The position numbers and the translations under genes were made by a program. The notes under the pieces were generated by a model. The model did no database searches and had not been told where the DNA came from. It saw only the letters and a program-made list of their open reading frames with translations. 64,000 nucleotides of DNA. Origin: an uncultured Gemmatimonadales bacterium. GTDB taxonomy: Bacteria; Gemmatimonadota; Gemmatimonadetes; Longimicrobiales; RSA9. Where the stretch lies: contig CAVUKA010000001.1 of assembly GCA_963741945.1 (NCBI GenBank), positions 1,056,001 through 1,120,000 of the forward strand, in the 5' to 3' direction. How positions within the stretch are numbered: the first letter of the stretch is position 1; each line of letters begins with the position of its first letter. This document shows positions 1 through 64,000 of this stretch, piece after piece.

Positions 1-38
1 CCGGCGACCGCGTGGAGATCCGGACGCTGCCGCGCTGA
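1..38 (+). CDS. 3' end of a gene entering the window (…GDRVEIRTLPR*), product unknown
   Basis: GC3-rich codons ending in TGA at 36-38; too short to identify. Confidence 0.4.
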   Translation, partial: GDRVEIRTLPR

Positions 39-114
39 TCCCGGGCGACACGCCTGCGGCGGCCGCGGGCGGTGTGCGGCTCGCGAGGGCCTCTGCGGCA
101 CGTGGGGCCGGCCG

Positions 115-1434
115 TCAGGTATGGAACCCTCGGGCGCCTCCCGCACCGGTCACCCGCGCCGGCGCTGAGGCGGGGGACGCGAAGAACGCGGCGGATCCGC
201 GCTCCGGGAACGCTTCGCGGTATGCGCGCTCCCATTCGATGAGGAAGTCGCCGGCATCCGGTTCCCGGACCAGCGCCCAGACCGAGCCGCCGAACCCCGC
301 GCCGAACGGGGATGCGGCCGGAGCGCCGATCCGGCGGGCGAGTGCGGTCAGCGCCACGGTCTCCGCGACCTGGTTCCCGAGGAGCTCGGCACCCACGACG
401 GCAGAGTGGTTGACCGCGTCCGCGAACGCCGCCAGGTCCCGGGCTTCCAGCGCCCGGAAAGCCGCCCGCACGAGTCCGCACTCCTCCAGGAAGTGCCCGG
501 CCCGGCGGAGGAGCGGACGTTCGTCGAGGCCCAGCCGGGGCGCGCCGTGGCGGATCGCTTCCAGCACGGAAGCCGCGTCCTCGCCGGCTTCCAGCGCGCT
601 TCCGAGCGACCATGCATTCCTTGCCCCGGCCTCACCGCCACCCCGGACCCGCACGCTGCCGTCGCCCGTTCCCGTGGGGAGCGCGTCCGCGTCGACGCGA
701 CCGCTCCCCACCGCCCACGCCAGCCCGGCGTCGGCGGCCATGTCGCTGAGGCGGTTGAACCGCTGCCGCACGGCGCCGCCCTTGTCCGCCACGACACCGC
801 TCACCCCCACGGCGAACAGCCATCCTTCGGGCACGGGCGCACTGTCCAGACCGCGGAAGGGAGCCAGCCCGAAGCGCACGACATGGCCCGCCCGGGCGCA
901 CAGGATCGCCGTGTGGTCCTCGCTCCCGCCGCGCGTGCCCACCTCCCCGCCCCGCTCCACGCTCGCCAGCCACCCCGCCAGCGCTTCCCGGTCCGGCACG
1001 GCCGCGCGGAAGTCCGGCCGCTCCGAAACGGCCCAGACTTCGTCCAGGCCGAGGAACACCGCCGTCAGGAGAGCGCTCGAGCTGCCCAGCCCGGCGGCGG
1101 GGGGAAGGGACGAGCGGAAGCTCAGCCGGGCACCGCCGGCCGGCGCATCGCCGAGGGCGGCGAGCAGCCCCGACACCACGGCTTCCACGTACCGGGACCA
1201 GCCCGGCCCCGCTCCGGCCGGGCGAGCAGCGGCGGGGGCGGCGCCACGCACGAGGACCACGCGGACTTCCTCGCCGCTCTCTTCCGCCCGTACCATGACC
1301 GCGCGACCATCCGCCGGCTCGGCCTCCAGGGTGAATCCGCGGTCCACGGCCACGAGCAGCGCCGGGCCGCCCGCGTAGTCCGTGTGCTTGCCGAGGAGCT
1401 CGATGCGCCCGGGCACGATGACGCGGGCGCTCAC
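115..1434 (-). CDS. GHMP-family sugar kinase (galactokinase-like)
   Basis: PGRIELLGKHTDYAGG (GalK signature variant), PPAAGLGSSSA ATP loop, GAGFGG motif; GTG start overlaps upstream stop (GTGA). Confidence 0.85.
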   Translation of the reverse strand: MSARVIVPGRIELLGKHTDYAGGPALLVAVDRGFTLEAEPADGRAVMVRAEESGEEVRVVLVRGAAPAAARPAGAGPGWSRYVEAVVSGLLAALGDAPAGGARLSFRSSLPPAAGLGSSSALLTAVFLGLDEVWAVSERPDFRAAVPDREALAGWLASVERGGEVGTRGGSEDHTAILCARAGHVVRFGLAPFRGLDSAPVPEGWLFAVGVSGVVADKGGAVRQRFNRLSDMAADAGLAWAVGSGRVDADALPTGTGDGSVRVRGGGEAGARNAWSLGSALEAGEDAASVLEAIRHGAPRLGLDERPLLRRAGHFLEECGLVRAAFRALEARDLAAFADAVNHSAVVGAELLGNQVAETVALTALARRIGAPAASPFGAGFGGSVWALVREPDAGDFLIEWERAYREAFPERGSAAFFASPASAPARVTGAGGARGFHT

Positions 1435-2231
1435 GGGCCGGTCGCCAGCAGGCGCTCCAGCGCGGGGATGTCCTGGCGGCGGGAAAGGTCCAGCACGCCA
1501 GCGCGCACGTGGAGCACCCGAAACAGCGCGCCACGAGACATGGCGAGCGCCACCGCGTCGGGCAGCTCGAGTTCTCCGCGGGGCGAAGGGCCGATCTGGC
1601 GGCACGCGTCGAAAATGGAGTGGTCGAACCTCCACGCCGTCATGCTCACCGGCGCGGCGGCCATCCGCGCTGCCACGTCCGGCCCGGGCTTCTCGACGAT
1701 CTCGACCAGGACGCCATCGCGCTCCTCGATGAGCGCGAACGCCGCAACGCGGCCGGCCGGGATGTTCGATTCCCGCACCAGAGTCTCCCGGTCGAATGCG
1801 GCCAGGCCCGGGCCACCGAGCTCGCGCAGACCGCGCAGGACACTGGCCGGGTAGAGGTTGTCGGCGTTGATGACGACGAAGGGCGCCCCGCCCACCACCG
1901 CCTCCGCCGCGAGCACGGCGTCCGCTCCGCCCCGCGGCTCCGCCTGCACGGCGAACCGGAGCCGGAGCGGCGTCTGGAGAGCTTCTGCCGCCCGGCGGAC
2001 CGGGTCGGCGTCGCCGGGCTGATCAGGCCCGACCACCAGGCACGCCTCGTCGAATCCCGCGGCGACCGCCTCGCCCAGGACATGGGCGAGGAACGGTCTC
2101 CCGCCGAGCGGAACCAGCGTCTTCAGCCCCCGTTCCGCCGCCGCGGCCTGCGCCGCCGTGAGCGGGACATCGGCGGCCTCCCGCATACGCGTTCCGCGGC
2201 CGGCGGCGAGCACCACCAGCATGGGGCTCAC
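1431..2231 (-). CDS. Sugar-1-phosphate nucleotidyltransferase (RmlA/GalU/MurU-like)
   Basis: LAAGRGTRM, K-x-LVPLGGRPFL, QAEPRGGADAV, NADN, VEKP, SPRGELELPDA; GTGA overlap with symporter stop. Confidence 0.85.
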   Translation of the reverse strand: MSPMLVVLAAGRGTRMREAADVPLTAAQAAAAERGLKTLVPLGGRPFLAHVLGEAVAAGFDEACLVVGPDQPGDADPVRRAAEALQTPLRLRFAVQAEPRGGADAVLAAEAVVGGAPFVVINADNLYPASVLRGLRELGGPGLAAFDRETLVRESNIPAGRVAAFALIEERDGVLVEIVEKPGPDVAARMAAAPVSMTAWRFDHSIFDACRQIGPSPRGELELPDAVALAMSRGALFRVLHVRAGVLDLSRRQDIPALERLLATGP

Positions 2232-4099
2232 CCGTCCTCCGCCCCCGGGATCCGACCGTTCGGGGGGCCTTCCCCGCCGGGCGGCGGCCCCCATCGCTCC
2301 GGTCCACCCCGCCCCGCGACCGACCCCCAGATGCGGGCCAGTGCTATGCCGCTCATGATCGCCACCAGCGTGAGCACCGAAGCCGGGACCGAACGGCCGT
2401 AGATCCAGTAACCCACGGCGAACAGGGCCGAGTACACCGTCAGACAGCCAGCCACCATGGCAAGGATGCCGCGCGGAACGGTCCAGTCTCCATCCGGGTC
2501 CGGGAGCGGCTCGCCGGCCGCCGCCGCGCGTTCGGCCACCGCCCGCCACCCGGGTCCGCCGGGGCGGGCGATCCGATAGAAGCGACGCAGCGTGGCGTCG
2601 CCGGTGGGGCGGGTCGCGAACGTCACCAGCACCCACGCCGCAGTGGTGATGAGCACGCCCGCCACGAGCTTGAGCGAGGGCGCGACCACGAGCCCGGGGA
2701 TGAGCCGGGGCTGGATGATCTCGAACCAGAGCGCGACGGCGAAGCTCACGACCATGGCCGTGATCTCGCCGTACGCGTTGATGCGCCACCAGAACCAGCG
2801 GAGGATGAAGAGCAGGCCCGTTCCAGCGCCCACCTGCAGGAGTATCTGGAAAGCCCGATACGCGTTCTGGAGCCAGAGCGTGAGTGCGGCGGCGAGGACC
2901 ATGAGGAGGACCGTCGTCGCCCGACCCACGGTCACGAGCGTCCGTTCGCTCGCCTCCGGGTCGACGAACCGGCGCCAGAAGTCGTTGACGACGTAGCTGG
3001 AGCCCCAGTTCAGGTGCGTGGACATGGTGGACATGTACGCCGCAGCCAACGACGCCACGACGAGTCCCAGGAGCCCGGCCGGCAGGAAAGTGAGCATGGC
3101 CGGGTAGCCCAGGTCGTGCCCGAGGATGCCCGGCTCGATGGCCGGGAACGCCTGCTGGATGGAGTCCAGCGTCGGGAACACCACCAGCGACGCGAGCCCC
3201 ACCAGGATCCACGGCCATGGCCGGAGCGCGTAGTGCGCCGCGTTGAAGAAGAGCGTGGCCGCCGTGGCATCCGTCTCATCGCGCGCGGAGAGCATCCGCT
3301 GCGCGATGTAGCCACCGCCGCCGGGCTCGGAGCCGGGATACCACACGCTCCACCACTGCACCGCGAGCGGGATCACGAACAGCGGAACGAACGCGGTCGG
3401 ATCGTGGAAGTCCGGGAGGATGGACAGGCGCGTGGCGACAGCCGGGTTCGCGAACAGGCCGTGCAACCCGCCCACCTGCGGGAGCCGCACCGCCACCACG
3501 GCGGCGGCCACCGATCCTGCCATGGCGGTGATGAACAGGAGGAAATCGGTGAGCAGCACCCCCGTCAGCCCGCCCAGAGCGCTGAACAGCACGGTCACGC
3601 CCCCCGCCACCACCAGGGTCATGACCGGGGACACCCCCAGCAGCACGCGCCCGATCTTCACCGCGGCCAGTGAGACCGTGGCCATGATCATCACGTTGAA
3701 GAACACGCCCAGGTAGAGGGCGCGGAAGCCACGCAGGAACGCCGCGGGCGCGCCGCCGTAGCGGATCTCGTAGAACTCCAGGTCCGTCATGACGCCCGCG
3801 CGCCGCCACAGCTTGGCGTAGACGAAGACGGTGAGCATCCCCGTGAGCAGGAACGCCCACCACACCCAGTTCCCCGACACGCCCCCCTGACGGACGATGT
3901 CCGTCACCAGGTTCGGCGTGTCCGTGGAGAACGTGGTGGCCACCATGGACGTCCCGAGCAGCCACCACGGCATGCTGCGGCCGGAAAGGAAGAACTCGCC
4001 GGTGTCGCGGCCGGCTCGCCGTGCCGCCCACAGCCCGATGGCCAGAGCGATGGCGAAGTAGAGGGCGACAATGAGCCAGTCGAGGGGGGCGAGGCGCAT
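2228..4099 (-). CDS. Sodium:solute symporter (SSS family)
   Basis: EFFLSGRSMPWWLLGTSMVATTFSTDTP, QRMLSARDE, many hydrophobic helices; start at MRLAPLDW. Confidence 0.9.
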   Translation of the reverse strand: MRLAPLDWLIVALYFAIALAIGLWAARRAGRDTGEFFLSGRSMPWWLLGTSMVATTFSTDTPNLVTDIVRQGGVSGNWVWWAFLLTGMLTVFVYAKLWRRAGVMTDLEFYEIRYGGAPAAFLRGFRALYLGVFFNVMIMATVSLAAVKIGRVLLGVSPVMTLVVAGGVTVLFSALGGLTGVLLTDFLLFITAMAGSVAAAVVAVRLPQVGGLHGLFANPAVATRLSILPDFHDPTAFVPLFVIPLAVQWWSVWYPGSEPGGGGYIAQRMLSARDETDATAATLFFNAAHYALRPWPWILVGLASLVVFPTLDSIQQAFPAIEPGILGHDLGYPAMLTFLPAGLLGLVVASLAAAYMSTMSTHLNWGSSYVVNDFWRRFVDPEASERTLVTVGRATTVLLMVLAAALTLWLQNAYRAFQILLQVGAGTGLLFILRWFWWRINAYGEITAMVVSFAVALWFEIIQPRLIPGLVVAPSLKLVAGVLITTAAWVLVTFATRPTGDATLRRFYRIARPGGPGWRAVAERAAAAGEPLPDPDGDWTVPRGILAMVAGCLTVYSALFAVGYWIYGRSVPASVLTLVAIMSGIALARIWGSVAGRGGPERWGPPPGGEGPPNGRIPGAEDG

Positions 4100-4182
4100 G
4101 GGGGTGCAGTTTCGGCGGCGGCGGGCGTTGGCGCAACGGCTTCGAGGGTCGATCCGCCCGCCGGCTGGGGCGCGAGGGGCCT

Positions 4183-5280
4183 TTACGGGCCGGTGCGGGT
4201 GTCCACGTCCTCGAGGAACCGGATCAGGCCGGTGAACCAGGTGGCCTGATCGTCGTACATGTCGAGGTGGCTGCCGTTCGGCGCGTACAGGAACCGCCCG
4301 TGCTGCACCTGCCCCGCCATCCACCTCATGTAGTCCGGGTCCATGGTGTCGTAGCGGGAGCCGATCACGAGCGTGGGGACGCGGATGTCCTGCAGGTCGG
4401 CGGAGCGGTCCCAGTCCTCGAGCGTGCCGCTGATTCCCAGCTCGCTGGGGCCCTGCATGCGCACGTAGATGTCGGGGTTGAGGTGGCTCATGGCCCGCAT
4501 CACCGGCTCGGGCCACTGGTCGGGCGGCATGCGCAGCACGTGTTTCGTGTAGTGGCTGGGCATGAGGAGCGCCATGTAGCGCGGGTCGTCCGTCCGGCCG
4601 GACTCCTCGAGCGCCAGGATCTGCCGGAGCGTGTCCTGGTTCATGGCCGGCATCAGGACCTCGTGGGCGTAGCGGTCGTACGCCGGCGCGCTGGCCATCA
4701 TGTTGGAGATGATCAGCCCCTTCAGGTTCTTCTGGTACTTGAGCGCGTACTCCATGGCCAGGATGCCGCCCCAGGAGTGGCCCAGGAGGAAGAAGTTCGT
4801 GGAGTCGAGACCGAGCGCCTTCCGCACCTGCTCCACCTCCTCCACGAAGCGCGGGATGTTCCAGAGCGTGGTGTCATCGGGCTGGTCGCTGTACGCCGAG
4901 CCCAGCTGGTCGTAGTAGTAGTATTCAACCCCCGCCGTCGGCAGCCAGGAATCGGCGCCCTCGAAGTACTCGTGCGTGAGCCCCGGGCCGCCGTGCAGGA
5001 GCAGCAGCTTGATCCGGGGGTTGTTCCCCACCCGCTTGGTCCACACGCGGAACGTACCCGACGGCGTCTCGATGGGGATCATCCGCACGCCGCCACCCAG
5101 GACGGCCGAGTGCGGCTGCCCCGCAGTGTCGAAGTACTCGTGGAGCGTGGGCGGCGACGCCGGGCCGGGCCGGCCTCCGGCCTGCGCGGCCGCCGGGGCC
5201 GCGCCGGGCAGCGGGGCGAGGACGGTGGCGGCGCCCACAATGGCCGTCCGGATGAGCGCGCGGAGGTGCGAGCGGTGCAC
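4183..5280 (-). CDS. Secreted proline iminopeptidase-family alpha/beta hydrolase (S33)
   Basis: signal peptide, LLHGGPG, YDQLG, GHSWGG nucleophile, D and H (GSH) triad residues. Confidence 0.88.
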   Translation of the reverse strand: MHRSHLRALIRTAIVGAATVLAPLPGAAPAAAQAGGRPGPASPPTLHEYFDTAGQPHSAVLGGGVRMIPIETPSGTFRVWTKRVGNNPRIKLLLLHGGPGLTHEYFEGADSWLPTAGVEYYYYDQLGSAYSDQPDDTTLWNIPRFVEEVEQVRKALGLDSTNFFLLGHSWGGILAMEYALKYQKNLKGLIISNMMASAPAYDRYAHEVLMPAMNQDTLRQILALEESGRTDDPRYMALLMPSHYTKHVLRMPPDQWPEPVMRAMSHLNPDIYVRMQGPSELGISGTLEDWDRSADLQDIRVPTLVIGSRYDTMDPDYMRWMAGQVQHGRFLYAPNGSHLDMYDDQATWFTGLIRFLEDVDTRTGP

Positions 5281-5538
5281 GGCTGGACTCCGGCTAGAGG
5301 GAGAGAGGTGTGCCGTTTCAGACTAGGCCCGGCGCGCGGGAGCCGGCAAGTGCGGGCTTCGTGGCTCCGTGGCTTCATGTGAGCCTCCGGTGGCCCTGCG
5401 CGGTCCTCAGCGCCCCACGGACCGCCCGACCGACCGGCGGCACCCTTCCCGGCGGCACTTCCTTGCGCGCGCGCCCCCGGGTCGGCAACCTACGCGACGA
5501 GCCATCGAAATCCCGTCCCGGACAAACGGATAGACGCC

Positions 5539-7677
5539 ATGTTTACGCGCGCAAAAGGCCGGCTGCTGCTCCCGGCGCTGCTCCTCCTTGCGGCCCCGGC
5601 CGCCGCCCAGACGGTGGAGATCGACACGATCCCCGGGCGCTTCGACTTCGGGAAGATGTGGACGTACGAATACCCGCCCATGCAGTACTTCACGGAGACG
5701 TACGGCTTCCAGGCGGACCAGGCGTGGTTCGACCGCGTGCGAATGAGCGTGCTGCGGATCCCCGGGTGCTCGGCCTCGTTCGTTTCCCCGAACGGGCTCG
5801 TCGCGACGAACCATCACTGCGTCCGCGGGCGGCTGCAGTCGGTCCAGCGGGATGGGGAGTCGCTGCTGGACAATGGCTTCTACGCCCGTACGCTGGACGA
5901 GGAACGTCGCATACCGGGGTACTACGCGGACCGGCTGATCGCAGCGCGGGACGTGAGCGACGCGGTGCTTTCGGCCGTGGACGCCGCGGCAGGCACCGAG
6001 GCGAAAGCGGCCGCCCGGGATTCGGCCGTGGCCCGGGTCCGGCGCGACCTGCAGCAGGAGTTCGGCGACGTGCACGTGGAAGTGCGGGCGCTGTATCACG
6101 GAGGCCGCTACTCCGCGTATGTGTTCCGCCGCTTCACGGACGTCCGGCTGGTGGCGGCGGTGGAGCTCCAGATGGGCTTCTTCGGCGGCGACGCGGACAA
6201 CTTCACGTACCCGCGCTACGCCCTCGATTTCGCGTTCCTGCGCGTCTACGACGATGACGGCAGGCCGTTCCAGAGCGAGCAGCACCTGGGCTGGAGTCTG
6301 GACGGCGTGGAGGAAGGAAGCACGGTCTTCGTGGTGGGCAATCCCGGGCCCACGAGCCGGCTCCTGACCATGGCGCAGCTGGGATTCAGCCGCGACGTGG
6401 TGACGCCGTTCACCGTTCGCGCGCTGAACGAGCGGCTGGATGCGATGCACGCGTTCTACGAGGCCGAGCCGGGGCTGGGCGAGGCGATGGACCTGCGCAA
6501 TGTCATGTTCGGACTGAGCAACTCGCTGAAAGCGTACGCGGGCCGGCTGGATGCGCTCCGGACGCCGGAGATCATGGCGCGGAAGCGGCTCGCCGAGGAG
6601 CGGTTCCTGGATTCCATCGCGACGGACCCCGAGCTGAGCCGGCAGTTCGGCGACGTGGTGGACCGGATCGCCGCGCTGCAGGCGGAGAAGCGGGAGCTGG
6701 CCACTTCGTACGGCGCGTTCCGTCTCTTCGGTAGCCCGCGCGCCTCTTCGGCCATGCTGCTGCGCGCGCTCTACGTCGCGCAGATGCTGCAGGCCCGGGC
6801 TGCGGGAAACGGCGAGCAGGCGGCGGTGCTTCAGCGGCGGGCGCTGGAAGTGGAGGACCTGCCGGCACAGTTGGAGCACGCGCTCCTGTCGCTGCGACTC
6901 CAGGATTTCCAGCACTACTTCGGGGCGGATGACCCGCTCACGCACCAGGCGCTCCAGGAGCTGACGCCGGCCGAGGCCGCCACCGCGCTCCTGGAAGGGA
7001 GCCAGCTTTCGGACAGGGCCACGGCGGCCACGCTGGTGGAGTCGGGCGACCCCGCCGCGGACCCGGCGGTGCAGCTCGCGATGGCGGTTCTGCCCCGCTT
7101 CGACGCATACCAGGAGGGGTGGCGCCAGGTGTCGGAGCGCGAGGACGAGCTGGCCGCGGAGCTGGGGCGGGCGCGCTTCGAAGTGTACGGGACGAGCGTG
7201 CCGCCGGACGCGACGTCGTCGCCCCGGATCACCGATGGGGTGGTTCGGCCCTACGAGTACAACGGCACGATCGCTCCGGTCTACACCACGTTCTACGGCA
7301 TGTACGACCACTACTGGTCGTACGGGCAGAACTCGGACTGGGCCCTCCCCTCCCGCTGGCTGCCGCCGCCCGCGGGACTGGACCTGAACACGCCGCTCGA
7401 CTTCATTTCGACCGCCGACACCTACGGCGGCAACTCGGGCTCTCCGGCGATCACGCCGGCCGTGGAGATGGTGGGGCTGAACTTCGACCGCAACATCGAG
7501 GGGCTCTCCCGCGACTTCATCTACCTGCCCCAGCGGGGCCGCAACATCATGGTGGACGTGCGCGCCATCACCGAAGCGCTGGACGACGTCTACGATGCGG
7601 ACCGGATCGTGGAAGAGCTGATCACGGGGAAGCTGGTCCCACGGGAGAAGGATGCGAACGAAGCCATCCGGCGATAG
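5539..7677 (+). CDS. S46 family dipeptidyl peptidase (DPP7/DPP11-like), secreted
   Basis: signal peptide, GKMW, CSASFVSPNGLVATNHHC, GGNSGSP, VGLNFD. Confidence 0.92.
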   Translation: MFTRAKGRLLLPALLLLAAPAAAQTVEIDTIPGRFDFGKMWTYEYPPMQYFTETYGFQADQAWFDRVRMSVLRIPGCSASFVSPNGLVATNHHCVRGRLQSVQRDGESLLDNGFYARTLDEERRIPGYYADRLIAARDVSDAVLSAVDAAAGTEAKAAARDSAVARVRRDLQQEFGDVHVEVRALYHGGRYSAYVFRRFTDVRLVAAVELQMGFFGGDADNFTYPRYALDFAFLRVYDDDGRPFQSEQHLGWSLDGVEEGSTVFVVGNPGPTSRLLTMAQLGFSRDVVTPFTVRALNERLDAMHAFYEAEPGLGEAMDLRNVMFGLSNSLKAYAGRLDALRTPEIMARKRLAEERFLDSIATDPELSRQFGDVVDRIAALQAEKRELATSYGAFRLFGSPRASSAMLLRALYVAQMLQARAAGNGEQAAVLQRRALEVEDLPAQLEHALLSLRLQDFQHYFGADDPLTHQALQELTPAEAATALLEGSQLSDRATAATLVESGDPAADPAVQLAMAVLPRFDAYQEGWRQVSEREDELAAELGRARFEVYGTSVPPDATSSPRITDGVVRPYEYNGTIAPVYTTFYGMYDHYWSYGQNSDWALPSRWLPPPAGLDLNTPLDFISTADTYGGNSGSPAITPAVEMVGLNFDRNIEGLSRDFIYLPQRGRNIMVDVRAITEALDDVYDADRIVEELITGKLVPREKDANEAIRR

Positions 7678-8650
7678 CCCGGCGGAGGTCGCCGCCGGAC
7701 CGAAGCGGACGCCGCCGCCCGGTCTCGGGCGCGCGGCGCCGTACCCGGAGGCTGGCGGCTCGCGCGCCGGGCGGTGGCTCGTGGGCGGTTGGCTGGTGGC
7801 GACGGCTGTGGTTCTGTCGCTTCCCGGTCCGAACCATCCGCTCCGGCTGGCGCTGGTGGTGCTCCACCTGGCGCTGGCACACCTGCTGTTCGAGCGTCCG
7901 TTCCCGGGCGGCGCGGCCCTGACCGGCAATCGGTCTTCCGCTGCGGTCGCGGACTGGGCGCCGCTCCTCATCGCTCCGATCTTCTACTGGGAGGCGCCGC
8001 TCCTCGCCAGCGTTCTGCACGGGCCGCTCGTCTTCGATGCCGTGGTCGAGCATTGGGACCAGGTGCTGTTCCATACCCAGCCGAGCCAGTGGCTGACTGC
8101 GACGTGGCCGTCGCCCTGGATTTCGGAGCCGCTGCACGCCGCCTACCTGTCGTATTACCTGTTCGTCGCGCTGCCGCCGCTCGCCCTCTACTTCTCCGGG
8201 CGCCTGGAGGGGTTCCGACGCGTCGGCTTCACCCTCGCCCTCGCCTTCATCATCCATTCGGCCATATTCGCGATCTTCCCGGTCCTCGGTCCGCGATACC
8301 TGTTCCCCGCGCCGCAGGGACCGCTGGACAGGGGCCTATTCTATCAACTCGCGCACCGGCTGCTCGAAGCGGCATCCAGCCCCGGGACGGCATTCCCGTC
8401 CAGCCACGTGGGACTGGCCGCCGCCATCACCGTCTCGCTGCACCGGGAGATGCCCAGGATCACACCCTGGGCCGCCGCCCTCGCCGCGGCTCTCGCCCTC
8501 GGCACCGTCTATGGCGGCTTCCATTACGGCGCGGACGCGCTGGCCGGCGCAGTCCTCGGTACCACGCTCGGGGTGGTGGCCCCCTCACTGAGGGACCTGC
8601 TGTCCGGCGTCAGCGTGCCAGTTCCGCACTCGCCGCCCGTGCGCCCCTGA
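7652..8650 (+). CDS. PAP2-family membrane phosphatase/phosphotransferase (Aur1/IPC-synthase-like)
   Basis: PVLGPRY, AFPSSH, GFHYGAD motifs with multiple TM helices; true start uncertain. Confidence 0.75.
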   Translation: MRTKPSGDSPAEVAAGPKRTPPPGLGRAAPYPEAGGSRAGRWLVGGWLVATAVVLSLPGPNHPLRLALVVLHLALAHLLFERPFPGGAALTGNRSSAAVADWAPLLIAPIFYWEAPLLASVLHGPLVFDAVVEHWDQVLFHTQPSQWLTATWPSPWISEPLHAAYLSYYLFVALPPLALYFSGRLEGFRRVGFTLALAFIIHSAIFAIFPVLGPRYLFPAPQGPLDRGLFYQLAHRLLEAASSPGTAFPSSHVGLAAAITVSLHREMPRITPWAAALAAALALGTVYGGFHYGADALAGAVLGTTLGVVAPSLRDLLSGVSVPVPHSPPVRP

Positions 8651-9083
8651 GGGCCACCGCATCTTCGACGAGCGCCAGCGTAATCCCGCTCAGGCCCACC
8701 CCGCCGACGCGCGTGCGCAACACCCAGCCCGCGAACGCGGCCGCGACGGCAGCGCCCGAGCCAATGGCGGCGCCGAGCGCCCGCGCTTCCTCGCCCCCGG
8801 CCAGCGCCCCGAGCGTGCCCCCGATGGCTGCACGCCCGAGCAGTGGGCCCGGGGTGATCCGGCCGGGGACCCCCGGAAGCTTGTCCACCAGCAGCTCCCC
8901 GGCGGCGCAAACCGCGAGCGTGGTGGCGACGGTGTCGCGGGCCAGCCACCGCTCGAGGCGAGTCCAGCGCCGGCGTGGCCGACGACGCGAGGCCAGCTGC
9001 CGGGCGGTCCACGCCAGCCCGCTCATGCTCCGCAGCCCCGTCACCGCTCCGAGCGCTGCGGCCGTGGTCAACGAACGATCCAT
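8610..9083 (-). CDS. Small membrane protein (DUF4126-like)
   Basis: GLRS, GELLVDKLP, ALVEDAVA motifs; hydrophobic. Confidence 0.7.
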   Translation of the reverse strand: MDRSLTTAAALGAVTGLRSMSGLAWTARQLASRRRPRRRWTRLERWLARDTVATTLAVCAAGELLVDKLPGVPGRITPGPLLGRAAIGGTLGALAGGEEARALGAAIGSGAAVAAAFAGWVLRTRVGGVGLSGITLALVEDAVALRGARAASAELAR

Positions 9084-9138
9084 GAATCCTCCGTATTCTC
9101 GGGTTCCCCTGGGCGAACCCCGTTGCGATCTTCCTGCC

Positions 9139-9567
9139 ATGCTCGACGAGTATCCCCACCCGCCCACCCGTGTGATGCTCGCCCGCGCACTCCGGCGCCG
9201 TTGTCCGCTGTGCGGCTCGGAAGGGCTGTTCCGGGGGTGGGTGGACCCGCGGCATGAATGCCCGCGGTGTGAGCTGAAGCTGAATCGCGGCGAGGGGGAC
9301 TTCTTCCTCGGGGCGTACACGCTCAACTTCATCGCCGTGGAGCTTCTCCTGGTGGTGTTCCTCGGCCTGGGCGTGATCTTCACCTGGCCGGACGTACCAT
9401 GGCAATGGCTGGCGTGGATCGGCGTGCCGCTCATGGTTCTCGCTCCCATCGCCTTCTACCCGCTCTCCCGCCTGATCTGGCTGGCCCTGGACCTCTCCAT
9501 GCGCCCGCCCACACCCAGGGACTTCCCCGAGCCCGGGCTGCCGCACGACGACGACCGGATCTCCTGA
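9139..9567 (+). CDS. DUF983-like membrane protein with Zn-ribbon
   Basis: RCPLCGSEGLF…CPRC followed by two TM helices. Confidence 0.8.
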   Translation: MLDEYPHPPTRVMLARALRRRCPLCGSEGLFRGWVDPRHECPRCELKLNRGEGDFFLGAYTLNFIAVELLLVVFLGLGVIFTWPDVPWQWLAWIGVPLMVLAPIAFYPLSRLIWLALDLSMRPPTPRDFPEPGLPHDDDRIS

Positions 9568-9691
9568 GCCGCCGAAGCCGCGGCGATGGGGCCCGCGCCT
9601 GGACGCGCGGGCGGAACAGTTCCTGCCCTGACCACTTCCCGTCCCTGGCCACGCCTGTGGCCGCAGGCGGAACCGACAGCGGGAGCATGAC

Positions 9692-10534
9692 ATGGGAAGC
9701 GCCGACATTGCGCCCGGGGGCGCCGAAGCGCAGGCCCGGCAGGCCAGAGAAGCCGCGGCACCCTGGGTCGAGCGATTGGCTCGCCTCGGGTACGGCGCGA
9801 AAGGGTTCGTGTACCTCCTGGTCGGAGCACTGGCGGTGGGGGTCGCCTGGCAGGGGGGCGGGAACGCCCCGGGCTCGCACGGCGCGCTGGAATGGCTCGA
9901 TGGCTCGGGATGGGGCCGGGTGCTCCTCGGCCTGGTCGCCCTCGGCCTGCTCGGCTACGTGGTCTGGCAGGCTTTCCGGTTGATCGCCAACCCGGAAAAC
10001 GATAGCGCGGGAAAGCGCGCCTTCTACGGCATCACCGGCGCCATCTACGCGGGGCTCGGTCTCGAAGCGGCCCGTCTCGCCATCGACAGCGGCGCCAGCT
10101 CGGGGTCCGGGAGCGGTGGGGGCGGTGCCCGGCACTGGTCGGCCGAGATCCTGTCCGCCCCGGGCGGGCGCTGGATCCTGCTCGGCGTCGGCGTGATCAT
10201 CATCCTCTACGGAGCTCAGCAGCTGTGGTCCAGCTGGCGAGTGGACCTGGACGACCAGCTGTCGCTGGGAGCACTGTCCGCCCGCGCCCGCCGCTGGGTG
10301 GTCCGCATCAGCCGCTTCGGCCTGGCCGCGCGCGGAGTGGTCCTGGGCATCATCGGCGCCTTTTTCGTGATCGCCGGGGTCCGGACCAGCCCGTCCCAGG
10401 CCCGGGGACTGAATGGCGCTCTGGACCTGCTGGCAGGCCTCCCGTGGCTCCTCGGCGTCGTGGCCGCCGGGCTGGCGGCGTACGGAGTGTACAACCTGGT
10501 GCGCGCCCGGTTCCGGGTGATCCGGGCCGGCTGA
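9692..10534 (+). CDS. DUF1206 membrane protein
   Basis: ARLGYGAKGFVY and repeated RFGLAARGVV units, about 6 TM helices. Confidence 0.85.
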   Translation: MGSADIAPGGAEAQARQAREAAAPWVERLARLGYGAKGFVYLLVGALAVGVAWQGGGNAPGSHGALEWLDGSGWGRVLLGLVALGLLGYVVWQAFRLIANPENDSAGKRAFYGITGAIYAGLGLEAARLAIDSGASSGSGSGGGGARHWSAEILSAPGGRWILLGVGVIIILYGAQQLWSSWRVDLDDQLSLGALSARARRWVVRISRFGLAARGVVLGIIGAFFVIAGVRTSPSQARGLNGALDLLAGLPWLLGVVAAGLAAYGVYNLVRARFRVIRAG

Positions 10535-10637
10535 GGGGGAGCGCGGCTCGGCCGCCTTGACCCGGGCGCATGGGCGCGTGTAGCGTTCATGCGTCCCCCG
10601 GGCGCGCCGGAATGCGGAGCGGCGGGGTCGACCCACC

Positions 10638-11642
10638 ATGCGAATCCTCTACGCCGCCCCCGTGCTGATGGCCGCCCTCGCGGTCAATGGAAGCGCCGCT
10701 GCCCGCGCGCAATGCCCGGACCCGACCCTGGCGGGGCGGGTGACCGCCGATGCCGCGCCGGTGGAGGGGGCGGACGTGGTGGCGTACTGGCTCGCCCCGG
10801 ACTCGACGCGTGCGGAGATCCGGCTGACCACGGACGGCACGGGGAGATTCCGCTACTGCGGGCGCCTCCCGGCGTCCAGGTTCCTTTTGCGCGCGCACCT
10901 GCGCGACCGGACCAGTGCCCCTGTGCGGCTGGGGCCGCCCGGTGATGCACCGCTGCGCGCCGATCTCGCGCTCGACCGTCGCTCCGTGCCGTTCCTTCCG
11001 GGATACATCACCAATGCATCCTCCGGTAAGCCCGTGGAGGGCGCACTGGTGCGCGTGCGCGAGGCGGATGGCTGGGCACTGAGCGCGAAGGACGGGAGCT
11101 TCGCGCTCCATGACGTGGAGATCGGGCGTCGCACGCTCGTGGTGAGCCACATCTCGTTCGGCGCCCTGGCCCACGACTTCCTGGTGGGTGCGTCGGAGAA
11201 CCAGCTCGTGGATGTCCGGGTGGACCCGAAGCCGCTGGTCCTGGAGCCGCTGACGGTCACCGTCGCCCGTCGCTTCACCACCCCCGGAATGGCCGCGTTC
11301 TACGACCGGATGGAAAAGGGGACGGGGTACTTCGTCGATCGCGAGGACATCCAGCGGACTTCGCCCTCGAGCATGCTGGACCTGGTCCGCGGGATTCCGG
11401 GGATCCGCTACTACTGCGAGCGCGGTGAGTGCGCCCTGATGGTGAATCGGGCCGCTGCGTGCGACATGATGCTGTTCGTGGACGGATCGCCGTGGGACAT
11501 CCGCGCCCTTCAGGTGTTCGACCCCAGAGACGTCGAAGGCGTGGAGGTCTACCTCCACGTGGGCCAGATCCCCAGCCGCTACCGCGGCGCGGGGGCCGAA
11601 TGCGGGATCGTCGGGATCTGGCTGCGCCCCCGGCGGCCGTAG
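10638..11642 (+). CDS. Secreted carboxypeptidase-regulatory-like domain protein with TonB plug-like C-terminus
   Basis: two PVEGA-xV…DG-xF beta-sandwich repeats, FYDR…G.F..REDI, VEGVEVY…CGIVGIW. Confidence 0.7.
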   Translation: MRILYAAPVLMAALAVNGSAAARAQCPDPTLAGRVTADAAPVEGADVVAYWLAPDSTRAEIRLTTDGTGRFRYCGRLPASRFLLRAHLRDRTSAPVRLGPPGDAPLRADLALDRRSVPFLPGYITNASSGKPVEGALVRVREADGWALSAKDGSFALHDVEIGRRTLVVSHISFGALAHDFLVGASENQLVDVRVDPKPLVLEPLTVTVARRFTTPGMAAFYDRMEKGTGYFVDREDIQRTSPSSMLDLVRGIPGIRYYCERGECALMVNRAAACDMMLFVDGSPWDIRALQVFDPRDVEGVEVYLHVGQIPSRYRGAGAECGIVGIWLRPRRP

Positions 11643-11709
11643 GGTCCGCCAAGGTGCCAACGATCCGGCAGGTCTTCAGCCCGCGTTTCAGAGGCCGGCC
11701 GCTCCCGGA

Positions 11710-12708
11710 TCACCAGCGGATCGCCGCGCTCGCCCAGGTGAACCCGCTCCCGAACGCGGTGAGCATCAGCAGGTCACCACGGTTCAGCCGCCCCATCTGC
11801 ACCGACTCGGCGATGCAGATGGGGATGGTGCCCGCCGTCGTGTTCCCGTAGCGCTGGATGTTGCTGAACACCTTCTCCGGCGGAATCCCCAGTCCCTTCC
11901 CCACCGCCTCGGTGATCCGCTGGTTCGCCTGGTGCGGGATCAGGAGGTCGATGTCCTCCACCGCGAGATCGTTCGCCTCCAGCGCCGCTCGCACCGACTG
12001 CGGCATCCGCACCACCGCGTGCTTGAACACTTCCCGCCCTTCCATGCGCGCGTAGTGCCGCCCCTCGTCCAGGTCTTCGTGGGTGATGCGCGGGAACCGG
12101 GCGGAAGCGCCCGACTCGCACCACAGCTTCTCCGCGAACCGACCGTCCGCCCACAGGTGCGTGGAGAGGATGCCCCGGTCCGGATCGTCGGTCGGGCCCA
12201 GGATCACGGCGCCCGCGCCATCACCGAAAAGCACGCTCAGGTCGCGGCCCTCGGGGCCGAAATCCATGCCCGTGGAATGCACTTCCGCGCCCACCAGCAG
12301 GATGCGGCGATACTGTCCCGTGCGGATCCACGCATCGGCCACGGAGAGGCCGTAGATGAAGCCGCTGCACTGGTTGCGCACGTCGAGGGCCGGAATGCCC
12401 CGGGCGCCCAGCTTCCGCTGCAGGAAGACGCCGCCGCCCGGGAAGAAGTAGTCCGGTGAGAGCGTCGCGTAGACGATGCAGTCGAGCTCGGAAGCGTCCA
12501 TGGAAGCGGCTTCCAGCGCGCGCTCCGTGGCCTTGAGCGCCAGGTCCGAGCCCGCCTCCTTGCCCGGCTCCACCCAGTGTCGCTCCTCGATCCCCGTCCG
12601 CTCCCGGATCCACTCGTCGGACGTGTCCCACCATCGCGTCAGCTCTTCGTTCCTGAAAACCCGCTCCGGAACGTGGAAACCCGCGCTGATGAATTCGGTC
12701 CTCGGCAT
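11710..12708 (-). CDS. fabH: 3-oxoacyl-ACP synthase III
   Basis: DTSDEWIRERTGI, QCSGF catalytic Cys, FGDGAGA, HQAN, YGNT, AFGSGFTW. Confidence 0.93.
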   Translation of the reverse strand: MPRTEFISAGFHVPERVFRNEELTRWWDTSDEWIRERTGIEERHWVEPGKEAGSDLALKATERALEAASMDASELDCIVYATLSPDYFFPGGGVFLQRKLGARGIPALDVRNQCSGFIYGLSVADAWIRTGQYRRILLVGAEVHSTGMDFGPEGRDLSVLFGDGAGAVILGPTDDPDRGILSTHLWADGRFAEKLWCESGASARFPRITHEDLDEGRHYARMEGREVFKHAVVRMPQSVRAALEANDLAVEDIDLLIPHQANQRITEAVGKGLGIPPEKVFSNIQRYGNTTAGTIPICIAESVQMGRLNRGDLLMLTAFGSGFTWASAAIRW

Positions 12709-12856
12709 CGTCGCCTCGCTGCTGGAAGTGGCCCCCGGGATATGGTTCGGCAATCCCATGATGCTACGGCGACGGCCGGTCCGGCAACCTCATCCGGCGG
12801 CGTGGCACCCGGCTTGCTCCTCTTTCCCGGCAGGCGGCACCAGAACAGGAGGAACG

Positions 12857-13777
12857 ATGGCACTGAGACCGATCTCGCGCGTGTCCGACTACGCGTTCCC
12901 GGACGGGGCGTGGGACGTGCGCGGGTGGCGCGTCCGGACGGGCGAGGACGCCGAAAAGGTGGGCAAGGTCGACGACATGCTCCTCGACGGGAGCGGCGCC
13001 CTCCGATACCTCGATGTGGATCTCGGGCTTCTGAAGAAGCACATCCTCGTGCCCCTGGAGCACGCCCGCGCGGACGCCGAAGAGAAGACCGTGTGGGTGG
13101 ATGGGCTCACGCAGGAGCAGCTCGAGGAGGTGCCGGAGTACGCGCTGGAACCCGAGGCGCTCGACACCGACTTCGAGCGCCGCCTGGACGCGGTGTACGG
13201 CGGCAGCTCCGCCCGGGCCCACCGCGACCTGGTCGCTCCGGAGGACCACCCGGATGGCAACCTGGACCTGCGCCGCATGGCGGACCTGGAGAAGGACTAC
13301 CGCGTGGCGGGCGAGGACCCGCGCGGCTGGACCGTGGTGGCCGCGGACGGGAACCACATCGGCCGGGTCGCGGGGCTGCTCATGGACCCGTCGGAGATGC
13401 GCGCCCGCTTCCTGGACGTGGCGGTGGATGAGGAGAAGCTCGACCTGGAGCCCGTGGATCGGCACATCCTGCTCCCGGTTGACCGCATCCGGCTGGCGCG
13501 GAGCAAGAAGCGCGTCATCGTGGGCGGCCTCCTCGCGGGGGACCTGGCGGATTACCCGCAGTACGGCGGTCTTCCCGTGAGCCGACGCACCGAGCCCGAG
13601 CTGAACGCGATCTTCGCCCGCGCCGGGATGGCCGACACGGCCGGCGCTGGCGGCGCCGGGCGAGAGGAGGCGGACGCGCGCGAGCTCCCCGACTGGCGGA
13701 CCACCGCGCTTCAGCGATTCTATGGGCCGGCTGCCCGCCCGCGCACCCGAACCACGGAGGAGGAGCGACATGGCTGA
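12857..13777 (+). CDS. Tandem PRC-barrel domain protein
   Basis: two repeats DVRGW…VGKVDD…RYLDV and DPRGW…IGRV…RFLDV; RBS AGGAGG. Confidence 0.8.
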   Translation: MALRPISRVSDYAFPDGAWDVRGWRVRTGEDAEKVGKVDDMLLDGSGALRYLDVDLGLLKKHILVPLEHARADAEEKTVWVDGLTQEQLEEVPEYALEPEALDTDFERRLDAVYGGSSARAHRDLVAPEDHPDGNLDLRRMADLEKDYRVAGEDPRGWTVVAADGNHIGRVAGLLMDPSEMRARFLDVAVDEEKLDLEPVDRHILLPVDRIRLARSKKRVIVGGLLAGDLADYPQYGGLPVSRRTEPELNAIFARAGMADTAGAGGAGREEADARELPDWRTTALQRFYGPAARPRTRTTEEERHG

Positions 13778-14072
13778 GATCGAGATGGAGCGGCGCCCGC
13801 GTCGCCACGTCTGGCGATGGGTGGTGATCGCCCTGGTGATCGTGGCAGTGGGGGTCGGGGCGTGGATTCTCTGGGGCGGCTCGGACCGCTACGGCAGCGC
13901 GACTCCGGCCGCCGAGACCACTACCGCGCCCGCCACCGGAACGGCCAACCCCGGGGCTGAAGGGGCAGCGGTCGGACCCGGAACGCAGCCGGCGACCGGA
14001 CCACGGACGCCGCCGACCGGGCAGATCCAGGACACGCCGTCCCGGGAGATGGGGGGCATTCCGAAGCCGTAG
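13770..14072 (+). CDS. Small single-TM hypothetical protein
   Basis: GGAGGAGGAG RBS, overlap with upstream stop, basic N-terminus + TM + Pro/Thr/Ala tail. Confidence 0.65.
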   Translation: MAEIEMERRPRRHVWRWVVIALVIVAVGVGAWILWGGSDRYGSATPAAETTTAPATGTANPGAEGAAVGPGTQPATGPRTPPTGQIQDTPSREMGGIPKP

Positions 14073-14075
14073 CCG

Positions 14076-15098
14076 TCAGGTGGGAGTCACCACGCTCCGG
14101 ATGGATGCCCCGCTGCGCAGGAAGTCGAACGCGTCGTCGATCTCGTCCAGGGTGAAGCGGCGGTTCACCAGTTCGGTGACCCTGACACGGCCCTGGCGCA
14201 CGAGATCGATGACGCGCGGGTAGTCCACCGGCCGGCACCCCAGCGATCCCACGATCTCGAGCTCCCGGAACATGACCCGGCCGGCGTTGAGCTCCATGGC
14301 TTTCGGGCTGTAGCCCACGAAGACCACGCGCCCGCCGGTCTTCACCGCGTCCACGGCCAGCGCCTGCGTGTCGGGGCGACCCACGGCCTCGAACGCCACG
14401 TCGGCGCCGCCATCCGTGAGCGCGCGGAGCGCCTTGTCCGGGCGCTCCACGCTGTTCGGGTTCAGCGTGGCCTCCGCGCCCAGGCGCTCGGCCCACGCCA
14501 GCTTCTCGGGCGACACGTCCACGCCCACGACGCGGGCGCCCACCACGGCGGCCATCTGCACGACGTTCAGTCCGACCCCGCCACACCCCACCACCACCAC
14601 CCGGTCACCCGGCCGGACGCGGCCGCGGTTCATCACCGCGTGGAACGGGGTGGTGAGGGCGTCGGCGATGATGGAGCCCTCCACGAGCGGGATCTCGTCC
14701 GGGAGTCGGAACACGTCCCGTGCGGGGACGGCGACGTACTCGGCGTACCCTCCGTCGATGTTGTTGCCCAGCATGATCCCGTTCCGGCAGATGTTCTCGC
14801 GGCCCGTCCGGCATGCATCGCAGTGGCCGCACGACAGCACCGCCGGGAGGAGCACGTGATCGCCCTCCAGCAGCCGCCCCGTCGGGTCGGGGCTGGCCAG
14901 CGTGCCCGCGATCTCGTGGCCGAGCACCATCGGCGGATTCTTGAAGGTGGGCGTGCCGTGGTCGAGGTAGTGGAGGTCGGTGTGGCACACCCCGCAGGCC
15001 GCCACCTTCACGAGCACCTCGCCGGCGCCCGGCTCCGGCACGGGGATGTCCTCGATGGTGAGCGGGCGGTTGGCGCCATGGAAGAGAGCGGCCTTCAT
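14076..15098 (-). CDS. had: Zn-dependent dehydrogenase, likely 6-hydroxycyclohex-1-ene-1-carbonyl-CoA dehydrogenase
   Basis: CGVCHTDLHY, GHE, PAVLSCGHCDACRTGRENIC, ADALTTPF, GSLGCRPVDYP; last gene of bcr operon. Confidence 0.82.
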   Translation of the reverse strand: MKAALFHGANRPLTIEDIPVPEPGAGEVLVKVAACGVCHTDLHYLDHGTPTFKNPPMVLGHEIAGTLASPDPTGRLLEGDHVLLPAVLSCGHCDACRTGRENICRNGIMLGNNIDGGYAEYVAVPARDVFRLPDEIPLVEGSIIADALTTPFHAVMNRGRVRPGDRVVVVGCGGVGLNVVQMAAVVGARVVGVDVSPEKLAWAERLGAEATLNPNSVERPDKALRALTDGGADVAFEAVGRPDTQALAVDAVKTGGRVVFVGYSPKAMELNAGRVMFRELEIVGSLGCRPVDYPRVIDLVRQGRVRVTELVNRRFTLDEIDDAFDFLRSGASIRSVVTPT

Positions 15099-15361
15099 CG
15101 GGGCATCCTCGTGTAGACAACGCGAAAGAGGGAGAGGGCGAGCGTGCACCCGGCGCACTCGTGCGCCAGGTCATCGTCCTCCAGGGGCTCGAGCAGCACC
15201 TCCCGACCCACCGAGCGGTAGAGCGCCGCCATCTCCCCAAGACGGGGCGGGGCGCCGATGAAGCGTCGCGTCCAGCCGGCCCGCGCCAGGACCTCGTCGC
15301 GCTCCCGGACGCGCGCGCTGGCGGCCGGCCCGATGTCGAGCGCGGGCACCGGCGCGCTCAC
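15095..15361 (-). CDS. Small hypothetical CxxC protein inside the bcr operon (88 aa)
   Basis: GTGA and ATGA overlaps at both ends; GWTRRF…PRL.E…LY…CAGC…FRVVYTR. Confidence 0.7.
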   Translation of the reverse strand: MSAPVPALDIGPAASARVRERDEVLARAGWTRRFIGAPPRLGEMAALYRSVGREVLLEPLEDDDLAHECAGCTLALSLFRVVYTRMPR

Positions 15362-16179
15362 GCGGCCGCGGCCTCGGCGTCCTCGGCTTCGAGCTTCTCC
15401 AGCCGGCGCCGTGCGAGGATCGCGGCGCCGATTGCGCCGGTGTACTGGACCAGCGGCTCGGGCGGCACGTTGACGCCCTCCGCCAGGTGCTCGCGCATGA
15501 CGCGCACCATGGTGGGAAAGCGCATGATCCCGCCCACCAGCGTGAACTCGGGCTCCATCTGCACGCGCTTCATGAGCCGCACGCTCTTCTCGATGAGCGA
15601 CTCCATGGCGCCCAGCATGATCTCGCCGGGCTGGCTCCCGTTGCTCACGTGATTGATCACCTCCGACTCGGCGAACACCGCGCAAACTCCGCTGATGGGC
15701 ACCGACGCCTGCGCGCCCTGGACCAGCATCCCGATCTCCTCGAGGCCATAGCCGAGATAGCGGGCCGTCTTCTCCAGGAACGCGCCCGTGCCCGCGGCGC
15801 ACTTGTCGTTCAGACGGAACGAGCGGACCTTCCCCGCGTCATCGACGCGCATCGCCTTCATCGTCTGCCCGCCAATGTCCAGCACCGTGCGGGTCGACGG
15901 AAAGAACCAGCGCGTGCCCCACGACTGCGCCGTCAGGTCGGTGGCCTGGACGTCCCGGAACGCCACCTGGTTGCGGCCGTAGCCGGTGGTGGCGGTGTAG
16001 ACCACGTCCGCGGCCGTCACGCCCGCCTCGGCCAGCGCGGAATCCAGCGCCGCGCGCGCCGCCGCTTCCAGGCGATATCCGGTCGGCACCATGCTCCGGG
16101 CCAGCAGCTGGCCGGCCTCGTCCAGGATCGCGGCCTTCGTGTACGTCGAGCCGACGTCCACTCCCACCGTGCAGGTCAT
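15358..16179 (-). CDS. bcrD: Benzoyl-CoA reductase ATPase/activase subunit, BcrD-like
   Basis: ASKHA motifs [40 protein letters not shown]. Confidence 0.78.
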
Positions 16180-17042
16180 GCCACCTCCCGCGCTGTGGCG
16201 CAGCCCCGGCCCGCATCGCCGTCCGCGGCCGCACCGGTGAGATCCCCCGCCGGGATGAGCGCTCCCTCCGCCCGCTCGAGCGCGAACAGGGCCGCGCCCA
16301 GAGCGCCGATGAAGTGGGACTCGGCCCCCACGTTCATCTCCGTGCCGAGCAGCTCGTTCAGCACGTGCACCATGGCCGGGTTCTTCGTCACCCCGCCCGT
16401 GAAGGTCACTTCCTCCTCCACGCCCACCCGCTTGAGGAGACCGAACGAGCGCTTGGCGATGGACTGATGCACGCCCAGCAGGATGTCCTCGAGCTTCCGG
16501 CCGCGCGCCAGCCACGACAGCACTTCCGACTCCGCGAATACGGTGCACGTGGTGCTGATCGGCACCGGCCGCCGGCCCCGGAGCGCCGTGGGCCCGAGGT
16601 CCGCCAGGTCCAGCTCCAGCGCCGCCGCCGCCGACTGGAGGAAGCGGCCGGTGCCCGCCGAGCACTTGTCGTTCATGCAGAAGTCCAGCACCTGGCCGCC
16701 GGCCTGCACCCGGATCGCCTTGGTGTCCTGGCCACCCATGTCCAGCACGGTCCGCGTGCCGGGGAACATCTCCGCCGCCCCGCGGGCGTGGCACACGATC
16801 TCCGTCACCTGCGTGTCGCCGAACTCCACCTTGTAGCGGCCGTACCCCGTGCCGATGACGAAGTCCACGTCGCGCCGCGCGAGCCCGGCCTCGGCCAGCG
16901 CCAGCGCGAACGCGTTCTCCGCGGCCTCCACCACGTTTGCGCCCGTGTCGATGAGGCTGCGCCCGACGATGCGACGGTCGCCGTCCACCACCACGGCCTT
17001 GGTCTGGGTCGAACCGACATCCACTCCGCCCGCGTGTCTCAT
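16176..17042 (-). CDS. bcrA: Benzoyl-CoA reductase ATPase/activase subunit, short BcrA/BzdQ-like
   Basis: [51 protein letters not shown]. Confidence 0.78.
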
Positions 17043-18370
17043 GCGACCTCCTCCCTTGCGGCGGCACCGCTGCCGGCGATCGCGCCGTTCATCCGCAGCT
17101 TGCGACTCTCCAGCCCCTCGAAGAACGCGTCGATGCGGTTCTTCAGCTGCGCTTCCGAGACCACGCGCTTGTCCATCATGTCGCTCTCGATGTAGAGGGC
17201 CAGGACATCGCGCTCGGCCAGGAGCACCCGCCGGCTGTCGGCCAGGCTCGTCGAGACCGTGCGGCAGCTCTTCACGGGGTGGTAGACCACGCCGTCCGCG
17301 CCGTAGCGGTCCACCGCTTCCAGGAGCAGCCGGTCCTGGAAGAGCATGGCGTCGGTGGCCCGGCGCACGCTGCGCAGGACTCCTTCGGCCAGGCTCACCA
17401 GCGGGCGCGACAGGTCATACTCGAAATCCAGGTCCAGGCCGCCGGAGGCGAACCACAGGTAGGTGGAGCTCACGAATGCGCCGCCCCACTCGCTGAACAT
17501 TGCGTGGAAGCGCGAGAAGATCGGATAGCAGGGGACGCCCACGAAGATCAGGCGGTGCCGCTCGGGCGTCTCACCCAGGGCCCCGCGGCCCTCGGCCAGG
17601 CGCAGCTCCAGCTCCTCGGCCAGGTCGCGGAAGTAGTCCGCGCCCTCCTGCGTGCCGCGCAGCGCGTTCGCCACACCCAGGTACATGGTGCCCTCGAGCA
17701 CCGCGTCGAACGCGGCGGGGGCGCGGGCGTTCAGCGCCAGCACGCGGCGGTAGTGCCGGCCCATCTCGTTGGCGTGGCCCAGCACCTCGCGAAAGCGGTC
17801 GATGTCGAAGCGCCTGCCCGTGAGCGACTCCAGCACCTGGATGAGCTCCCGCAGCTGGTTCTCCACGTACGAGAGGTCCGCGGCCGAGCCGACGCCCGTG
17901 GCGCTGTCCAGGACCGAGCGCGACTGCGGCACGTCCACCGTGAAGACCGGGACGTCGTACATCCGCTCCCAGATCTCGGCCCATTTGAGGTAGGTGTTGC
18001 ACGCGTTCGTCAGCACCGCGATGGACGGTGGCGGGATCATTCCGCGCGGGTGCTCGCCGTTGCGGCGCTGGAGCGCATAGTCGGCCTTCACGTAGCCGCA
18101 CACGTCCGGGGAGAAGCCTTCGTCCTCGGCCTGGCTCAGGTACCCGTCCGAGACCTTCTTCACCGCCGTCTGGAGCGAGTTGATCTCGGGGAAGACCGTG
18201 TGCAGGCCGAACGTGCGCAGGATCTCCGTGAGACTCCCCATGACGAAGACATACGCGGCCTGCTCCCCGGCCGAGTGGGCGTGCGTGAGCTCCTCATACC
18301 ACCGGTCGAACAGCTGCCTGCCGTGCCGGAAGGCGCGTCCGTGGATGAGCTCCGAAGTCACTGGATTCAT
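17039..18370 (-). CDS. bcrB: Benzoyl-CoA reductase subunit B (2-hydroxyacyl-CoA dehydratase family)
   Basis: [35 protein letters not shown]…KNRIDAFF resemble Thauera BcrB. Confidence 0.85.
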
Positions 18371-18378
18371 GGGCCGCC

Positions 18379-19572
18379 TCATTCGAACAGCAGGTTCTCG
18401 ACGAAGGTCTCGAGCTGGATCTGCAGGTGATCGTACGCCGTCATGTTCTCCTCGAACTCCGTCACGAAGTACGGGATCTTCTCCCGGTCCAGCGCCTGTG
18501 AGTACGCCACCTGCTCGTCCAGGCCGGGCTCGCACATCTTGGCCGCGGCCACGATCGCCGCCTCCGCCGAGGCCGCGCGGATGCGGCGAAGCAGCATCTG
18601 CTCCTTCGGCTTCCGGAGGTCGTGCTGGACCGGGCTGTACGACGATCGCTCCAGGTACGCCTCCGCCAGCCTGCCCACGGGATCCCCCGCCAGATCCACG
18701 TCCTCGGTGATCCAGCGCAGGCCGATCAGGAGGTCGTCATCCACCACGTAGACGAACTGCGCGATGGAGCGGAGCAGGTCGAGCGGCGGCTGCTCGCAGA
18801 AGCCGCCCTCGAACACCACGCGCATGCGGTCCTGCCGGCGGGCGTCACGCTCCCGGATGCGGGGAATGAGCGCGCGCAGGAGGTGATTGTGCTCCTCGCG
18901 CGTGACCAGCCCCGCCAGCGCCACCAGCGCGTACGCCTCGTCCACCGGCAACCGCCACGGCTCCTCCCGCTTGATGGTGTAGAGCTCCCGCAGCAGACGA
19001 CGATTCTCATTGAACACTGCGATGGCATCGCGGATCTCGTCGTCGCCCACGGTGCGGCCGACCACCGCTTCGATCTCGACCAGCACGCGTCGGTACTCCG
19101 CGGTCAGGAACTCGGCCGAGAAGCGGGAGTTGGGGTTCTGCGGGAAGTACAGGATCTGCGCGGGCGTGCTCACGTTCCGCTCCCAGATCCCGGCCAGGTT
19201 GCGAGCCACGTCGCAGATCGGGTGGGTGACGAACAGATCCGGCACCAGCGTCCCGTTCATGGCCAGCTCGAGCGTGGTCCGCGGAATGGAGCAGATGGCG
19301 GAGCCGAAGCGAGAATCGGCTTCCCGGCGATCCACCTGGCCGCCGCGGATCTTCACCGGGAGCATCCCCGCCGCGTGGGCCAGCTCTTCGGGGAAGTAGA
19401 CCTGGAAATGGCCCAGCACCTTGCCGCCACCCTCCCGCCACTTCCGCACGGTTGGGTACTCGACGTCCTCCACCACCTCGCGGCAGCGGGCCAGCACGTG
19501 GTCGAGCGGGTCCGAGAGATCGATGTCCAGCAACCGCTCGGGGGGTGGGATCTCGCGCCTGGGTGTCGCCAT
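18379..19572 (-). CDS. bcrC: Benzoyl-CoA reductase subunit C
   Basis: ARC, HAAGMLP, ICSIPR, ICDVARNL, NENR, EPW, EEHN, FCEQPPL, VDDD resemble Thauera BcrC. Confidence 0.88.
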   Translation of the reverse strand: MATPRREIPPPERLLDIDLSDPLDHVLARCREVVEDVEYPTVRKWREGGGKVLGHFQVYFPEELAHAAGMLPVKIRGGQVDRREADSRFGSAICSIPRTTLELAMNGTLVPDLFVTHPICDVARNLAGIWERNVSTPAQILYFPQNPNSRFSAEFLTAEYRRVLVEIEAVVGRTVGDDEIRDAIAVFNENRRLLRELYTIKREEPWRLPVDEAYALVALAGLVTREEHNHLLRALIPRIRERDARRQDRMRVVFEGGFCEQPPLDLLRSIAQFVYVVDDDLLIGLRWITEDVDLAGDPVGRLAEAYLERSSYSPVQHDLRKPKEQMLLRRIRAASAEAAIVAAAKMCEPGLDEQVAYSQALDREKIPYFVTEFEENMTAYDHLQIQLETFVENLLFE

Positions 19573-19573
19573 G

Positions 19574-20341
19574 CTATGCGTCGCTCCAGACCGGCGCGCG
19601 CTTCTCCATGAACGCCGCCAGTCCCTCGTGAGGATCGTGCAGGGCCATCAGCTCGTCGAGGTACAGCGCGTCCGCACCCGCCAGCGCCGCCGACAGCGGG
19701 CGGTCCAGCCCCTCGAGCACGGCGCGCTTGGCCAGCGCCAGCACCGGCCGACTGAGCCCGGCGAGCGGCGCCACGTACTCGCTCACGGCCTCGCCGAACG
19801 CGTCCGCCGGGAGCACGGCCGTGACCAGACCCATCACCTGCGCCTCCTCAGCCAGGATGGTCCGGCCGGTCAGCACCAGGTCCAGCGCCCGCTGCACCCC
19901 CACCCGGCGGGGGAGGAGCGCGGCCGCCGCCGGGGGAAAGACGCCGAGGCGGATCTCCGGCTGGCCAAGCTTGGCGCCGGAACGCGCCAGGACCACGTCG
20001 CAGGCCAGCGCCAGCTCGAGGCCGCCCCCCAGCGCGGCGCCGTTCAGCGCCGCCACGACAGGGAGGTCCACCGCCAGCAGCGCACGGATGGCGCGGGAGA
20101 ACGACTCGATCATCCCCCCCACGCGCTCGGTGGTGTGGTCTGCCACGTCCACCCCGGCGCAGAACGCGCTGCCCTCGCCCGTGAGCACCACTGCGCGTGT
20201 CGCCGGATCCGCATTTGCGACCCCCACTGCCCCGGCCAGCTCGTCCAGCATCTCCGTGGTCAGGACGTTCAGCGGAGGACGGTTCAGGACCACGCGGGCG
20301 ATTGCGGTGCCGAAGTCGACGCGAAGGTGCCGGTACGCCAC
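19574..20341 (-). CDS. dch: Enoyl-CoA hydratase, likely cyclohexa-1,5-diene-1-carbonyl-CoA hydratase
   Basis: GVDVADH, LGGGLEL, GQPEIRLGVFPP, YLDELM…EGL.AF.EKR; position in bcr operon. Confidence 0.82.
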   Translation of the reverse strand: MAYRHLRVDFGTAIARVVLNRPPLNVLTTEMLDELAGAVGVANADPATRAVVLTGEGSAFCAGVDVADHTTERVGGMIESFSRAIRALLAVDLPVVAALNGAALGGGLELALACDVVLARSGAKLGQPEIRLGVFPPAAAALLPRRVGVQRALDLVLTGRTILAEEAQVMGLVTAVLPADAFGEAVSEYVAPLAGLSRPVLALAKRAVLEGLDRPLSAALAGADALYLDELMALHDPHEGLAAFMEKRAPVWSDA

Positions 20342-20342
20342 T

Positions 20343-21452
20343 TCACCCTCCCGCCGTGGCTTTCGCGGCATCCCCGGTTTCGACCGTCTCCACGTCGACT
20401 CCGTCGGTCCCCAGCCCGGCCCCGCACGCGCCACAGAACTGGAAATCGGCTGGAATCCCTTCCGCGCCGCACGCCGGACAGTCACGGTTCGGCGCGCCCC
20501 ACAGGAATTCGCTGGAGCCCCCGCTCGCCGCGCGCTCGCGGAGCTCCATGTAGCGCGGCTTCCGCTTCTGAACGAAAGCGCGCATTCCCTCCCACGGCTC
20601 GAGGGAGGAGTAGTGGAGCGCCAGCCAGTCGCCCGCATGGCCCACGGTCTGGCTCCAGCTGAGCTCCTTCCAGAAGTTCACCTGCTGCTTCGTGTAACGC
20701 GTGCACTCCGGGAACTGCTGCAGCAGCACCTGAACCAGCTCGTCCACCGCCTCGTCCAGCTTCTCCAGCGAGATCGCGTAGCCGTCCTCTGCGTTCTGTG
20801 CCCTCGCGATCTGTTCCGGCGACGCCCCGTCGATGAACGCTCCGTCCTTCACCACGCTCGGCACGACCCGGTTCACCAGCCCCCAGTCCAGGCATTGCCG
20901 CGGCGGGATCCGGCCGTTGACCATGAGGATCTCGCGGGCGCGGCGGTCGCCGACCAGGAGCGGAAGCCACTGCGTGGCACCGCCGGCCGCCACGCTCCCG
21001 ACGCGCGTCCCTACCTGGCCGATGTAGGCGTGCTCGGCCATCACGGCGAGGTCGCACGCCATCTGGCTCTCGTTGCCTCCGCCGACGGCCATGCCGTTCA
21101 GGCGCGCGATCGTGGGCTTCCCCAGTTGAACGATGCTTTCGATATACTCCCGGAACAGCCGCATGTATTTCCAGTAGTCTCGCGGCCGTTGCGTGTACTC
21201 GGCCTCGTACTCCTTCACGTCGCCGCCCGTGCAGAACGCCTTCGTCCCCGCGCCCGTGTAGACCACCACCCCCACCCCATCGTCGAACGCCGCGTCATGG
21301 AACGCGGTGGTCAGCTCACGCAGCGCTTCCGTGGAGTACGCGTTGTAGTTGTGGGGACGGTTCAGCGTGACGCGCGCCACCCAGTCGGCCTTCTCGTACC
21401 GGATCTCCCGGAAGTCGTACGACTCGGCGGGACGCGGCTCAAACTTCGGCAT
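20343..21452 (-). CDS. oah: 6-oxocyclohex-1-ene-1-carbonyl-CoA hydrolase (ring-opening) with C-terminal Zn ribbon
   Basis: YNAY, AFCTGGDVKEY, YMRLF, LDEAV…FPEC, WLAL; RBS AAGGAG; C-terminal CPACG…FCGACG. Confidence 0.85.
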   Translation of the reverse strand: MPKFEPRPAESYDFREIRYEKADWVARVTLNRPHNYNAYSTEALRELTTAFHDAAFDDGVGVVVYTGAGTKAFCTGGDVKEYEAEYTQRPRDYWKYMRLFREYIESIVQLGKPTIARLNGMAVGGGNESQMACDLAVMAEHAYIGQVGTRVGSVAAGGATQWLPLLVGDRRAREILMVNGRIPPRQCLDWGLVNRVVPSVVKDGAFIDGASPEQIARAQNAEDGYAISLEKLDEAVDELVQVLLQQFPECTRYTKQQVNFWKELSWSQTVGHAGDWLALHYSSLEPWEGMRAFVQKRKPRYMELRERAASGGSSEFLWGAPNRDCPACGAEGIPADFQFCGACGAGLGTDGVDVETVETGDAAKATAGG

Positions 21453-21503
21453 GCTCGGCTCCTTGTCAGACCATGGCACGACGGCCACCTGGGAAAACGA
21501 AAG

Positions 21504-22370
21504 TCACGAAACGGACGACCGCTCCTCACCCGCCACACCCACGGCGGATCCGGCGGCTTCGAAGCGCGGCTCCACGAACCGGTCGGCCGGCTCCGCCAAC
21601 AGCTCGTGGTAATAGTTGAACAGGCTCAGCGCGCACTCCCCCGCCCAGTCCTCCGGCTGCAACGCCCCGGGGAGGAACGGGTCCTGGAGCGGGAACTCCC
21701 GGTACTCGTGCACCAGCCGGAAGCGCCGGACGTACGCGTCCCGCGGCTCGATCGACCCCGGACCCTCCTCCTTCAGCGCCACGCACGCGTCCAGATGACG
21801 CTCTATGAACGCCTCGTAGCGCGCGTTCAGCCCGGCCAGGTCCCAGCAGCGGCCCACCAGCTCACGGGCGTCGCCAAACCCCAGGTGCGGTCCGCGGAAC
21901 ACCTCCACGTACTCCCTCACTTCCAGATCGTCCGCGATCTCACGCACAGGGCCGACGACATCGTGCGGCGTAATCCACAGCCCGTTCCCCAGCGACCCGA
22001 ACCCGAGCCACTCCAGGCGAACCCGCAGGCGGTCCCGCTGCCCCCGCTGCTCCTCCGGAATCGAATACGCCAGCAGCGTCCACTCCCCATCCCACCCCTC
22101 CGCCCCACGCGGCCGGTAGATCCGCGTCTCCCCTTCCTCCAGCAGCCGTCGGCCCCGACCCGTCAGCGCATAGTAGCTGCGACGACCCTCGCGCTCCGCT
22201 TCCAGCCACCCCTTCCCCACCATCCGCGACAGCACCGTCCGCACGTTCGTCTCGCTCAGCCCCAGCGGCTCCAGCAGCCCGATCAGGCTCCCCACCCACA
22301 CCGGTGATGGCCGGTGCAGCAGGAAATCGCCGAACAGCGTGAACACCAGGTCCTGGGGTCGTGCGGCCAT
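21504..22370 (-). CDS. paaX: PaaX-family transcriptional regulator
   Basis: FTLFGD, RTVLSRM..KGWL, YYALT, RIY, WDGEW, L.WLGFG, WDL, QDPFLP.ALQP.DW.G. Confidence 0.9.
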   Translation of the reverse strand: MAARPQDLVFTLFGDFLLHRPSPVWVGSLIGLLEPLGLSETNVRTVLSRMVGKGWLEAEREGRRSYYALTGRGRRLLEEGETRIYRPRGAEGWDGEWTLLAYSIPEEQRGQRDRLRVRLEWLGFGSLGNGLWITPHDVVGPVREIADDLEVREYVEVFRGPHLGFGDARELVGRCWDLAGLNARYEAFIERHLDACVALKEEGPGSIEPRDAYVRRFRLVHEYREFPLQDPFLPGALQPEDWAGECALSLFNYYHELLAEPADRFVEPRFEAAGSAVGVAGEERSSVS

Positions 22371-22440
22371 CTCTTGTCACAAATGGTTAACGATCGTAGT
22401 CTTGCTGCAATACATTGCCGGCCCGACGCCGGTGTCAAGG
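22371..22440 (-). promoter_or_regulatory. Putative promoter/operator region between divergent paaX and maoC
   Basis: AT-rich patch; minus-strand TTGACA at 22433-22438 (no clean -10); palindromes TTGTCACAA (22374-22382), ACGATCGT (22390-22397), GCAATACATTGC (22407-22418). Confidence 0.5.
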
Positions 22441-22506
22441 GTCTTCATGCGGAGGCCCCGGGAACATCGGCGGACCGAGCGCCCTCGCGGATCCGGGAGG
22501 CGGACG

Positions 22507-22977
22507 ATGACGGAGGAATCCCTGACGTTCGATGACTTCGAGGTGGGGCGCACCTACCGGACGGAGAGCCGTGTGGTGACGCAGGCGGACGTGGAGGCGT
22601 TCGCGGCGGTGTCGGGGGATGCGAACCCGCTGCACCTGGACGAGGCGTACGCGGCGCAGACGGTGTTCGGCGGCCGGGTGGCGCACGGTGCGCTGGGGCT
22701 GGCGGTCGCGACGGGGCTGCTGAACCGGCGTGGGCTGACGCGGGGGACGTTGATCGCCTTTCTGGGGCTGACCTGGGACTTCGTCGCCCCGCTGGTGCCG
22801 GAGTCGGAGGTGCACGTGGCGCTGGAGGTATCATCGAAGCGGGTTTCGCGCCGCGCGGACCGGGGCGTGGTGGCCTTCTCGGCGGAGCTGCGGTCGGGCT
22901 CTGAAGTGATCCAGGCCGGGGAGCTCCGGTTCCTGGTGCGGCGGCGCGGAGCGGCCGGTGGCGTGGCGGGGACGTAG
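22507..22977 (+). CDS. MaoC-family (R)-specific enoyl-CoA hydratase/dehydratase
   Basis: FDDFEVG, FAAVSGDANPLHLD, FGGRVAHG; RBS GGAGG. Confidence 0.88.
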   Translation: MTEESLTFDDFEVGRTYRTESRVVTQADVEAFAAVSGDANPLHLDEAYAAQTVFGGRVAHGALGLAVATGLLNRRGLTRGTLIAFLGLTWDFVAPLVPESEVHVALEVSSKRVSRRADRGVVAFSAELRSGSEVIQAGELRFLVRRRGAAGGVAGT

Positions 22978-23029
22978 ACGTCCCTGCTCTCGCGCGGGCG
23001 GGCGCGCGGGTGCCCGCGGGCGAAACCCC

Positions 23030-23120
23030 TACGCGTCAAGGGGGGAAACTCCCGATACATGGCGCAGGTAAATCAGTGAATCCCCGATTGTACGGCTGAG
23101 CGTGCGGGGTAGCTTTTCAG
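23030..23120 (+). promoter_or_regulatory. Putative promoter/operator upstream of iorA fusion
   Basis: AT-richer intergenic stretch with CGATACATGG (23053-23062) and AATC-N11-GATT. Confidence 0.35.
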
Positions 23121-23164
23121 GTGCAGGGCGGGGACACCCGGGCAGCAACTCCGGAGCGAGCCGG

Positions 23165-26100
23165 ATGATGGATAAAGGGGCCGCAGCGCGGCCAGAGAGG
23201 CAGGAGCGCGCGTCGGCGGTGCGTGAAGCCGGCGGGGCATCCAGGGGGCGGCGCCTCCTGCTTTCGGGGAACCAGGCCATCGCCCGTGGGGCGTGGGAGG
23301 CGGGGGTGCGAGTGGGCGCAGGCTACCCCGGCACGCCGAGCACGGAGATCCTGGAAGCGCTGTCGCACCTGGATGGCGTCGACTGCGAGTGGTCGCCGAA
23401 CGAGAAGGTGGCGCTGGAAGTGGCCGTGGGCGCGTCGCTGGGGGGCGCGCGGGCGCTGGCCACGATGAAGCACGTGGGCGTGAACGTCGCCGCCGACCCG
23501 CTCTTCTCGGCCGCGTACATGGGTGTGAACGGCGGGCTCGTGGTCGTGAGTGCCGACGACCCCGGCATGCACTCGTCGCAGAACGAGCAGGACAACCGTC
23601 TATTCGCCCGCCACGCCCGGCTTCCGCTGCTGGAGCCGTCCACGCCGGCGGACGCGCGTCGGTTCACCACGGCGGCGTTCGCGGTCTCGGAGCGCTACGA
23701 CACGCCGGTGCTGCTGCGGACCACGACTCGCCTGAGTCACGGTACCGGCCCGGTCGAGGCGGGTGAGCGGGAAGCAGTGGGGCTGCGGGCATACCACAAG
23801 GACCGCCAGAAGAACGTGGTCCTCCCGGCGCACGGCCGCGTCCGCCACCGCTGGATCGAGGAGGAGCGGATGCCGGCGCTCGCCGCGGAAGCGGAGCGGT
23901 GGGCGGAAGCGGAGCCGGGCGACGGCGACGTCGCCTTCATCACCGCGGGCATTCCCTACCTGTACGTCCGGGAGGCCTTCCCGGCGGCCCCGGTGCTCCG
24001 CCTCGGGATGACGTATCCGCTCCCGGAGATCGCGGTCCGGCGGTTCGCGGAGGAGCACGCGGGGAAGCGGCTCTACGTGGTGGAGGAGCTGGAGCCGTTC
24101 CTGGAGGAGCAGATCCGGGCGCTCGGGCTGGCGCTGGAAGCGCGCACCTGGCCCCGGTACGGCGAGCTGACCGTGCGGCTCCTGCGTCGCGCGGCAGGGG
24201 CTCCCGAGGAGGGCACCGCGGAGGAGACGGCCGCGAACGCGAAGGGTGCGGTCGGTGATGCGCCCCCGGTGCTGCCGTCGCGACCGCCGGCGCTGTGCCC
24301 CGGGTGCGCCCATCGTGGCGTGTTCCACGCCCTGGGACGCATGGACGCCATCGTGAGCGGCGACATCGGCTGCTATACGCTGGGTGCGCTCGCGCCGCTG
24401 GACGCCATGGACGCGTGCATGAACATGGGGGCCTCCATCGGCATGGCGCATGGCATGGAGAAGGTGCTGCCGCCGGATGAAGGGAAGCGTGTGGTGAGCG
24501 TGATCGGCGACTCCACGTTCTACCATTCGGGCGTGACGGGACTGATGGACGTGGTCTACAACCGGGGCAAGGGGACGGTGGTGGTGCTGGACAACCGGAC
24601 CACGGCCATGACGGGGCATCAGGACCACCCGGGCACGGGCCACACGCTCGGCAACGCCGAAGCGCCGCGCATCGACATCGGCGGGATCGCGCGGGCGGTG
24701 GGCGTGGACGACGTGCGCAGCGTGGACCCGTACGATCTCCTGGGCGCGTGGCGCACGCTGGACGACGCGACCCGCACGCAGGCGCCCTCGGTGGTGGTGG
24801 CCGGGAAGCCGTGCGTGCTGAAGGAGAAGGTCTCGTTCGGCGATCCGGTGTTCCTGGACGCGGACCGGTGCACCGAGTGCTTCGCGTGCACGCGGCTGGG
24901 GTGCCCGGCCATCGAGGAGAGCGATGGGCGTCTCGCGGTGAACGACCTGCTCTGCAACGGCTGCACGCTGTGCCAGCAGGTCTGCGCCGACTGCAACGCG
25001 GGGATCGACGTCTCGCTCATGCTCGAGCTGGTGGACCAGGGGCGGCTCTCGGACGCGCTCGAGCTGGTGCTGCGCTCGAACCCGCTGCCCGCCGTCTCCG
25101 CGCGCGTCTGTCCGCACCCCTGCGACCACGACGTGAACGCCCTCGGGTTCCCGCAGGCGGCTACCTATGCGGCCCGGCACCCGTCGCTCGTGGAGCGCTT
25201 CCCCGACGGCGCCAGGAAGATTTCGGTGCGTGCGGTGGAGCAGTTCCTGGGCGACTGGGCCATCGAGAACTACCCGGCCGACGCGCTTTCCCCCGCGGAG
25301 GAGATGGGCCGCTCCGTGGCGGTGGTCGGATCCGGGCCGGCCGGCCTGTCGGCGGCGTGGCACCTCCGGCGCAAGGGGTGGCGCGTCACCGTGTTCGAAG
25401 CCGACGAAGCCCCGGGCGGCATGCTGCGGAGCGGGATCCCCCCGTTCCGGCTGGCGCGGGAAGTACTGGACGCAGAGCTGGGCCGGTTCACCGCTATCGG
25501 CATCGAGTTCCGCACGGCGGCCAGGATCGGTCGGGACATCACGGTGGCAGAGCTGTCCGAGGAGCATGACGCCGTCATCATCGCAGTGGGCCGGCACGCG
25601 CCGCGGACCATCCCGCTGGAAGGGGCCGAGGCGTACGGCTCGTCCGTGCTGGGCGGCCTGGAATTCCTGCGGCGTTTCAACGCAGGCGAGGCGGTGCCGC
25701 TGGGTCGCCGTGTCACGGTGATCGGAGGGGGGAACACGGCCATCGACTGCGCGCGCGCCGCGCGCCGGCTCGGTGCCACCGTGGACGTGGTGTACCGGCG
25801 GACAGAAGCCGAGATGCCGGCCATCCCCGACGAGGTGGAGGAAGCGCGGGAGGAAGGCGTGACGTTCCGGTTCCAGAGGAGCCCCGTGCGGGCGCTGGGA
25901 GAGGGCGGTCGCCTGACGTCGCTGGAAACCATCGCCATGGCGCAGGGCGACCCGGACGAGAGCGGTCGGCGGCGCCCGGACCCGGTGGCGGAGAGCGAGG
26001 AGGTCGAGCCCTGCGACGCGGTGATCCTGGCCGTGGGCGAGGACACCGACCTGGCGTTGCTGGCAGGGAGCGGCATCCGGGCGGGCGACCGGATCGACGT

Positions 26101-26254
26101 CAACTTCGCCGGTGCCACATCGGTGCCCGGCGTGTTCGCGTGCGGTGATGCGGCGTTCGGCCACGGCACGGTGACGCAGGCGGTGGCCACGGGCCGCCGC
26201 GCGGCCGAGCTGGCGAGCAACCCGTTGAAGAAAGGGGCGACCCGTGAGCGATAA
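23165..26254 (+). CDS. iorA: Indolepyruvate:ferredoxin oxidoreductase alpha subunit fused to a GltD/BzdV-like FAD/NADPH oxidoreductase
   Basis: GNQAIARG, YPGTPSTE, NEKVA, MKHVG.NVAAD, SSQNEQD, RPP.LCPGC.H, GDIGCY, GDSTF.HSG, two ferredoxin Cys motifs; then NPLPA..RVCP, GSGPAG, GGGNTAID, YRR. Confidence 0.9.
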   Translation: MMDKGAAARPERQERASAVREAGGASRGRRLLLSGNQAIARGAWEAGVRVGAGYPGTPSTEILEALSHLDGVDCEWSPNEKVALEVAVGASLGGARALATMKHVGVNVAADPLFSAAYMGVNGGLVVVSADDPGMHSSQNEQDNRLFARHARLPLLEPSTPADARRFTTAAFAVSERYDTPVLLRTTTRLSHGTGPVEAGEREAVGLRAYHKDRQKNVVLPAHGRVRHRWIEEERMPALAAEAERWAEAEPGDGDVAFITAGIPYLYVREAFPAAPVLRLGMTYPLPEIAVRRFAEEHAGKRLYVVEELEPFLEEQIRALGLALEARTWPRYGELTVRLLRRAAGAPEEGTAEETAANAKGAVGDAPPVLPSRPPALCPGCAHRGVFHALGRMDAIVSGDIGCYTLGALAPLDAMDACMNMGASIGMAHGMEKVLPPDEGKRVVSVIGDSTFYHSGVTGLMDVVYNRGKGTVVVLDNRTTAMTGHQDHPGTGHTLGNAEAPRIDIGGIARAVGVDDVRSVDPYDLLGAWRTLDDATRTQAPSVVVAGKPCVLKEKVSFGDPVFLDADRCTECFACTRLGCPAIEESDGRLAVNDLLCNGCTLCQQVCADCNAGIDVSLMLELVDQGRLSDALELVLRSNPLPAVSARVCPHPCDHDVNALGFPQAATYAARHPSLVERFPDGARKISVRAVEQFLGDWAIENYPADALSPAEEMGRSVAVVGSGPAGLSAAWHLRRKGWRVTVFEADEAPGGMLRSGIPPFRLAREVLDAELGRFTAIGIEFRTAARIGRDITVAELSEEHDAVIIAVGRHAPRTIPLEGAEAYGSSVLGGLEFLRRFNAGEAVPLGRRVTVIGGGNTAIDCARAARRLGATVDVVYRRTEAEMPAIPDEVEEAREEGVTFRFQRSPVRALGEGGRLTSLETIAMAQGDPDESGRRRPDPVAESEEVEPCDAVILAVGEDTDLALLAGSGIRAGDRIDVNFAGATSVPGVFACGDAAFGHGTVTQAVATGRRAAELASNPLKKGATRER

Positions 26255-26981
26255 GACGAGGGAGTCGGGATCCGGGGACCCGCAGGTCGCGGCCACGGCC
26301 GTGGAAGAAGCCGGCGCGGACGCCGCAGCTCGCTCCGAGCGGGTGTCCGACCGCAGCGGCGGCCTCCCCCCCACCGGCCACGGCGATGTGATGAACATCG
26401 TGCTTGCGGGCGTTGGCGGTCAGGGCTCCGTCCTCGCCACCCGGGTGCTGGCCACGGCGGCGGCGATCGCGGGGCACCAGGTCGTGACCTCGGAAGTGCA
26501 CGGCATGTCGCAGCGCGGCGGAACGGTTCTGACCACGGTGCGCTTCGGCGACTCGGTTCTGTCCTCCTCCATCCCGGAGGGCGAAGCCGACTTCCTGGTG
26601 GCCTTCGAGCGCCTCGAGGCCGCGCGGCACCTGTCCCTGGTGGAACCCGGCGGGATCGTGCTGGTGAACGACCAGCGCATCGCGCCGAGCATCGAATCGC
26701 TGAAGACCGCCGGCTACCCCCGCGACCTCGAGCCGAGTGCGGAGGCGCGCGGCATCACGCTGCTGACCTTCCCGGCGCTGGCGCTGGCCAGGGAGCTGGG
26801 AAACGAGAAGCTGTCCAGCACGATCATGCTGGGCGCGCTGTCGAACTACCTGTTCATTGCCCGGGAGCAGTGGCTGGAAGCGATCCGGCGGACGGTCCCG
26901 CCGAGGACGGTGGAAGCGAACGAAGCCGCGTTCGACACGGGCGCCGAGTGGATGGTGGGCCCCGCGGCGTTCAGCTTCTGA
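26244..26981 (+). CDS. iorB: Indolepyruvate oxidoreductase beta subunit
   Basis: AGVGGQG, SEVHGMSQRGG.V, ELGN, MLGAL; start may be at MNIVLAG. Confidence 0.92.
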   Translation: MSDKTRESGSGDPQVAATAVEEAGADAAARSERVSDRSGGLPPTGHGDVMNIVLAGVGGQGSVLATRVLATAAAIAGHQVVTSEVHGMSQRGGTVLTTVRFGDSVLSSSIPEGEADFLVAFERLEAARHLSLVEPGGIVLVNDQRIAPSIESLKTAGYPRDLEPSAEARGITLLTFPALALARELGNEKLSSTIMLGALSNYLFIAREQWLEAIRRTVPPRTVEANEAAFDTGAEWMVGPAAFSF

Positions 26982-28077
26982 CCCTGGAGATCGGCGCCTC
27001 GTAGTCCCTCGCCCTCTCCATCCCGGCCAGCACCCGCGCGGCCCCTTCGGCCAGCGCCCGCAGCTCGTCTTCGCCGGGGTAGACCCGGACGTCCGCGATC
27101 CAGGTCAGCGCATCCGCGAGCCCGCCCGTCAGCGCCCGGCTGCGCGCCATTCCACCAGTGAGGAGAACGGCGTCGACGCGGCCGCCGAGCGCGGCGGCCA
27201 TGGCGCCGATCTCCTTGCGGATCTGGTAGGACATGGCGAGGAGAACGACGCGAGCATGATCGTCGCCGGCGGCGATGCGCGCTTCCACCTCCCTGAGGTC
27301 CCGGGTGCCGAGATAGGACACGAGACCGCCCTCGCGGAAGAGCCGGCGGTCCGCCTCGGCCATGGTCCAATCCTCCTCCAGGGCGCGCTCCATGAGGCGC
27401 ATCACCGGCACGCTGCCGGCCCGCTCGGTGGAAAACGGCCCTTCCTCCCGGGGGTTGTTCACGTCGACCATGCGCCCGCCCCGGTGTGCCGACACGCTCA
27501 CGCCGCTCCCGAGATGGGCCACCACCAGGCGCAGCTCGTCGTACGAACGACCCACCTCGGCGGCGTAGCGCTTCGCCACGGCCTTGGTGTTGAGCGCGTG
27601 GGAGAGGCAGACGCGATCCAGCCCCGCCAGTCCCGAAAGCCGGGCCACGTCATCCCACTCGTCCACGCTCACGGGGTCCACGATGAATGCCGGGCACCCG
27701 GCCTCGTCGGCCAGTCGGCGAGCCAGGAACGCGCCCAGATTGGACGCGTGCTCGCCCCGCCCCGCCGCGCGCAGGTCCTCCAACATGGCATCGGTCACGC
27801 GGTACGTCCCGCTGGCCAGCGGGCGCAGCAGTCCACCCCGCCCCACCACCGCGTCCATGTCGCCAGGTTCCACGCCGTGCCGTGACAGGGCCCCGCGCAC
27901 CGCATCCAGGCGCATGTCCTGCTGCTCCAGGATCGGCCGCCCACGGAACCCCGCCAGCACCGCGTCATCGTGGGTGGCCGCGTGCTCGAACACCACCGCG
28001 TCGCCGGAGAAGACCGCCAGCTTCGTGCTGGTCGACCCGGGATTGAGAGCCAGAATCAAGAACTCCTCCGCTGCCAT
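26971..28077 (-). CDS. buk: Butyrate (branched/short-chain acyl) kinase
   Basis: NPGSTSTK, GRGGLL, HASNLG, IVDPVSVDE, HALN.KAV, AHLGSG, EGPFS.ERAG, YPGEDE. Confidence 0.93.
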   Translation of the reverse strand: MAAEEFLILALNPGSTSTKLAVFSGDAVVFEHAATHDDAVLAGFRGRPILEQQDMRLDAVRGALSRHGVEPGDMDAVVGRGGLLRPLASGTYRVTDAMLEDLRAAGRGEHASNLGAFLARRLADEAGCPAFIVDPVSVDEWDDVARLSGLAGLDRVCLSHALNTKAVAKRYAAEVGRSYDELRLVVAHLGSGVSVSAHRGGRMVDVNNPREEGPFSTERAGSVPVMRLMERALEEDWTMAEADRRLFREGGLVSYLGTRDLREVEARIAAGDDHARVVLLAMSYQIRKEIGAMAAALGGRVDAVLLTGGMARSRALTGGLADALTWIADVRVYPGEDELRALAEGAARVLAGMERARDYEAPISRVRS

Positions 28078-28108
28078 GACGCGTCCCCGCCTCCCTCGCA
28101 TGCCCGCC

Positions 28109-29038
28109 TCATCCCGCCCGTCCGACCAGTGCACCCAGGGCGATGGAGTGCAGCTTGTCTTCCGCGCTTTCAACGCGCGACGGGATCAGGATCGGCACCG
28201 CGGCGCCCGTGACCACGTGGGCCGTGATCGAACCGCCGAAGTACTTGACCCCTTTGCCCAGGATGTTCCCCGCATCGATCCCGGGGGTGACCATGATGTC
28301 GGCGGCCCCCGCCACCGGACCCGTGATCCCCTTCGCCCGGGCTGCCGAAGGGAGCAGCGCGTTGTCGAGGGCCAGCGGCCCGGCGACGTCGGCGTTCGGC
28401 AGCGCCCGCGCAGCCCACTCGGCGGTGTCGCGGGCGAGCACGGTGGAGGGGACGGCATCGGTGACCACTTCGGTGGCGCTGAGGAGAGCCACGCGCGGCC
28501 GCTCGTAGCCGAGGGCGCGGAACACCGCCACGGCGTTGGCCACGATCTCCCGCAGCGCCGCCGCATCCGGGGCGGGCGTGATCCCGCCGTCCGTGACCCC
28601 CACCAGCCGCACTGAGCCGGAGAGCGCGTCCTCGTAGAGGAGAACATCGGAGAGCAGTCGGCCCGTCCGCAGCCCGCGCTCCCGACGGAGCGCCGCCTTC
28701 AGGAGCTGGTCCGTCCGCAGCGCACCTTTGAGCAGGATGCCCACCTCTCGCGTCACGGCCAGCTCCACCGCCGCGGCCGCGGCCTCCTCCGGAGTTGCAG
28801 CCCTCACCCAGCGGGCGTGGTCCAGCCCGCGGATCGACCCGGCCTCGATGACCGCGCGGATCCGATCCGCATCGCCCACCAGGACGGGCGAGGCGATCCC
28901 CTCCGTCGCGGCCGCCCCGACCGCGGCCAGCGCCGACGCGCTGTCAGCGGCCACTACCGCCACGGAAACGGGCCGGGATTCCCTGGCCCGTGCCCGGAGC
29001 TCAGCGAAGGAACGGATCGGTGCTGTGAGCGTCGGCAT
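28109..29038 (-). CDS. ptb: Phosphate butyryl/acyltransferase
   Basis: LLKG, TDGG, LSATE, PST, GPLALDNA, KGI..PVAG.ADI, GNILGK, SR.ES. Confidence 0.9.
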   Translation of the reverse strand: MPTLTAPIRSFAELRARARESRPVSVAVVAADSASALAAVGAAATEGIASPVLVGDADRIRAVIEAGSIRGLDHARWVRAATPEEAAAAAVELAVTREVGILLKGALRTDQLLKAALRRERGLRTGRLLSDVLLYEDALSGSVRLVGVTDGGITPAPDAAALREIVANAVAVFRALGYERPRVALLSATEVVTDAVPSTVLARDTAEWAARALPNADVAGPLALDNALLPSAARAKGITGPVAGAADIMVTPGIDAGNILGKGVKYFGGSITAHVVTGAAVPILIPSRVESAEDKLHSIALGALVGRAG

Positions 29039-29205
29039 GCCGGCAATATGCCCGCGCGGGGAATCGGGTGCCAGTCAGGCCCGGTCTACCGGCGGGTAAG
29101 GGATTTCCCCGCCCCGTCGCGGTGAATCCTCCTGATTGCCGCTCGCACGCACGGGAGCTTAGGCTGCCAGCACGGCCAGAACCGAACCAAGCGAGGGTAC
29201 CTCTT

Positions 29206-30543
29206 ATGGGCCGGACACGGACATTGATTCTTGGAGCCGCCGGACGCGACTTCCACAACTTCAACGTACTTTACAGGAACGACCCCGACACCGAGGTGGT
29301 GGGATTCACAGCCGAGCAGATCCCCCACATCGACGATCGCCGCTATCCGCCCGAGCTCGCGGGCGAGCTTTACCCGAACGGGATTCCGATCCACCCGGAG
29401 CGCCAGCTGGAAGAGCTGATCGCCGAGCTCGATGTCGAGCGCTGCATCATGGCGTACTCGGACGTCTCCTACGCCTACGTCATGGGGCTGGCGGCCCGGG
29501 TCAATACGGCTGGCGCGGATTTCACAATGCTGGGCGCCGAGCCCACCATGGTGAAGTCCACCAAGCCGGTGGTGGCCGTCTGCGCATCCCGCACGGGCGC
29601 CGGAAAGAGCCAGACCAGCCGCGCCGTGGTCCGGCTGCTGCGCGACGCGGGGAAGAAGGTGGCGGTGATCCGGCACCCCATGCCGTACGGCGACCTGGTC
29701 AAGCAGCGCGTCCAGCGCTTCGCGACCGAGGAGGACCTTGTTCGGCACGAGGTCACCATCGAGGAGCGCGAGGAGTACGAGCCGCACATGGCGGCGGGCA
29801 GCGTGGTGTTCGCCGGCGTGGACTACGAGGCGATCCTGCGCGAGGCGGAGAAGGAAGCGGACGTCATCCTCTGGGATGGCGGCAACAACGACTTCTCCTT
29901 CTACAAGCCGGACGTGTACATCACCCTCGTGGACCCGCACCGCGCCGGGCACGAGCTCAGCTATTATCCCGGTGAGATCAACGTCCGTCTGGCGGACGCG
30001 GTCCTGGTGAACAAAGTTGATACGGCGTCCATGGACGATGTGCTCCAGGTCGAGGACAACGTCCGGAAGGTGAATCCGGGAGCGGTTCTCCTGGAAGGCG
30101 CTTCGCCTCTCTTCCTCGACGACCCGGACGTGCTCCGCGGACGTCGCGTCCTGTGCATCGAGGACGGGCCGACGCTGACGCACGGCGGGATGACCTACGG
30201 CGCCGCGGTGATCGGCGCGCGCAAGGCCGGCGCCGCGGAGCTGGTCGACGCTCGGCCGTTCGCCGTGGGCGAGATCGCGAGCACGTTCCAGCGCTATCCC
30301 GGAATCGGCACCCTGCTCCCCGCCATGGGGTACGGTGAGCAGCAGGTGAAGGATCTCGAGGCGACGCTGCGCAAGGCCGCCGAAGGTGGCGTCGAGGCCG
30401 TTGCCATCGGCACGCCCATCAACCTCGCGCGGCTCGTGGACATTCCGGTGCCGTACACGCGCGTCCGCTACGAGCTCCAGGTGATCGGGAGCCCGACCCT
30501 GCGTGACGTGCTGGCGCCGGTGCTCGGGACGTCGCCGAAGTAG
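29206..30543 (+). CDS. arcE: Arginine synthetase ArcE-like / cyclic 2,3-diphosphoglycerate synthetase-family P-loop protein
   Basis: GAAGRDFHNFN, YPPELAG.LYP.GIPI, RTGAGKSQTSR, RHPMPYGDL, TIEEREEYEP, WDGGNND, EDGPTLTHGGM, LPAMGYG. Confidence 0.75.
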   Translation: MGRTRTLILGAAGRDFHNFNVLYRNDPDTEVVGFTAEQIPHIDDRRYPPELAGELYPNGIPIHPERQLEELIAELDVERCIMAYSDVSYAYVMGLAARVNTAGADFTMLGAEPTMVKSTKPVVAVCASRTGAGKSQTSRAVVRLLRDAGKKVAVIRHPMPYGDLVKQRVQRFATEEDLVRHEVTIEEREEYEPHMAAGSVVFAGVDYEAILREAEKEADVILWDGGNNDFSFYKPDVYITLVDPHRAGHELSYYPGEINVRLADAVLVNKVDTASMDDVLQVEDNVRKVNPGAVLLEGASPLFLDDPDVLRGRRVLCIEDGPTLTHGGMTYGAAVIGARKAGAAELVDARPFAVGEIASTFQRYPGIGTLLPAMGYGEQQVKDLEATLRKAAEGGVEAVAIGTPINLARLVDIPVPYTRVRYELQVIGSPTLRDVLAPVLGTSPK

Positions 30544-30594
30544 AAGAGGGGCCGAGCCGGTCGGGGCCCGAGAAGTCCGCGGGACCCGGGAACG

Positions 30595-30626
30595 GCGGCC
30601 ACCGACCCCGGTCGGTGGCCGCTTTC
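30595..30626 (+). terminator. Intrinsic terminator-like hairpin after arcE-like gene
   Basis: GCGGCCACCGACC-CC-GGTCGGTGGCCGC followed by TTT. Confidence 0.55.
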
Positions 30627-30711
30627 GCGGGCCTGCCGCGTGTTCGTTCTGGCGTCTTTCCCCGCCGGGGGTCGGAAAGACGTTCATTCACGAGGTAGAG
30701 GAGGGAATGCC

Positions 30712-31191
30712 ATGCGACGAATCGCACCACTGGCGGCCATTGCCGCCGCGCTCGCCATTGCTGCATGCGGAAAGGAAGAAGCCCCGCCGGTGCGATCGCA
30801 GCAGGCACAGGTGGACACGGCGGCTCAGGCGTACAATCCCGTCATGTTCGATACCGTGAAGTGGGCCAGCGAGAGCGAAGCCATCGCGCGCGGGCGCGAC
30901 ATCTTCAAGTGGGCTTGCGCCGAATGCCATGGCCCCGAGGGCCTCGGCGACGGCGGCCGCGTCATCGACGGGGACACCCTCCATCCCCCCTCGTTCCGGC
31001 AGCCCGGCTGGCGCTTCGCCAACGATCCCGCGGCGCTGCAGAAGCAGGTGTTCGTGGGCAATACGCTCGGCATGCCGCACTGGGGGCTGCGCGAGATGCG
31101 CCCGCGGGACATCGTCGCGGTGGAGAAGTACATCCGGCTGGAGCTGATCCGGGGCGGCGCTTCCCAGAGTGGCACGCCAGGAGCGGAGTAG
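30712..31191 (+). CDS. Monoheme c-type cytochrome lipoprotein
   Basis: lipobox-like IAAC, CAECH heme motif, distal MP.W; RBS GAGGAGG. Confidence 0.88.
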   Translation: MRRIAPLAAIAAALAIAACGKEEAPPVRSQQAQVDTAAQAYNPVMFDTVKWASESEAIARGRDIFKWACAECHGPEGLGDGGRVIDGDTLHPPSFRQPGWRFANDPAALQKQVFVGNTLGMPHWGLREMRPRDIVAVEKYIRLELIRGGASQSGTPGAE

Positions 31192-32758
31192 TCCCGGGAG
31201 CGGAGAGCGTCGCCGGCTGAATATACCCGCCGGCGATGCCGTGGCCGGGGTGAGCATGGCATTCATCCTCATCCCGCAGGCGCTGGCGTATGCCCAGGTG
31301 GCGGGCATGCCGGCTCACGTGGGCCTCTACGCCGCCGCCCTGCCACCGCTCGCGGCAGCGTTCTTCGCCTCATCGCCATGGCTCCAGACGGGGCCCTCGG
31401 CCGTCACCGCGATCCTGACGGCGGGGGCCCTCGCGCCGCTGGCCGTGCCGGGAACGCCCGAGTACGTTCGGCTCGGCGCGCTCCTGGCGCTGGCGGTGGG
31501 CGTGATCCGGATCGCGTTCGGCGCACTGCGCGCGGGGCGGATCGTCTTCCTCATGTCCGAGCCCGTGCTGCGCGGGTTCACCGTGGGCGCTGCGATCCTG
31601 ATCCTTCTCTCCCAGATCCCGTCGGTGCTGGGGCTCGCGCCGAGTGATGCCGGGATCGGGGCGGCGCTCGCGGCCGCGACCCGTGTATCCGAGTGGAACC
31701 CGCAGGCGCTGGGGCTGGCCGCCGGCACCATCATCATCGTGGCCGTGGCCCGACGGATCCACCCGCTGGTTCCGGCGATCGTGGTGGTGACCGCGGGCGG
31801 GATCTGGCTCAGCGCCCGCGGCCTGTACCACGGCCCGACCATCGGCGCGGTGCCCGAGGGACTCCCGCCGCTCGGGCTGTCCTTCCCCTGGCGATCCACG
31901 CCCTGGCTGCTGCTTCCCGGCGTGGTCATCGCGCTGGCCGGGTTCTCGGAAGCGGCGTCCATCGCCCGGACATACGCGGCGAAGGAGCGGCAGCGCTGGG
32001 ATCCCGACCGCGAGTTCGTGAGCCAGGGCGTGGCGAATCTCGCGTCGGCCGTGAGCGGCGGATTCCCGGTGGGCGGCTCCTTCTCCCGCAGTGGGCTCGC
32101 CCACCTGGGCGGGGCGCGGACGCGCTGGAGCGGCGCCATAACGGGGCTGACCGTGCTGGCGTTCCTCCCCTTCGCCTCGATCCTGGCCCCACTGCCCGTG
32201 GCGGTACTCGGTGCGCTCGTGATCGCCGCCGTCTCGGGGCTGATCCGAATCCAGCCCCTGACGTGCCTCTGGCGCATTTCGCGCCCCCAGTTCGCAGTGG
32301 CCGCCACCACGTTCGTCCTGACGCTCGTTCTCGCGCCCCACATCGAGCAGGCAGTGATTCTCGGCATCCTGGCGGCCGGCGCCGTTCACCTCTGGCGCGA
32401 GCTGCACCTGGGGCTGGACGCATGGGCGGATGATGACGAAACCCTCAACCTCCGGCCCCATGGCGTGCTCTGGTTCGGCTCGGCGGAAGTGCTGAAGGCG
32501 TCGATCGGCGACATGGTGGCCGATCACCCGAAAGCGCGCCGCGTCCGCCTGCACATGGAGCACCTCGGACGGGTGGATATCACGGCCGCCCTCGTCCTCA
32601 ACGAGAGCCTGGCCACACTGCGGAGCGGCGGCCTGGACGTGGACGTCACGGGGATTCACCCCGAGACCGCGCGGGCGCTGCGCGCGGTGGTGGGGCCGGA
32701 TGGCGAGCCCCCGCCCATGGCGTGCGACGAGTCCGCCGCGCCCGCGACGCGAAAGTAG
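31169..32758 (+). CDS. SulP/SLC26 anion transporter with STAS domain
   Basis: IPQALAYA..AG.P..GLY, TGP, SQG.AN, GGSFSRS, C-terminal STAS-like LWFGS…DITA; start uncertain. Confidence 0.88.
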   Translation: MARQERSSPGSGERRRLNIPAGDAVAGVSMAFILIPQALAYAQVAGMPAHVGLYAAALPPLAAAFFASSPWLQTGPSAVTAILTAGALAPLAVPGTPEYVRLGALLALAVGVIRIAFGALRAGRIVFLMSEPVLRGFTVGAAILILLSQIPSVLGLAPSDAGIGAALAAATRVSEWNPQALGLAAGTIIIVAVARRIHPLVPAIVVVTAGGIWLSARGLYHGPTIGAVPEGLPPLGLSFPWRSTPWLLLPGVVIALAGFSEAASIARTYAAKERQRWDPDREFVSQGVANLASAVSGGFPVGGSFSRSGLAHLGGARTRWSGAITGLTVLAFLPFASILAPLPVAVLGALVIAAVSGLIRIQPLTCLWRISRPQFAVAATTFVLTLVLAPHIEQAVILGILAAGAVHLWRELHLGLDAWADDDETLNLRPHGVLWFGSAEVLKASIGDMVADHPKARRVRLHMEHLGRVDITAALVLNESLATLRSGGLDVDVTGIHPETARALRAVVGPDGEPPPMACDESAAPATRK

Positions 32759-32792
32759 GCGGCATCCAGGCCGCGCGAGCGGCGGGCGGCTG

Positions 32793-34214
32793 TCAGCGGC
32801 CGGTGGCTGCGGTGGCGGGCGGGTGGGTGTCCGCGCCAGGCTGCTCCATTGCATGCACCTGCCGTCTGGCCCGTCGCAGCTCGCGCTCCTTCCACCAGTC
32901 CTCGAGCCTGAGATAGCTGCGGAGCGTGTGCCCGAGCAGGCTGCGCAGCGGCTCCGGCGGCCACGGGAGCACCCTGCGATTGACGAAGGGGGACCGGGTC
33001 AGGTCGGTCTTCTGCCCCAGCACCAGGTCACGGAGCGCCTGTGCGTTCAGGTGGGTCATGGCCACGCCGTGGCCGATGCACCCGACGCTGTAGGCCGCGC
33101 GCTCGTCGCCGAGGTATCCGATGGCCGGATTCAGATCGAGCGTGACGGAGAACGGCCCGCCCCACTGGTGCGTGAAGCGGATGTCGCGCAGGTGAGGGAA
33201 CGTGACGCGGAGGTGCTCCTGCTGGTCGCGCCACGCCACTTCGCTCCGGTCGCCGTCGAGGTCGTTCGCCCAGGTGAATCCCACGGGGCCCGCGCCAATG
33301 GCGATCCGGTTGTCCGTAGTCAGCCGGAAAAAGTGAATCAGGTTCCGGGCGTCCTCGACGCCCTCCCGCCCCGTCCACCCGATTGGCTCCAGCTGCTCCG
33401 GCGTGAGCGGCTCTGTGCACTGCATGTGCGTGAACGCCGGAACCTGCTTCCGGCGGGTGGGCGCGAGAAGGTGGGCGTACGCATTGGTGGCGAACACCAC
33501 CTTCTCCGCCGTCACCGTGGCGCCGGGGACCTCCAGCGAGAAGTGCCGGCCGCGGCGGATGCGGGTGACCGGCGTGTTCTCGAACACCTGCGCGCCCACG
33601 CGCTGCGCCAGCTCCTTTTCCGCCCGGACCAGCTTGAGCGGGTGGATCAGGAGCATGCGGGGCTCCCAGAGCGCGCCCAGATGGATGGGTGAGTTGACGC
33701 GGTCGCGCGTCTCCCGTTCGTCGAGGAAGTAGATGTCGTCGAAGCCGAGCGAGTTCATGAGGTCGACCTCGCCCCTCAGCTTCTTCAGGTAGCTCGGGGT
33801 GGTGGCCACGCGAAGGAACCCTGGCCGCGTCCGCTCGCAGTCGAGCCCCTCCCGCTGGATCAGGTCGTCCAGCGCCTCCACCGCCTGCACCATGTACCGG
33901 TGCGCTCGCCGCAGATAGTCCTTCCCCTTGAGCAATGCCGTAGCCGAGAAGCCGAGCCCGACCACCGTCATGGCGAAGGAGCCATTGCGACCACTGGAGC
34001 CGAACCCGATCTCCCGCGCCTCCAGCACCGCCACCGACAGCCCCGGGTCCGCCCGCCTCAGCTCGTACGCCGTGGTCAGCCCCGTGAACCCGCCGCCGAT
34101 GACGGCCACGTCAACAGCCAGGTCTTCAGTGAGCGGCGCTCCGGGCGTATAGGATCCGTACGTCTCGCGCCACAGCGAGTGCGGCGCCTCTGGAAGAGGC
34201 AGCGGCAACGACAT
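32793..34214 (-). CDS. FAD-dependent amine/amino-acid oxidoreductase (PuuB/DadA family)
   Basis: [41 protein letters not shown]. Confidence 0.85.
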
Positions 34215-34364
34215 TGGGGGGCTCTCCGTTCGGGGTTGTGAGAACGTCGGGCGGTGTCTTGGGGGCTCGGCGGTATGATGGCACCGGCCGCCGCGCCTCA
34301 CAAGCGGCGGCGAACGTCTCGCGCCGCGCGGCACCGCCCGTCCACTATCGGCGGCGGAGACGGC

Positions 34365-35579
34365 TCAGGAGCGGAGCCTCAGCCAGGCCAGGACCACCGC
34401 CACCGCCAGGATCACCAGCAGCCCGGTCAGCTGCAGCGCCCGAAGCCCACGCGGCCGCTCGTCGGAGAGCGACCGCGTGCGCTCGATCCGCCCGGCGCTG
34501 AGGTCGAAGAACCACCCGAGCACCAGAGCGACGGGAAGCCCCGCCAGCGTCGCGGTCACGATCACTTCGGCCGTCCACGGCGGGACATTGAACGGGAGCG
34601 CGGGAAGCGCGGCATCCACCAGCGACAGCACGATGAGTGTGAACGCGCCGTACCCGGCGCCCACCTTGTAGACGTGCCGCCGCTTCAGCTCCGCCAGGAA
34701 GCTCCCGATGGCGCCCTGGGGCGGCGCCGCGGCGCCGCCGGTGAGGCGCGCCCGCAGCAGCCCTGCCGAGGGTCGCTGCTCCGGTCGCTTCTGGAGGCAG
34801 CGGAGGAGGATGTCCTCCATCTCCGGGCCGATGTCCGCCCGCAGGGCCCGCAGACGGGCGGGCTCCTCCGCGAGGTGCGCCCGGATCTGGTCGGCCACCC
34901 GCGTCGCCCCGGGATACGGCCCGTTTCCGGTCAGGAGCTCATACGCGCTCACTGCCAGGGAGTAGATGTCGGAACCGGGCTGGATCGCGTCGCCCTTCAG
35001 CTGCTCGGGCGGGGCGTAGCCGACCTGCCCCAGGATCTGGCCCGCGCCCGTCAGCCGCGTGGCCGCTTCCCCGCCCGTCTCCAGGACCCCCGCGACGCCG
35101 AAGTCCGCCAGGACGATGCGGCCGCCATCGCGGGTGCGCATGATGTTGCCCGGCCGGACGTCGCGATGGATGATCCCGAGCGCATGAGCGGCTTCCAGCG
35201 CGCCACACACCTCCGTCAGCACCTCGCGGACCTCATCCTCGCTCAGCCTGCCGCCGGCCGCCAGGATGTCCGCGTACGTGCGCCCGTCGATGTACTCCAT
35301 CACCAGGTAGGGCCGTCCGTCCGACAGCTCGCCCACCCGATAGACGGAGACGACGGCGGGGTGGTGGATCTTGGCAGCCAGCCGCGCTTCGCGGACGAAG
35401 CGCTGGCGCGCCGTATCGTCCGCCGCCAGCGACCTGCGGAGCACCTTCACGGCCACCGGGCGGTCGAGCGCCCGCTCGCGGCCCAGGAACACCTTTGCGA
35501 ACGCCCCCTCTCCGAGCGGGCGCACCACGTCGAAGTCCGTGCCGAGGTCTTCCCGGAGCGTTTCAATGGCGGGTGTCAT
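34365..35579 (-). CDS. Membrane-anchored Hanks-type Ser/Thr kinase (atypical loops)
   Basis: LGEGAFA, VAVK, HRDVRPGN, DFG, YAPPE; C-terminal AELKRR.VY… three-TM module. Confidence 0.85.
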   Translation of the reverse strand: MTPAIETLREDLGTDFDVVRPLGEGAFAKVFLGRERALDRPVAVKVLRRSLAADDTARQRFVREARLAAKIHHPAVVSVYRVGELSDGRPYLVMEYIDGRTYADILAAGGRLSEDEVREVLTEVCGALEAAHALGIIHRDVRPGNIMRTRDGGRIVLADFGVAGVLETGGEAATRLTGAGQILGQVGYAPPEQLKGDAIQPGSDIYSLAVSAYELLTGNGPYPGATRVADQIRAHLAEEPARLRALRADIGPEMEDILLRCLQKRPEQRPSAGLLRARLTGGAAAPPQGAIGSFLAELKRRHVYKVGAGYGAFTLIVLSLVDAALPALPFNVPPWTAEVIVTATLAGLPVALVLGWFFDLSAGRIERTRSLSDERPRGLRALQLTGLLVILAVAVVLAWLRLRS

Positions 35580-35795
35580 GCAGGGCAAGATGCACTGCCG
35601 GCCTCTGGACTGCCACGATCCCGTGTCCCGCGACCCCGCGCGACCCAGATCCCGGCGTTTGCCGGCGCACGGCGCCCGCCCGCTCCGCGATCCACCCCGC
35701 CCGCGCGGCGCAACGACATGGTTGGAAATGAACGGCGGGCACTGTATCCTGGGGTCGGATAGCCAGCCCCTGTCTCTCCGTCGGAGCCCCTCAAC

Positions 35796-38532
35796 GTGAT
35801 CGACGTTCTCAACCGCGCCCTCGCGCCGCGGTACCGCATCGAGCAGGAGCTCGGTGAGGGCGGCATGGCCAATGTGTACCTGGCCGAGGACCTGAAGCAC
35901 GACCGCCGGGTCGCCCTCAAGGTGCTGAAGCCGGAGCTCGCCGCCGTGGTGGGCGCCGACCGGTTCCTGGCCGAGATCAGGACCACGGCCAACCTCCAGC
36001 ACCCCCACATCCTTCCGCTCTTCGATTCCGGCAGCGCGGACTCTTTCCTCTTCTACGTGATGCCGTTCGTGGATGGAGAGAGCCTGCGCGAGAAGCTGGA
36101 CCGGGAGAAGCAGCTCTCCGTGGACGAGGCCGTGGACATCGCCCGCAAAGTGGCCGCGGCGCTCCATTACGCCCACGAGCAGGGCGTGGTGCACCGGGAC
36201 GTGAAGCCCGACAACATCCTGATTTCACGAGGCGAGCCGCTGGTGGCGGACTTCGGCATCGCCCTGGCGCTGGCGGAGGCGGGTGGCGGCCGGATCACGG
36301 AGACCGGGCTCAGCCTGGGCACACCGCACTACATGAGCCCGGAGCAGGCATCGGGAGAGCAGGGGCTGGACAAGCGCAGCGATGTCTACGCGCTGGCATG
36401 CGTGCTCTACGAGATGCTCACGGGAGAGCCGCCGTTCGGCGGCCCCACCGCCCAGGCCGTGCTGGCTCGCATCCTCACTGGCGAAGCCCGCCGCGTCTCC
36501 GATACGCGACGGACCGTCCCGCCCCACGTCGACGCCGCCGTGGCCCGAGCTCTGGAGAAGCTCCCGGCCGACCGCTTCCCCTCCGCCGACGCGTTCGGCC
36601 GCGCGCTCGCCGACCCTTCATTCCGGCACGCTTCCGCGGAGCCGGCCGCGACGATCGGAAGCGGGCGGGGGCGCCGGCTCCTCGCCCGACCCGTCACCCT
36701 GGCGGCTTTCGCGGGGGCCCTGGCCATCGGCGTCCTCGTGGGTTTCGGCCTGCGCGCGCCCGCGAGCGGCGCGGACCGGTTCATCGCTTCCATCCAGTTC
36801 CCGGACGACCAGCGTCTGCTCGACGCGCCGGGCGGGTCTCCCATCGCGCTCTCGCCGGACGGCTCCACGCTGGTGTACATGGGACCCGGCGCGGGACAGG
36901 GGTGGCAGCTGTGGGCGCGACGGGCGAACGCGCTGCGGGCAACGCCGGTGCCGGGGAGCCAGAACGCCCTCACGCCCGTCTTCTCCCCGGACGGCTCGGC
37001 CGTGGCCTTCATCGACGGTACGGACCTGAAGGTCGTCGACCTCCGGGTCGGGACGCCCCGGACGCTGGATGACGACGCCTACCTCGTCGCGGACTGGACC
37101 GCGGACGGCTACCTGTACTACCTCGCCGCCGCATCCAACACCTGGTATCGGGTCCGGGCCGCGGGCGGGGAGCCGGACACGGTCCCGGGGCTGAGCCCCA
37201 ACGATGCGCCCCAGGGGGTGGGGACGCCGCCCGCCTTCACGTTCGGCGACGTCCTGCCCGACGGCAGGCACGGCGTGTGGACCCGGGTCCTGATCAACGC
37301 GAACCGGGCGCAGCAGTCCATCGCCGTGGTGGACCTGGAGACCGGCGAGCAGCGGGAGATCGCGCGCGGCGCCTCGCCCCGGTATCTGCGCAGCGGTCAG
37401 CTGGTCTGGATCTCGCCAGAGGGCGTGCTCCAGGCAGCGTCCTTCGAATGCCGGGGCGGGCAAGCTCACAGGTCCGCCAATCCCCATCGCCGAAGGCGTG
37501 GGCAGCGACGGCCAGGGCGGCGCCCATGCCGCCGTCTCCGAGTCCGGCGACGTGGTCTACGTCCTCGGCGCCGCGGGAGGCGCGGGCATGAAGCTCGAGT
37601 GGGTGGACCGCGGCGGCGACACCACGCTGGTGGACCCGGACTGGAAGATCCAGCCCGTGGCGGCCGGCAACTGGAACGGCGCCGCGCTGTCGCCCGACGG
37701 CTCCAGGATCGCGGTCACCGACGGGTCGGTGGGCGGGAGCCAGCTGTGGGTCCGCAGCGCGGCCGGGGACGCGCCGCCGTCACGGATCACGTTCTCCGGC
37801 AGCTTCCACGTTCGCCCCCGCTGGACCGGCGATGGGCAGGCCGTAACGTTCATCTCGGACCTGGGCGGCGAGGGCAAGCCGACGCAGGTCTGGACGAAGG
37901 CCGCCGATGGCAGCGGCGCCCCGCGCCCCCTCGCGGCCGACACCATCGAGATCGAGGAGGCCGTCGTCTCACCGGACGGCCAGTGGCTCGTCTACCGCCG
38001 CGGCGGGACCCGGGTCGGGCGCGACATCTACGCCCGCCGCCTCGACGCCGCCGCGGACTCGGCAGGCCACCCGCTGGTCGCAACGGATGCGGACGAGAAG
38101 TCGCCGCAACTCTCCCCCGACGGCCGCTGGCTCGCCTACACGTCGGACGAGAGCGGGCAGCTCGAGGTCTTCGTGCGCCCCTTCCCCAACGTGGCCGACG
38201 GCAAGTGGCAGGTCTCGGTGGGCGGCGGCTTCAGCCCGCTCTGGGCGCACAATGGCAGGGAGCTGTTCTACATCGGCAGCCGGGACGGCGCGCACATGAT
38301 GGCCGCGCGCGTGGAAGCCCGCGGCGGCTCGCTGGCGGTGGTGTCCCGTCAGCCCCTGTTCGCCATCGGCGACCAGTACGTCGACCAGAACTACACGGCG
38401 TTCGACATCACCCCGGACGACCAGCGCTTCCTCATGTTCTCCTTCGGCAGCAGCGGCGGCGGGACCATGGTCTGGGAGCGGAACTGGCTGGACGAGTGGC
38501 GGCGTCGGGCGGCGGGAGCGAGCGGGACATGA
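35796..38532 (+). pseudogene. Ser/Thr kinase-TM-TolB/PD40 propeller gene with +1 frameshift at ~37447 (real lesion or sequencing error)
   Basis: kinase motifs HRDVKPDN/DFG/YMSPEQ; deleting one A in TTCGAATGCC restores FDAGAGKLTGPPIPIAEG (paralog FDLERLEISGPAVPVAEG) and joins ORF 37498-38532. Confidence 0.85.
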
Positions 38533-39370
38533 GCGACATCGTCGCCCGGCTGAACGCGGCGCTGGAAGGCCGCTACCGGATCGACCGCCAGCTCGGGGAG
38601 GGCGGGATGGCCACGGTCTTCCTGGCCCACGACGTCAAGCACGACCGGCAGGTGGCGATCAAGGTGCTGAGGCCGGAGCTGGCCGCGGTGGTGGGCGCCG
38701 ACCGCTTCCTGTCGGAGATCCGCACCACCGCCAACCTGGAAGACCCGCACATCCTCCCGCTCTACGACTCGGGGGAGGCGGACTCCTTCCTCTTCTATGT
38801 CATGCCCTACGTCGAGGGCGACTCGCTCCGGGACCGGCTGCGCAGGGAGCACCAGCTCCCGGTCGAGGAGGCGGTGGACATCGCCCGGAACGTGGCCGGC
38901 GCCCTCGCCTTCGCCCACCAGAAAGGGATCGTCCACCGTGACATCAAGCCGGCCAACATCCTGCTCCGGCGAGGCGAGCCGCTGGTGGCGGACTTCGGCA
39001 TCGCGCTGGCGCTGTCGGAAGCGGGCGACGGTCGGTTGACGGAGACCGGGCTGAGTCTGGGCACCCCGCACTACATGAGCCCGGAGCAGGCGTCGGGGGA
39101 ACGGTCGCTGGACCCGCGCAGCGATGTCTACGCCCTCGGCTGCGTGCTCTACGAGATGCTGACGGGCGAGCCGCCGCACGCCGGCCCAACGGCGCAGGCG
39201 GTGCTGGCCAAGATCCTCACCGAGGAGCCGCGGCGGGCGCGCGCGGTGCGGCGGGCCGTCCCCGAGAACGTGGACGCGGCGCTGGCCAAGGCGCTGGAGA
39301 AGCTGCCGGCGGACCGGATGCCGTCGCCGCGCGCCTTCGCCGAGGCGCTGGACGACCCGGGCTTCCGCCA
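35826..39370 (+). repeat. Paralogous duplication of kinase-domain DNA (~35826-36625 vs ~38570-39370)
   Basis: long shared strings, e.g. GAGGCGAGCCGCTGGTGGCGGACTTCGGCATCGC and CCGCACTACATGAGCCCGGAGCAGGC in both copies. Confidence 0.8.
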
Positions 39371-41219
39371 CGGGGACCGCACAGCCGGGACCGGGCGGCC
39401 CGCCGAGGGGAGGACGGGGAACACCCGACCGTGGCAGCTGACCACGTTCGCGCTGGCGGCCGTGGTCGCGGTGCTCGCGGGCGTCATCGGGTTCCTCCGC
39501 CCGCAGCCCGTTCCGGAAGCGCCCGTCTTCCGGGCCGCGATCTCGCTGCCCCAGTCCCAGGGGATGGTCACCCCTCAGCTCGGCACTTCCTTCACGCTCG
39601 CACCGGACGGCAGCCGGCTGGTGTACGCGAGCCGATCGGCGGGCGCGCCGTGGCAGCTGTGGGTGCGTCCGGCCGACGCGCTGGACGCGACGCCCATCCC
39701 CGGCACGGAAGCGAGCTTCTCTCCTGCCTTCTCGCCCGACGGGGAGGAAGTGGCCTACGCGGACCCGTCCGGGCTGCTCAAGGTGGTGGACATTGACCGC
39801 GGCTCGAACCGGACGCTGGCCGACAGCGCGGTGCTCGTGGTGGACTGGGCTCCGGATGGGCGGATCTACTACATGCACGGCGTGAGCCTCGGCGACATCT
39901 GGCGCGTGTCGGCCGCGGGCGGCGACGCCGAGCCCGCCCCCGTCGTTTCCGGGGCACCGGGCCCGACGCCGCTCTGGGGTCCCGGCGACGTGCTCCCCGG
40001 CGGCGAGGCCATGGTGATCACCCGCTTCCCGGCCGGCAACGCGGGCCCCGGCGGCGCCACGCTGGCGGTGGTGGACTTCACCACCGGAAAGGTGAAGGAC
40101 CTCGGCCAGGGCACCGACCCGCGCTACCTCGCGGGCCACCTGCTCTGGGGCACCCGTGAAGGAACGCTGCTGCGGGCGCCGTTCGACCTCGAGCGGCTGG
40201 AGATCTCGGGCCCGGCGGTGCCGGTCGCGGAGGGGATCCTCCTGGACGCGACGGCCGTCATGCACTACGGCGTCTCCGAGACCGGCTCCCTGGTGTACCG
40301 CACCGGCGCTTCGGCCGGCGGCGTCGGCGGATTGATGTGGGTCGACCGCGAAGGGAATCGGGAGCGGGCGTCGGACCTCGAGGTGGGCCTCACCATCGGC
40401 CTGTGGGACTCGCTGGACCTGTCGCCCGACGGGACCACCGTCGCCCTGAGCCGGGCCGACGGGCTCAACTCCCACATCTGGATCCAGCGGCTCGACCGCG
40501 ACGCCCCGCCCAGCCGCGTCACATTCGGCGGCACGTTCAACGTGCGGCCCCGGTGGGCCGACGGCGGCCGCTCCCTGACCTTCGTCAGCAACCTCGCCGG
40601 GCAGGGCGCTCCCACGCAGATCTGGAAGAAGTCCGCCGCGGGATCCGGTGCCCCCCAGCCCGTGGTTGTGGCCGACCGGGAGGTGGAGGAGGGCTTCATG
40701 TCGCCGGACGGAAAATGGTACGTCTATCGCGTGGGCGGGACGACCTCCAACCGGGACATCTACGCGAAACGGGTCGAGGGCGACAGCGCCGGCATCCCCC
40801 TCGTCGCCACATCGCAGAACGAGCGCTCGCCCGTCCTGTCTCCCGACAGCCGCTGGCTCGCGTACGTGTCCGACGAGGCGGGGCAGGACGAAGTCTTCGT
40901 CACCCCCTTCCCGAACGCCGCCGACGGGAAGTGGCAGGTGTCCGCGGGCGGTGGCCACTCGGCGGCCTGGAGCCCGGATGGCACCGAGCTGTTCTTCGTG
41001 GGCACGTCCAACGACATGATGGCCGCGAGCTATACGGTGTCCGGCGGCGCCTTCGTCGTCACAGGGATCAGGACGCTGTTCAACACCAACGGCATGCTCA
41101 TGGGGATCAACAACAAGTCCTACTCCATCAACCCAATGGACGGGCGCTTCCTGGTCATCTCGCTGGGCGACGCCGAGGCCCAGCTGGTCTGGGTCCAGAA
41201 CTGGGACCGGGACCTGTGA
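38529..41219 (+). CDS. Ser/Thr kinase-TM-TolB/PD40 beta-propeller protein
   Basis: ATGA overlap with upstream stop; LGEGGM, HRDIKPAN, DFG, YMSPEQ, TM, multiple SPDG repeats. Confidence 0.92.
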   Translation: MSDIVARLNAALEGRYRIDRQLGEGGMATVFLAHDVKHDRQVAIKVLRPELAAVVGADRFLSEIRTTANLEDPHILPLYDSGEADSFLFYVMPYVEGDSLRDRLRREHQLPVEEAVDIARNVAGALAFAHQKGIVHRDIKPANILLRRGEPLVADFGIALALSEAGDGRLTETGLSLGTPHYMSPEQASGERSLDPRSDVYALGCVLYEMLTGEPPHAGPTAQAVLAKILTEEPRRARAVRRAVPENVDAALAKALEKLPADRMPSPRAFAEALDDPGFRHGDRTAGTGRPAEGRTGNTRPWQLTTFALAAVVAVLAGVIGFLRPQPVPEAPVFRAAISLPQSQGMVTPQLGTSFTLAPDGSRLVYASRSAGAPWQLWVRPADALDATPIPGTEASFSPAFSPDGEEVAYADPSGLLKVVDIDRGSNRTLADSAVLVVDWAPDGRIYYMHGVSLGDIWRVSAAGGDAEPAPVVSGAPGPTPLWGPGDVLPGGEAMVITRFPAGNAGPGGATLAVVDFTTGKVKDLGQGTDPRYLAGHLLWGTREGTLLRAPFDLERLEISGPAVPVAEGILLDATAVMHYGVSETGSLVYRTGASAGGVGGLMWVDREGNRERASDLEVGLTIGLWDSLDLSPDGTTVALSRADGLNSHIWIQRLDRDAPPSRVTFGGTFNVRPRWADGGRSLTFVSNLAGQGAPTQIWKKSAAGSGAPQPVVVADREVEEGFMSPDGKWYVYRVGGTTSNRDIYAKRVEGDSAGIPLVATSQNERSPVLSPDSRWLAYVSDEAGQDEVFVTPFPNAADGKWQVSAGGGHSAAWSPDGTELFFVGTSNDMMAASYTVSGGAFVVTGIRTLFNTNGMLMGINNKSYSINPMDGRFLVISLGDAEAQLVWVQNWDRDL

Positions 41220-41298
41220 CCGGGCGCGCACGCCCCGCGGCGGCGGCGAGATCCGCTACCGCCCTCTCCGTTCACACGCCCCCCGGGGGTAGCACGCC

Positions 41299-42165
41299 AT
41301 GAGCGATCCGGTGATCGGGCGGCAGAACCGCCCGCAGTTCCGCGACATCGACGCGTTCGGTCTCACCCACCCCGGCCTGGTACGGACAGAGAACCAGGAC
41401 CACTTCTTCGTGGGCGCGCTGGCGCGTGGCGTGACCGTCGACGCCAGCAGCATCGTGGGCGACCGCCGACGCATCCTGCACCCGGAGCGACTCGCTTCCC
41501 TCGCCATCGTCGCCGATGGCGTGGGCAGCACGGCGGGCGGGGGCGAAGCGGCGAGGACAGCCGTGAAGGACCTCCTCGCCTCCGTCTCCCGGTTCTTTCA
41601 CCACGCCGACCTGAAGGAGCGTGAGGACCCCGACGTCTTCTCACGCCTCCTCAGCGACGCAGCCCTCGGCTGCCACGACAGCCTGCTCGAGAAAGCCGAG
41701 AAGGAGGGGGACCGAAGACGCTACGCCACCACGCTCACGCTCTTCCTCGGCCTGTGGCCTCACGCCTACCTGCTCCAGGTGGGAGACTCGCGGGCGTACA
41801 TCTTCCAGGGAGGTGAGCTGACGCAGGTCAGCCGGGACCAGACCGTCGCGCAGGAGCTCGTCGACAGCGGCGCGCTCACCCGGACGGTGGCCGAGGGCAC
41901 GCGCTGGGCGAACGTCCTGTCCAGCGCCATCGGTGGCGCGGAAGCCGCGCCCGTGGTCACGCGGGTGACGCGCGAGTGGGGGAGCGTGGTGCTGCTCTGC
42001 AGCGACGGCCTGACCAAGCACGTGCCGGACGCCCGCCTCGCCGAGCGCCTCGCCACGATCCGGAGATCGCGCGACACGGCGGAGCAGCTGCTCCAGGATG
42101 CACTGGACGGCGGCGGGACCGACAACATCACGGTGGTGCTCGGGCGGACGGTAGGACCGGCCTAG
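41299..42165 (+). CDS. PP2C/PPM Ser/Thr phosphatase
   Basis: GLVR.ENQD, VADGVG, TTLT, VGDSRAY, LCSDGLT, GG.DNIT. Confidence 0.92.
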   Translation: MSDPVIGRQNRPQFRDIDAFGLTHPGLVRTENQDHFFVGALARGVTVDASSIVGDRRRILHPERLASLAIVADGVGSTAGGGEAARTAVKDLLASVSRFFHHADLKEREDPDVFSRLLSDAALGCHDSLLEKAEKEGDRRRYATTLTLFLGLWPHAYLLQVGDSRAYIFQGGELTQVSRDQTVAQELVDSGALTRTVAEGTRWANVLSSAIGGAEAAPVVTRVTREWGSVVLLCSDGLTKHVPDARLAERLATIRRSRDTAEQLLQDALDGGGTDNITVVLGRTVGPA

Positions 42166-42176
42166 GGCCCGTCCTT

Positions 42177-43914
42177 CTACGCTTCCGCGATCGCTTCCAG
42201 GAAGAGGTCGCCATAGCGCTCCAGCTTCTTCGGCCCCACGCCGGAGATGCGAAGCAGCTCGGCGGGCGTGGACGGCCGCTCATCCGCCATGGCGCGCAGG
42301 ACGCGATCGTTGAACACGATGTAGGCGGGCACGTTGCGCTCGTCGGCGAGCCGCTTGCGCAGCGCGCGCAGCCGGTCGAAGAGGGGATCGGCGTCGGGGT
42401 CGAACCGGGGCGGCGGCGCCTCGTCCCACGGTGCGGGGCCGCCGGAGCCGGGCGCGCCCGCCCGTAGACCCGCTGCCCGTGGCCGGCGCGGCGTTCCCGA
42501 AGCCGCGTCGCCCGGCAGACCTGGCCCGGTTGCTTCCGGAGCGGCCCCGTCGCTCGATCCCGTGGCGCATCATGGCGTCGGCGGCGAGGTCCTCGACGGA
42601 TACGCCGAGGCAGCTGTCGCAAGCGTCGCCGCAATCATCGATCTCCTCTTCGAAATGGGCGACGATGGAGCGGTGCCGGCACCCCGGGCGCTCGAGCATC
42701 CGGAACAGCTCCACCGTGGCCTGGTGCTTCTCGTCCCGCAGCGCCGGGTCCTCGATGTCGCGCAGGAAGCGCTCGTGCATCTTCACGTCCGCCCAGGAGT
42801 AGAAGAGGAAGCAATCGGCGCGCAGTCCGTCCCGCCCGGCGCGGCCGATCTCCTGGTACCAGCTCTCCACGTCCTTGGGCATGTCACGGTGGACGATGAA
42901 GCGGACGTTCGACTTGTCGATCCCCATGCCGAACGCGATCGTGGCCACGATCACATCGGCGTCATCCTTCTGGAACGCCTCCTGGTTGGACGCCCGCTCG
43001 TCGTCCGTCATGCCGGCGTGGTACGGAAGCGCGCGGATCCCGTGCCCGGACAGGTACTCGGCCGTCTGCTCCACGCCCCGCCGCGACAGACAGTAGATGA
43101 TCCCGCTCTGCCCGAGCCGCTCCCGTACCAGAGCCAGGATCTCGCGACGCGTGTTCCCCCCCTGCCCTTTCTTCCGGACGTGGATCCGCAGGTTGCGACG
43201 GAAGAACGAACCCTTGTACCCCTCCGGCCTGCGCATTCCCAGCTGCCGCAGGATGTCCCGCGCCACCTGGCGAGTGGCCGTGGCCGTGAGCGCCAGCACG
43301 GGTACACCGAGCTCCTCCTTGAGGCCCCGCAGACGACGGTAGCTGGGGCGGAAGTCGTGCCCCCACTGAGAGATGCAGTGCGCCTCGTCCACCACCAGCA
43401 GCGACACCGGCCAGCTCCGTATCGCATCCCGCAGCGCGCCGTCCAGCGCTTCCGGCGCCAGGTACACCAGCTCGTACTCGCCCCGGCGGATCCCGTCCAG
43501 GCGTTGCACCCGCTCCTCCCACGACAGGGATGAATTCACCGCCGTTGCCCGGAACCCCCACTCCGAAAGCGCATCCACCTGGTCCTTCATGAGGCTGATG
43601 AGCGGCGATACCACCAGCGCCGTGCCGGGTAGCAGCCGGGCCGGTACCTGGAACGTCAGCGATTTCCCCGCCCCCGTGGGCATCACGGCGATGCAGTCAC
43701 GCCCGCGCAACACGGCCTCGATCACTTCCTCCTGGCCGGGGCGGAACGCGTCGTAGCCGAAGACCTCACGCAGCACATCCAGCGGCCGCACGGTCGGCGG
43801 CACATCCGGTACCGGTCCGCCTGCGGCCGCACCGCCACCCGACACGGGGGATGGCCGCCCCTCCGGCGTTTCCGGAACGGGGGTGGAAAAGAGGTCCAGG
43901 GGATCGTCGGCCAT
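42177..43914 (-). CDS. recQ: RecQ helicase; C-terminal HRDC domain lies in a shifted frame (+1 shift in linker ~42400-42570)
   Basis: [47 protein letters not shown], Zn Cys; [26 protein letters not shown]…[11 protein letters not shown] out of frame, TAG at 42177. Confidence 0.9.
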
Positions 43915-44207
43915 GCGTTCTATGCTGCGGTGTGCGTCGGGGCAGGAACATAACCCATCGGGACGACACGCGGGGGATGAGAGCGGGACCGATGGGCGCG
44001 CAGCCGCGCGATCAGCCGCGCACCGGGGCGCTCCCGGCCGGCCTCGAGCAGAAACGCTCATGGAACAGGCCGGCGCGGGGCGAGGTGGGGTCCCTGGTGG
44101 GCCGATGCTGCGGTGCCTGGGCCACTGTGGCCCGGGTATCTATATAGCGGCGGGGCGTCAAACCACCGTCAAACCCCATTATCGACCCCGTTCGGCCGGG
44201 AGCCGTG

Positions 44208-45761
44208 TCAGGGCAGGTATGCCGCGGTCAGCTCCCTGAACGTCTCGACCTGAGCGTCAATCCAGGCGGCGTCACGGCCCAGCTCGCGGGCGATGAGCCC
44301 GGCGACGCGCGGCGCGGCGTCGGCGGCAGCGCGAGCGTCGAGGAGGAGTGCGCGAGTGCGGCGGGAGAGGACGTCCTCGACCGTGCGTGCCATCTCGTGG
44401 CGCGCGGCCCAGACCACCTGGCCCGCACGGATGTCGAAGGCGGGGTGGATGGGCGCCTGCCAGTCGGCGTTCTCGGTGATGAGCTCGCGGAGCGCGGGTG
44501 CGTCGGAGCCGTAATGCTCGAGCTCGGCGAAGCGATCGGCATGGGCGTGATAGCCGTGGATGCGGAGTCCGCGGGTGGTGCAGGGGCGGTCATCGAGGCC
44601 GGCGAGGGTGGCGGCCTGGTCGACGGTGTCCTCGGCCATCTTCCGGTACGTGGTCCACTTCCCGCCGGCAATGGTCACGAGGCCGGACTCGGAGATGAGG
44701 AGGGTGTGGTCGCGGGATAGGGAGGCGGTGGAGCCCTCGTCGTCCGCGCCGACGAGCGGCCGCAGGCCTGCGAAGATGCTGAGGATGTCGGAGGGCTCGG
44801 GATCCCGATCGAGGTAGCGTCCCGCGTGCTCGAGGAGGAAGTCCACCTCCTCCGCCATCGGCCTGGGCTCGAGCGACGGCCCGGGGACGGGCGTGTCGGT
44901 GGTGCCGACCACCACGCGATCGAGCCAGGGGATGGCGAAGAGGACGCGGCCGTCGTCCGTCTTCGGGACCATGATGGCGCTCTCGCCGGGGAGGAAATCC
45001 CGCGGGAGCACCAGGTGGATGCCCTGGCTCGGGCGGATGAGATGCGGCGCCGCGGGGTCGTCCATACGACGGAGCTCGTCGGTCCAGACGCCGGTGGCGC
45101 TGACGACGACGGCGCCGCGCAGCTCGTGCTCGCGCCCGCTCTCCTCGTCCCGCGCCCGCACGCCGACCACCTCTCCACCCTGCTTGAGGAGCTCCAGCAC
45201 ACGGACGTAGTTGACCAGGACGGCTCCCTGCTCGGCGGCCGTCTGAGCCATGTTGATGGCGAGCCGGGCGTCGTCGAACTGGCCGTCGTAGTAGATGACG
45301 CCGCCGTTCAGCCCTTCCGGCTCGAGGGTGGGGAGGAGCTGGAGGGTGCGCTCGCGGGAGAGCAGCCTTGAGCGGCCGAACCCCTGCTTCCCCGCCAGGA
45401 GATCGTACATCTTCAGGCCAATGCCATAGAACGGCCCTTCCCACCACTCGTAGTTGGGCACCACGAAGGAGAGGTTCCGGACCAGGTGGGGCGCGTTGGC
45501 CAGCAGCAGCCCGCGCTCCTTGAGAGCCTCGATGACCAGCGCGACGTTCCCCTGCTGCAGGTAGCGGACTCCGCCGTGCACCAGCTTCGTGCTCCGGCTC
45601 GATGTGCCCTTCGCGAAGTCGCTCTGCTCCAGCAGCAGCGTGCGGTATCCCCGCGATGCCGCATCGATGGCGACGCCGAGTCCCGTCGCGCCGCCGCCCA
45701 CCACGATGAACTCCCACGGCTCGTCCGCATCCAGGCGCGCGATCATCCGATCCCGGTTCAT
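44208..45761 (-). CDS. glpD: FAD-dependent glycerol-3-phosphate dehydrogenase/oxidase
   Basis: GGGATG, DFAKGTSSRSTKLVHGGVRYL, DGQFDDARL, GTTD, GLRPL, GGKWTTYR. Confidence 0.92.
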   Translation of the reverse strand: MNRDRMIARLDADEPWEFIVVGGGATGLGVAIDAASRGYRTLLLEQSDFAKGTSSRSTKLVHGGVRYLQQGNVALVIEALKERGLLLANAPHLVRNLSFVVPNYEWWEGPFYGIGLKMYDLLAGKQGFGRSRLLSRERTLQLLPTLEPEGLNGGVIYYDGQFDDARLAINMAQTAAEQGAVLVNYVRVLELLKQGGEVVGVRARDEESGREHELRGAVVVSATGVWTDELRRMDDPAAPHLIRPSQGIHLVLPRDFLPGESAIMVPKTDDGRVLFAIPWLDRVVVGTTDTPVPGPSLEPRPMAEEVDFLLEHAGRYLDRDPEPSDILSIFAGLRPLVGADDEGSTASLSRDHTLLISESGLVTIAGGKWTTYRKMAEDTVDQAATLAGLDDRPCTTRGLRIHGYHAHADRFAELEHYGSDAPALRELITENADWQAPIHPAFDIRAGQVVWAARHEMARTVEDVLSRRTRALLLDARAAADAAPRVAGLIARELGRDAAWIDAQVETFRELTAAYLP

Positions 45762-45894
45762 GGCCCTCTCCAGTGTGCTCGTCTGCCCGGCAACCGCATC
45801 CTGCCAAGGTAAGCGTGGATGGCGGGCCAGGCATGGGGTCTGCGGCATCGAGGAGGAACGGACACGGAAGGAGCCAACCCGCCGAGGAGCATTC

Positions 45895-46530
45895 ATGACG
45901 CGCATCATCCTCCGCCCTGGAGCCGCCGGTCGAGCGCTGCCGATCATTGCCCTGGCCCTGGCCGCGTGCAACGGTGGCGTGGCACTCCCCGGGCCGGGGG
46001 GCGGCCCCGCGCCGGGTCCCCTGACCATCGACATCTCCCCTGAGCAGGGCACGCGCGGCGAGGGCGTGCGCGTGCAGGCGTGGGGGTTCCAGCCCGGGGC
46101 CCGGGTCGACATCGGCTTCGGGCCGCCCGACTCCGAGTACGAAGTCATCGCCCACGCGGTGGCGGGAGAGCAAGGGCAGGTGGACGTGCGAGTGGACGTG
46201 CCGGAATGGGCGGACACGGAGCGCGACTATGTCTTCGTGGCCGATTCTCCCCGGGGCAGGCGAGTGGTGTCCGATCCGTTCCGTGTGATTGCGGCGGGCG
46301 CCCCGGCGCAAGTCACGGTGACGGGCGTGCTCACGGGTGAAGGGGTGGAGTGTCCGGCGCTCCGAACGGACCAGGGCAAGCTGTACACGCTGGCCGGCGA
46401 TCTGGGCGGGCATCGGGAGGGGGACCGGGTGACGGTCACCGGGTCGATCGCCGAGGCATCCGTCTGCATGCAGGGCACCACGCTGAGCATTGCCCGGATC
46501 ACGGCGGCTGGCGGCGGCTCGAGCCGGTAA
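45895..46530 (+). CDS. Lipoprotein with Ig-like and DUF5818-like domains
   Basis: lipobox LAAC; EGVEC…YTL.G…GDRV.VTG…S.CMQG; RBS GAGGAG. Confidence 0.7.
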   Translation: MTRIILRPGAAGRALPIIALALAACNGGVALPGPGGGPAPGPLTIDISPEQGTRGEGVRVQAWGFQPGARVDIGFGPPDSEYEVIAHAVAGEQGQVDVRVDVPEWADTERDYVFVADSPRGRRVVSDPFRVIAAGAPAQVTVTGVLTGEGVECPALRTDQGKLYTLAGDLGGHREGDRVTVTGSIAEASVCMQGTTLSIARITAAGGGSSR

Positions 46531-46847
46531 GTGTTCGCCGTACTGCTGCGGCCCTTGCCAATGCCAGGCGCCTCCTCCACGTTGTGAGCCACTCGCGGGC
46601 GCGAGAAGCGTCGGCGCGAGGGGGCACTCCGGTGGACTCGAAACGCTTTCATGCGACGAGCAGCACCCCACCGCCACGATGCGGTGGAAGACGGGCCGAA
46701 GAGGGCCAACGCCGTCCGCCCGGACGGCCGTGGACCGAGGGCGCGCCGCGCCCGGCCTGGAGCCCCCCACAGCATCCCCGCAGTTCCCACACACCACAAC
46801 CAGGAATGGTAGCGGCATCGCTCGCCGCGGCCTGAAAGGACCAGCGC

Positions 46848-48209
46848 ATGTCGGACTATATCTCCGAGTTGATGGCCGATGTGAAAGCGAAGGATCCGGC
46901 CCAGCCCGAATTCCACCAGGCGGTGCAGGAGGTCGCGGAATCCATCGAGCTCGTGCTCGAGCGGCACCCGGAGTATCAGGCTTCGAAGATCCTCGAGCGG
47001 ATCATCGAGCCGGAGCGGTTGATCATGTTCCGGGTGCCGTGGATCGACGACGAGGGAACGCCGCAGATCAATCGCGGATTCCGCATCGAGATGAACAGCG
47101 CGATCGGACCCTACAAGGGCGGACTCCGCTTCCACCCGTCCGTGAATGTGGGCATCCTGAAGTTCCTCGCCTTCGAGCAGGTCTTCAAGAACGCGCTCAC
47201 GACGCTGCCCATGGGCGGCGGCAAGGGCGGCAGTGACTTCGACCCGAAAGGCAAGAGCGACAACGAGGTGATGCGCTTCTGCCAGAGCTTCATGACGGAG
47301 CTGTGGCGTCACATCGGCCCGAACACGGACGTCCCGGCCGGCGACATCGGGGTGGGCGGCCGCGAGGTGGGCTTCCTGTTCGGGCAGTACAAGCGCATCG
47401 CCAACGAGTTCACCGGCGTTCTCACGGGGAAGGGTCTGAACTGGGGCGGGTCGTTGATTCGTCCGGAAGCCACCGGCTACGGCGCCGTGTACTTCGCGGC
47501 CAACATGCTGAAGACGCGCGACGCGACCCTGGAAGGGAAGACCTGCCTGGTCTCCGGCTCGGGGAACGTGGCCCAGTACACGGCCGAAAAGCTGATCGAG
47601 CTGGGCGCCCGTGTGGTGACGCTCTCGGATTCCAGCGGCTACATCTATGACGAGGCCGGGGTGGACCGTGAGAAGCTCGCGTTCATCATGGACCTGAAGA
47701 ACAAGCGCCGCGGCCGCATCGAGGAGTACGCCGAGAAGTTCGATGGTGTGGTGTACACGCCCGTGGAGCCCGAGCGCGATCACGATCCGCTGTGGGACCA
47801 CGACGCGGATTGCGCGTTCCCCAGCGCCACGCAGAACGAGATCAACGGCAAGGACGCCGCCAACCTGCTGAAGAACGGGGTATACGTCGTGTCCGAGGGC
47901 GCGAACATGCCCACCGTGCCGGCGGGCGTCGAGCAGTTCATCGACGCCGGCATCCTGTACGGCCCCGGGAAGGCGGCGAACGCGGGCGGTGTGGCCGTGT
48001 CCGGGCTGGAGATGGCGCAGAACAGCATGCGGTACGGCTGGACGCGGGAAGAGGTGGACCACCGGTTGCAGCTGATCATGAAGAACATCCACGACACGTG
48101 TCTGGCGGCCGCGGAGCGCTTCGGCGCCCCCGGCAACTACGTCCACGGCGCGAACATCGCCGGGTTCCTCAAGGTGGCGGACGCCATGATCGACCAGGGG
48201 ATGGTCTGA
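46848..48209 (+). CDS. gdhA: NAD(P)-specific glutamate dehydrogenase
   Basis: EFHQAV, GPYKGGLRFH, MGGGKGG, DVPAGDIGVG, RPEATGYG, GSGNV, EGANMP, KAANAGGV. Confidence 0.96.
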   Translation: MSDYISELMADVKAKDPAQPEFHQAVQEVAESIELVLERHPEYQASKILERIIEPERLIMFRVPWIDDEGTPQINRGFRIEMNSAIGPYKGGLRFHPSVNVGILKFLAFEQVFKNALTTLPMGGGKGGSDFDPKGKSDNEVMRFCQSFMTELWRHIGPNTDVPAGDIGVGGREVGFLFGQYKRIANEFTGVLTGKGLNWGGSLIRPEATGYGAVYFAANMLKTRDATLEGKTCLVSGSGNVAQYTAEKLIELGARVVTLSDSSGYIYDEAGVDREKLAFIMDLKNKRRGRIEEYAEKFDGVVYTPVEPERDHDPLWDHDADCAFPSATQNEINGKDAANLLKNGVYVVSEGANMPTVPAGVEQFIDAGILYGPGKAANAGGVAVSGLEMAQNSMRYGWTREEVDHRLQLIMKNIHDTCLAAAERFGAPGNYVHGANIAGFLKVADAMIDQGMV

Positions 48210-48223
48210 CGACACCTACCGAT

Positions 48224-48256
48224 GCCGGCGGGGTCCGCGAGCCGGGCCCCGCCGGC
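48224..48256 (+). terminator. GC-rich hairpin between gdhA and downstream gene, without U-tract (mRNA-stabilising or weak terminator)
   Basis: GCCGGCGGGGTCCG-CGAGC-CGGGCCCCGCCGGC. Confidence 0.4.
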
Positions 48257-48291
48257 CTCCTCACTGCTGTGCGCACGACTCCAGGAGATGC

Positions 48292-51276
48292 ATGAACTCG
48301 AACCTGATCCCGTTCGACCACGCGGAATGGCACGGTAGCGGTGCGGGCGGGTTTCAGGAGCTGATGCGGGAGCAGGTCCGCAACGTCCTCATCGTCTCCA
48401 GCCTGTACGAATCGTTCATCATGGCCGAGGACGGGCAGCTGAACGAGCTCCTCCTGACCAAGTTCCTGGACGTCAACCTGAGTCAGGCGCCCCGCCTGAC
48501 GCACGTCTCCACCGGTGAGGAGGCGCTGCAGCTCGCGCGCGAGCCGAACCGCTTCGACCTCATCCTGACCGCGCTCGACGTCGGGGACATGAACGCGGTG
48601 GAGCTGGCGCGGCGGGCGAGGAACGCGGGCGTCCGCCTGCCCATCTGCCTGCTGGCGTACGACTACCGGGAGCTGAAGGAGTTCCGGGCCCGACACGACA
48701 TGTCGGAGATCGAGCGCAGCTTCCTCTGGCAGGGCGATGTCCGGATCCTGCTGGCCATCGTGAAGTACATCGAGGACAAGCTGAACGTGGAGCACGACTC
48801 CCGGGTCGGCGTCCCGGTGCTGCTGGTGGTGGAGGACAACGTGCGGCACTACTCGTCCTTCCTGCCGGTGATCTTCACGGAAATCATGAAGCACAGCCAG
48901 GGGGTCATCTCCGAAGGGCTGAACCTGTCGCAGAAGCTGCTTCGGATGCGGGCCCGCCCCAAGATCCTGCTCGCGACGCGCTTCGAAGACGCATGGTCCA
49001 TGTTCACGCGCTACCAGGAGAACATCCTGGGCGTGATCACGGACATCGAGTATCCGCGCCAGGGGCAGCTGGACGCGAATGCCGGCATCCTGCTCGCCAA
49101 CCGCATCCGCGAGGCGCGCCCCGACCTCCCGATCGCGCTCCAGTCCAGCCACCCGGGCAACCACCGGCTCGCGCAGGAGATCGGCGCGAGCTTCCTCCAG
49201 AAGGGCTCACCCGACATGCTGGCGCGCCTGCGCGACCTGCTGATCGAGGAGTTCTTCTTCGGCGACTTCGTCTTCCGCATGCCCACGGGCGAGGAGATCG
49301 ACCGGGCGAAGAACCTCAAGGAGCTGGTGGAGAAGCTGCGGACGGTGCCCGCCGAAAGCATCGCCTTTCATGGCGCCCGCAACGACTTCTCGAGCTGGCT
49401 GCGCGCCCGGGCCGAGTTCGAGCCGGCGGAGAAGCTGCGCCGGCGCAAGGTGAGCGATTTCCCATCGCTGGAGCACGTCCGGCTCAGCCTGGTGCGGGCC
49501 ATTGACGAGTACCGGCGGGAACGGAACCGGGGCACGGTGGCGGATTTCGATCCGGCCACGTTCGATCCGACCATGGGCATTGCCCGGATCGGCGGCGGTT
49601 CGCTGGGTGGCAAGGCCCGGGGACTGGCCTTCGCCATCCGGCTGCTGGACCGTTACCGCGTCGCCGAGCGGTTCCCCGGCATCCGCATCAGCGTCCCACC
49701 CGCGGTAGTGCTGGGAACGGACGTGTTCGAGGAGTTCCTCGAGGCCAACGACCTGCGGGAGCTGTCGCTGCGCAGCGAAAGCGACGAGGAGATCGTCCAG
49801 CGATTCAGCGACGCCACGTTCCCTGTCGGCGTCCGCGCGCAGCTGGGGCAGTTCCTCGCGATGATGGGCGCGCCACTGGCCGTCCGCTCCTCCAGCCTCC
49901 TCGAGGATTCTCCCCACCAGCCGTTCGCGGGGATCTTCGAGACGCTCATGCTGCCGAACGACCACCCGGAGGTGGAGATCCGGCTGGACCGGCTGGTGAC
50001 CGCCATCAAGCGCGTGTACGCCTCCACGTTCTCGCAGCGCACGAAGGCCTTCCTCCGCGCCACGCCGTACCGGCTGGAGGAGGAGCAGATGGCCGTGGTC
50101 ATCCAGAAAGTGGTGGGACGGCGCCACGAGAACTGGTTCTATCCGGATTTCGCGGGCGTCGCCCGCTCGTACAACTTCTATCCCACGGCCCCGCTCGACC
50201 CCGAGGACGGGATCGTGGCGGTGGCGCTGGGGTTCGGTCGGACCGTGGTGGAAGGCGAGCCATGCCTCCGCTTCTCACCCGCGCACCCGCGCCACATCGT
50301 CGAGTTCTCCAGCGTGGAGGACATGCTGAAGAATGCGCAGCGGGAGTTCTGGGCGCTGGAGCTCAGTCCGAACGGCCACGGGGTGCCCGTTCGTGACCAG
50401 CTGCAGCGGCTGACCGTGGAGGACGCGGAGCGCCACGGGGTCCTCGGCGCCCTCGGCTCCACGTACTCGCCCGAGAACCACGCGGTGTACGACGGGATCG
50501 CCCGCGACGGCATCCGTCTGGTGACGTTCGCGCCCATCCTCAAGAACCGCGTCTTCCCGCTGGCGGAGATCGTGGGTGAGCTCCTGGACATCGGCGCCGC
50601 GGCCACCAGCTCCCCGGTGGAGATCGAGTTCGCCGTGGACCTGTCCACTGCCGGCGACGAGCCGCAGGAGCTCGGATTCCTCCAGCTCCGGCCGCTCGCT
50701 CCAAGCCGCGAGCTCGACGACCTCGAGATCGGCGACCTGGACCCCGCAGAGCTCGTGTGCGAGAGCCCGTGGGTCCTGGGGAACGGGCGTCTCGAGAACG
50801 TCCACGACCTCCTGGTCATCGACCCGTCCTGCTTCGACCGCGGGGCCACGCGGGAGACCGCACGCGCGGTCGGCCGGCTCAACGCCCGGCTGGTGGCCAA
50901 GGGCCTTCCATACGTCCTCATCGGCGTCGGCCGCTGGGGCTCCAGCCACCCCGAGCTGGGGATCCCCGTCGGCTGGGACGACATCTCCGGCGCCGTGGCC
51001 ATCATCGAAGCCGGCCTCCCCGACCTCCGGGTCACGCCATCACAGGGAACCCACTTCTTCCAGAACCTGGCGTCGTGCAACGTGGGCTACTTCACCGTCA
51101 ACGACCATCGCGGCGAGGGCTTCGTGGACTGGGAATGGCTGTCCGGCCAGGCGCATTCCGGCACCGAGGGATGCGTCCGGCACCTCCGCTTCGAGGACCC
51201 CGTGGAGGTGATCATGGTGGGCCACGAGCACCGTGGCGTGGTGAGGAAACCGGTGCCCGCGGCCGGGGGCGAGTGA
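48292..51276 (+). CDS. Receiver-domain / PPDK-PEP synthase-type ATP-grasp protein of unknown function
   Basis: LVVED…ITDIEYP…QSS…QKG receiver; GGKARGL, AVRSS..EDS…FAG, EIEFA, LQLRP ATP-grasp; C-terminal SQGTHFF. Confidence 0.82.
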   Translation: MNSNLIPFDHAEWHGSGAGGFQELMREQVRNVLIVSSLYESFIMAEDGQLNELLLTKFLDVNLSQAPRLTHVSTGEEALQLAREPNRFDLILTALDVGDMNAVELARRARNAGVRLPICLLAYDYRELKEFRARHDMSEIERSFLWQGDVRILLAIVKYIEDKLNVEHDSRVGVPVLLVVEDNVRHYSSFLPVIFTEIMKHSQGVISEGLNLSQKLLRMRARPKILLATRFEDAWSMFTRYQENILGVITDIEYPRQGQLDANAGILLANRIREARPDLPIALQSSHPGNHRLAQEIGASFLQKGSPDMLARLRDLLIEEFFFGDFVFRMPTGEEIDRAKNLKELVEKLRTVPAESIAFHGARNDFSSWLRARAEFEPAEKLRRRKVSDFPSLEHVRLSLVRAIDEYRRERNRGTVADFDPATFDPTMGIARIGGGSLGGKARGLAFAIRLLDRYRVAERFPGIRISVPPAVVLGTDVFEEFLEANDLRELSLRSESDEEIVQRFSDATFPVGVRAQLGQFLAMMGAPLAVRSSSLLEDSPHQPFAGIFETLMLPNDHPEVEIRLDRLVTAIKRVYASTFSQRTKAFLRATPYRLEEEQMAVVIQKVVGRRHENWFYPDFAGVARSYNFYPTAPLDPEDGIVAVALGFGRTVVEGEPCLRFSPAHPRHIVEFSSVEDMLKNAQREFWALELSPNGHGVPVRDQLQRLTVEDAERHGVLGALGSTYSPENHAVYDGIARDGIRLVTFAPILKNRVFPLAEIVGELLDIGAAATSSPVEIEFAVDLSTAGDEPQELGFLQLRPLAPSRELDDLEIGDLDPAELVCESPWVLGNGRLENVHDLLVIDPSCFDRGATRETARAVGRLNARLVAKGLPYVLIGVGRWGSSHPELGIPVGWDDISGAVAIIEAGLPDLRVTPSQGTHFFQNLASCNVGYFTVNDHRGEGFVDWEWLSGQAHSGTEGCVRHLRFEDPVEVIMVGHEHRGVVRKPVPAAGGE

Positions 51277-51359
51277 GGCGGGGCACCGCGCGGGCACAGC
51301 GGGCGGGAAGGGCGGCGTAGCCGTCCCTCCGTCCGTCGGCCGTCTCTGACCGGCGGGCC

Positions 51360-53477
51360 CTACGCTTCGATCGGGAGGCGGCGGGGCCGCCGGGCCGTGG
51401 CCGCGAAGATCGCGTTGGCGACCGCGGCGGCGAGCGGCGGCACGGGCGGCTCACCGATGCCGGTGGGCGGATCGGCGCTCGGCACCACGTGCACTTCCAC
51501 TTCCGGCATCTCGTCGATCCTGAGGACCGGGTAGTCGGTGAAGTTCCCCTGCTCGACCGCCCCATCGCGGACAGTGATCTGGTGCTTCAGGGTGAAGCCG
51601 AGGGCGAGGGTGATCGCCCCCTCGACCTGCTCCCGGAGTGGTCCGGGGTTCACGACCTGGCCGCAATGCACGGCGCACACCACACGGTGGACCCTGACCT
51701 GTCCGTCCTCCACGGAGATCTCGGCCACCTCGGCGACGTGGGAGCGGAAGGAGGAGACGGCGGCGATGCCCAGCGTGCGGCCCGCCGTCGCCTTGCCCCA
51801 GCCCGCCCGGCTGGCGGCGAGGTCGAGGGCGTCCCGGAGCCTGGGCTCGGTCATGAGATCGCGCCTGAACCGGTACGGGTCCTTCCCGGCGGCGTGCGCC
51901 AGCTCGTCGATGAAGCTCTCGATGACGAACCCGAAGTGTGTGTACGTCACGGAACGCCATGCGCCGGTGGGGATAGCGGTGTCCCGGATGTGGAAATCGC
52001 CCCTGAAGTTCGGGAGACGGTACGGCGGGGACTCCAGGCCGGGCACCACCAGACCCCGCGGGCCGGCGCCGACCACCCGGTGAGTCCAGGCCACCGGCTC
52101 GCCCCGCGGGTCGAGGCCGCCCCGGAGCCGATGATAGGTGAGCGGCCGGTACGCGCCGTTGCGGATCGAGTCCTCGCGCGTCCACAGCACCTGCACCGGC
52201 CCATCGACCCGCTTCGCCACCTCCACGGCCAGCTCGACGTCGTCCGTCTCGAGCCGCCGACCGAAGCCGCCGCCGATGAACGGCACGTGCATCACCACGT
52301 TCGCCACCGGAACGCCAGCGACGCGGGCGGCGGTCTGCTGCGACGCGGTGGCCACCTGCGTGGGCACCCACACCTCCACGCCCCCGTCGCGGACGTGGGC
52401 CACCGCGTTCAGCGGCTCCATCGGGGCGTGATCGATGAACGGGAGGGCGTAGTCCGCCTCGACCACCCGGGCCGCGCTGGCGAGCGCGCCGTCGGGATCG
52501 CCCGCCTCGCGCGCCACCGTGCCCGGGGAGTCGGCGAGCGCTTCGAAATCGGAGAACAGGGCGTCGCTGGACAGCCCCGTCGCCGGCGACGTGTCCCAGT
52601 CCAGCGAGAGCGCAGCGCGACCTTTCAGCGCCGCCCACGTGCTCCGCGCCACCACGGCCACGCCCTGCGGCACCTGCACCACGTCGACCACTCCCGGGAC
52701 GCGGCGAGCGGCGGCGTCATCGTGGCGGCGGAGTGTGGCGCCGAACGCCGGCGGGCGCGCCACTGTGGCCACGAGCATGCCGGGGAGCGCGATGTCGAGA
52801 CCGAAAACGGCGCTCCCATCCACTTTGGTGGCGACGTCGAGGCGAGGTTTCCCCTGGCCCACGATCCTGAAGTCCCGCGGGTCCTTCAATGGCGGATCCG
52901 TGGGCACGGGCATGCCGCGCGCGTGCTCCACCAGCGCGCCATAGCCGAGCCGACGACCGTCCTTCGTGTTGACCACGAACCCGTTCTCGGTCCGGACCTG
53001 GTCCGGCATCACGCTCCACTGCGCCGCCGCCGCCCGCTTCAGCATCTCACGCGCGGTGGCACCCGCCTTCCGCAGCGGCTCCCAGGCCATCCGCGTGCTC
53101 GTGCTCCCGCCCGTGGAAATGTCCCGCACCCACCCCGCGGGGTTCGCGGGAATCGGGAGCGGACGAACCTGGCTCCAGTCCGCGTCCAGCTCCTCGGCCA
53201 CGATCATGGGGAGCGTCGTCGTGACCCCCTGCCCGAGCTCGGCCTCATCCACCACCACCGAGACCGTCCCGTCGGGGTCGATCCGCAGCCACGCGGCCGG
53301 GCTGAACGCCTCCGACGCCGTGCCGCTCCCGTCCGTCGGCGCAGGACTGCCGGCGGCCGCACCCGCAGGGAGCCATTCCCGATCGGCCGCCGGGAAGTGG
53401 ATCACGAGGACCAGGGCCGCTCCACCCTTTCCGGCCGTGATCAGGAAGTCCCGCCGATTCAGGGATTCGTCACGCAT
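51360..53477 (-). CDS. Tat-exported xanthine-oxidase-family molybdoprotein (isoquinoline/aldehyde oxidoreductase beta-type)
   Basis: NRRDFL, ELGQG, TGGS.S, HAPMEP, GGGFGRR, WRS, GIGEP. Confidence 0.9.
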
Positions 53478-53940
53478 GGCTCACCTCCTCGGCCGCACGC
53501 CGGATCGCTTTTCGAACGCGCAGATAGGTCCCGCAGCGACAGAGGTTGCCGGCCATCCCGCGATCGATCTCTTCATCGCTCGGGTCCGGAGTCCGCGCCA
53601 GCAGGGACGCAGCCTGCATCAGCATGCCGGGCTGGCAGTAGCCGCACTGCGGCACTTCCTCCGCCAACCACGCGCGCTGCAACGCCTCCAGCACACGATC
53701 CCCCGGCGCACCCTCGATGGTCCGTACCTCCCGGTTCGCCGCCACCGTGATGGGAGTGACGCAGGAGCGGGTGGCCACGCCATCGACGTTCACCGTGCAC
53801 GCGCCGCACACGGCCACGCCACACGAGTACTTGGTTCCCTTCAGGCCGAGATCATCGCGCAGCACCCAGAGCAGCGGCGTGTCGCCGGGCACATCCACCG
53901 TGCGACGCTCGCCGTTCACGGTCAGGGTGAAAACGGGCAT
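53470..53940 (-). CDS. 2x[2Fe-2S] small subunit of the molybdoenzyme
   Basis: GTKYSCG…[21 protein letters not shown]. Confidence 0.92.
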
Positions 53941-54207
53941 GGAGAGCCTCCGTAGGACGGTTTCGGTCACGGTCGGGCGCTCGCCGCCGATGCGCAATCG
54001 GGCAAACGCCGCATCGGGTGTGGGGGAGTCCCGGACGCGCTCCGCCTCGTCCCCCGCGCCGCCGCTCGCCCCGCGCCGAAATCACGGCTGGCGGAACCAG
54101 CGCGGCACGCCCCAAGTACATAGCGGGGAAGGCGCGCGCTTCCGGGCGCGCCCAACGATCCCAGCCCGGCCCCACCCCGGGAGCGCCGGCGCCAAGGAGA
54201 ACCAGCC

Positions 54208-54909
54208 ATGACCACACCCGCAGGCCGAACCATCGCGGCTGCCGCCGCCCTCGTCGCCACCGCCGCACTCGCCGGGTGTGGCGCGCACCACCACCTCGAC
54301 GAGTACGACTTCACCGGCCGGACGCTGGCGGTGACCTACTTCCCCGCGCCCGCCCCCGACCTGCGGACAGGTGGCGTCCCGCTCAACGCGATAGGCGACC
54401 GCGACGGTATCGGCGTGCTCGTGAAGGCGGGGTCCCGGATCGCGGAGGAAGTGGAAGCGCGCCGGGCGCGGGCCCGCCTCGACAGCGCATCCACCCACAT
54501 CGACCTCGCGAACCGGATGGCGGACCGGACGCTCCAGCGCGCGGCCGTGTACCTGGGCGCGCGCCCCGTGGAGGAGCGGGCGGACGGCGATTTCCTGCTC
54601 GAAGTCGACATCCGGTCGCTGGGGATCGACACGCGGGGCGACCTGGCCTACCTGTTCGTGAACGCGGAAGCCGTCCTGCTGGATGCCCGGACGGGTCGGG
54701 AGATCTGGTCCGAGGGCGTGCATGGCAACGATCCGCTCACGCCGGACACGCGGCCGGGCGGGATCATCCCCACCAATGCCGTAACCGCGGGCGCGCTGAG
54801 CACGCTCTCGGTCGATGACTACCGCCGACTCCTGGGCACGCTGGCGGACTACTCGGCCGACACCATCACGCGCGAGCTGCGCAACAAGCTCCGGCACGTC
54901 CGAGACTGA
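54208..54909 (+). CDS. Hypothetical lipoprotein
   Basis: lipobox LAGC; RBS AAGGAG; GC3-rich codons. Confidence 0.7.
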   Translation: MTTPAGRTIAAAAALVATAALAGCGAHHHLDEYDFTGRTLAVTYFPAPAPDLRTGGVPLNAIGDRDGIGVLVKAGSRIAEEVEARRARARLDSASTHIDLANRMADRTLQRAAVYLGARPVEERADGDFLLEVDIRSLGIDTRGDLAYLFVNAEAVLLDARTGREIWSEGVHGNDPLTPDTRPGGIIPTNAVTAGALSTLSVDDYRRLLGTLADYSADTITRELRNKLRHVRD

Positions 54910-54999
54910 CAGCGACTCGCGCCCGGGTGGACGGACCTTTGCGGGGACTCAGGGATACGCAGGATACGTGAGCCTGGAATCCGAAGCGAAAGGAATGGA

Positions 55000-55185
55000 A
55001 TGGGACTGACGACGTTGACCGAGCGGGAGAAGCATTGGCGGCGGCGGGCCGAAAAGGCCCTGACCGAGGGTGAGACGTGGGAGCCGTGCTCCGAGTGCCT
55101 GCAGTATCACCCCGAGGGATACGACGGGGCCTGCGACGACATCCAGAACCGCCTTCCGGGGTACCCCTCGGAATTCGCCGGCTGA
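55000..55185 (+). CDS. Small Cys/His protein (61 aa)
   Basis: AAAGGA RBS, GC3 bias, CSEC…H…C, downstream terminator. Confidence 0.6.
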   Translation: MGLTTLTEREKHWRRRAEKALTEGETWEPCSECLQYHPEGYDGACDDIQNRLPGYPSEFAG

Positions 55186-55210
55186 CCTGCTGGTCAGGCC
55201 GAAGGTCGAT

Positions 55211-55252
55211 GGCCGCTCTCCCGCACGGCGGGGGAGCGGCCTTTCCTTTTTC
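55211..55252 (+). terminator. Rho-independent terminator
   Basis: GGCCGCTCTCCCGC-ACG-GCGGGGGAGCGGCC followed by TTTCCTTTTT. Confidence 0.75.
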
Positions 55253-55364
55253 GGCGTAAGTTGCCGCGGCCGGACCGCCTCTCGCCATTGAGCGCGGCCC
55301 GGGGCCCGGGGGGCGATCGCGCGAGGGCGCGCACGGAGACAGGAACGACGCGGGGAGGCTGACG

Positions 55365-56834
55365 GTGGTGGAGCAGAACGGGGAGCGGGCGCAGGCCCTG
55401 AGGGAGCAGGGTCACCGGCTGGTGGAGCGGATGGCGGACTATCTGGACACAGTCGAAGCGCGGCCGGTGTCGACGCCGAAAGGCCCTGCCGCCCTGGAAG
55501 CCGAGTTCCAGGACGTGCTGCCGCGGGTGGGCGCCCCCGCCGAAGGGGTTTGGGACGATGTCTTCGAGCGCATCGTCGGCGACTCGATCCATCTCGCTCA
55601 CCCCATGTACATGGGCCACCAGGTCGCGCCGCCGCTGCCGGAAGCGGTGCTCGCGGACGCGCTCGCCAGCCTGCTGAACCAGTCGACCGCAGTGTGGGAG
55701 ATGTCGCCCACGGGAACGTTCGTGGAGCAGCGGGTGATCGCGTGGATGCGGGAGCTCATCGGCTTTCCTGCCGGGAGCGACGGCACGCTGGTCTCCGGGG
55801 GGAGCGCGGCGAACCTGACGGGGCTGCTGGCGGCGAGGGAGGCGGTGTTCCCGGGGGCGTGGGAAGGCGGCGTGGCAGGCCGGGAAGGGCTGGGGCGGGC
55901 CGTGGTCTTCGTCGCAGCGCACGCGCACTACTCCGTCGAGCGCGCGGTGGGCGTGATGGGACTGGGCGCCGGGGCCGTTGCGGGCGTCGCGGAGCGCGAG
56001 TTCCGGCTCGACCCCGAGGCGCTGCGGGATGCCATAGCCCGCGCTCGCTCGGCCGACCGGATCCCGCTGGCCATCGTGGCCACGGCAGGGAGCACGGCCA
56101 CGGGCCTCGTGGATGACCTGCAGGCGGTGGCCGACGTGGCGGCGGAGACGGGCGTCTGGCTCCACGTGGACGGCGCCCATGGCGCGTCGCTGCTGGCGAG
56201 CGAGCGGCTGCGCGACCGGCTGCGAGGGATCGAGCGCGCCGATTCCGTGGCCTGGGACCCGCACAAGATGATGTTCATGCCCATCTCGGCCAGCGCCGTG
56301 GTGGTGCGGGACCGACGGCACCTCGACGCCGCGTTCCGGCAGAGCGCGCCCTACCTCTTCCACCCCCGCCCCGGCGAGGCGCGCTCCCGCGACATCGGCC
56401 AGCGCACGCTCCAGTGCTCGAAGCGCTTCGACGCCCTCAAGCTCTGGATCACGCTCCGGCACCACGGGCTCGACCACTTCGCCCGGCTGCAGGAGCGGAC
56501 GGTCGAGAACGCGGCGGTGCTGCACCGCAAGCTGTCGGAAGCCGCCGACTTCGAGCCCGCCCATGCTCCCGCGACGAACATCCTCTGCTTCCGCCACCTC
56601 CCCGCCCCGATCCGGGATCTGGAGGCGGCCGGCGAGGCCGATCGCGTGGACGAGTTCCAGGGATCGCTGCGGGAAGCCTACAACGCATCCGGGCGGGGGT
56701 GGATCACCACCACCGTGCTCGGAGGCCGCCGCGTCCTGCGCGTCACGCTGATGAACCCGGGCACCCGGGAAACGCACCTGGAACGGCTGCTCGACGGGCT
56801 CAGGGAAACGGGCGCGGAGCTGCCCGGCGTATGA
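55365..56834 (+). CDS. Group II PLP-dependent amino-acid decarboxylase (DABA/aromatic/glutamate type)
   Basis: HP.YMGHQ, SGGS.AN, HYS, TAGST.TG, HVDGAHG, DPHK (PLP Lys). Confidence 0.9.
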   Translation: MVEQNGERAQALREQGHRLVERMADYLDTVEARPVSTPKGPAALEAEFQDVLPRVGAPAEGVWDDVFERIVGDSIHLAHPMYMGHQVAPPLPEAVLADALASLLNQSTAVWEMSPTGTFVEQRVIAWMRELIGFPAGSDGTLVSGGSAANLTGLLAAREAVFPGAWEGGVAGREGLGRAVVFVAAHAHYSVERAVGVMGLGAGAVAGVAEREFRLDPEALRDAIARARSADRIPLAIVATAGSTATGLVDDLQAVADVAAETGVWLHVDGAHGASLLASERLRDRLRGIERADSVAWDPHKMMFMPISASAVVVRDRRHLDAAFRQSAPYLFHPRPGEARSRDIGQRTLQCSKRFDALKLWITLRHHGLDHFARLQERTVENAAVLHRKLSEAADFEPAHAPATNILCFRHLPAPIRDLEAAGEADRVDEFQGSLREAYNASGRGWITTTVLGGRRVLRVTLMNPGTRETHLERLLDGLRETGAELPGV

Positions 56835-56937
56835 GCTGCGACGGGGACGCCGCGACGCCGCGCCCCCCCGGGCAGGGATCCCGGCGCATCTCCTTTCGGG
56901 GCCGACCTCGACGGCGCCGGCCCCGCACACCGTGCCC

Positions 56938-58725
56938 TCAGTGGCCGCTCGCCCGGATCCGCTCCATGATCCGGGGCGCGAACATCTGGATGTAGCGCAG
57001 CCGTGACAGGGCGTTCGGCCGCGTCGGATCCCCGTTCCAGCAGTGCTCCGCACGGTCGCCGTACGCCACTTCGCCCGCGTAGTACGGGTCGGTGGTGGAC
57101 TCCAGGAAGTCCTCGGCCAGGTAGACGGCGTCGTTGAGGTAGTAGTTGTCCATGTCGCCGACGTAGATGTGGAGCTTGCCGGCGAGCTTCGGTCCCAGCG
57201 TCGCCCAGTCGCGGCGGAGGATGTGCACCAGGTCGTAGTGGTCGCGCCAGTAGGCGGCCACATCGTGGTCGATCTCGCCCGTGAGCTTGTTCCAGATCGG
57301 GGCCGGGTAGCCATCCGCGCCCGCGGGCGAGTACACGGCCTGCCAGATGTCCCACTGGTCGCCCGAGCGGCCGCGCGTGCCCAGCGCCAGCTCCCGGTGG
57401 TTCATCTCCCCCAGCGTGGACTGGACGTGGCCCAGCCAGTCCCGGTGACCGGGTCGGGGCGTGCGGTTCGGGTCGTCATCGAGGTGATAGGCGTTCGAGT
57501 CGTCGTACAGGTTCACCACGGTGTACGCCCGGAAGTCGATGGGGTCCGGGCACGCGATCCACGCGCCGTTGTAGTCGTCGGGATAGAACACCTGCACGGC
57601 CATGGCCTCCCACCCGCCCGTGGATCCGCCGTACAGGAAACGTGACCAGCCCTGGCCGATCCCGCGGAAGCGCCGCTCGATTTCCGGGATGAGCTCGTAC
57701 GTGATGGCGTCGCCATACGGGCCGAGGTTGGCCGAGTTCACCGCGTAGGAGTCGTCGTAGTACGGGTTCGCGTGCTGCACTTCCACTACCAGCATCCGGG
57801 GGAACGCGTCACTCGTCCACTCCTGGAAGAGGGCGTACGCCGCGGAGTCCGCCGTCCGGTTGTAGCACGGCCAGTCGAAGCGGGCGCTGTACACGCACCC
57901 GGCGTCCGGGTCCGGCGGCGAGGTGCGCCAGTCGCCGAAGTCGTAAGGGAAGTGACCGTGGAAGATGGCGACGGGGTAGCGCCGCTCCGGTTCGCTGTCG
58001 AACCCGGCGGGCAGCAGCACGTTCGCGCCCAGGTAGACGTCCGTGCCCCAGAACGCGCTCAGCCGCTCGCTGCGGACGCGGACGTGCTTCACCCATTTCG
58101 TGTCGGCGGGCGGCTCGATCTCCGGGATCACCCGGTCCATGGCGATGTGGACGCCCGCCGCGTCCGGGCTCCACTCCACCGACACGGGCTCGCTGAACAG
58201 GTTCCCCGGCTTCGCGTTCCAGCGCTGCCCCTCGCCCCGCTCCGGCGGCAGCTTCAGCACGCGGCCGTCCGCCAGGTGGAACGTCTGGTACCGGTTCAGC
58301 ACCGCCTGCACCCGGTAGCGGCCGGGCGGGAGGTCCTTCAGCGAGGCGACGGGGTAGCCGAAGGCGCTCCCGCCCCGGCCGACATCGGACTCCGCAGGGA
58401 TCGTCGCCGGCTCACCCGCACGCCAGCCGTCCACGTCCACGCCGAACACGTAGCCCGTTTCGGGACCGTCGCTGACCTGGAAGCGCGGCTCGGCCTCGCC
58501 GCTGCGACCGAAGAGGAGGAGGAGCCGCCCGTCCACAGGCCCGCCGGCCGCGGCCGCGGCGTAGGAGATGGCCACCCGCGGGACCGTGGTCCCGGCGGAA
58601 GCCGGAGCCGGGCCAGGAGCCGGGCCCGCGCCCGGGCTCGCACCCGTGCCTGTGGCGGGGGTGCAGGCAGCGGCGAGGCCGAAGACGAGGCTCAAGGCGA
58701 GGGAGAGGGGGACGCGGCGTCGCAT
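56938..58725 (-). CDS. Lipoprotein alpha/beta hydrolase (putative esterase)
   Basis: lipobox-like AAAC; VRSERLS.FWG, VLLP.G, GGSTGGW nucleophile elbow, VG.MD, EH. Confidence 0.75.
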   Translation of the reverse strand: MRRRVPLSLALSLVFGLAAACTPATGTGASPGAGPAPGPAPASAGTTVPRVAISYAAAAAGGPVDGRLLLLFGRSGEAEPRFQVSDGPETGYVFGVDVDGWRAGEPATIPAESDVGRGGSAFGYPVASLKDLPPGRYRVQAVLNRYQTFHLADGRVLKLPPERGEGQRWNAKPGNLFSEPVSVEWSPDAAGVHIAMDRVIPEIEPPADTKWVKHVRVRSERLSAFWGTDVYLGANVLLPAGFDSEPERRYPVAIFHGHFPYDFGDWRTSPPDPDAGCVYSARFDWPCYNRTADSAAYALFQEWTSDAFPRMLVVEVQHANPYYDDSYAVNSANLGPYGDAITYELIPEIERRFRGIGQGWSRFLYGGSTGGWEAMAVQVFYPDDYNGAWIACPDPIDFRAYTVVNLYDDSNAYHLDDDPNRTPRPGHRDWLGHVQSTLGEMNHRELALGTRGRSGDQWDIWQAVYSPAGADGYPAPIWNKLTGEIDHDVAAYWRDHYDLVHILRRDWATLGPKLAGKLHIYVGDMDNYYLNDAVYLAEDFLESTTDPYYAGEVAYGDRAEHCWNGDPTRPNALSRLRYIQMFAPRIMERIRASGH

Positions 58726-58922
58726 GATCGGATCCTCCAGTGAAGGGATCCCCTACGATCTCCCCGCGGGCCCACCGGGGCAAGAGCCGCCGGGCACAAC
58801 CATCCGGGCGTGCGCCGTGTCCGAAGGAGTGCCCCTCCGGCGTACTCGAGACCATGGGAGAGGATGTCGTGACCGCAGCGCATCGCTGGACCACCACCGC
58901 CGGGTGCGCCTCGCGCCCCGGG

Positions 58923-60155
58923 ATGCCGCACTCCGCGACGCCGACTGCCGCGGCGTTCGCCGCCACGCTGGCCGCCGTGCTCGCGTTCGGCGCGGCCGGG
59001 CCGGCCGCCGCCGCCGGGCAGACCGTCTCGCCGACGGAGCTTGCGACGCTCGCCGTCGCCGAGCCGTTCCCTGCGGCGGTGGTGGTGCAGCCGGCCGGTG
59101 GCGTGGATCTGCGGATCCAGACGGACGAGGTGGAGGCCGTACTGGCGATCCTGGACCTGCGGGCCCGGGGCGAAGCGGTCCCGGAGACGGCGTGGGAGCG
59201 GCTGTTCGCCAGCGAGGGGTACACGCGCATGATGGCGCGGGAGCGCTACATCGACGAACGGATGGGACTGCAGCGCGGCTACACCGACGAGGGGCACCGC
59301 CGCTTCTTCGCCACGGACAGCGCGCTGCTGGCGAACCGGACGGCGCTGCGGGGGGCGCTGGACGTGTGGAAGCGGGTGGACGTGGAGCGGGCGGGACGAC
59401 GGGCGCTGGCCTACCTGCCGGAAGGCACGCGGCTGCGCGGCACCGTCTACCCGCTGCTCCGGGCGGCGACGAACAGCTTCATCTTCGAGCTGGGGTCGGA
59501 GAACCCGGCCATCTTCATGTACGTGGATCCCGGTCAGACGCCGGAGTCGCTGGAGGACATCCTCGCCCACGAGCTGCACCACGTGGGCAGCGCCGCGGGC
59601 TGTCCCGCGCCGCCGGAGACCGACGACGAGCGGTTCATGGCGCTCTACAGCTGGACTGGCGGCTTCTCCGAAGGCGTGGCCGTGCTCGCCGCCGCCGGGT
59701 CTCCGGACGCCGACCCGCAGCGCGGCTCCGATCCGGAGCTGCGGCGGGCATGGGAGATCCGCCAGGACAGCGTGGCCACGGACATGGCCGCGCTGGGCGA
59801 TTTCTTCATGGCCATCCACAACGGCACCCTCCTGGGCGACGCCATGAACCGCGCCGGCTTCGGCTTCATCAACCGCGAGGGCTTCCCCCAGGGGGCGTTC
59901 TACACGCTGGGCTGGTTCATGGCTTCCACTGTGGAGCGGGAGCTGGGCCGCGCCGCGGTGGTGGCCACCGTCTGCCACCCCGCCACCCTCATGGGGCAGT
60001 ACAACCGCGCCGCCGCCACCATCAACGCCCGACGGGGCGAGACGGATCGCTACGAGGCGGATCGGACGGCGGCGGGCGGCGGGCAGACGCGTGCCGCGTG
60101 GGCGCCGCTACCCGTCTGGCCGGGCTATGTCCTGGACGCCGTGGGCGGAGGCTGA
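58923..60155 (+). CDS. Secreted putative Zn-metalloprotease (DUF5700/DUF2268-like)
   Basis: signal-like N-terminus, AHELHH, SEGVA, FYTLG..MA; start uncertain. Confidence 0.72.
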   Translation: MPHSATPTAAAFAATLAAVLAFGAAGPAAAAGQTVSPTELATLAVAEPFPAAVVVQPAGGVDLRIQTDEVEAVLAILDLRARGEAVPETAWERLFASEGYTRMMARERYIDERMGLQRGYTDEGHRRFFATDSALLANRTALRGALDVWKRVDVERAGRRALAYLPEGTRLRGTVYPLLRAATNSFIFELGSENPAIFMYVDPGQTPESLEDILAHELHHVGSAAGCPAPPETDDERFMALYSWTGGFSEGVAVLAAAGSPDADPQRGSDPELRRAWEIRQDSVATDMAALGDFFMAIHNGTLLGDAMNRAGFGFINREGFPQGAFYTLGWFMASTVERELGRAAVVATVCHPATLMGQYNRAAATINARRGETDRYEADRTAAGGGQTRAAWAPLPVWPGYVLDAVGGG

Positions 60156-60313
60156 ACCGGCGGCCGCCCCGGGGGGGTGGAGCGAAAGAGGATGGGCGGG
60201 GCGCGCCGCGCCGGTTGTGGGCATGCCACCGGCCGCCCATCTTCTGCTGACGACGACGCCCGGGAGCACGACCTCGCTCGCCCCGGACCAGACGCCCTCC
60301 AGCCCTGTCCGAC

Positions 60314-61003
60314 ATGCCCGGTGGCCACGATCTGCGCCTCCACGAAGAGGTCCTGCTCCTCGCCCTCAAGGACGAGACCGGGACACCAGCGGCCAGCATG
60401 TACGCCTACGGCGTGGGCGGGGCGATCCTGGCCGAGCTGATCCTGGAGGAGCGGGTGCGTCTCGTGGAGCGCCGCAGGGGCGCGCCCCTGCTGGAAGCGG
60501 CCTCGGGCGCATCGCCGGTGGGCGACCCGGTGCTGGATCCGGCGCTCCGGCAGGTGCGGGACGCGAAGCGGCGGGGCAGCACTACTACGTGGGTCAGCCG
60601 CTTCTCCCGGCGGGACCGGCTGCGGGAGACCGCTCGCAGCCTGGTCCACAAGGGAATCCTCCGCATGGAGGAGAAGCGCCTGCTCCTGCTCTTCCGTCGC
60701 ACCGTCTACCCCGAGCTGGATCCCGCACCGGAGCGCCGCCTGGTCGAGCGGGTCCGGCGGGCGGTATTCAGCGACGACCCGGTGGACGCCCGCACGGCCG
60801 TGCTGGTGGGCATCGCGTACCCGTCCGGGCTCCTCGCCCCGCTGTTCGGCCGCAAGGCGGTCCGGGATCGGAAAGTGAGATTGCGGGCGCTGGTGGAGGA
60901 CAACGTCGCTGCGGACGCCACCCGTGCCACCATCCAGGCGGTGCAGGTGGCCGTGATCGCCGCCACCACCGCCGCGACGTCCGCAGCCGCATCGGGCGGC
61001 TGA
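60314..61003 (+). CDS. GPP34/GOLPH3-family protein
   Basis: L.EEVLLLAL.D, GA.LAEL, GDPVLD.AL, LV.KGIL. Confidence 0.82.
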   Translation: MPGGHDLRLHEEVLLLALKDETGTPAASMYAYGVGGAILAELILEERVRLVERRRGAPLLEAASGASPVGDPVLDPALRQVRDAKRRGSTTTWVSRFSRRDRLRETARSLVHKGILRMEEKRLLLLFRRTVYPELDPAPERRLVERVRRAVFSDDPVDARTAVLVGIAYPSGLLAPLFGRKAVRDRKVRLRALVEDNVAADATRATIQAVQVAVIAATTAATSAAASGG

Positions 61004-61047
61004 CCGCCCCGGCGGATCCCGCCGCCTACACGAGGAAGTGAGGAGCC

Positions 61048-63150
61048 ATGCACGCACTGAAGCGATTCGCCCCCACACTGACACGAGCGCTGACGACGCG
61101 CGTGGCGCTGACGACGCTGGCGCTGGCCGCGCTGGCCGCGCCGGCCACCCGGGCTGCGGCGCAGCGTCCGATCACCCCCGAGGACCTCTGGCACATGCAG
61201 CGCGTCGGCGCCCCCATGGTCGGCCCGGACGGCCGGAACGTGCTGTACACGGTGACCGCCTACGACCTGGAGGCGAACCGGGGCCACACCGACATCTGGA
61301 TGGTGCCCGTGGCCGGCGGCGCGCCGCGGCAGCTGACGAACGCGACGGCGTCCAGCTCGTCCCCCGCCTGGTCACCGGACGGCCGCACCATCGCGTTCGT
61401 GTCCGCTCGCAACGACGAGGGCGCGCAGGTCTGGCTCATGCCCGCGAGCGGCGGCGAGGCCCGGCAGCTGACCCACGTGGATGGCGGCGTCTCGGGCGGC
61501 CCGGTGTGGTCGGCGGACGGGTCGCGCATGGCGTTCCCCGTGGACGTCTGGCCGGCCAGCGACTCCGCGGCGGCGAGGGCGCAGCGGCTGAAGGCCGCGG
61601 GCTCCACCGCCCAGATCTACGACGAGCTCATGGTCCGGCACTGGGACACGTGGGAGGACCAGATGCGAAGCCACGTGTTCGTCGCCGATCCGGCCACGGG
61701 GGAGGCCCGCGACATCACGCCGGGGCCGTACGACACCCCGCCGCTCGGCCTGGGCGGGTTCCAGGACTACTCGCTCAGCCCGGATGGCAGCGAGCTGGCG
61801 TTCGTGCGCAACATCGACGTGCCCACGTCGGTGGGCACCGGCAACGACGTCTGGGTGGTGCCCACGGCGGGCGGCGAGCCGAAGCTGATCACGCAGAGCG
61901 ACGGCAACGACGCGGCGCCGGTCTACTCCCCTGACGGCCGCTGGATCGCCTACCTGGCCCAGGCCCGTCCCGGCTTCGAGGCGGACCGGGCGGTGCTCAC
62001 GCTCTACGACCGCCGCTCGGGCGAGATCCGCCCGCTCACGGGCGACTTCGACCACTCCGTCCTCGCCTTCGAATGGAGCCCCGACTCCCGCACCCTCTGG
62101 TTCAACGCCCAGGACGAGATGGATGTGCGCGTGTACCGGGTGCCGGTGAGCGGGCGGGACGCCGGGAATGTGCACGCGGTGACGGAGGGCGCCATGGATG
62201 GAAGCTTCGCCCTGGTGCGCGGCGGTGAGCGCATCGTCGTGGCTCGCCAGAAAGCGGAGCTCCCCACCGTGCTCGAGCTGGTCGACGGTCGCGGCAAGAC
62301 GGTGCGTCGCCTGGCGAACCCGAACGAAATGCTGCTGTCGCAGCTGTCGCTCCAGCCGGTGGAGCCGTTCTGGTTCCAGGGCGCCGACGGCGACTCCGTG
62401 CAGGGCTTCGTGCTGAAGCCGCCGTCGTTCGACCCGTCGAAGAAGTACCCCGTGGTCTTCCTGGTCCACGGCGGGCCGCAGGGGGCGTGGGAGGACAATT
62501 TCCACTATCGGTGGAACTACAACATGTTCGCGGCGCCCGGCTATGTCGTGGTGGGTGTGAATCCGCGCGGGAGCACCGGCTACGGTCAGGAGTTCACGGA
62601 CCAGATCAGCCGCGACTGGGGCGGCCGCGCGTTCGCGGACCTGATGGACGGGCTCGACGCCGCGCTCCAGAAGTACGCGTACCTGGACAGCACGCGCATG
62701 GCGGCCGCCGGCGCATCCTACGGCGGCTACATGATGAACTGGTTCGAGGGACACACGAACCGGTTCCGGGCCATCATCAACCACGACGGGCTGTTCGATG
62801 TCCGCAGCATGTACTTCTCCACCGAGGAGCTGTGGTTCCCGGAGTGGGAGTTCGGCGGGACGCCGTGGGAGAACCCGGAGCTGTACCGGCGCTGGAACCC
62901 GTCCCTGTTCGTGGATCGGTGGCAGACGCCCATGCTGGTGGTCCACGGCGGCCACGACTACCGCGTCCCGCTGGAGCAGGGGCTCAGCACTTTCACGGCC
63001 CTCCGCCGCCGCGGAATCCCCGCCCGGCTGCTCTATTTCCCCGACGAGAGCCACTTCGTGCTCAAGCCGGCCAACGCCATCGTGTGGTGGAACACGGTCT
63101 ACGGCTGGCTCGGCCAGTGGATCGGAGGGGAAGCCGCGGCAGGGCAGTAG
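61048..63150 (+). CDS. Secreted S9 family peptidase (DPP5/acylaminoacyl peptidase-like)
   Basis: SPDG propeller repeats, HGGPQ, NPRGSTGYG, GASYGG, DYRV, DESH. Confidence 0.93.
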   Translation: MHALKRFAPTLTRALTTRVALTTLALAALAAPATRAAAQRPITPEDLWHMQRVGAPMVGPDGRNVLYTVTAYDLEANRGHTDIWMVPVAGGAPRQLTNATASSSSPAWSPDGRTIAFVSARNDEGAQVWLMPASGGEARQLTHVDGGVSGGPVWSADGSRMAFPVDVWPASDSAAARAQRLKAAGSTAQIYDELMVRHWDTWEDQMRSHVFVADPATGEARDITPGPYDTPPLGLGGFQDYSLSPDGSELAFVRNIDVPTSVGTGNDVWVVPTAGGEPKLITQSDGNDAAPVYSPDGRWIAYLAQARPGFEADRAVLTLYDRRSGEIRPLTGDFDHSVLAFEWSPDSRTLWFNAQDEMDVRVYRVPVSGRDAGNVHAVTEGAMDGSFALVRGGERIVVARQKAELPTVLELVDGRGKTVRRLANPNEMLLSQLSLQPVEPFWFQGADGDSVQGFVLKPPSFDPSKKYPVVFLVHGGPQGAWEDNFHYRWNYNMFAAPGYVVVGVNPRGSTGYGQEFTDQISRDWGGRAFADLMDGLDAALQKYAYLDSTRMAAAGASYGGYMMNWFEGHTNRFRAIINHDGLFDVRSMYFSTEELWFPEWEFGGTPWENPELYRRWNPSLFVDRWQTPMLVVHGGHDYRVPLEQGLSTFTALRRRGIPARLLYFPDESHFVLKPANAIVWWNTVYGWLGQWIGGEAAAGQ

Positions 63151-63189
63151 CGGGGCGCCTCCCGCGGACGCACGCCCGCGGTGGCGGCC

Positions 63190-63855
63190 TCAGTGCTGCG
63201 GACGCGCGCCCACCAGGCGGTCCACCTCCCGGAGCACGCGGCTCGGGTCCACCGGCTTCGGGAGGAACACCGCCACGCCCGCGTCCCGGGCGGCCTTGCC
63301 GATGGCGCCATAGCTGTGGGCGCTGATCAGGATGATCGGTATGTCCGCCGTGAGCGGGTTCGCCCGAAGCAGACGCGTCACTTCGATGCCCGTTCGGCGC
63401 GGGAGCGAGTGATCGAGCACCACCACGGCGGGGTGGTGCTCGCGCACCATCTCCAGCGCCGTCTCACCATCCGCCGCGGTCAGCACTGCGTAGCCGTGCT
63501 TCTGCAGGTAGGCGCCGTGCACCGCCCTCAGCTCCAGCCTGTCGTCCACCACCAGGACCAGCGGCTTGCCGCTCCCCGCAGGCGAAAAGAGAGCGGGCTG
63601 AAGCCCCACCCAGCTCTCCACCGACTCACCCGCGCCCACGGGCCCGGCTGCGCGAGTCACACGATCGGGAAGCCGGGTGTCTGCCGCCATCACGCGCCTG
63701 AGTGGGTCCGGCCTCAGTGAGGGGGCCGGCGCTTCCGCGCGCAACGCCCTTCTTCGGTCCTGCAGCCAGCGCAGCGCGTAGCCGGTGATTCCGCCGGAAA
63801 GTGCGGCGACAAGGATCATCAAGGTGAGGTCGATCGGGCTCAATGGCATGCTCAT
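63190..63855 (-). CDS. Membrane-anchored single-receiver response regulator
   Basis: N-terminal TM; VVDD, VLDHSLP, ISA, KP receiver motifs; no output domain. Confidence 0.82.
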   Translation of the reverse strand: MSMPLSPIDLTLMILVAALSGGITGYALRWLQDRRRALRAEAPAPSLRPDPLRRVMAADTRLPDRVTRAAGPVGAGESVESWVGLQPALFSPAGSGKPLVLVVDDRLELRAVHGAYLQKHGYAVLTAADGETALEMVREHHPAVVVLDHSLPRRTGIEVTRLLRANPLTADIPIILISAHSYGAIGKAARDAGVAVFLPKPVDPSRVLREVDRLVGARPQH

Positions 63856-63880
63856 CCCGGCAACATAACCATACGCTCAA

Positions 63881-63909
63881 GGCCCCGCCCCCCGGGTGGG
63901 GACGGGGCC
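63881..63909. terminator. GC hairpin, possibly terminator of a gene outside the window
   Basis: GGCCCCG-CCCC…GGGG-A-CGGGGCC inverted repeat; TT follows on the minus strand. Confidence 0.35.
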
Positions 63910-64000
63910 CTGGTGAAAGCGGCCGTGGGCCGGCGCCGGGGCAGTCAGCCCCGGGTCACGTCACGTTCAGGCCGGGGTCACGCCGGTATGGCCTGTGTGG

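Follow-up and report, generated by a model that had tools for sequence, protein, structure and literature searches.

A putative MBR-type aryl-CoA reductase operon headed by a PaaX-family gene in a Gemmatimonadota genome, and the 2-oxoacid oxidoreductase and acyl kinase genes beside it

The locus described here lies in a window of 64,000 nucleotides (C1:1056001-1120000, the whole stretch of DNA that was analysed) and it raises the question whether genes for the dearomatisation of an aryl-CoA and the adjoining genes for a 2-oxoacid oxidoreductase (IOR) and an acyl-phosphate pathway (Ptb-Buk) make up one pathway, and from where the reductase would then obtain its aryl-CoA and its electrons. The initial annotation had put all these genes into one island in a probable Gemmatimonadota genome. 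The origin was correctly placed, as the nearest named relatives of the genome were Gemmatimonadota/Longimicrobiales. For the island itself we favour, with a probability of about 0.6, the explanation that paaX-oah-dch-bcrCBAD-orf88-had and the divergent maoC together encode an MBR-type, ATP-dependent pathway of aryl-CoA ring reduction, and that IOR and Ptb-Buk are separate from it.

The operon and its reductase

When the genes in the window were called with Pfam and NCBIfam profiles and their start codons were inspected, the gene content and order given earlier were confirmed. The operon is on the minus strand and its first gene is paaX (21504-22370), which encodes a PaaX-family transcriptional regulator of 288 aa. 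It is followed by an oah-like gene for a crotonase of the MenB/BadI/Oah group (20343-21452, 369 aa), a dch-like gene for an enoyl-CoA hydratase with an ECH_1 domain (19574-20341, 255 aa), bcrC (18379-19572, 397 aa) and bcrB (17039-18382, about 447 aa) for the gamma and beta subunits of a reductase, of the BcrC/MbdN and BcrB/MbdO types and each with an HGD-D domain, bcrA (16176-17042, 288 aa) and bcrD (15358-16179, 273 aa) for ATPase alpha and delta subunits of the BcrA/MbdQ and BcrD/MbdP types, orf88 (15095-15361) for a small conserved CxxC protein, and a had-like gene for a zinc alcohol dehydrogenase with ADH_N and ADH_zinc_N domains (14076-15098, 340 aa). On the plus strand and divergent from paaX is maoC (about 22507-22977), which encodes a MaoC-type (R)-specific enoyl-CoA hydratase with a MaoC_dehydratas domain. 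The operon is mostly translationally coupled, as had been described: coupling runs from oah through had, with a GTGA overlap at oah/dch, a 1-nt gap at dch/bcrC, ATGA overlaps at bcrC/bcrB, bcrB/bcrA, bcrA/bcrD and orf88/had, and GTGA at bcrD/orf88, whereas paaX and oah are uncoupled and 51 nt apart. Of 80 related loci, 14 have the complete operon from paaX to had, an arrangement that is thus not due to chance; partial versions were seen in many truncated loci.

A closely related known enzyme is the solved 3-methylbenzoyl-CoA reductase MbdN/O/Q/P (9g87/9gai), with which all four subunits pair off. BcrC matched MbdN (chain 9g87_B) with 514 bits over residues 21-397, BcrB matched MbdO (9g87_A) with 449 bits, and the two different ATPase genes of the operon, both with BcrAD_BadFG domains, matched MbdQ (9gai_D, 370.8 bits) in the case of BcrA and MbdP (9gai_C, 285.6 bits) in the case of BcrD. 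By comparison, the scores of BcrC and BcrB were 124 and 121 bits against 2-hydroxyisocaproyl-CoA dehydratase (HadB, 3o3m_A, for BcrB) and 78-102 bits against BzdNO (78 bits for BcrB with BzdO, 8s02_A). These one-to-one matches indicate that the reductase is of a kind already known, namely an MBR-type class I benzoyl-CoA reductase, and they bear out the earlier claim that the operon serves dearomatisation by a class I reductase of the benzoyl-CoA type. Class I comprises the recognised types BCR, MBR and BZD, of which MBR is described as a permanent heterotetramer (PMC11971306). None of the seven proteins BcrC, BcrB, BcrA, BcrD, Oah, Dch and Had, however, reached the cut-off of its NCBIfam equivalog model for the benzoyl-CoA pathway. 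The score of BcrC with its best model, TIGR02263, was 273.2 against a cut-off of 421.15, and those of BcrB, BcrA and BcrD were 204 against 487, 203 against 578 and 139 against 313, respectively; the best models for the Oah-like (TIGR03200, profile positions 20-221 only), Dch-like (TIGR03189, dienoyl-CoA hydratase) and Had-like (TIGR03201) proteins gave 202.8 against 464.45, 181.4 against 292.5 and 259.7 against 338.65. Benzoyl-CoA may thus not be the true substrate. In three relatives (L059, L078 and L040) the same reductase clade occurs with canonical Had (442-492, cut-off 339) and canonical Oah (558-638, cut-off 464).

Pathway enzymes, orf88 and the PaaX-family regulator

The Oah-like protein has an ECH_1 domain and a zinc-ribbon-like C-terminal tail, CxxC-N-CGxCG, where DZR/DUF7577 gave weak matches (residues 335-359). 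This tail is present in all 35 type-1 Oah homologues, unlike in the canonical Oah of relatives, where it is absent (3 of 3). The hallmarks of this distinct type-1 version of the pathway are the divergent Had and Oah, the zinc-ribbon tail of Oah, and orf88 after bcrD, and its cluster has neither a ligase nor a ferredoxin gene. This version is widespread in Gemmatimonadota and Chloroflexota: among the 80 related loci paaX was found in 38, type-1 oah in 35 and orf88 in 30. What is new in the operon is its wiring, that is, the PaaX-family regulator, the zinc-ribbon Oah and orf88.

The product of orf88 matched no Pfam or NCBIfam model. A profile search nevertheless retrieved 935 representative clusters at E<=0.001, and the matches listed were all 66-132 aa long; C69 and C72 of the CxxC motif are invariant in an alignment of 25 sequences. 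In the phylum sample, 32 of the 34 genomes with orf88 also have BcrC (at least 60% identity), and in 30 of these 32 it lies 3-3.5 kb downstream of BcrC on the same strand. The AF2 model of the protein (pLDDT 81.7) had no fold match in the PDB at E<=0.001.

From the observed homologies, gene order and conservation we infer the following substrates and direction of flux. The BcrA/BcrD ATPase pair would use ATP to drive low-potential electrons into the BcrB/BcrC catalytic pair, which would form a cyclic dienoyl-CoA by reducing benzoyl-CoA or an analogue with a substituted ring. The Dch-like hydratase would then add water to the dienoyl-CoA, the Had-like zinc dehydrogenase would oxidise the hydrated product, and the Oah-like crotonase, the presumed ring-opening hydrolase, would open the ring. 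MaoC probably takes part in the lower steps of beta-oxidation, which it would start. It adjoins paaX in 14 of the 27 related loci with room for it, and in three Chloroflexota loci (L036, L052 and L071) genes for an SDR and a thiolase come after MaoC within the operon, joined in the first two loci by one for a thioesterase.

The regulator is of the PaaX family, unlike BzdR, BadR, BadM and MbdR, and the earlier claim that such a protein takes the place of BzdR/BadR/BadM is borne out by passing matches to all three Pfam domains (PaaX, PaaX_M and PaaX_C); the TIGR02277 score was 251.4 against a cut-off of 264.55. The genome has no second PaaX match. Between paaX and maoC, immediately downstream of a TTGACA-like box, there is an operator-like palindrome (22376..22411) with the consensus ATTACA-N8-ACGATCGT-N8-TGTAAT. 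It is kept in 11 aligned paaX-maoC intergenic regions, where the core C-G..C-G-T columns are invariant, and of 562 core matches across the genome (4.09 Mb) it alone stays within 3 mismatches. The PaaX-like protein would bind this palindrome and so repress its own promoter and maoC, and an aryl-CoA would release the repression.

The 2-oxoacid oxidoreductase and Ptb-Buk neighbours

On the plus strand, 188 nt beyond maoC, iorA-gltD (23165-26254, 1029 aa) encodes a fusion protein of IorA and a GltD/NfnB-like domain that binds FAD and NAD(P). Its residues 52-629 scored 647.4 with the IOR alpha model TIGR03336 (cut-off 650.9) and residues 613-1042 gave PRK12771 and gltA-type matches. It is followed by iorB (26391-26981, plus strand; about 196 aa with a POR domain, an upstream GTG start at 26244 being also possible), which scored 202.5 with IOR beta models (cut-off 237). 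Convergent with iorB, and overlapping it by 11 nt, is buk (26971-28077, minus strand) for a butyrate-kinase-family acyl kinase of 368 aa (TIGR02707, 440.7 against 289.1), beyond which lies ptb (28109-29038, minus strand) for a Ptb-type phosphate acyltransferase of 309 aa with a PTA_PTB domain (TIGR02706, 223.9 against 410.5). The full-length fusion was found in 6 of 31 relatives and in 5 of 201 phylum genomes, and the best 120 clusters listed from other sources were mostly full-length fusions of about 900-1060 aa, including ones from Bipolaricaulota/Acetothermia. The whole unit is intact in five genomes (G000, G001, G005, G007 and G018), and in G005 it abuts fabH in a genome that has no BcrC match. 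Of the co-locations with bcrC/oah that were to be looked for, that of paaX was found in 38 of 80 loci, that of iorA adjoining paaX/maoC in 0 of the 27 loci that offer 4.5 kb or more for it, and that of ptb/buk in 0 of 80. The 2-oxoacid feeder and acyl-phosphate module does not, then, belong to the island as had been claimed; it is a separate conserved module beside the reductase operon, and in this genus it merely adjoins an inserted reductase island. Its most probable role is an NAD(P)+-linked oxidation of 2-oxoacids, either aryl or branched-chain, to acyl-CoA, from which ATP would then be gained via the acyl phosphate.

It had been noted that the window holds no ligase, CoA-transferase, free ferredoxin or KorAB, and this holds: none of the 13 AMP-binding matches of the genome lies there, and the only POR_N match in it is IorA. 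Elsewhere in the genome, where such genes were to be looked for, there is a KorAB-like enzyme (C1:1319913-1322881) and, by motif scan, a sole small ferredoxin-like ORF (C4:242772-243005, 7Fe-type), which speaks in part against the earlier proposal; a canonical benzoate- or phenylacetate-CoA ligase was not found in the genome, the best scores being 233 against 375 for the benzoate-CoA-ligase family and 66 against 646 for PaaK, and family I/III CoA-transferases were also not found (the genome is 96.7% complete).

This lack could be explained if IorA-GltD/IorB and/or Ptb-Buk made the aryl-CoA of the reductase, for example from Phe-derived 2-oxoacids or phenylglyoxylate, with no need for a ligase, and PaaX sensed the resulting phenylacetyl-CoA. 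The formation of phenylacetyl-CoA by IOR has been proposed for anaerobic degraders (PMC5109826), and phenylacetyl-CoA is listed as a ligand recognised by PaaX/PaaR (PMC4424350). Of the 10 phylum genomes that hold both IOR and the reductase clade, 6 (from 4 genera) have the two no more than 10 kb apart, and the window's own family shows two different arrangements. The same proximity was seen in 3 Chloroflexota loci, where unfused IorAB is downstream of bcrD and, in L026, is joined by a Leu/Phe/Val-type amino-acid dehydrogenase. This recurrence suggests that the genes are not adjacent by accident alone, and a link is possible, as feeder or as electron donor. Part of the proximity reflects synteny that the loci share, TPR and HMGL-like genes lying in the interval. 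A tryptophanase/tyrosine-phenol-lyase gene beside the operon in 10 of the 80 loci points to aromatic amino-acid catabolism. However, IOR chemistry yields an arylacetyl-CoA and not an aroyl-CoA, and a Birch-type reductase cannot reduce it; as a feeder, IOR would have to be combined with an alpha-oxidation. No enzyme of PadEFGHI grade was found in the genome, where the best PadG/PadI-model scores were 129 and 235 (cut-off 700). Moreover, the module occurs without the reductase in G005 and the reductase without the fusion in most genomes, ptb/buk are absent from the related loci, the palindrome occurs once so that iorA and ptb have no site of their own, and a GltD domain that passes electrons to NAD(P)+ suits, with Ptb-Buk, an ATP-yielding drain rather than a feeder. 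We therefore consider such a supply of aryl-CoA unlikely.

The IOR might instead be the low-potential electron donor of the reductase and not a carbon feeder. KorAB is the electron-donating system of the reductase in Thauera, as korA2B2 is in the Azoarcus mbd cluster, and in one relative (L032) a KorAB orthologue, 75%/70% identical to KorA/KorB of the window genome, comes directly after had. Class I reductases require reduced ferredoxin (PMC11971306). A motif scan of the 80 loci found no small ORF with two CxxCxxCxxxC motifs, so that the donor has to be encoded elsewhere or be unconventional. In L042, L073 and L076 the upstream side of bcrC carries GltD-like genes, and the recurrent co-location of IOR is in keeping with such a role. 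On the other hand, the fused NAD(P)-linked flavoprotein domain would carry the electrons off at about -320 mV, a potential much too high for the reductase, and 26 of 36 reductase-bearing genomes of the phylum sample have no IOR, which makes this role improbable as well. It is highly improbable that the products of the HGD-D and ATPase genes are a 2-hydroxyacyl-CoA dehydratase and its activator (Fld/Had type) that ferment amino acids with IOR and Ptb-Buk, even though the latter two are typical fermentation genes, close relatives carry the name '2-hydroxyacyl-CoA dehydratase' in some public records, and both enzymes are placed in the same BCR/HAD radical enzyme family (PMC11971306). The scores with MbdN/O are about four times those with HadB/C (514 against 124 and 449 against 121 bits), the two ATPase subunits are distinct and match MbdQ and MbdP, respectively, and the genes share their operon with Dch-, Had- and Oah-type genes, of which canonical versions occur in relatives.

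The operon and its reductase

Gene calls from Pfam and NCBIfam matches, with inspection of the start codons, confirmed the gene content and order that the initial annotation had given. On the minus strand lie paaX (21504-22370), an oah-like gene (20343-21452), a dch-like gene (19574-20341), bcrC (18379-19572), bcrB (17039-18382), bcrA (16176-17042), bcrD (15358-16179), orf88 (15095-15361), a gene of 88 codons, and a had-like gene (14076-15098). Consecutive genes from oah through had overlap at ATGA or GTGA or are spaced by a single nucleotide, and paaX is separated from oah by 51 nt. On the plus strand maoC (about 22507-22977) diverges from paaX, and the gene for a 1029-aa IorA-GltD fusion starts 188 nt after it, followed by iorB (26391-26981), which converges with buk (26971-28077) and ptb (28109-29038), both on the minus strand. 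The absences reported earlier were also borne out: the 64-kb window, at C1:1056001-1120000 of the genome, has no AMP-binding match, CoA-transferase families I and III are without a match in the entire genome (4.09 Mb in 8 contigs, 96.7% complete), a motif scan of the window returned no small ferredoxin-like ORF, and IorA is the sole OFOR there, which leaves no KorAB. A promoter consensus scan of 13500-29500 returned no promoter-like sites and the same interval held 4 terminator-like sites against 3.6 expected, both scans being uninformative at the 70% G+C of the window. Among sequencing runs listed for 14076-23999 there was no RNA run, and one DNA run contained 0.60 of the words of this interval.

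Pfam matches, gene order and overlaps show that one operon carries the genes for two HGD-D-family catalytic subunits and two different BcrAD/BadFG ATPase subunits. When these were searched against PDB sequences, BcrC, BcrB, BcrA and BcrD matched MbdN, MbdO, MbdQ and MbdP at 514, 449, 371 and 286 bits, respectively, near full length, the comparators being entries 9g87, 9gai, 9gal and 9gba, which are titled 3-methylbenzoyl-CoA reductase; BcrC and MbdN are about 60% identical, as estimated by eye from the alignment. In this search the catalytic subunits scored 78-102 bits against BzdNO and only 121-124 bits against 2-hydroxyisocaproyl-CoA dehydratase, and with Mbd scores of 514 and 449 bits we rejected a 2-hydroxyacyl-CoA dehydratase identity. 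The best NCBIfam matches of the Bcr subunits were benzoyl-CoA pathway models, every score being far under the equivalog cut-off; on TIGR02259-02263, the equivalogs of the Thauera/Rhodopseudomonas BCR, the scores and cut-offs were 273 and 421 for bcrC, 204 and 487 for bcrB, 203 and 578 for bcrA, and 139 and 313 for bcrD. The PDB search explains why these cut-offs were missed, since the subunits belong to the Mbd type. The class I types recognised by Fuchs et al. (2025, PMC11971306) are BCR, MBR and BZD, of which BCR and MBR are permanent heterotetramers. Together with the Mbd-chain matches this places the window enzyme, as far as its sequence goes, as an MBR-type class I benzoyl-CoA reductase, for which ATP-dependent ring reduction is predicted.

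Like the MBR MbdONQP, encoded in the mbd cluster of Azoarcus/Aromatoleum sp. CIB, the window enzyme has four subunits, each strongly matching one Mbd chain, and as in that cluster the hydratase, dehydrogenase and hydrolase genes downstream in the pathway are within one operon and the repressor is expected to respond to an aryl-CoA (for the mbd operon make-up and the pairing of MbdR with 3-methylbenzoyl-CoA, see PMC4424350). The two differ in that the window regulator is of the PaaX family and MbdR is TetR-type, and in that the window operon has no adjoining ligase or ABC transporter operon and no ferredoxin gene, but has orf88 and a zinc-ribbon Oah paralogue. The mbd cluster presumably includes MbdM, which we take to be a ferredoxin, and korA2B2. 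The hosts also differ, being Gemmatimonadota and Chloroflexota here and denitrifying Betaproteobacteria for mbd. With the Thauera aromatica cluster, whose order we take to be had-oah-dch-bcrCBAD-fdx, the window shares the bcrCBAD order and the pathway logic of reductase, Dch, Had and Oah, and three loci of relatives (L040, L059 and L078) have the had-oah-dch-bcrCBAD order with canonical Had and Oah. Unlike in Thauera, paaX comes first in the window operon, the window proteins miss every equivalog cut-off built on the Thauera type, and orf88 occupies the position that fdx presumably holds there.

The ring-processing enzymes are likewise divergent. The Oah-like protein falls in the MenB/BadI/Oah group and scored 202.8 bits on TIGR03200 (cut-off 464.45), aligning to profile positions 20-221 only, which is the N-terminal half; its C-terminus is a zinc-ribbon-like tail, CxxC-N-CGxCG, that is present in 35/35 homologues and missing from 3/3 canonical Oah proteins of relatives. 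The Had-like protein on TIGR03201 (259.7 against 338.65) and the Dch-like protein on TIGR03189 (181.4 against 292.5) are also under their cut-offs. In Chloroflexota loci the gene order is bcrCBAD-paaX-oah-dch-maoC-SDR-thiolase(-thioesterase)-had, and because maoC, SDR and thiolase genes stand within these operons MaoC is placed in beta-oxidation after ring opening.

Judged from its conservation, orf88 is a real gene. Its CxxC motif is invariant in an alignment of 25 sequences, and a profile search returned 935 representative clusters, with small proteins throughout among the matches listed. It is present in 34 of 201 genomes of the phylum, 32 of which also hold BcrC at 60% identity or more, and in 30 of these it lies 3-3.5 kb downstream of BcrC on the same strand. 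The structural model is confident (pLDDT 81.7); there were no Pfam or NCBIfam matches, nothing below E 0.49 in a PDB sequence search, nothing at E<=0.001 when the model was compared with the PDB by Foldseek, and only unnamed clusters, with scores of 0.84-0.87, in a protein-atlas search. A conventional ferredoxin is excluded, since the protein has just two cysteines. When BcrA, BcrD and orf88 were modelled as a complex, the prediction scored 0.21 (mark 0.32) from alignments of 28 and 24 rows, left from 30 rows chosen per subunit after those with in-frame stops and some others were dropped, and it bears on the pairing neither way.

The N-terminal, middle and C-terminal domains of PaaX scored 84.4, 96.5 and 78.7 bits, all over the Pfam cut-offs, and the equivalog score was just under (251.4 against 264.55); the gene, the only paaX in the genome, sits at the reductase operon and not at a paa operon. 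The paaX-maoC intergenic region holds an element, ATTACA-N8-ACGATCGT-N8-TGTAAT, that lies downstream of a TTGACA box and is conserved in 11 aligned loci, and genome-wide only 22376-22411 of the window fits this palindrome at three mismatches or fewer. This would make it a putative autoregulated repressor site. Like PaaX, which represses the aerobic phenylacetate (paa) pathway, the window protein has the full set of three PaaX domains and its gene adjoins a palindrome at a divergent promoter, but the window gene is not next to paa genes, the genome lacks PaaK and has only a weak PaaA/C/D-like cluster, and the palindrome differs from what we take to be the E. coli PaaX box. As aryl-CoA-sensing regulators of such pathways PMC4424350 names BzdR/BoxR/GenR, MbdR and PaaX/PaaR, the ligand of the last being phenylacetyl-CoA. 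No link of PaaX to a reductase operon was found in the searchable literature, where the matches for PaaX with benzoyl-CoA reductase, going by their listing, concern the paa pathway.

Spread of the reductase and two forms of its operon

Relatives of BcrC at 62-77% identity were found in at least 549 species genomes, with hosts that include Gemmatimonadota, Chloroflexota, Acidobacteriota, Binatota, KSB1, Bacteroidota and others, and many metagenome proteins are more than 70% identical to the window BcrC. When the window proteins were compared with 80 loci around such relatives (tblastn, E<=1e-10, coverage at least 50%), all four bcr genes were present in 63 loci, paaX in 38, the window-type oah (at least 55% identity) in 35, orf88 in 30, had (at least 50% identity) in 24, and maoC as well as the complete window operon in 14; many of the loci are truncated and these counts are therefore lower bounds. 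A second form of the operon (type 2), had-oah-dch-bcrCBAD with canonical enzymes, was seen in 9 loci that extend over both upstream genes. In L059, L078 and L040 Had scored 442-492 (cut-off 339) and Oah 558-638 (cut-off 464) and BcrC only 257-260 on the Thauera-type model, so the reductase clade pairs with textbook ring-processing enzymes in some genomes. Elsewhere, including the window (type 1), it is paired, on gene content, with divergent paralogues and with paaX, maoC and orf88, and in a quick BcrC tree the window falls inside a starred clade in which 30 of the 33 rows are type 1. What the window holds is, by this comparison, a genuine and conserved operon of predicted MBR-type aryl-CoA dearomatisation, with non-canonical regulation and accessory genes.

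Small ORFs with two CxxCxxCxxxC motifs were found in 0/80 loci and an AMP-ligase-like gene in just 6/80, at 25-54% identity to the ligases of the window genome. The genes past maoC vary by locus (MgtE, citrate transporter, DUF1015, LigD, beta-eliminating lyase). Near the operon in 13/80 loci (L008, L010, L012, L016, L021, L023, L024, L043, L050, L067, L068, L078 and L079) there is a gene for a hemerythrin-domain protein, which might sense or scavenge oxygen in the vicinity of an oxygen-sensitive enzyme; a locus-derived query found no homologue in the window's genome. In L042, L073 and L076 a distant second BCR/HAD-like set is directly upstream of the MBR-type bcrCBAD and consists of a bcrC-like gene (26-27% identity), two ATPase genes (38-45%) and a GltD-like gene.

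To our knowledge, work on class I benzoyl-CoA reductases has dealt almost entirely with denitrifying Proteobacteria. In metagenome surveys bcr genes are already listed, as generic markers, for Chloroflexota, Acidobacteriota, KSB1 and one Gemmatimonadota MAG (PMC11704145). The loci compared here show that soil and sediment lineages carry MBR-type enzymes in operons of two forms, and that the form commoner in Gemmatimonadota has its own regulator type, a zinc-ribbon Oah paralogue and a conserved, family-less CxxC protein, with no ligase or ferredoxin gene. Any assignment of the substrate, the effector, the electron donor or the role of orf88 is a prediction; testable targets are what the PaaX-like repressor responds to, how orf88 acts and which substrates are used, and these bear on aromatic carbon turnover in oxygen-poor soils.

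The adjoining oxidoreductase and Ptb-Buk genes

IorA forms the first ~612 residues of the fusion, with 647.4 bits on TIGR03336 (cut-off 650.9), and the remainder is a GltD/NfnB-like iron-sulfur flavoprotein. IorB scored 202.5 and 151.6 bits on two IOR beta models (cut-offs 237 and 205.8), buk is over its cut-off (440.7 against 289.1) and ptb is under (223.9 against 410.5). The simplest reading is that these genes encode a predicted NAD(P)+-linked aryl- or branched-chain 2-oxoacid oxidoreductase, the acyl-CoA of which would yield ATP via Ptb and Buk. The fusion is a recurrent architecture, most of the best 120 clusters being about 900-1060 aa and some from Bipolaricaulota/Acetothermia, and it is found in 5/201 phylum genomes. 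It resembles IorAB of Desulfococcus multivorans and Desulfobacula toluolica in its two-subunit IOR core, which is just under the TIGR03336 cut-off, and the phenylglyoxylate:NAD+ oxidoreductase PadEFGHI in its domain logic, by which an NAD(P)-binding flavoprotein is linked to a 2-oxoacid oxidoreductase. Unlike in both, the NAD(P)/FAD GltD-like unit is fused to IorA in the window, and the scores on Pad models are far under the cut-offs (IorB on PadE 36, cut-off 300).

The arrangement of iorA-gltD and iorB converging on buk and ptb is kept in the studied genome (G000) and its relatives G001, G005, G007 and G018, and in G014 the contig stops after iorB. In G005, which has no BcrC match, the module directly adjoins fabH, whereas in the window the 8.9-kb island, with an adjoining PRC-barrel gene, sits between fabH and iorA. 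Therefore either the island is an insertion or its absence from G005 is a deletion, and the units are separable either way. Among 31 close relatives, including the unpublished G016 and G017 that have neither, the full fusion is present in 6 and BcrC in 10; both are present in G000, G001, G007 and G018, no more than 10 kb apart in 3/4. The iorA upstream regions, aligned from six genomes, showed no conserved element. Neither ptb nor buk was found in any of the 80 loci, and iorA was beside paaX/maoC in none of the 27 loci in which the sequence extends 4.5 kb or more past paaX. With these counts, and with the module present without BcrC in G005, the proposal that the island has its own 2-oxoacid feeder and acyl-phosphate module is unsupported, and the adjoining IOR and Ptb-Buk genes are not to be taken as pathway members.

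The PRC-barrel gene (12476-13777, plus strand) has a weak match to PuhA, the reaction-centre H subunit (98 against 200 bits), and the two ORFs overlap at the 3' end of fabH, so that the true start of one of them is probably later.

Carbon and electron supply

At the level of the phylum, IorA (E<=1e-100) is present in 19/201 genomes and BcrC in 36/201 at 60% identity or more, or in 46/201 at E<=1e-60, 10 of the 46 being only 34-40% identical. The two occur together in 10 genomes and are 3.6-8.7 kb apart in 6 of these, which belong to four genera (G000, G089, G092, G134, G171 and G197), 384 kb apart in G083 and on different contigs in G079, G102 and G039; these are counts over kin genomes, which are not independent, and carry no statistical test. 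In G018 and in L065/L066, genes for a TPR protein and an HMGL-like synthase lie between bcrD and the IOR module, and therefore the proximity is partly shared synteny. Unfused IorAB is downstream of bcrD in three Chloroflexota loci, of which L026 also has a Leu/Phe/Val-type dehydrogenase. A tryptophanase/tyrosine-phenol-lyase (TnaA/TPL) family gene is within 10 kb of the operon, often directly after had, in 10/80 loci (L001, L003, L012, L014, L016, L018, L024, L030, L043 and L045), and the studied genome has its own at C1:1049636-1051012, about 5 kb before the window start and about 19 kb from had; these genes scored 695-710 bits on the subfamily model NF009709 and were under the TPL and TnaA equivalog cut-offs. 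The Chloroflexota IorAB and dehydrogenase and the TnaA/TPL neighbours fit a setting of aromatic amino-acid catabolism, and a functional link of IOR to the reductase through co-location is possible.

Such a link could take two forms. IOR may be a feeder, or the source of an aryl-CoA signal, for the reductase system, as IorAB has been proposed (PMC5109826) to make phenylacetyl-CoA from phenylpyruvate in the sulfate reducers Desulfococcus multivorans and Desulfobacula toluolica. Arylacetyl-CoA, however, is no substrate for Birch-type reduction, and no enzyme of the grade of PadEFGHI, which the same paper names, was found, the best scores in the genome being 235 for PadI and 129 for PadG (cut-off 700). 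By analogy to KorAB, IOR may instead be a low-potential electron donor, but the fusion directs electrons to NAD(P)+. A wider reading would make the type-1 operon of Gemmatimonadota and Chloroflexota a self-contained, ferredoxin- and ligase-independent route for aromatic amino-acid carbon. An IOR-type enzyme would supply low-potential electrons and the aryl-CoA signal or substrate that the PaaX-like repressor senses, orf88, fixed after bcrD, would be a new electron-entry or cluster-bridging partner replacing the cluster-encoded ferredoxin, and the zinc-ribbon Oah and divergent Had would act on a ring intermediate other than the textbook one. We consider this combination unlikely and give it a probability of roughly one in eight.

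Outside the window, the initial annotation's picture of a pathway wired differently from the canonical one held in part: no canonical ligase was found, but a KorAB-like enzyme and one ferredoxin, of the 7Fe type and encoded at C4:242772-243005, are present. None of the twelve AMP-forming ligases of the genome reaches the benzoate-CoA ligase family cut-off (best 233 against 375), the best score for cyclohexanecarboxylate-CoA ligase is 321 against 792, and PaaK is absent from the genome; one of the twelve may be an unconventional aryl-CoA ligase. The PaaK-like gene at C5:329629-331041 was rejected as a phenylacetate-CoA ligase, as it lies among PEP-CTERM glycosyltransferase genes and scored 96 against 646. 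The weak four-gene PaaA/PaaC/PaaD-like cluster at C5:522700-525300 is under all equivalog cut-offs and has no PaaK, PaaE or PaaZ nearby. The KorAB-like two-subunit OFOR (C1:1319913-1322881) adjoins an RnfB-like iron-sulfur protein and a 1735-aa PFOR-like protein, and in L032 a KorAB orthologue directly follows had. The group as a whole, in which the RnfB-like polyferredoxin is 324 aa, spans C1:1312950-1322881, and its proteins are candidates for low-potential electron supply. A second OFOR (C3:657800-661500) has a 534-aa GltD-like NAD(P)-binding partner with a C-terminal PorD/KorD ferredoxin domain, and therefore NAD(P)-linked OFORs recur in this genome.

Seven molybdopterin enzymes are encoded in the genome and the one examined is PhsA-like. 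This PhsA-like molybdoenzyme (470 against 694 bits), with an NrfC/DsrO-like four-cluster subunit at C1:1293361-1296275, hints at thiosulfate or polysulfide-type anaerobic respiration. Within the window, a xanthine-dehydrogenase-family gene (51360-53480) was rejected as a 4-hydroxybenzoyl-CoA reductase at 188.6 against 994.55. The window also holds, on the plus strand, an ORF of about 1800 aa that combines two Ser/Thr kinase domains with a terminal TolB-like beta-propeller (35796-41219) and, directly 3' of an NADP-glutamate dehydrogenase gene, one of about 1000 aa with a weak response-regulator receiver, DUF5752 and a PPDK_N ATP-grasp-type domain (48190-51276).

Follow-up and report, generated by a model that had tools for sequence, protein, structure and literature searches.

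The pyruvate:NADP+ oxidoreductase of Euglena and Cryptosporidium is a PFOR fused to a CPR-like flavoprotein, the 2-oxoglutarate:NADP+ oxidoreductase of Azoarcus evansii delivers OFOR electrons to the pyridine nucleotide through an attached flavoprotein, and the phenylglyoxylate:NAD+ oxidoreductase PadEFGHI consists of five separate subunits. Stand-alone NfnB-like ferredoxin:NADP+ oxidoreductases (Fnors) have been described as reducing NADP+ with PFOR-reduced ferredoxin, and the GltD-like module of StnC as a non-bifurcating entry of NADPH to an Fe-S wire (PMC12221290 and PMC10482914, respectively). In the literature searched, we found neither a published description of an IorA-GltD fusion nor biochemical data on any member of this group.

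Architecture of the IorA-GltD fusion

In the 64 kb stretch of DNA analyzed here (the window), positions 23102..26254 (+) form one open frame in the ORF listing, with neither a stop nor a frameshift at the IorA/GltD junction, and the fusion gene (23165..26254, +) encodes 1029 aa plus stop. The ATG at 23165 is the likely start because GGAG lies 11 nt upstream and the N-terminus is alignable with that of homologue P0001, which is 87% identical to the fusion across 100% of the length. A preliminary description of this region had presented the entire span 23165-26981 (3817 nt) as the fusion; the span does hold the fusion but is not one frame, given that it also contains iorB in another frame, consistent with the two-subunit enzyme proposed there.

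The IorA catalytic core (23288..24796, +; Pfam POR_N, residues 42-205, and TPP_enzyme_C, 400-544), which contains the GDSTF motif (448-452) and the cluster-A cysteines, is followed by the IorA ferredoxin-like domain (24845..24988, +; residues 561-608; Fer4_10, 563-607), delimited by conservation and profile overlap. Next come the remains of the N-terminal Fe-S domain of GltD (24989..25264, +; residues 609-700), recognized by conservation and by alignment to 5jca_L and 8oh5_C, in which the Fer4_20 match (residues 600-655) is confined to positions 24-83 of the 113 in the profile and CPHPCDHDV occupies residues 649-657, and the FAD and NADPH Rossmann domains (25313..26194, +; Pyr_redox_2, 717-1010; also supported by Foldseek and conservation), with GSGPAG (722-727), GGGNTAID (854-861) and YRR (877-879). 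All the motifs named in the preliminary description are present, the ferredoxin cysteines at the coordinates given. Among NCBIfam models, IOR_alpha (TIGR03336) covers residues 31-608 with 647.5 bits against a curated cut-off of 650.9, the N-terminal 608 residues matching profile positions 3-591 of 595, and the GltD-type models extend from residue 592-608 to about 1021 (PRK12771, 359.7 bits; TIGR01316, 597-1015).

Ordinary IorAs (91 sequences) end at a median of 11 residues past the C607 column, type A proteins, as we denote this architecture, extend 414-438 residues beyond it, and the two modules are joined without a linker. In the AF2 model (pLDDT 88.6, pTM 0.84), 10-residue blocks across residues 551-700 have pLDDT values of 86-97, the junction being modeled as an ordered portion of one fold, and the C-terminal ~440 residues superpose on NfnL, NfnB and GltD with target-normalized TM scores of 0.77-0.79 (Foldseek).

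An assembly or frameshift chimera, or a dead GltD remnant following the loss of Fe-S cysteines, would fit the absence of one GltD cysteine (position 657) and the match to Fer4_20 only from position 24. Such an origin is, however, exceedingly improbable and is contradicted by the spread of homologues, given that 98 of the 120 best database matches listed, from many independent sources, have the same architecture at >=960 aa, by the remaining ligands and nucleotide motifs, which are invariant or nearly so, and by the confident and compact AF2 model. The gene is a genuine fusion, complete in length and conserved, and the type A architecture is under selection.

Iron-sulfur ligands and the flavin module

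Fifteen cysteines are conserved in each of the 74 type A sequences. Cys378, Cys381, Cys403 and Cys550, invariant in 24/24 sequences of alignment A1 and 74/74 of alignment A2, are presumably the ligands of the TPP-proximal cluster, by analogy with PFOR. The ferredoxin-like domain contributes motif I (C569/572/575/580-P) and motif II (C597/600/603/607), together at nt 24869-24985. Residues 597-608 belong both to the IOR_alpha match (31-608) and to the matches of the GltD-type profiles, which begin at 592-597, an overlap that puts IorA motif II in the position of GltD motif 1. Downstream, Cys610, an extra cysteine, as well as Cys649 and Cys653, are invariant (74/74), Glu692 is present in 73 of the 74 sequences, position 657 is never Cys (0/74), and a type-A-specific insert of ~22 aa occupies residues 662-683. 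The preliminary description had regarded several GltD Fe-S cysteines as lost. One is truly missing, but motif II stands in the place of GltD motif 1 and Cys610 has been added, hence the apparent loss, which is a family-wide rewiring rather than decay.

By residue count on the alignments, Glu692 corresponds to E126 of 5jca_L and K170 of 8oh5_C; Glu126 of PfNfnI-B has been described as a cluster ligand (PMC12221290), and ligand roles have been assigned for the StnC module (PMC10482914). Type A thus keeps the Glu typical of bifurcating NfnB, whereas type B, a second kind of fusion discussed below, mostly has Lys, as in non-bifurcating StnC. Fifteen cysteines and one glutamate would suffice for four [4Fe-4S] clusters, against five if the modules were simply concatenated, although non-Cys ligands could add a cluster.

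In the nucleotide-binding part, Y877 and R878 are found in 74/74 type A sequences and R879 in 73/74. R879 aligns with Arg325 of PfNfnI-B, which, according to PMC12221290, contacts NADP(H), and R762, the equivalent of NfnB Arg201, is likewise kept in 73 of 74. The same source gives Arg333 and a neighboring nfnA as criteria specific to NfnB. The Arg333-equivalent position, 887, is Arg in none of the 74 sequences and Ile in 67 of them. The scanned ORFs of the window include no nfnA-like gene, and none was seen beside L001, the sole additional type A locus whose gene context was available. By these marks, the type A fusion does not resemble a bifurcating NfnB.

An Nfn-like confurcating or bifurcating enzyme, in which the FAD would merge a low-potential electron from the oxoacid with a higher-potential electron from an NfnA-like or other partner encoded elsewhere, yielding extra NADPH or, in reverse, driving reductive carboxylation, is conceivable because type A keeps the Glu(Cys)3-type position, as in NfnB; the conserved Arg201 equivalent and the nearest solved relatives, which are subunits of the bifurcating Nfn-ABC, Stn and NfnI complexes, point the same way. 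We nevertheless deem such a role improbable in view of the missing arginine and nfnA, and also because Glu ligation is reported for non-bifurcating GltS (PMC8097209) and conservation of Arg201 for non-bifurcating Fnors (PMC12221290).

The explanation that we favor, with moderate confidence, is that the fusion and IorB form a two-subunit indolepyruvate-type 2-oxoacid oxidoreductase with a built-in electron acceptor. The cofactor sites expected of a 2-oxoacid:NADP+ oxidoreductase partnered by IorB, as predicted in the preliminary description, are present, and the electrons probably pass straight to NADP+ rather than to free ferredoxin. The two electrons released at TPP would travel singly down a wire of four [4Fe-4S] clusters. 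From the TPP-proximal cluster (C378/381/403/550) they would pass to the ferredoxin domain, which would hold two clusters, the second of them doubling as the 'distal' one of the GltD-like module, and then to a Glu(Cys)3 cluster beside the flavin; the FAD would gather both electrons and reduce NADP+ to NADPH.

Gene neighborhood and predicted pathway

The iorB gene (26391..26981, +), encoding a POR gamma-like subunit (PF01558, 142.5 bits; best NCBIfam matches to IorB models, 202.5 bits, cut-off 237), is distinct from the fusion gene and read in another frame. Its start is likely ATG 26391 rather than GTG 26244, which would overlap the fusion stop by 11 nt. At L001, IorB begins MSVTNIVLAGVGGQG directly 3' of the fusion. 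Convergent with iorB is a gene for a butyrate-kinase-family acyl kinase (26971..28173, -; NF002834, 468.6 bits, cut-off 222; TIGR02707, 440.7 bits), upstream of which lies a phosphate butyryl/acyltransferase (Ptb-like) gene (28109..29038, -; PF01515; ptb models at ~224-232 bits, below the cut-offs). Type A synteny was compared for two loci, the window and L001 (64% identity), and convergent ptb-buk follows iorB in both, at the same positions. The pair is not specific to the fusion, given that ptb and buk each occur beside 8 of 79 other ior loci, about a tenth.

An OFOR, a phosphotransacylase and a kinase together constitute an established route from arylpyruvate to arylacetate and ATP, as described in PMC13285125. 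Family and context suggest an arylpyruvate as the substrate (indolepyruvate, phenylpyruvate or hydroxyphenylpyruvate), although it may also be another 2-oxoacid. This substrate would be decarboxylated on TPP, the acyl group transferred to CoA, and the acyl-CoA converted by the Ptb-like enzyme to the acyl phosphate and by the Buk-like kinase to arylacetate and ATP.

The opposite direction, in which arylacetyl-CoA would be carboxylated reductively at the expense of NADPH, giving arylpyruvate for the synthesis of aromatic amino acids, seems very unlikely. OFOR reactions are reversible in principle and methanogens use IOR anabolically; however, NADPH, at about -320 mV, could not drive a couple near -500 mV unless the reaction were coupled, and a catabolic context is provided by ptb-buk, peptidases of families S46 and S9, and a PaaX repressor.

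The latter, of a phenylacetyl-CoA-responsive family, is encoded at 21504..22370 (-; Pfam PaaX, PaaX_M and PaaX_C; TIGR02277, 251.4 bits against 264.55; like those of IOR_alpha, IorB and Ptb, this match falls slightly or clearly under the NCBIfam cut-off), 795 nt upstream of the fusion. The gene is divergent from the fusion and from a MaoC-like (R)-hydratase gene assigned by profile matches (22339..22977, +), which is followed by a G+C-rich palindrome (22966-23023). A motif scan of the 187-nt gap before the fusion found GATACA-N29-TGTA (23054..23092, +), the only match in the window, where 0.02 would be expected (2 of 100 shuffles gave at least one); it may be a PaaX-type operator. PaaX heads a minus-strand BCR-like operon of seven genes (oah-like, dch-like, bcrC-, bcrB-, bcrA- and bcrD-like, and had-like; 14076..21488, -), for all of which benzoyl-CoA-pathway equivalogs are the best or near-best NCBIfam matches, all below the cut-offs.

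This cluster lies ~1.7 kb from the fusion, and the preliminary description had cast the latter as an electron hub for benzoyl-CoA reductase. In such a three-way redox junction, low-potential electrons from arylpyruvate would pass through the shared surface cluster to an external ferredoxin or directly to a BcrAD-like ATPase module and on to the reductase, with the flavin serving as a valve through which electrons could overflow to, or enter from, NADP(H). The absence from the window of a canonical 2x[4Fe-4S] ferredoxin gene (CxxCxxCxxxC[PA]) would fit, and enzymes that reduce ferredoxin are part of BCR clusters in other organisms, among them KorAB of Thauera and the Nfn-like AadN of R. palustris (PMC9973337) as well as, in Azoarcus evansii, an NADP-dependent oxidoreductase (PMC8163825). 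The adjacency is seen in one genome only, however; L001 lacks BCR, PaaX and MaoC genes, no BcrA, BcrB or BcrC homologues were found in the 80 fetched ior loci (of unequal flanks and with only 1 type A), and type A is common in Bipolaricaulota. These observations argue against the hub, which we regard as unlikely; the BCR-type cluster is better viewed as neighboring context of the candidate fusion system.

Distribution and relationships to known systems

Among the matches listed, type A is found in Longimicrobiales/Gemmatimonadota and Bipolaricaulota. A second search retrieved type B fusions in all of its 120 listed matches (~1100-1190 aa, typically ~1140 aa), from MAGs of Deltaproteobacteria, Myxococcota, Phycisphaerales and Acidobacteria; one member, P0134 (1384 aa), carries IorB as well. 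In the IorA-core tree, all 25 type A sequences group together in a single clade (support 0.954), which is surrounded by IorAs of ~600 aa. Type B has the same three building blocks and database names ('IorA', 'FAD-dependent oxidoreductase') but differs in the placement of the GltD module between the TPP and ferredoxin domains, in the retention by this module of its own cysteine motifs, including CxxxCxxxC, and in Lys rather than Glu at the ligand position (10 of 11 rows in A1). Type B has a different gene order and its members lie apart from type A in the tree, which suggests that IOR was fused to the GltD module on two or more occasions.

Compared with IorAB of the P. furiosus type (TIGR03336/TIGR03334), the fusion system retains an end-to-end match to IOR_alpha, the TPP motif, all 12 cluster cysteines and a separate IorB, but has ~420 extra residues with FAD and NADPH sites, as well as Cys610, and its predicted acceptor is NADP+ instead of free ferredoxin. 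With the three NAD(P)+-linked enzymes introduced at the outset it shares the functional principle of an OFOR whose electrons reach a pyridine nucleotide by way of an attached flavoprotein, although it belongs to another OFOR subfamily and has another flavoprotein module; the proposal that the fusion compresses PadEFGHI is not borne out, the sole match to a Pad model being that of IorB to PadE (36 bits, cut-off 300).

The best matches to residues ~600-1020 are the GltD-like modules of NfnB/NfnL, StnC and Nfn-ABC (5JCA, 4YLF, 8OH5, 9BOV, 9N5U; E 5e-85 to 2e-66; target-normalized TM 0.78-0.79 for 5JCA/4YLF), but the fusion lacks Arg333 and the NfnA, HydBC-like and NuoG-like partner domains, and has an OFOR as its partner. 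The [4Fe-4S]/FAD Fnor of the Cac_0764 type, as described in PMC12221290, resembles the fusion module in the Fer4_20 and Pyr_redox_2 fold, the Glu ligand, the Arg201 and Arg325 equivalents, the lack of Arg333 and of an nfnA neighbor, and the predicted chemistry, the transfer of low-potential Fe-S electrons to NADP+. That enzyme is free-standing, with two clusters of its own, and takes electrons from soluble ferredoxin, whereas the fusion module has neither a motif 1 of its own nor the final cysteine of motif 2, both having been lost, and is joined to its donor. If the favored explanation is correct, IOR, ferredoxin and an NfnB-like non-bifurcating Fnor are combined here in a single polypeptide.

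Architecture of the fused protein and its predicted iron-sulfur ligands

The plus strand of the window (G+C content about 70%) carries from 23102 to 26254 one uninterrupted open reading frame in the ORF listing, in which a single frame runs through the IorA and GltD parts without a stop or a frameshift at their junction. ATG 23165 is preferred as the start of the fusion gene (23165-26254, plus strand), because GGAG lies 11 nt upstream and the resulting N-terminus (MMDKGAAARPERQERA...) can be aligned with that of an 87%-identical homologue, P0001; the product has 1029 aa. Its Pfam domains are POR_N (residues 42-205), TPP_enzyme_C (400-544), Fer4_10 (563-607), Fer4_20 (600-655, matching only profile positions 24-83 of 113) and Pyr_redox_2 (717-1010). 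Among the NCBIfam models, IOR_alpha (TIGR03336) covers residues 31-608 (profile positions 3-591 of 595; 647.5 bits, cut-off 650.9), and the models of the GltD type extend from residues 592-608 to about residue 1021 (PRK12771 with 359.7 bits; TIGR01316 at 597-1015), residues 597-608 being covered by both the IOR and the GltD profiles. The FAD and NADPH Rossmann motifs GxGxxG, GGGNTAxD and YRR are all present (Pfam and the type A alignment described below). Every motif quoted for this protein in the preliminary description lies where it had been placed, and the fusion proposed there stands; the span given there also holds iorB, a second gene in another frame.

IorA and IorB are a textbook pair of subunits. 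The iorB ORF opens with GTG 26244 and matches PF01558 with 142.5 bits, and its best NCBIfam matches are IorB models (202.5 bits, cut-off 237). The IorB of L001, the other fusion locus with visible context, starts MSVTNIVLAGVGGQG, which indicates ATG 26391 as the start of iorB in the window. The stretch 26255-26390 is either a 136-nt spacer or, with GTG 26244 as the start, a 49-residue Ala/Gly/Ser-rich N-terminal extension of IorB; L001 has neither, its iorB beginning right behind the stop codon of the fusion gene.

In an alignment of the window protein with 73 sequences of the same architecture (type A, that is, IorA followed by a C-terminal GltD/NfnB-like module), picked for spread, 15 cysteines are invariant in 74 of 74: C378, C381, C403, C550, C569, C572, C575, C580, C597, C600, C603, C607, C610, C649 and C653. 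E692 is kept in 73 of the 74, and beyond the IorA part the putative cluster ligands are C610, C649, C653 and E692 only. The slot of the third cysteine in the GltD motif CPxxxxCExxC (Cys111 of NfnI-B by residue count) is occupied by V657, and this position is Cys in none of the 74 sequences. The loss of GltD cysteines suspected in the preliminary description is therefore real, but it is a conserved rewiring. Among 91 ordinary IorAs shorter than 760 aa, each of the eight cysteines of the ferredoxin domain is present in 86-90 sequences, and the chains end at a median of 11 residues past the C607 column (n = 91); type A proteins run 414-438 residues past that column, without a linker and with the added C610.

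These patterns suggest that ferredoxin motif II of IorA (C597/600/603/607) occupies the place of GltD motif 1 (CxxCxxxxCxxxC), and that the GltD-like module lacks the cysteine that would complete a distal cluster of its own. C607 and C610 would be apportioned to two clusters, the first of the ferredoxin domain and the proximal one with the Glu ligand. With 15 cysteines and one glutamate, the 16 ligands suffice for four clusters, and four [4Fe-4S] clusters are predicted from this count and from homology, where plain concatenation would give five. The merged cluster would be a natural case of two iron-sulfur modules fused at a single cluster-binding motif, one ferredoxin motif, plus one extra cysteine, serving two parent folds.

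The AF2 model built with the same alignment has a mean pLDDT of 88.6 and a pTM of 0.84, and its only long low-confidence stretches are residues 1-26 and 347-373. Blocks of 10 residues over 551-700 have pLDDT values of 86-97, which means that in the model the junction is ordered and belongs to a single body. The top PDB chains in Foldseek are those of Nfn-ABC, StnC, NfnL/NfnB, Xfn, GltD and DPD (target-normalised TM 0.77-0.79 for chains of about 460 aa), and the best PDB sequence matches are 9N5U_A, 9BOV_A, 5JCA_L, 8OH5_C and 4YLF_B. In the PDB sequence search no solved structure is close to the IorA part, the best match being 1YD7_A (E = 8.6e-15), which matches the N-terminal domain only.

Two fusion architectures and their distribution

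A word-indexed protein search yielded 7305 proteins at E <= 0.001, and among the best 120 of these 7305, 98 have the type A architecture (called by motif order and a length of at least 960 aa), with 49-87% identity. Named type A members come from MAGs of Longimicrobiales/Gemmatimonadota and Bipolaricaulota/Acetothermia, and their database labels are 'FAD-dependent oxidoreductase' or 'IorA'; judged by these taxa, the window probably derives from a Longimicrobiales relative. At the same threshold (E <= 0.001), an exhaustive search of 50%-identity representatives yielded 25,489 proteins, the best 150 being used; a second architecture, type B, of about 1100-1190 aa and about 35-44% identity, is found among the matches listed. 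Here the GltD-like module follows the TPP domain and precedes the ferredoxin domain, which is C-terminal (alignment of 24 sequences), and in one protein of 1384 aa, P0134, IorB is fused on as well. Type B proteins derive from MAGs of Deltaproteobacteria, Myxococcota, Polyangia, Phycisphaerales and Acidobacteria, and with one of them, P0122, as the query, 120 of the 120 matches listed are full-length fusions. Among P0122-P0378, type B is a more diverse IorA-GltD architecture than type A. Four proteins considered as stand-alone 'Fd + GltD' forms (P0153, P0155, P0253 and P0118) start within the fusion sequence and resemble truncated ORFs rather than split forms.

The tree input comprised 153 sequences, namely the window protein, 24 hand-picked of the 98 type A proteins, and, from the search of representatives, the matches P0121-P0267 with at least 560 aa, excluding the proteins of this range that have a GltD-type motif without the TPP motif. 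Four rows with less than 80% coverage of the IorA core were dropped, leaving 149 tips for FastTree (residues 30-556). Classes were set by length, since MAFFT places the ferredoxin domain at the C-terminus of type B in the columns of the IorA ferredoxin domain. All 25 type A tips group in a single clade (local support 0.954) that lies within IorAs of about 600 aa, and 30 long non-A tips are found elsewhere in the tree, in 15 pure clades; type B is not monophyletic. Given the single type A clade and the position of the long non-A tips outside it, at least two separate fusions of IOR with the GltD-like module appear to have taken place.

The fusion is neither an artefact nor rare, and the distribution of such fusions is wide and unrecognised. 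No description of an IorA-GltD/NfnB fusion was found in the literature searched, which consisted largely of non-subscription journals. The accessible part of a 2026 review of PFOR diversity contains 'glutamate synthase' 0 times, and its passages with 'fused' or 'fusion' concern subunit fusions only; 'indolepyruvate' and 'oxoacid' occur 0 times in the accessible part of a 2019 review of Nfn distribution.

Gene neighbourhood in the window and in other ior loci

On the minus strand, paaX (21504-22370; TIGR02277 251.4 bits, cut-off 264.55) heads a cluster of the benzoyl-CoA reductase (BCR) type (14076-21488) that consists of oah-like, dch-like, bcrC-like and bcrB-like genes, two BcrAD/BadFG-type ATPase genes and a had-like gene; both paaX and the cluster point away from the fusion. 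The best or near-best NCBIfam match of each of the seven cluster genes is a benzoyl-CoA pathway equivalog, with every score below its cut-off (for the class I BCR models, BcrC 273 vs 421, BcrB 204 vs 487 and Oah 203 vs 464). Upstream of the fusion lies a gene for a MaoC-like hydratase (22339-22977, plus strand), and a buk-like gene (26971-28173, minus strand; NF002834 468.6 bits) and a ptb-like gene (28109-29038, minus strand) are convergent with the fusion-iorB pair. The MaoC-like hydratase and the Ptb-like transferase both match PRK08190, 'bifunctional enoyl-CoA hydratase/phosphate acetyltransferase', and hence the two activities are fused in other bacteria. Elsewhere in the window are peptidases S46 and S9, a Glu/Leu/Phe/Val-type dehydrogenase and other genes, among them a signalling block (34365-42165) with a 609-aa Ser/Thr kinase (minus strand) divergent from, and overlapping in its ORF with, a 1807-aa protein (plus strand) of two kinase domains and PD40 beta-propeller repeats, followed by a PP2C phosphatase gene.

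The 187-nt gap before the fusion contains GATACA-N29-TGTA (23054-23092), the sole match in the window, with 0.02 expected; the pattern follows a presumed PaaX operator consensus with GATACA, and the match may be an operator of this type. A G+C-rich palindrome (22966-23023) directly follows the stop codon of the maoC-like gene, and the motif comes next, in a locally A+T-richer stretch; given this arrangement, the fusion may have its own regulated promoter. A promoter and terminator scan of 22000-27300 gave nothing above shuffles.

A genome scan with patterns of the IorA N-terminus matched at least 601 stretches, of which 80 loci were compared. The only type A locus among these 80 is L001, from a Longimicrobiales MAG (64% identity), so the comparison of context for type A covers two loci, the window and L001. 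Behind the fusion in L001 come iorB and then convergent buk and ptb, as in the window; upstream are a peptidase S9 gene and a 6-phosphogluconate-dehydrogenase-like gene, and BCR, PaaX and MaoC genes are not present. In tblastn searches with the window neighbours (E <= 1e-15) against the 80 loci, which have unequal flanks and include 79 ordinary iorA loci, IorB is found adjacent in 78, Buk in 9 and Ptb in 9 (L001 counted), and BcrA, BcrB, BcrC, PaaX and MaoC in 0. As nearly all of these loci (79 of 80) carry an ordinary iorA, the ptb-buk link is recurrent for ior genes generally, and it is kept in both type A loci; the BCR link is seen only in the window, among the loci compared.

Two loci from Actinomycetota/Dormiibacterota-type MAGs that were considered as fusions (L014:12566-15103 and L044:11295-13983) each encode an ordinary IorA and, behind it, the alpha subunit of a second OFOR: iorA is closely followed by the genes of this multi-subunit enzyme (alpha, beta, gamma), and this adjacency, with iorB matched there too, explains the misleadingly long tblastn matches. 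In an ordinary iorA locus of a Bacillota MAG, a separate GltD-like gene (L041:282-1388), about 7.6 kb upstream of iorA and 32% identical to the C-terminal part of the fusion, might be an unfused counterpart.

The ferredoxin motif CxxCxxCxxxC[PA], taken as this strict pattern only, is found nowhere outside the fusion in all six frames of the 64 kb, so that the BCR-like cluster has no obvious ferredoxin gene nearby; nor does the window contain a PadBCD/PadEFGHI-like gene set to bring phenylacetyl-CoA to the ring reductase. The preliminary description cast the fusion as a possible hub that feeds electrons to the adjacent BCR, a role that the comparison of loci does not support and that is possible but unlikely in this genome.

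Probable electron acceptor and substrate, and relation to known systems

Counted on HMMER alignments to solved structures, E692 corresponds to Glu126 of Pyrococcus furiosus NfnI-B (5JCA_L) and to Lys170 of StnC (8OH5_C), R762 to NfnB Arg201 and StnC Arg239, R879 to NfnI-B Arg325, and I887 to NfnI-B Arg333. The residue roles for the NfnB/StnC comparison are taken from the accessible parts of PMC12221290 and PMC10482914, according to which the cluster next to the flavin has Glu126 as its differentiated ligand, and Arg325 is in contact with NADP(H). The bifurcating NfnB is told apart from the non-bifurcating ferredoxin:NADP+ oxidoreductases (Fnors) of the Cac_0764 type by Arg333, by its long N-terminus and by the nfnA gene upstream (PMC12221290, accessible part).

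An NfnB-type, bifurcating role of the type A fusion would fit the glutamate at the ligand position, where 10 of 11 type B rows in the 24-sequence alignment have Lys, not Glu, as does the non-bifurcating StnC. However, glutamate synthase also has Glu ligation (PMC8097209, accessible part), and Arg201 is conserved in Fnors too (PMC12221290, accessible part). The equivalent of Arg333 is Arg in 0 of the 74 type A sequences and Ile in 67; the genes directly upstream are maoC-like and paaX, with no nfnA found, and NfnA/PyrK-type domains were not seen in the scanned window ORFs or next to the L001 fusion. Stand-alone NfnB-like Fnors reduce NADP+ from ferredoxin held reduced by PFOR (PMC12221290, accessible part), and a one-protein fusion would hold the same three-part chain as this PFOR-ferredoxin-Fnor assay.

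The fusion is probably best explained as an NADP+-linked two-subunit arylpyruvate oxidoreductase, and the preliminary interpretation is partly supported. The IOR family assignment, together with the upstream regulator of the PaaX (phenylacetyl-CoA-responsive) family, favours arylpyruvates as substrates and phenylacetyl-CoA as product and inducer. In Clostridium scatologenes, conversion of 4-hydroxyphenylpyruvate to 4-hydroxyphenylacetate with ATP gain by an OFOR, a phosphotransacylase and a kinase has been demonstrated (PMC13285125, accessible part). In a very unlikely extension, the protein would be a three-port redox node, with its shared surface [4Fe-4S] cluster as the link between NADP(H), the oxidation of arylpyruvate and an external acceptor of low potential. 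This acceptor would here be the BCR-like ring reductase, which depends on ATP, and the flavin together with the Glu-ligated cluster of the NfnB type would allow confurcation or bifurcation; a Gemmatimonadota relative would thereby meet the cost of dearomatisation directly from the oxidation of aromatic amino acids.

If the assignment as an NADP+-linked oxidoreductase is correct, oxygen-sensitive 2-oxoacid:ferredoxin chemistry could take place in bacteria without a soluble ferredoxin pool, low-potential electrons being funnelled to NADPH inside one protein. Reconstructions of amino-acid catabolism and redox balance would change for Longimicrobiales, Bipolaricaulota and many type B carriers, in whose genomes such genes are now named 'IorA' or 'FAD-dependent oxidoreductase', and the protein would offer engineers a compact building block, free of ferredoxin, for oxoacid oxidation that yields NADPH.

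Among known systems, the five-subunit phenylglyoxylate:NAD+ oxidoreductase PadEFGHI is not matched: the only match is that of IorB to PadE (36 bits, cut-off 300), and Pad models are absent among the matches listed for the fusion (25 of 83 NCBIfam models). For IorAB, the indolepyruvate:ferredoxin oxidoreductase, all alpha-subunit domains are seen in the fusion, with an IOR_alpha score just under the cut-off. The twelve cysteines that would bind three [4Fe-4S] clusters are shared with IorAB, but the attached flavoprotein speaks for an acceptor other than the free ferredoxin of IorAB. The GltD-like module of the fusion has no N-terminal domain of its own with two [4Fe-4S] clusters (seven Cys and one Glu/Gln/Lys) of the kind present in GltD/NfnB-like proteins. 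It shares the lack of nfnA and of Arg333 with the Cac_0764-type Fnor, which is free-standing and has two clusters of its own, whereas the module of the fusion is neither free-standing nor complete; the module is predicted to work like this Fnor, yet is not a member of that group. The fusion probably belongs with the pyridine-nucleotide-linked 2-oxoacid oxidoreductases, and its structural twist would be the shared cluster-binding motif.

Follow-up and report, generated by a model that had tools for sequence, protein, structure and literature searches.

What is a protein that joins the receiver domains of two-component signalling to the ATP-grasp domain of a pyruvate phosphate dikinase (PPDK) doing beside a gene for glutamate dehydrogenase (GDH)? 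This question is raised by a locus in the window, a 64,000-nt stretch of contig CAVUKA010000001.1 from an uncultured Gemmatimonadales bacterium, in which a 994-aa open reading frame follows gdhA. The original prediction proposed that the ATP-grasp domain phosphorylates a histidine in the C-terminal domain, which would pass the phosphate to the protein's own receiver aspartate or to GDH. Here, we describe the domains of this protein, the distribution and neighbourhoods of its family, and the explanations of its function that these data favour.

Gene organisation of the locus

The upstream gene is confidently annotated as gdhA (749.8 bits against the NADP-specific GDH model NF006929, cut-off 536), and its coordinates confirm the predicted distance of 82 nt to the 994-aa frame, whose ATG is preceded by AGGAG 5 nt upstream. 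The intervening spacer contains a hairpin (Table 1) that may function as an intercistronic attenuator or stabiliser. The RNA fold of positions 48207-48294 has an energy of -42.2 kcal/mol (z -3.2) and none of 200 shuffled sequences was equally stable. A promoter and terminator scan of the spacer found nothing, and no Rfam family was matched in the whole window.

Table 1. Features of the gdhA locus, in window positions; residue numbers refer to the 994-aa protein.
Feature	Position	Strand	Basis or content
gdhA, NADP-type glutamate dehydrogenase, 453 aa	46848..48209	+	NF006929, ELFV_dehydrog, ELFV_dehydrog_N
GC-rich 14-bp hairpin without U tract, inside the 82-nt spacer	48221..48259	+	RNA fold
Whole gene, 994 aa	48292..51276	+	pseudo-REC, REC, DUF5752-like segment, ATP-grasp, putative His carrier domain
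REC1, degenerate pseudo-receiver without acceptor Asp, residues 29-165	48376..48786	+	fold match, alignment
REC2, intact receiver, E181 D182, D251 (codon 49042-49044), S285, K304; residues 173-324	48808..49263	+	
DUF5752-like segment, beta hairpin then five helices, residues 326-412	49267..49527	+	PF19027, model secondary structure
PPDK_N-type ATP-grasp nucleotide-binding domain, residues 437-803	49600..50700	+	PF01326
Putative C-terminal carrier domain, predicted swivel-like fold, putative carrier His921 (codon 51052-51054) in S-x-G-[ST]-H-F-F; residues 812-988	50725..51255	+	

Receivers and DUF5752-like segment

Pfam searches, structural models and alignments all agree with the predicted anatomy of two receivers, a DUF5752-like segment, a PPDK-type ATP-grasp domain and a histidine-bearing C-terminal domain. 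Two receiver folds are seen when residues 1-425 are modelled with AlphaFold (pLDDT 85.8). REC1 matches RitR (4lzl_A; Z 14.0, rmsd 2.4, 120 aligned residues) in a structure search with the model, while its Pfam Response_reg match at residues 44-122 reaches 26.7 bits, under the cut-off of 30.2. In an alignment of relatives its acceptor position is occupied by S, T or A, and the acidic pair, Ser/Thr and Lys are missing. REC2 has no Pfam match and its receiver fold was recognised via the AlphaFold model, which matches ComE (4cbv_A) and 3t6k_B (Z 14.7, rmsd 2.0-2.3). It carries the complete receiver catalytic set that REC1 lacks (acidic pair, acceptor Asp, Ser/Thr and Lys), with E181, D251, S285 and K304 invariant in all 56 aligned relatives and D182 present in at least 90% of them.

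The top Foldseek match for the N-terminal 425 residues is the tandem receiver pair of PleD (E 1.2e-06). In both systems a true and a degenerate receiver form a control module ahead of an enzymatic output, but in the 994-aa protein the degenerate receiver comes first and the output is the ATP-grasp/His module, whereas in PleD it is a GGDEF domain. The segment that follows the receivers matches DUF5752 (PF19027) at residues 337-412 with 29.3 bits (cut-off 23), a match that covers profile positions 18-107 of 208 alone. No structural match to this segment was listed in the structure search with the residues 1-425 model, and a literature search on DUF5752 found no paper. The HisKA/DHp and GHKL ATPase domains of canonical histidine kinases were not detected in the 994-aa protein (Pfam, E<=1), so the database label "histidine kinase" attached to some relatives is unsupported.

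ATP-grasp and putative C-terminal carrier domain

The ATP-grasp domain is recognised by PPDK_N (PF01326) with 132.1 bits (cut-off 27). As judged from alignment, its nucleotide- and Mg-binding residues are conserved: all 40 aligned relatives have K441 (in GGK), R532 (in the RSSS-LED motif), E777, E779 and Q798, and these residues are retained in all three paralogs of the source genome. The match spreads 367 residues over 308 profile positions, which implies about 60 extra residues within the domain. Against PDB sequences there were weak matches to RPH and PEP synthase, the best being RPH (E 0.002). The closest NCBIfam models are those of RPH-like "PEP synthase" proteins and of the ligases PigC and RedH, all of which score well under their cut-offs. 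Every PEP synthase or PPDK model in NCBIfam gave 10-57 bits against cut-offs of 456-1063, and the RPH model gave 28 bits against 999.

The 190-aa C-terminal domain (residues 804-994) has no Pfam match, including to PF00391, at E<=1, and was modelled with a pLDDT of 89.6. When the model was compared with 48,161 chains using VIA-align, the best four matches were phospho-His or PK swivel domains, namely RPH 5hv1_A (Z 7.3, rmsd 3.3, 112 aligned residues), PK 2e28_A (Z 7.2), PPDK 1vbg_A (Z 7.0) and the PPDK carrier domain 2fm4 (Z 6.7), followed by a DRTGG protein at rank 5 and enzyme I chains at ranks 6-8; none of these scores reaches Z 8, and the tool rates values under that mark as common among unrelated folds. 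In a second look the best nine rows were all phospho-His or PK swivel domains, with Z values of 5.8-7.3 overall. Foldseek, on the other hand, returned nothing at E<=0.001 with the same model. Sequence comparisons gave no match either. Using hhalign, the domain aligned to 13 canonical swivel domains (the windows fitting the search pattern out of 28 loci) with E values of 0.82 (global) and 0.41 (local). A profile built from 26 C-terminal domains had no hits to PDB sequences at E<=10, and an ESM Atlas search returned nothing but fragments of the same family. The predicted likeness to a swivel domain is upheld in part: the modelled domain shows a tentative resemblance to swivel phospho-His domains at the level of fold, without detectable sequence similarity to them.

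The histidine that had been singled out, in SQGTHFF (residues 917-923), is conserved. H921 is invariant, together with G919, R881 and G890, in all 121 C-terminal domains drawn from clusters at 50% identity. The catalytic histidine of the PF00391 mobile domain lies in a loop of the G-G-x-T-S-H type, in contrast to the S-x-G-[ST]-H-F-F of the family studied here. In the model, H921 is the first residue of a helix (122-129 in fragment numbering) that is preceded by a strand (102-108) and a loop, and canonical swivel domains place their phospho-His likewise, at a helix start after a strand and loop. The putative equivalence of H921 with the catalytic histidine is based on this secondary-structure position and on invariance. 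LD-carboxypeptidase rows in the Foldseek output (E about 0.009, TM 0.34, rmsd 7.8) had suggested a Ser-His-Glu hydrolase. We dropped this reading because LdcA reached VIA-align Z values of 4.3-5.7, below the phospho-His domains.

Linkage to glutamate dehydrogenase

The family is large, with at least 7958 database relatives (clusters at 90% identity) in at least 814 species-level genomes, and is frequent among phyla of soils and sediments, for example Acidobacteriota and Gemmatimonadota. The suggestion, made with the original prediction, that similar genes stand beside gdh in other phyla was confirmed by neighbourhood statistics. A gene for GdhA (at least 55% identity) adjoins the family gene in 52 of 80 loci, and in 40 of the 48 loci that are well flanked (at least 3 kb on either side of the family gene). 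No gdhA was found within 6 kb in eight of these 48. The 52 neighbouring GdhA proteins are 57-87% identical to that of the window. On the same strand, gdhA is upstream of the family gene in 39 loci and downstream in seven; on the opposite strand it is downstream in four and upstream in one, and in one locus it lies between tandem copies. The linked loci represent about ten phylum-level groups, and record titles of the loci include Acidobacteriota, Gemmatimonadota, Eisenbacteria, Zixibacteria, Bacteroidota, Myxococcota, Krumholzibacteriia, Fibrobacteraceae, Desulfobacteraceae and Hyphomicrobiales. gdhA was the only widely recurrent neighbour family across the 80 loci, the next real ones occurring in at most ten. 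No recurrent histidine kinase gene was found in these neighbourhoods, nor a recurrent transporter or further pathway enzyme.

Phyletic distribution gave the same picture. Among 151 genomes of the phylum, 20 carry the family and 31 carry GdhA. All 20 family-bearing genomes have GdhA and the family is absent from all 120 genomes without it; in 18 of the 20, a single contig holds the two genes with less than 2 kb between them. The positional and phyletic link between the family and GDH genes is very strong. The retention of this position beside gdhA in many bacterial phyla suggests that the protein probably controls GDH.

Architectures and paralogs

The ATP-grasp and His domains occur together in all 70 representatives of at least 500 aa. 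The most frequent form has fused receivers (46 of 70), and nine representatives, of 534-619 aa, consist of the ATP-grasp and His domains alone. The source genome has a second GDH, which shares 33% identity with GdhA, and a receiver-less paralog of 579 aa begins 24 nt downstream of it; this type of paralog is paired with the second GDH in six of the seven loci that have it. A third, distant subfamily adjoins GdhA in three of five loci. No separate receiver module for the two short paralogs was found in the source genome. When the 579-aa paralog was modelled together with residues 10-429 of the second GDH, in a complex prediction run without controls, the scores were 0.29 and 0.00 (mark 0.32), which weighs neither for nor against a complex.

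Comparison with known systems

The closest functional parallel is VadK (Rv1127c) of Mycobacterium tuberculosis, described as a truncated, barrel-less PPDK-derived protein of about 50 kDa without receiver domains (PMC13400623, EMBO Rep 2026). According to the account available to us, VadK is autophosphorylated on His422 with ATP and Mg, pulls down methylcitrate-cycle enzymes, and has been put forward as a regulator that acts on a metabolic enzyme through direct contact and not via transcription (PMC13400623). Going by that description, both proteins combine an ATP-binding domain with a phospho-His domain, putative in the 994-aa protein, and have no PEP/pyruvate barrel (PMC13400623). Two receivers and a DUF5752-like segment are present in the 994-aa protein in addition, its carrier domain does not resemble canonical swivel domains in sequence, and its partner would be GDH where that described for VadK is methylcitrate synthase/dehydratase (PMC13400623). 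Direct enzyme regulation in the manner of VadK is the likeliest of the models for GDH here.

RPH (PDB 5hv1, 5fbu) and the RPH-like "PEP synthase" proteins share the order of domains, with the ATP-grasp first and the His swivel domain, putative in the 994-aa protein, at the C-terminus. They differ in having a big rifampin-binding domain between the two parts, where the 994-aa protein has nothing, and in having no receivers. With PpsA and PPDK the 994-aa protein shares the PPDK_N ATP-grasp, in which the residues for nucleotide and Mg are conserved, and a putative swivel-like fold of the His carrier. Unlike them, it lacks the PEP-utilizers_C barrel, has a carrier domain that PF00391 does not recognise, and has about 430 additional N-terminal residues of signalling domains. 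Galperin et al. 2018 (PMC5847659) list in their census a class of "REC + pyruvate phosphate dikinase" response regulators that probably has the same architecture; in the part of the census available to us the domain combination is listed alone, with no function, GDH link or description of a C-terminal domain (PMC5847659). PMC12096838 was considered as a precedent and set aside, as it deals with separate Shewanella genes.

Proposed function

The explanation we favour, to which we give about an even chance, is that the protein derives from the PEP synthase/PPDK/rifampin-phosphotransferase group, has no barrel, is gated by its receiver, works with GDH and makes no PEP. The ATP-grasp domain would spend ATP to phosphorylate His921 of the mobile C-terminal domain, in parallel with PPDK, RPH and VadK. 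The charged carrier domain would then act on the GDH node, with GDH as the most likely target, either through phosphotransfer or through binding that depends on phosphorylation, of the kind proposed for VadK and methylcitrate synthase. The tandem receiver module would, through Asp251, toggle this activity in answer to a histidine kinase. The parts of this reading differ in strength. That the protein is functionally coupled to GDH or to the metabolites of GDH is highly probable, and ATP-dependent autophosphorylation of the histidine is, by analogy, likely; direct action upon the GDH protein has chances somewhat short of even. The two linked GDH classes are just 33% identical, which fits a common metabolite as well as a common protein surface.

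Two alternatives concern where the phosphate goes. The first, in keeping with the original prediction, is a self-contained non-GHKL phosphorelay in which the phosphate travels from the ATP-grasp domain via His921 to the protein's own Asp251, in cis or across a dimer, so that the phosphorylated receiver is the output on GDH. The invariance of both His921 and the whole REC2 catalytic set is consistent with this relay, as are the predominance of the fused architecture and the lack of a recurrent histidine kinase gene in the 80 neighbourhoods. However, an ordinary input receiver predicts the same conserved residues. Receiver-less cores are likewise paired with GDH genes, and the core-only representatives and the lack of a separate receiver module for the short paralogs also count against the relay; GDH coupling therefore does not need Asp251. 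We consider this alternative unlikely. The conservation of REC2 thus fits an acceptor as well as an input, but the claim that the receiver aspartate is the obligatory acceptor has lost ground. Given the receiver-less paralogs beside GDH, the core-only forms and the missing separate module, the receiver looks more like a control input than an essential output. The broader form of the idea, a single-polypeptide non-GHKL kinase whose ATP-grasp charges the carrier histidine for transfer to its own receiver aspartate and/or directly to GDH, is predicted with low probability. If true, it would be an undescribed post-translational, ATP-dependent switch of ammonium assimilation across many phyla.

The second alternative is a dikinase that acts on small molecules, like RPH, PigC or glucan-water dikinase. 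In this case a metabolite of the GDH node would receive the beta-phosphate of ATP from His921, and the receiver would set the flux. Examples of such substrates would be 2-oxoglutarate, glutamate or a derivative. The sub-cut-off NCBIfam matches of the ATP-grasp domain to RPH-like "PEP synthase", PigC and RedH, its extra residues, and the rank of RPH as top structural match of the carrier domain all point in this direction, and linkage to two divergent GDH classes is simpler via a common metabolite. Against it, no domain that would bind a substrate can be recognised, as the core-only forms are made up of ATP-grasp and His domain, and no transporter or added pathway enzyme recurs in the neighbourhoods. 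We regard a small-molecule dikinase as improbable.

It is very unlikely that the linkage to gdhA is without direct significance for function and reflects a travelling cassette or chance of descent, the protein being a response regulator with another target. The patchy spread of the family in the phylum, where four of 21 close relatives carry it, would suit this reading, and the GdhA identity of 65-82% between phyla would suit transfer of the pair as a unit. Yet the association persists through rearrangement in four orientations and spans three protein subfamilies and two GDH classes, and co-occurrence together with adjacency, including the absence of the family from the 120 genomes of the phylum without GdhA, argues against it.

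Finally, an ordinary PEP synthase or PPDK, which the PPDK_N domain and the database name "putative phosphoenolpyruvate synthase" of some family fragments would suggest, is already refuted by the anatomy and is virtually impossible: as had been predicted, the PEP/pyruvate TIM barrel is absent (no PF02896 match in the 994-aa protein, which ends 73 residues past H921), so it is not a working PEP synthase, the NCBIfam scores are far below their cut-offs, and canonical PF00391-bearing proteins are encoded elsewhere in the source genome.

Significance

Literature searches found no paper on the function of this family, returning just the census of response regulators and unrelated work. The family is large and has stayed beside GDH genes through many rearrangements. 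GDH stands where carbon and nitrogen metabolism meet, and we know of no general post-translational regulator of bacterial NADP-GDH. If the receiver-gated protein does control GDH, it would be the second PPDK-type enzyme, after VadK, to have been converted to the regulation of a metabolic enzyme, and a far more widespread one, and it would establish a new tie between two-component signalling and ammonium assimilation.

The protein encoded downstream of gdhA combines two receiver folds with a PPDK-type ATP-grasp domain

The ORF that the original prediction placed 82 nt 3' of gdhA was recovered at that distance, and the product of the upstream ORF was confirmed as a glutamate dehydrogenase (749.8 bits against NF006929, cut-off 536). 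An AGGAG motif lies 5 nt ahead of the ATG of the 994-aa gene. The spacer downstream of gdhA folds at -42.2 kcal/mol (z -3.2), and its hairpin could set the ratio of gdhA and downstream products. Upstream, the DUF5818 ORF overlaps the 5' part of the glycerol-3-phosphate dehydrogenase-like ORF call, which is probably too long at that end. The genes downstream of the 994-aa gene look ordinary, and neither the oxidoreductase nor the decarboxylase genes recur beside the family in other loci.

Features of the gdhA locus and of the second glutamate dehydrogenase (GDH) module of the same genome
Feature	Position	Strand	Remarks
Glycerol-3-phosphate dehydrogenase-like gene, long ORF call	44208-46217	-	
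313-aa ORF, C-terminal DUF5818 domain	45589-46530	+	just 5' of gdhA
gdhA, NADP-type glutamate dehydrogenase, 453 aa	46848..48209	+	NF006929, both ELFV_dehydrog domains found
14-bp GC-rich hairpin in the spacer between gdhA and the 994-aa gene	48221-48259		no U tract after
994-aa ORF	48292..51276	+	82 nt after the stop of gdhA
Molybdopterin oxidoreductase large subunit and 2Fe-2S subunit	51360-53997	-	
Group II PLP-dependent decarboxylase	55365-56834	+	
Second GDH module	G000:C3:728248-734151 (L085 6248-12151)	-	430-aa GDH, 24 nt, 579-aa paralog, ~750 nt, 699-aa third paralog

Pfam searches of the 994-aa protein identified PPDK_N at residues 437-803 (132 bits), DUF5752 at residues 337-412 (29.3 bits, covering only profile positions 18-107 of 208) and a below-threshold Response_reg match at residues 44-122 (26.7 bits, cut-off 30.2). 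Residues 804-994 had no Pfam match. The PEP/pyruvate barrel is absent from the Pfam results, as had been predicted, and the NCBIfam PEP synthase and PPDK models all scored well under their cut-offs (10-57 bits versus 456-1063). Canonical PF00391-bearing proteins are encoded elsewhere in the genome (12 of 13 genomes in the tally, the unpublished G010 among them).

Residues 1-425 were modelled with AlphaFold from a 56-sequence alignment (pLDDT 85.8, pTM 0.85), and the model contains two receiver folds. Residues 29-165 (REC1) match the Asp-less receiver RitR (4lzl_A; Z 14.0, rmsd 2.4, 120 aligned), residues 173-324 (REC2) match ComE 4cbv_A and 3t6k_B (Z 14.7), and the tandem-receiver protein PleD ranked first in Foldseek with the whole model (E 1.2e-06). 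In the alignment, REC1 has S/T/A at the acceptor-Asp position and lacks the acidic pair, Ser/Thr and Lys. E181, D251, S285 and K304 of REC2 are invariant in all 56 relatives (25-96% identity), and at least 90% of them also have D182. The original account of the N-terminus, with an intact receiver after a degenerate one, is therefore correct. The DUF5752-like segment (residues 326-412) is modelled as a hairpin followed by five helices; the structure search with the whole 1-425 model listed no match to it.

The C-terminal domain carries an invariant histidine

The ATP-grasp residues K441 (GGK), R532 (RSSS-LED motif), E777, E779 and Q798 are each conserved in 40/40 sequences. The last 195 residues were modelled from a 40-sequence alignment (pLDDT 89.6) and compared with 48,161 chains using VIA-align. 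The highest-ranking match was the His domain of rifampin phosphotransferase (5hv1_A 756-867; Z 7.3, rmsd 3.3, 112 aligned), followed by the C-terminal domain of B. stearothermophilus pyruvate kinase (2e28_A, Z 7.2), maize PPDK (1vbg_A 373-512, Z 7.0), the PPDK phosphoryl carrier domain (2fm4, Z 6.7), a DRTGG protein (Z 6.6) and, at ranks 6-8, three enzyme I N-terminal domains (Z 5.9-6.2). In a second comparison, restricted to the 1000 chains that Foldseek ranked highest, such domains filled the top nine rows (Z 5.8-7.3). The matches agree with one another and suit the context, and the model is consistent with a swivel-type phospho-His fold without proving it, since all Z values are under the tool's line of 8.

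The proposed likeness to swivel domains is seen in the top structural matches and not in Foldseek (no match at E<=0.001) or in sequence. Alignment by hhalign against 13 canonical swivel domains gave E values of 0.4-0.8, and a 26-sequence profile retrieved no PDB sequence at E<=10; at the sequence level the domain is isolated.

In the model, a helix (fragment residues 122-129) begins with His921 and is preceded by a strand (102-108) and a loop. Canonical swivel domains display their phospho-His likewise, at a helix start after a strand and loop. H921, G919, R881 and G890 are invariant in 121/121 domains (the query plus the 120 long enough of 158 domain hits, from the 150 best 50%-identity cluster representatives), so the expected conservation of the motif histidine was found. 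Another nearby histidine, H886, was ruled out as the phospho-His candidate because it is Asp in 106/121 domains.

The domain occurs in 1629 representative clusters (E<=0.001). Among 70 listed representatives of at least 500 aa it always follows an ATP-grasp; 46 have the five-domain architecture, nine only the core (PPDK_N ATP-grasp plus C-terminal His domain) and three a doubled core, while the remainder are probably truncated proteins.

The family is associated with gdhA across several phyla

A contig scan with the family alignment A1 matched at least 833 stretches, at least 814 of which were confirmed, and the best 80 loci were kept. Using tblastn with GdhA (at least 55% identity, inside the flanks available), a GdhA gene was found beside the family gene in 52 of these; matches of 30-35% identity, representing a second GDH type, were left out. 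Where at least 3 kb of flank was available on each side, GdhA was present in 40/48 loci and absent in eight (L023, L032, L033, L034, L038, L039, L069 and L084); the other 20 GdhA-less loci have at least one short flank. gdhA lies upstream on the same strand in 39 loci, downstream on the same strand in seven, downstream on the opposite strand in four, upstream on the opposite strand in one and between tandem copies in one. Record titles assign the linked loci to Acidobacteriota, Gemmatimonadota, Eisenbacteria, Zixibacteria, Bacteroidota, Myxococcota, Krumholzibacteriia, Fibrobacteraceae, Desulfobacteraceae and Hyphomicrobiales, bearing out the original suggestion of similar genes beside gdh in other phyla.

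When all ORFs of the 80 loci were clustered, gdhA was the sole widely recurrent neighbour. The remaining large clusters were frames overlapping the family gene or gdhA, and no histidine kinase was recurrent.

Two further arrangements were observed. An NfnAB-like pair (a GltD-like Fer4_20+Pyr_redox_2 protein and an FNR-like protein with DHODB_Fe-S_bind) adjoins the family gene, mostly downstream, in about 10 of the 80 loci (L012, L016, L025, L030, L033, L041, L043, L048, L050), mainly labelled Acidobacteriota, and may reflect a tie to NADPH supply or lineage synteny. About nine of the 80 have a second full-length family copy in tandem or close by (including L005, L057, L069, L070, L072, L077 and L080), with gdhA between the two copies in L080.

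Across 151 evenly sampled genomes of the phylum, the family core was detected in 20 (E<=1e-30) and GdhA in 31 (E<=1e-60, counting G010). GdhA accompanies the family in all 20 carriers, and the family is missing from every one of the 120 GdhA-less genomes; no test statistic is given because related genomes are not independent. In 18/20 carriers a single contig holds both genes with under 2 kb between them, in co-directional, divergent or convergent orientation, and the remaining two carriers are fragmented assemblies.

Receiver-less paralogs accompany a second glutamate dehydrogenase

The genome holds two more paralogs, both receiver-less, and the receiver module is not present as a stand-alone copy. 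The 579-aa paralog is 41% identical over residues 407-988 and follows a GDH with only 33% identity to GdhA; this pair occurs in 6/7 loci with that paralog, the genome's own included. In 3/5 loci, members of the third subfamily (27-31% identical) adjoin GdhA-type genes. All three paralogs retain the motifs of the ATP-grasp as well as GRWGS and S-x-G-[ST]-H-F-F. Five further genomes of the phylum share the three-gene layout of the second GDH module. Three proteins of 1523-1654 aa (P0127, P0145 and P0183) have the order ATP-grasp-His-ATP-grasp-His, and these fused double-core proteins suggest that the short and third paralog types cooperate.

Possible role of the family

The invariant unit, and the one that accompanies GDH, is the ATP-grasp plus His domain; the receiver module is an add-on of most members. 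Our literature searches found no paper on DUF5752 or on gdhA with a dikinase and receiver (Bacteroides), and broader searches found nothing on the function of the family. Response regulators that join a receiver to a pyruvate phosphate dikinase, probably of this architecture, are listed in the census of Galperin et al. (2018; PMC5847659). An alternative to be taken seriously is a small-molecule dikinase, because the two GDH classes that serve as partners are only 33% identical. The His-to-Asp relay of the original prediction may operate in the long, receiver-bearing form but cannot be the family-wide mechanism.

The published parallel to the proposed ATP-driven, His-phosphorylating partner of GDH is VadK of M. 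tuberculosis, a barrel-less PPDK reported to autophosphorylate His422 with ATP and Mg and to pull down methylcitrate-cycle enzymes (PMC13400623). Since the ATP-grasp and His unit goes with GDH and the receivers are an addition, we read the family as putative enzymes whose core would phosphorylate its histidine using ATP and then act on GDH or its metabolic node, with Asp251 of REC2 as the likely control input.
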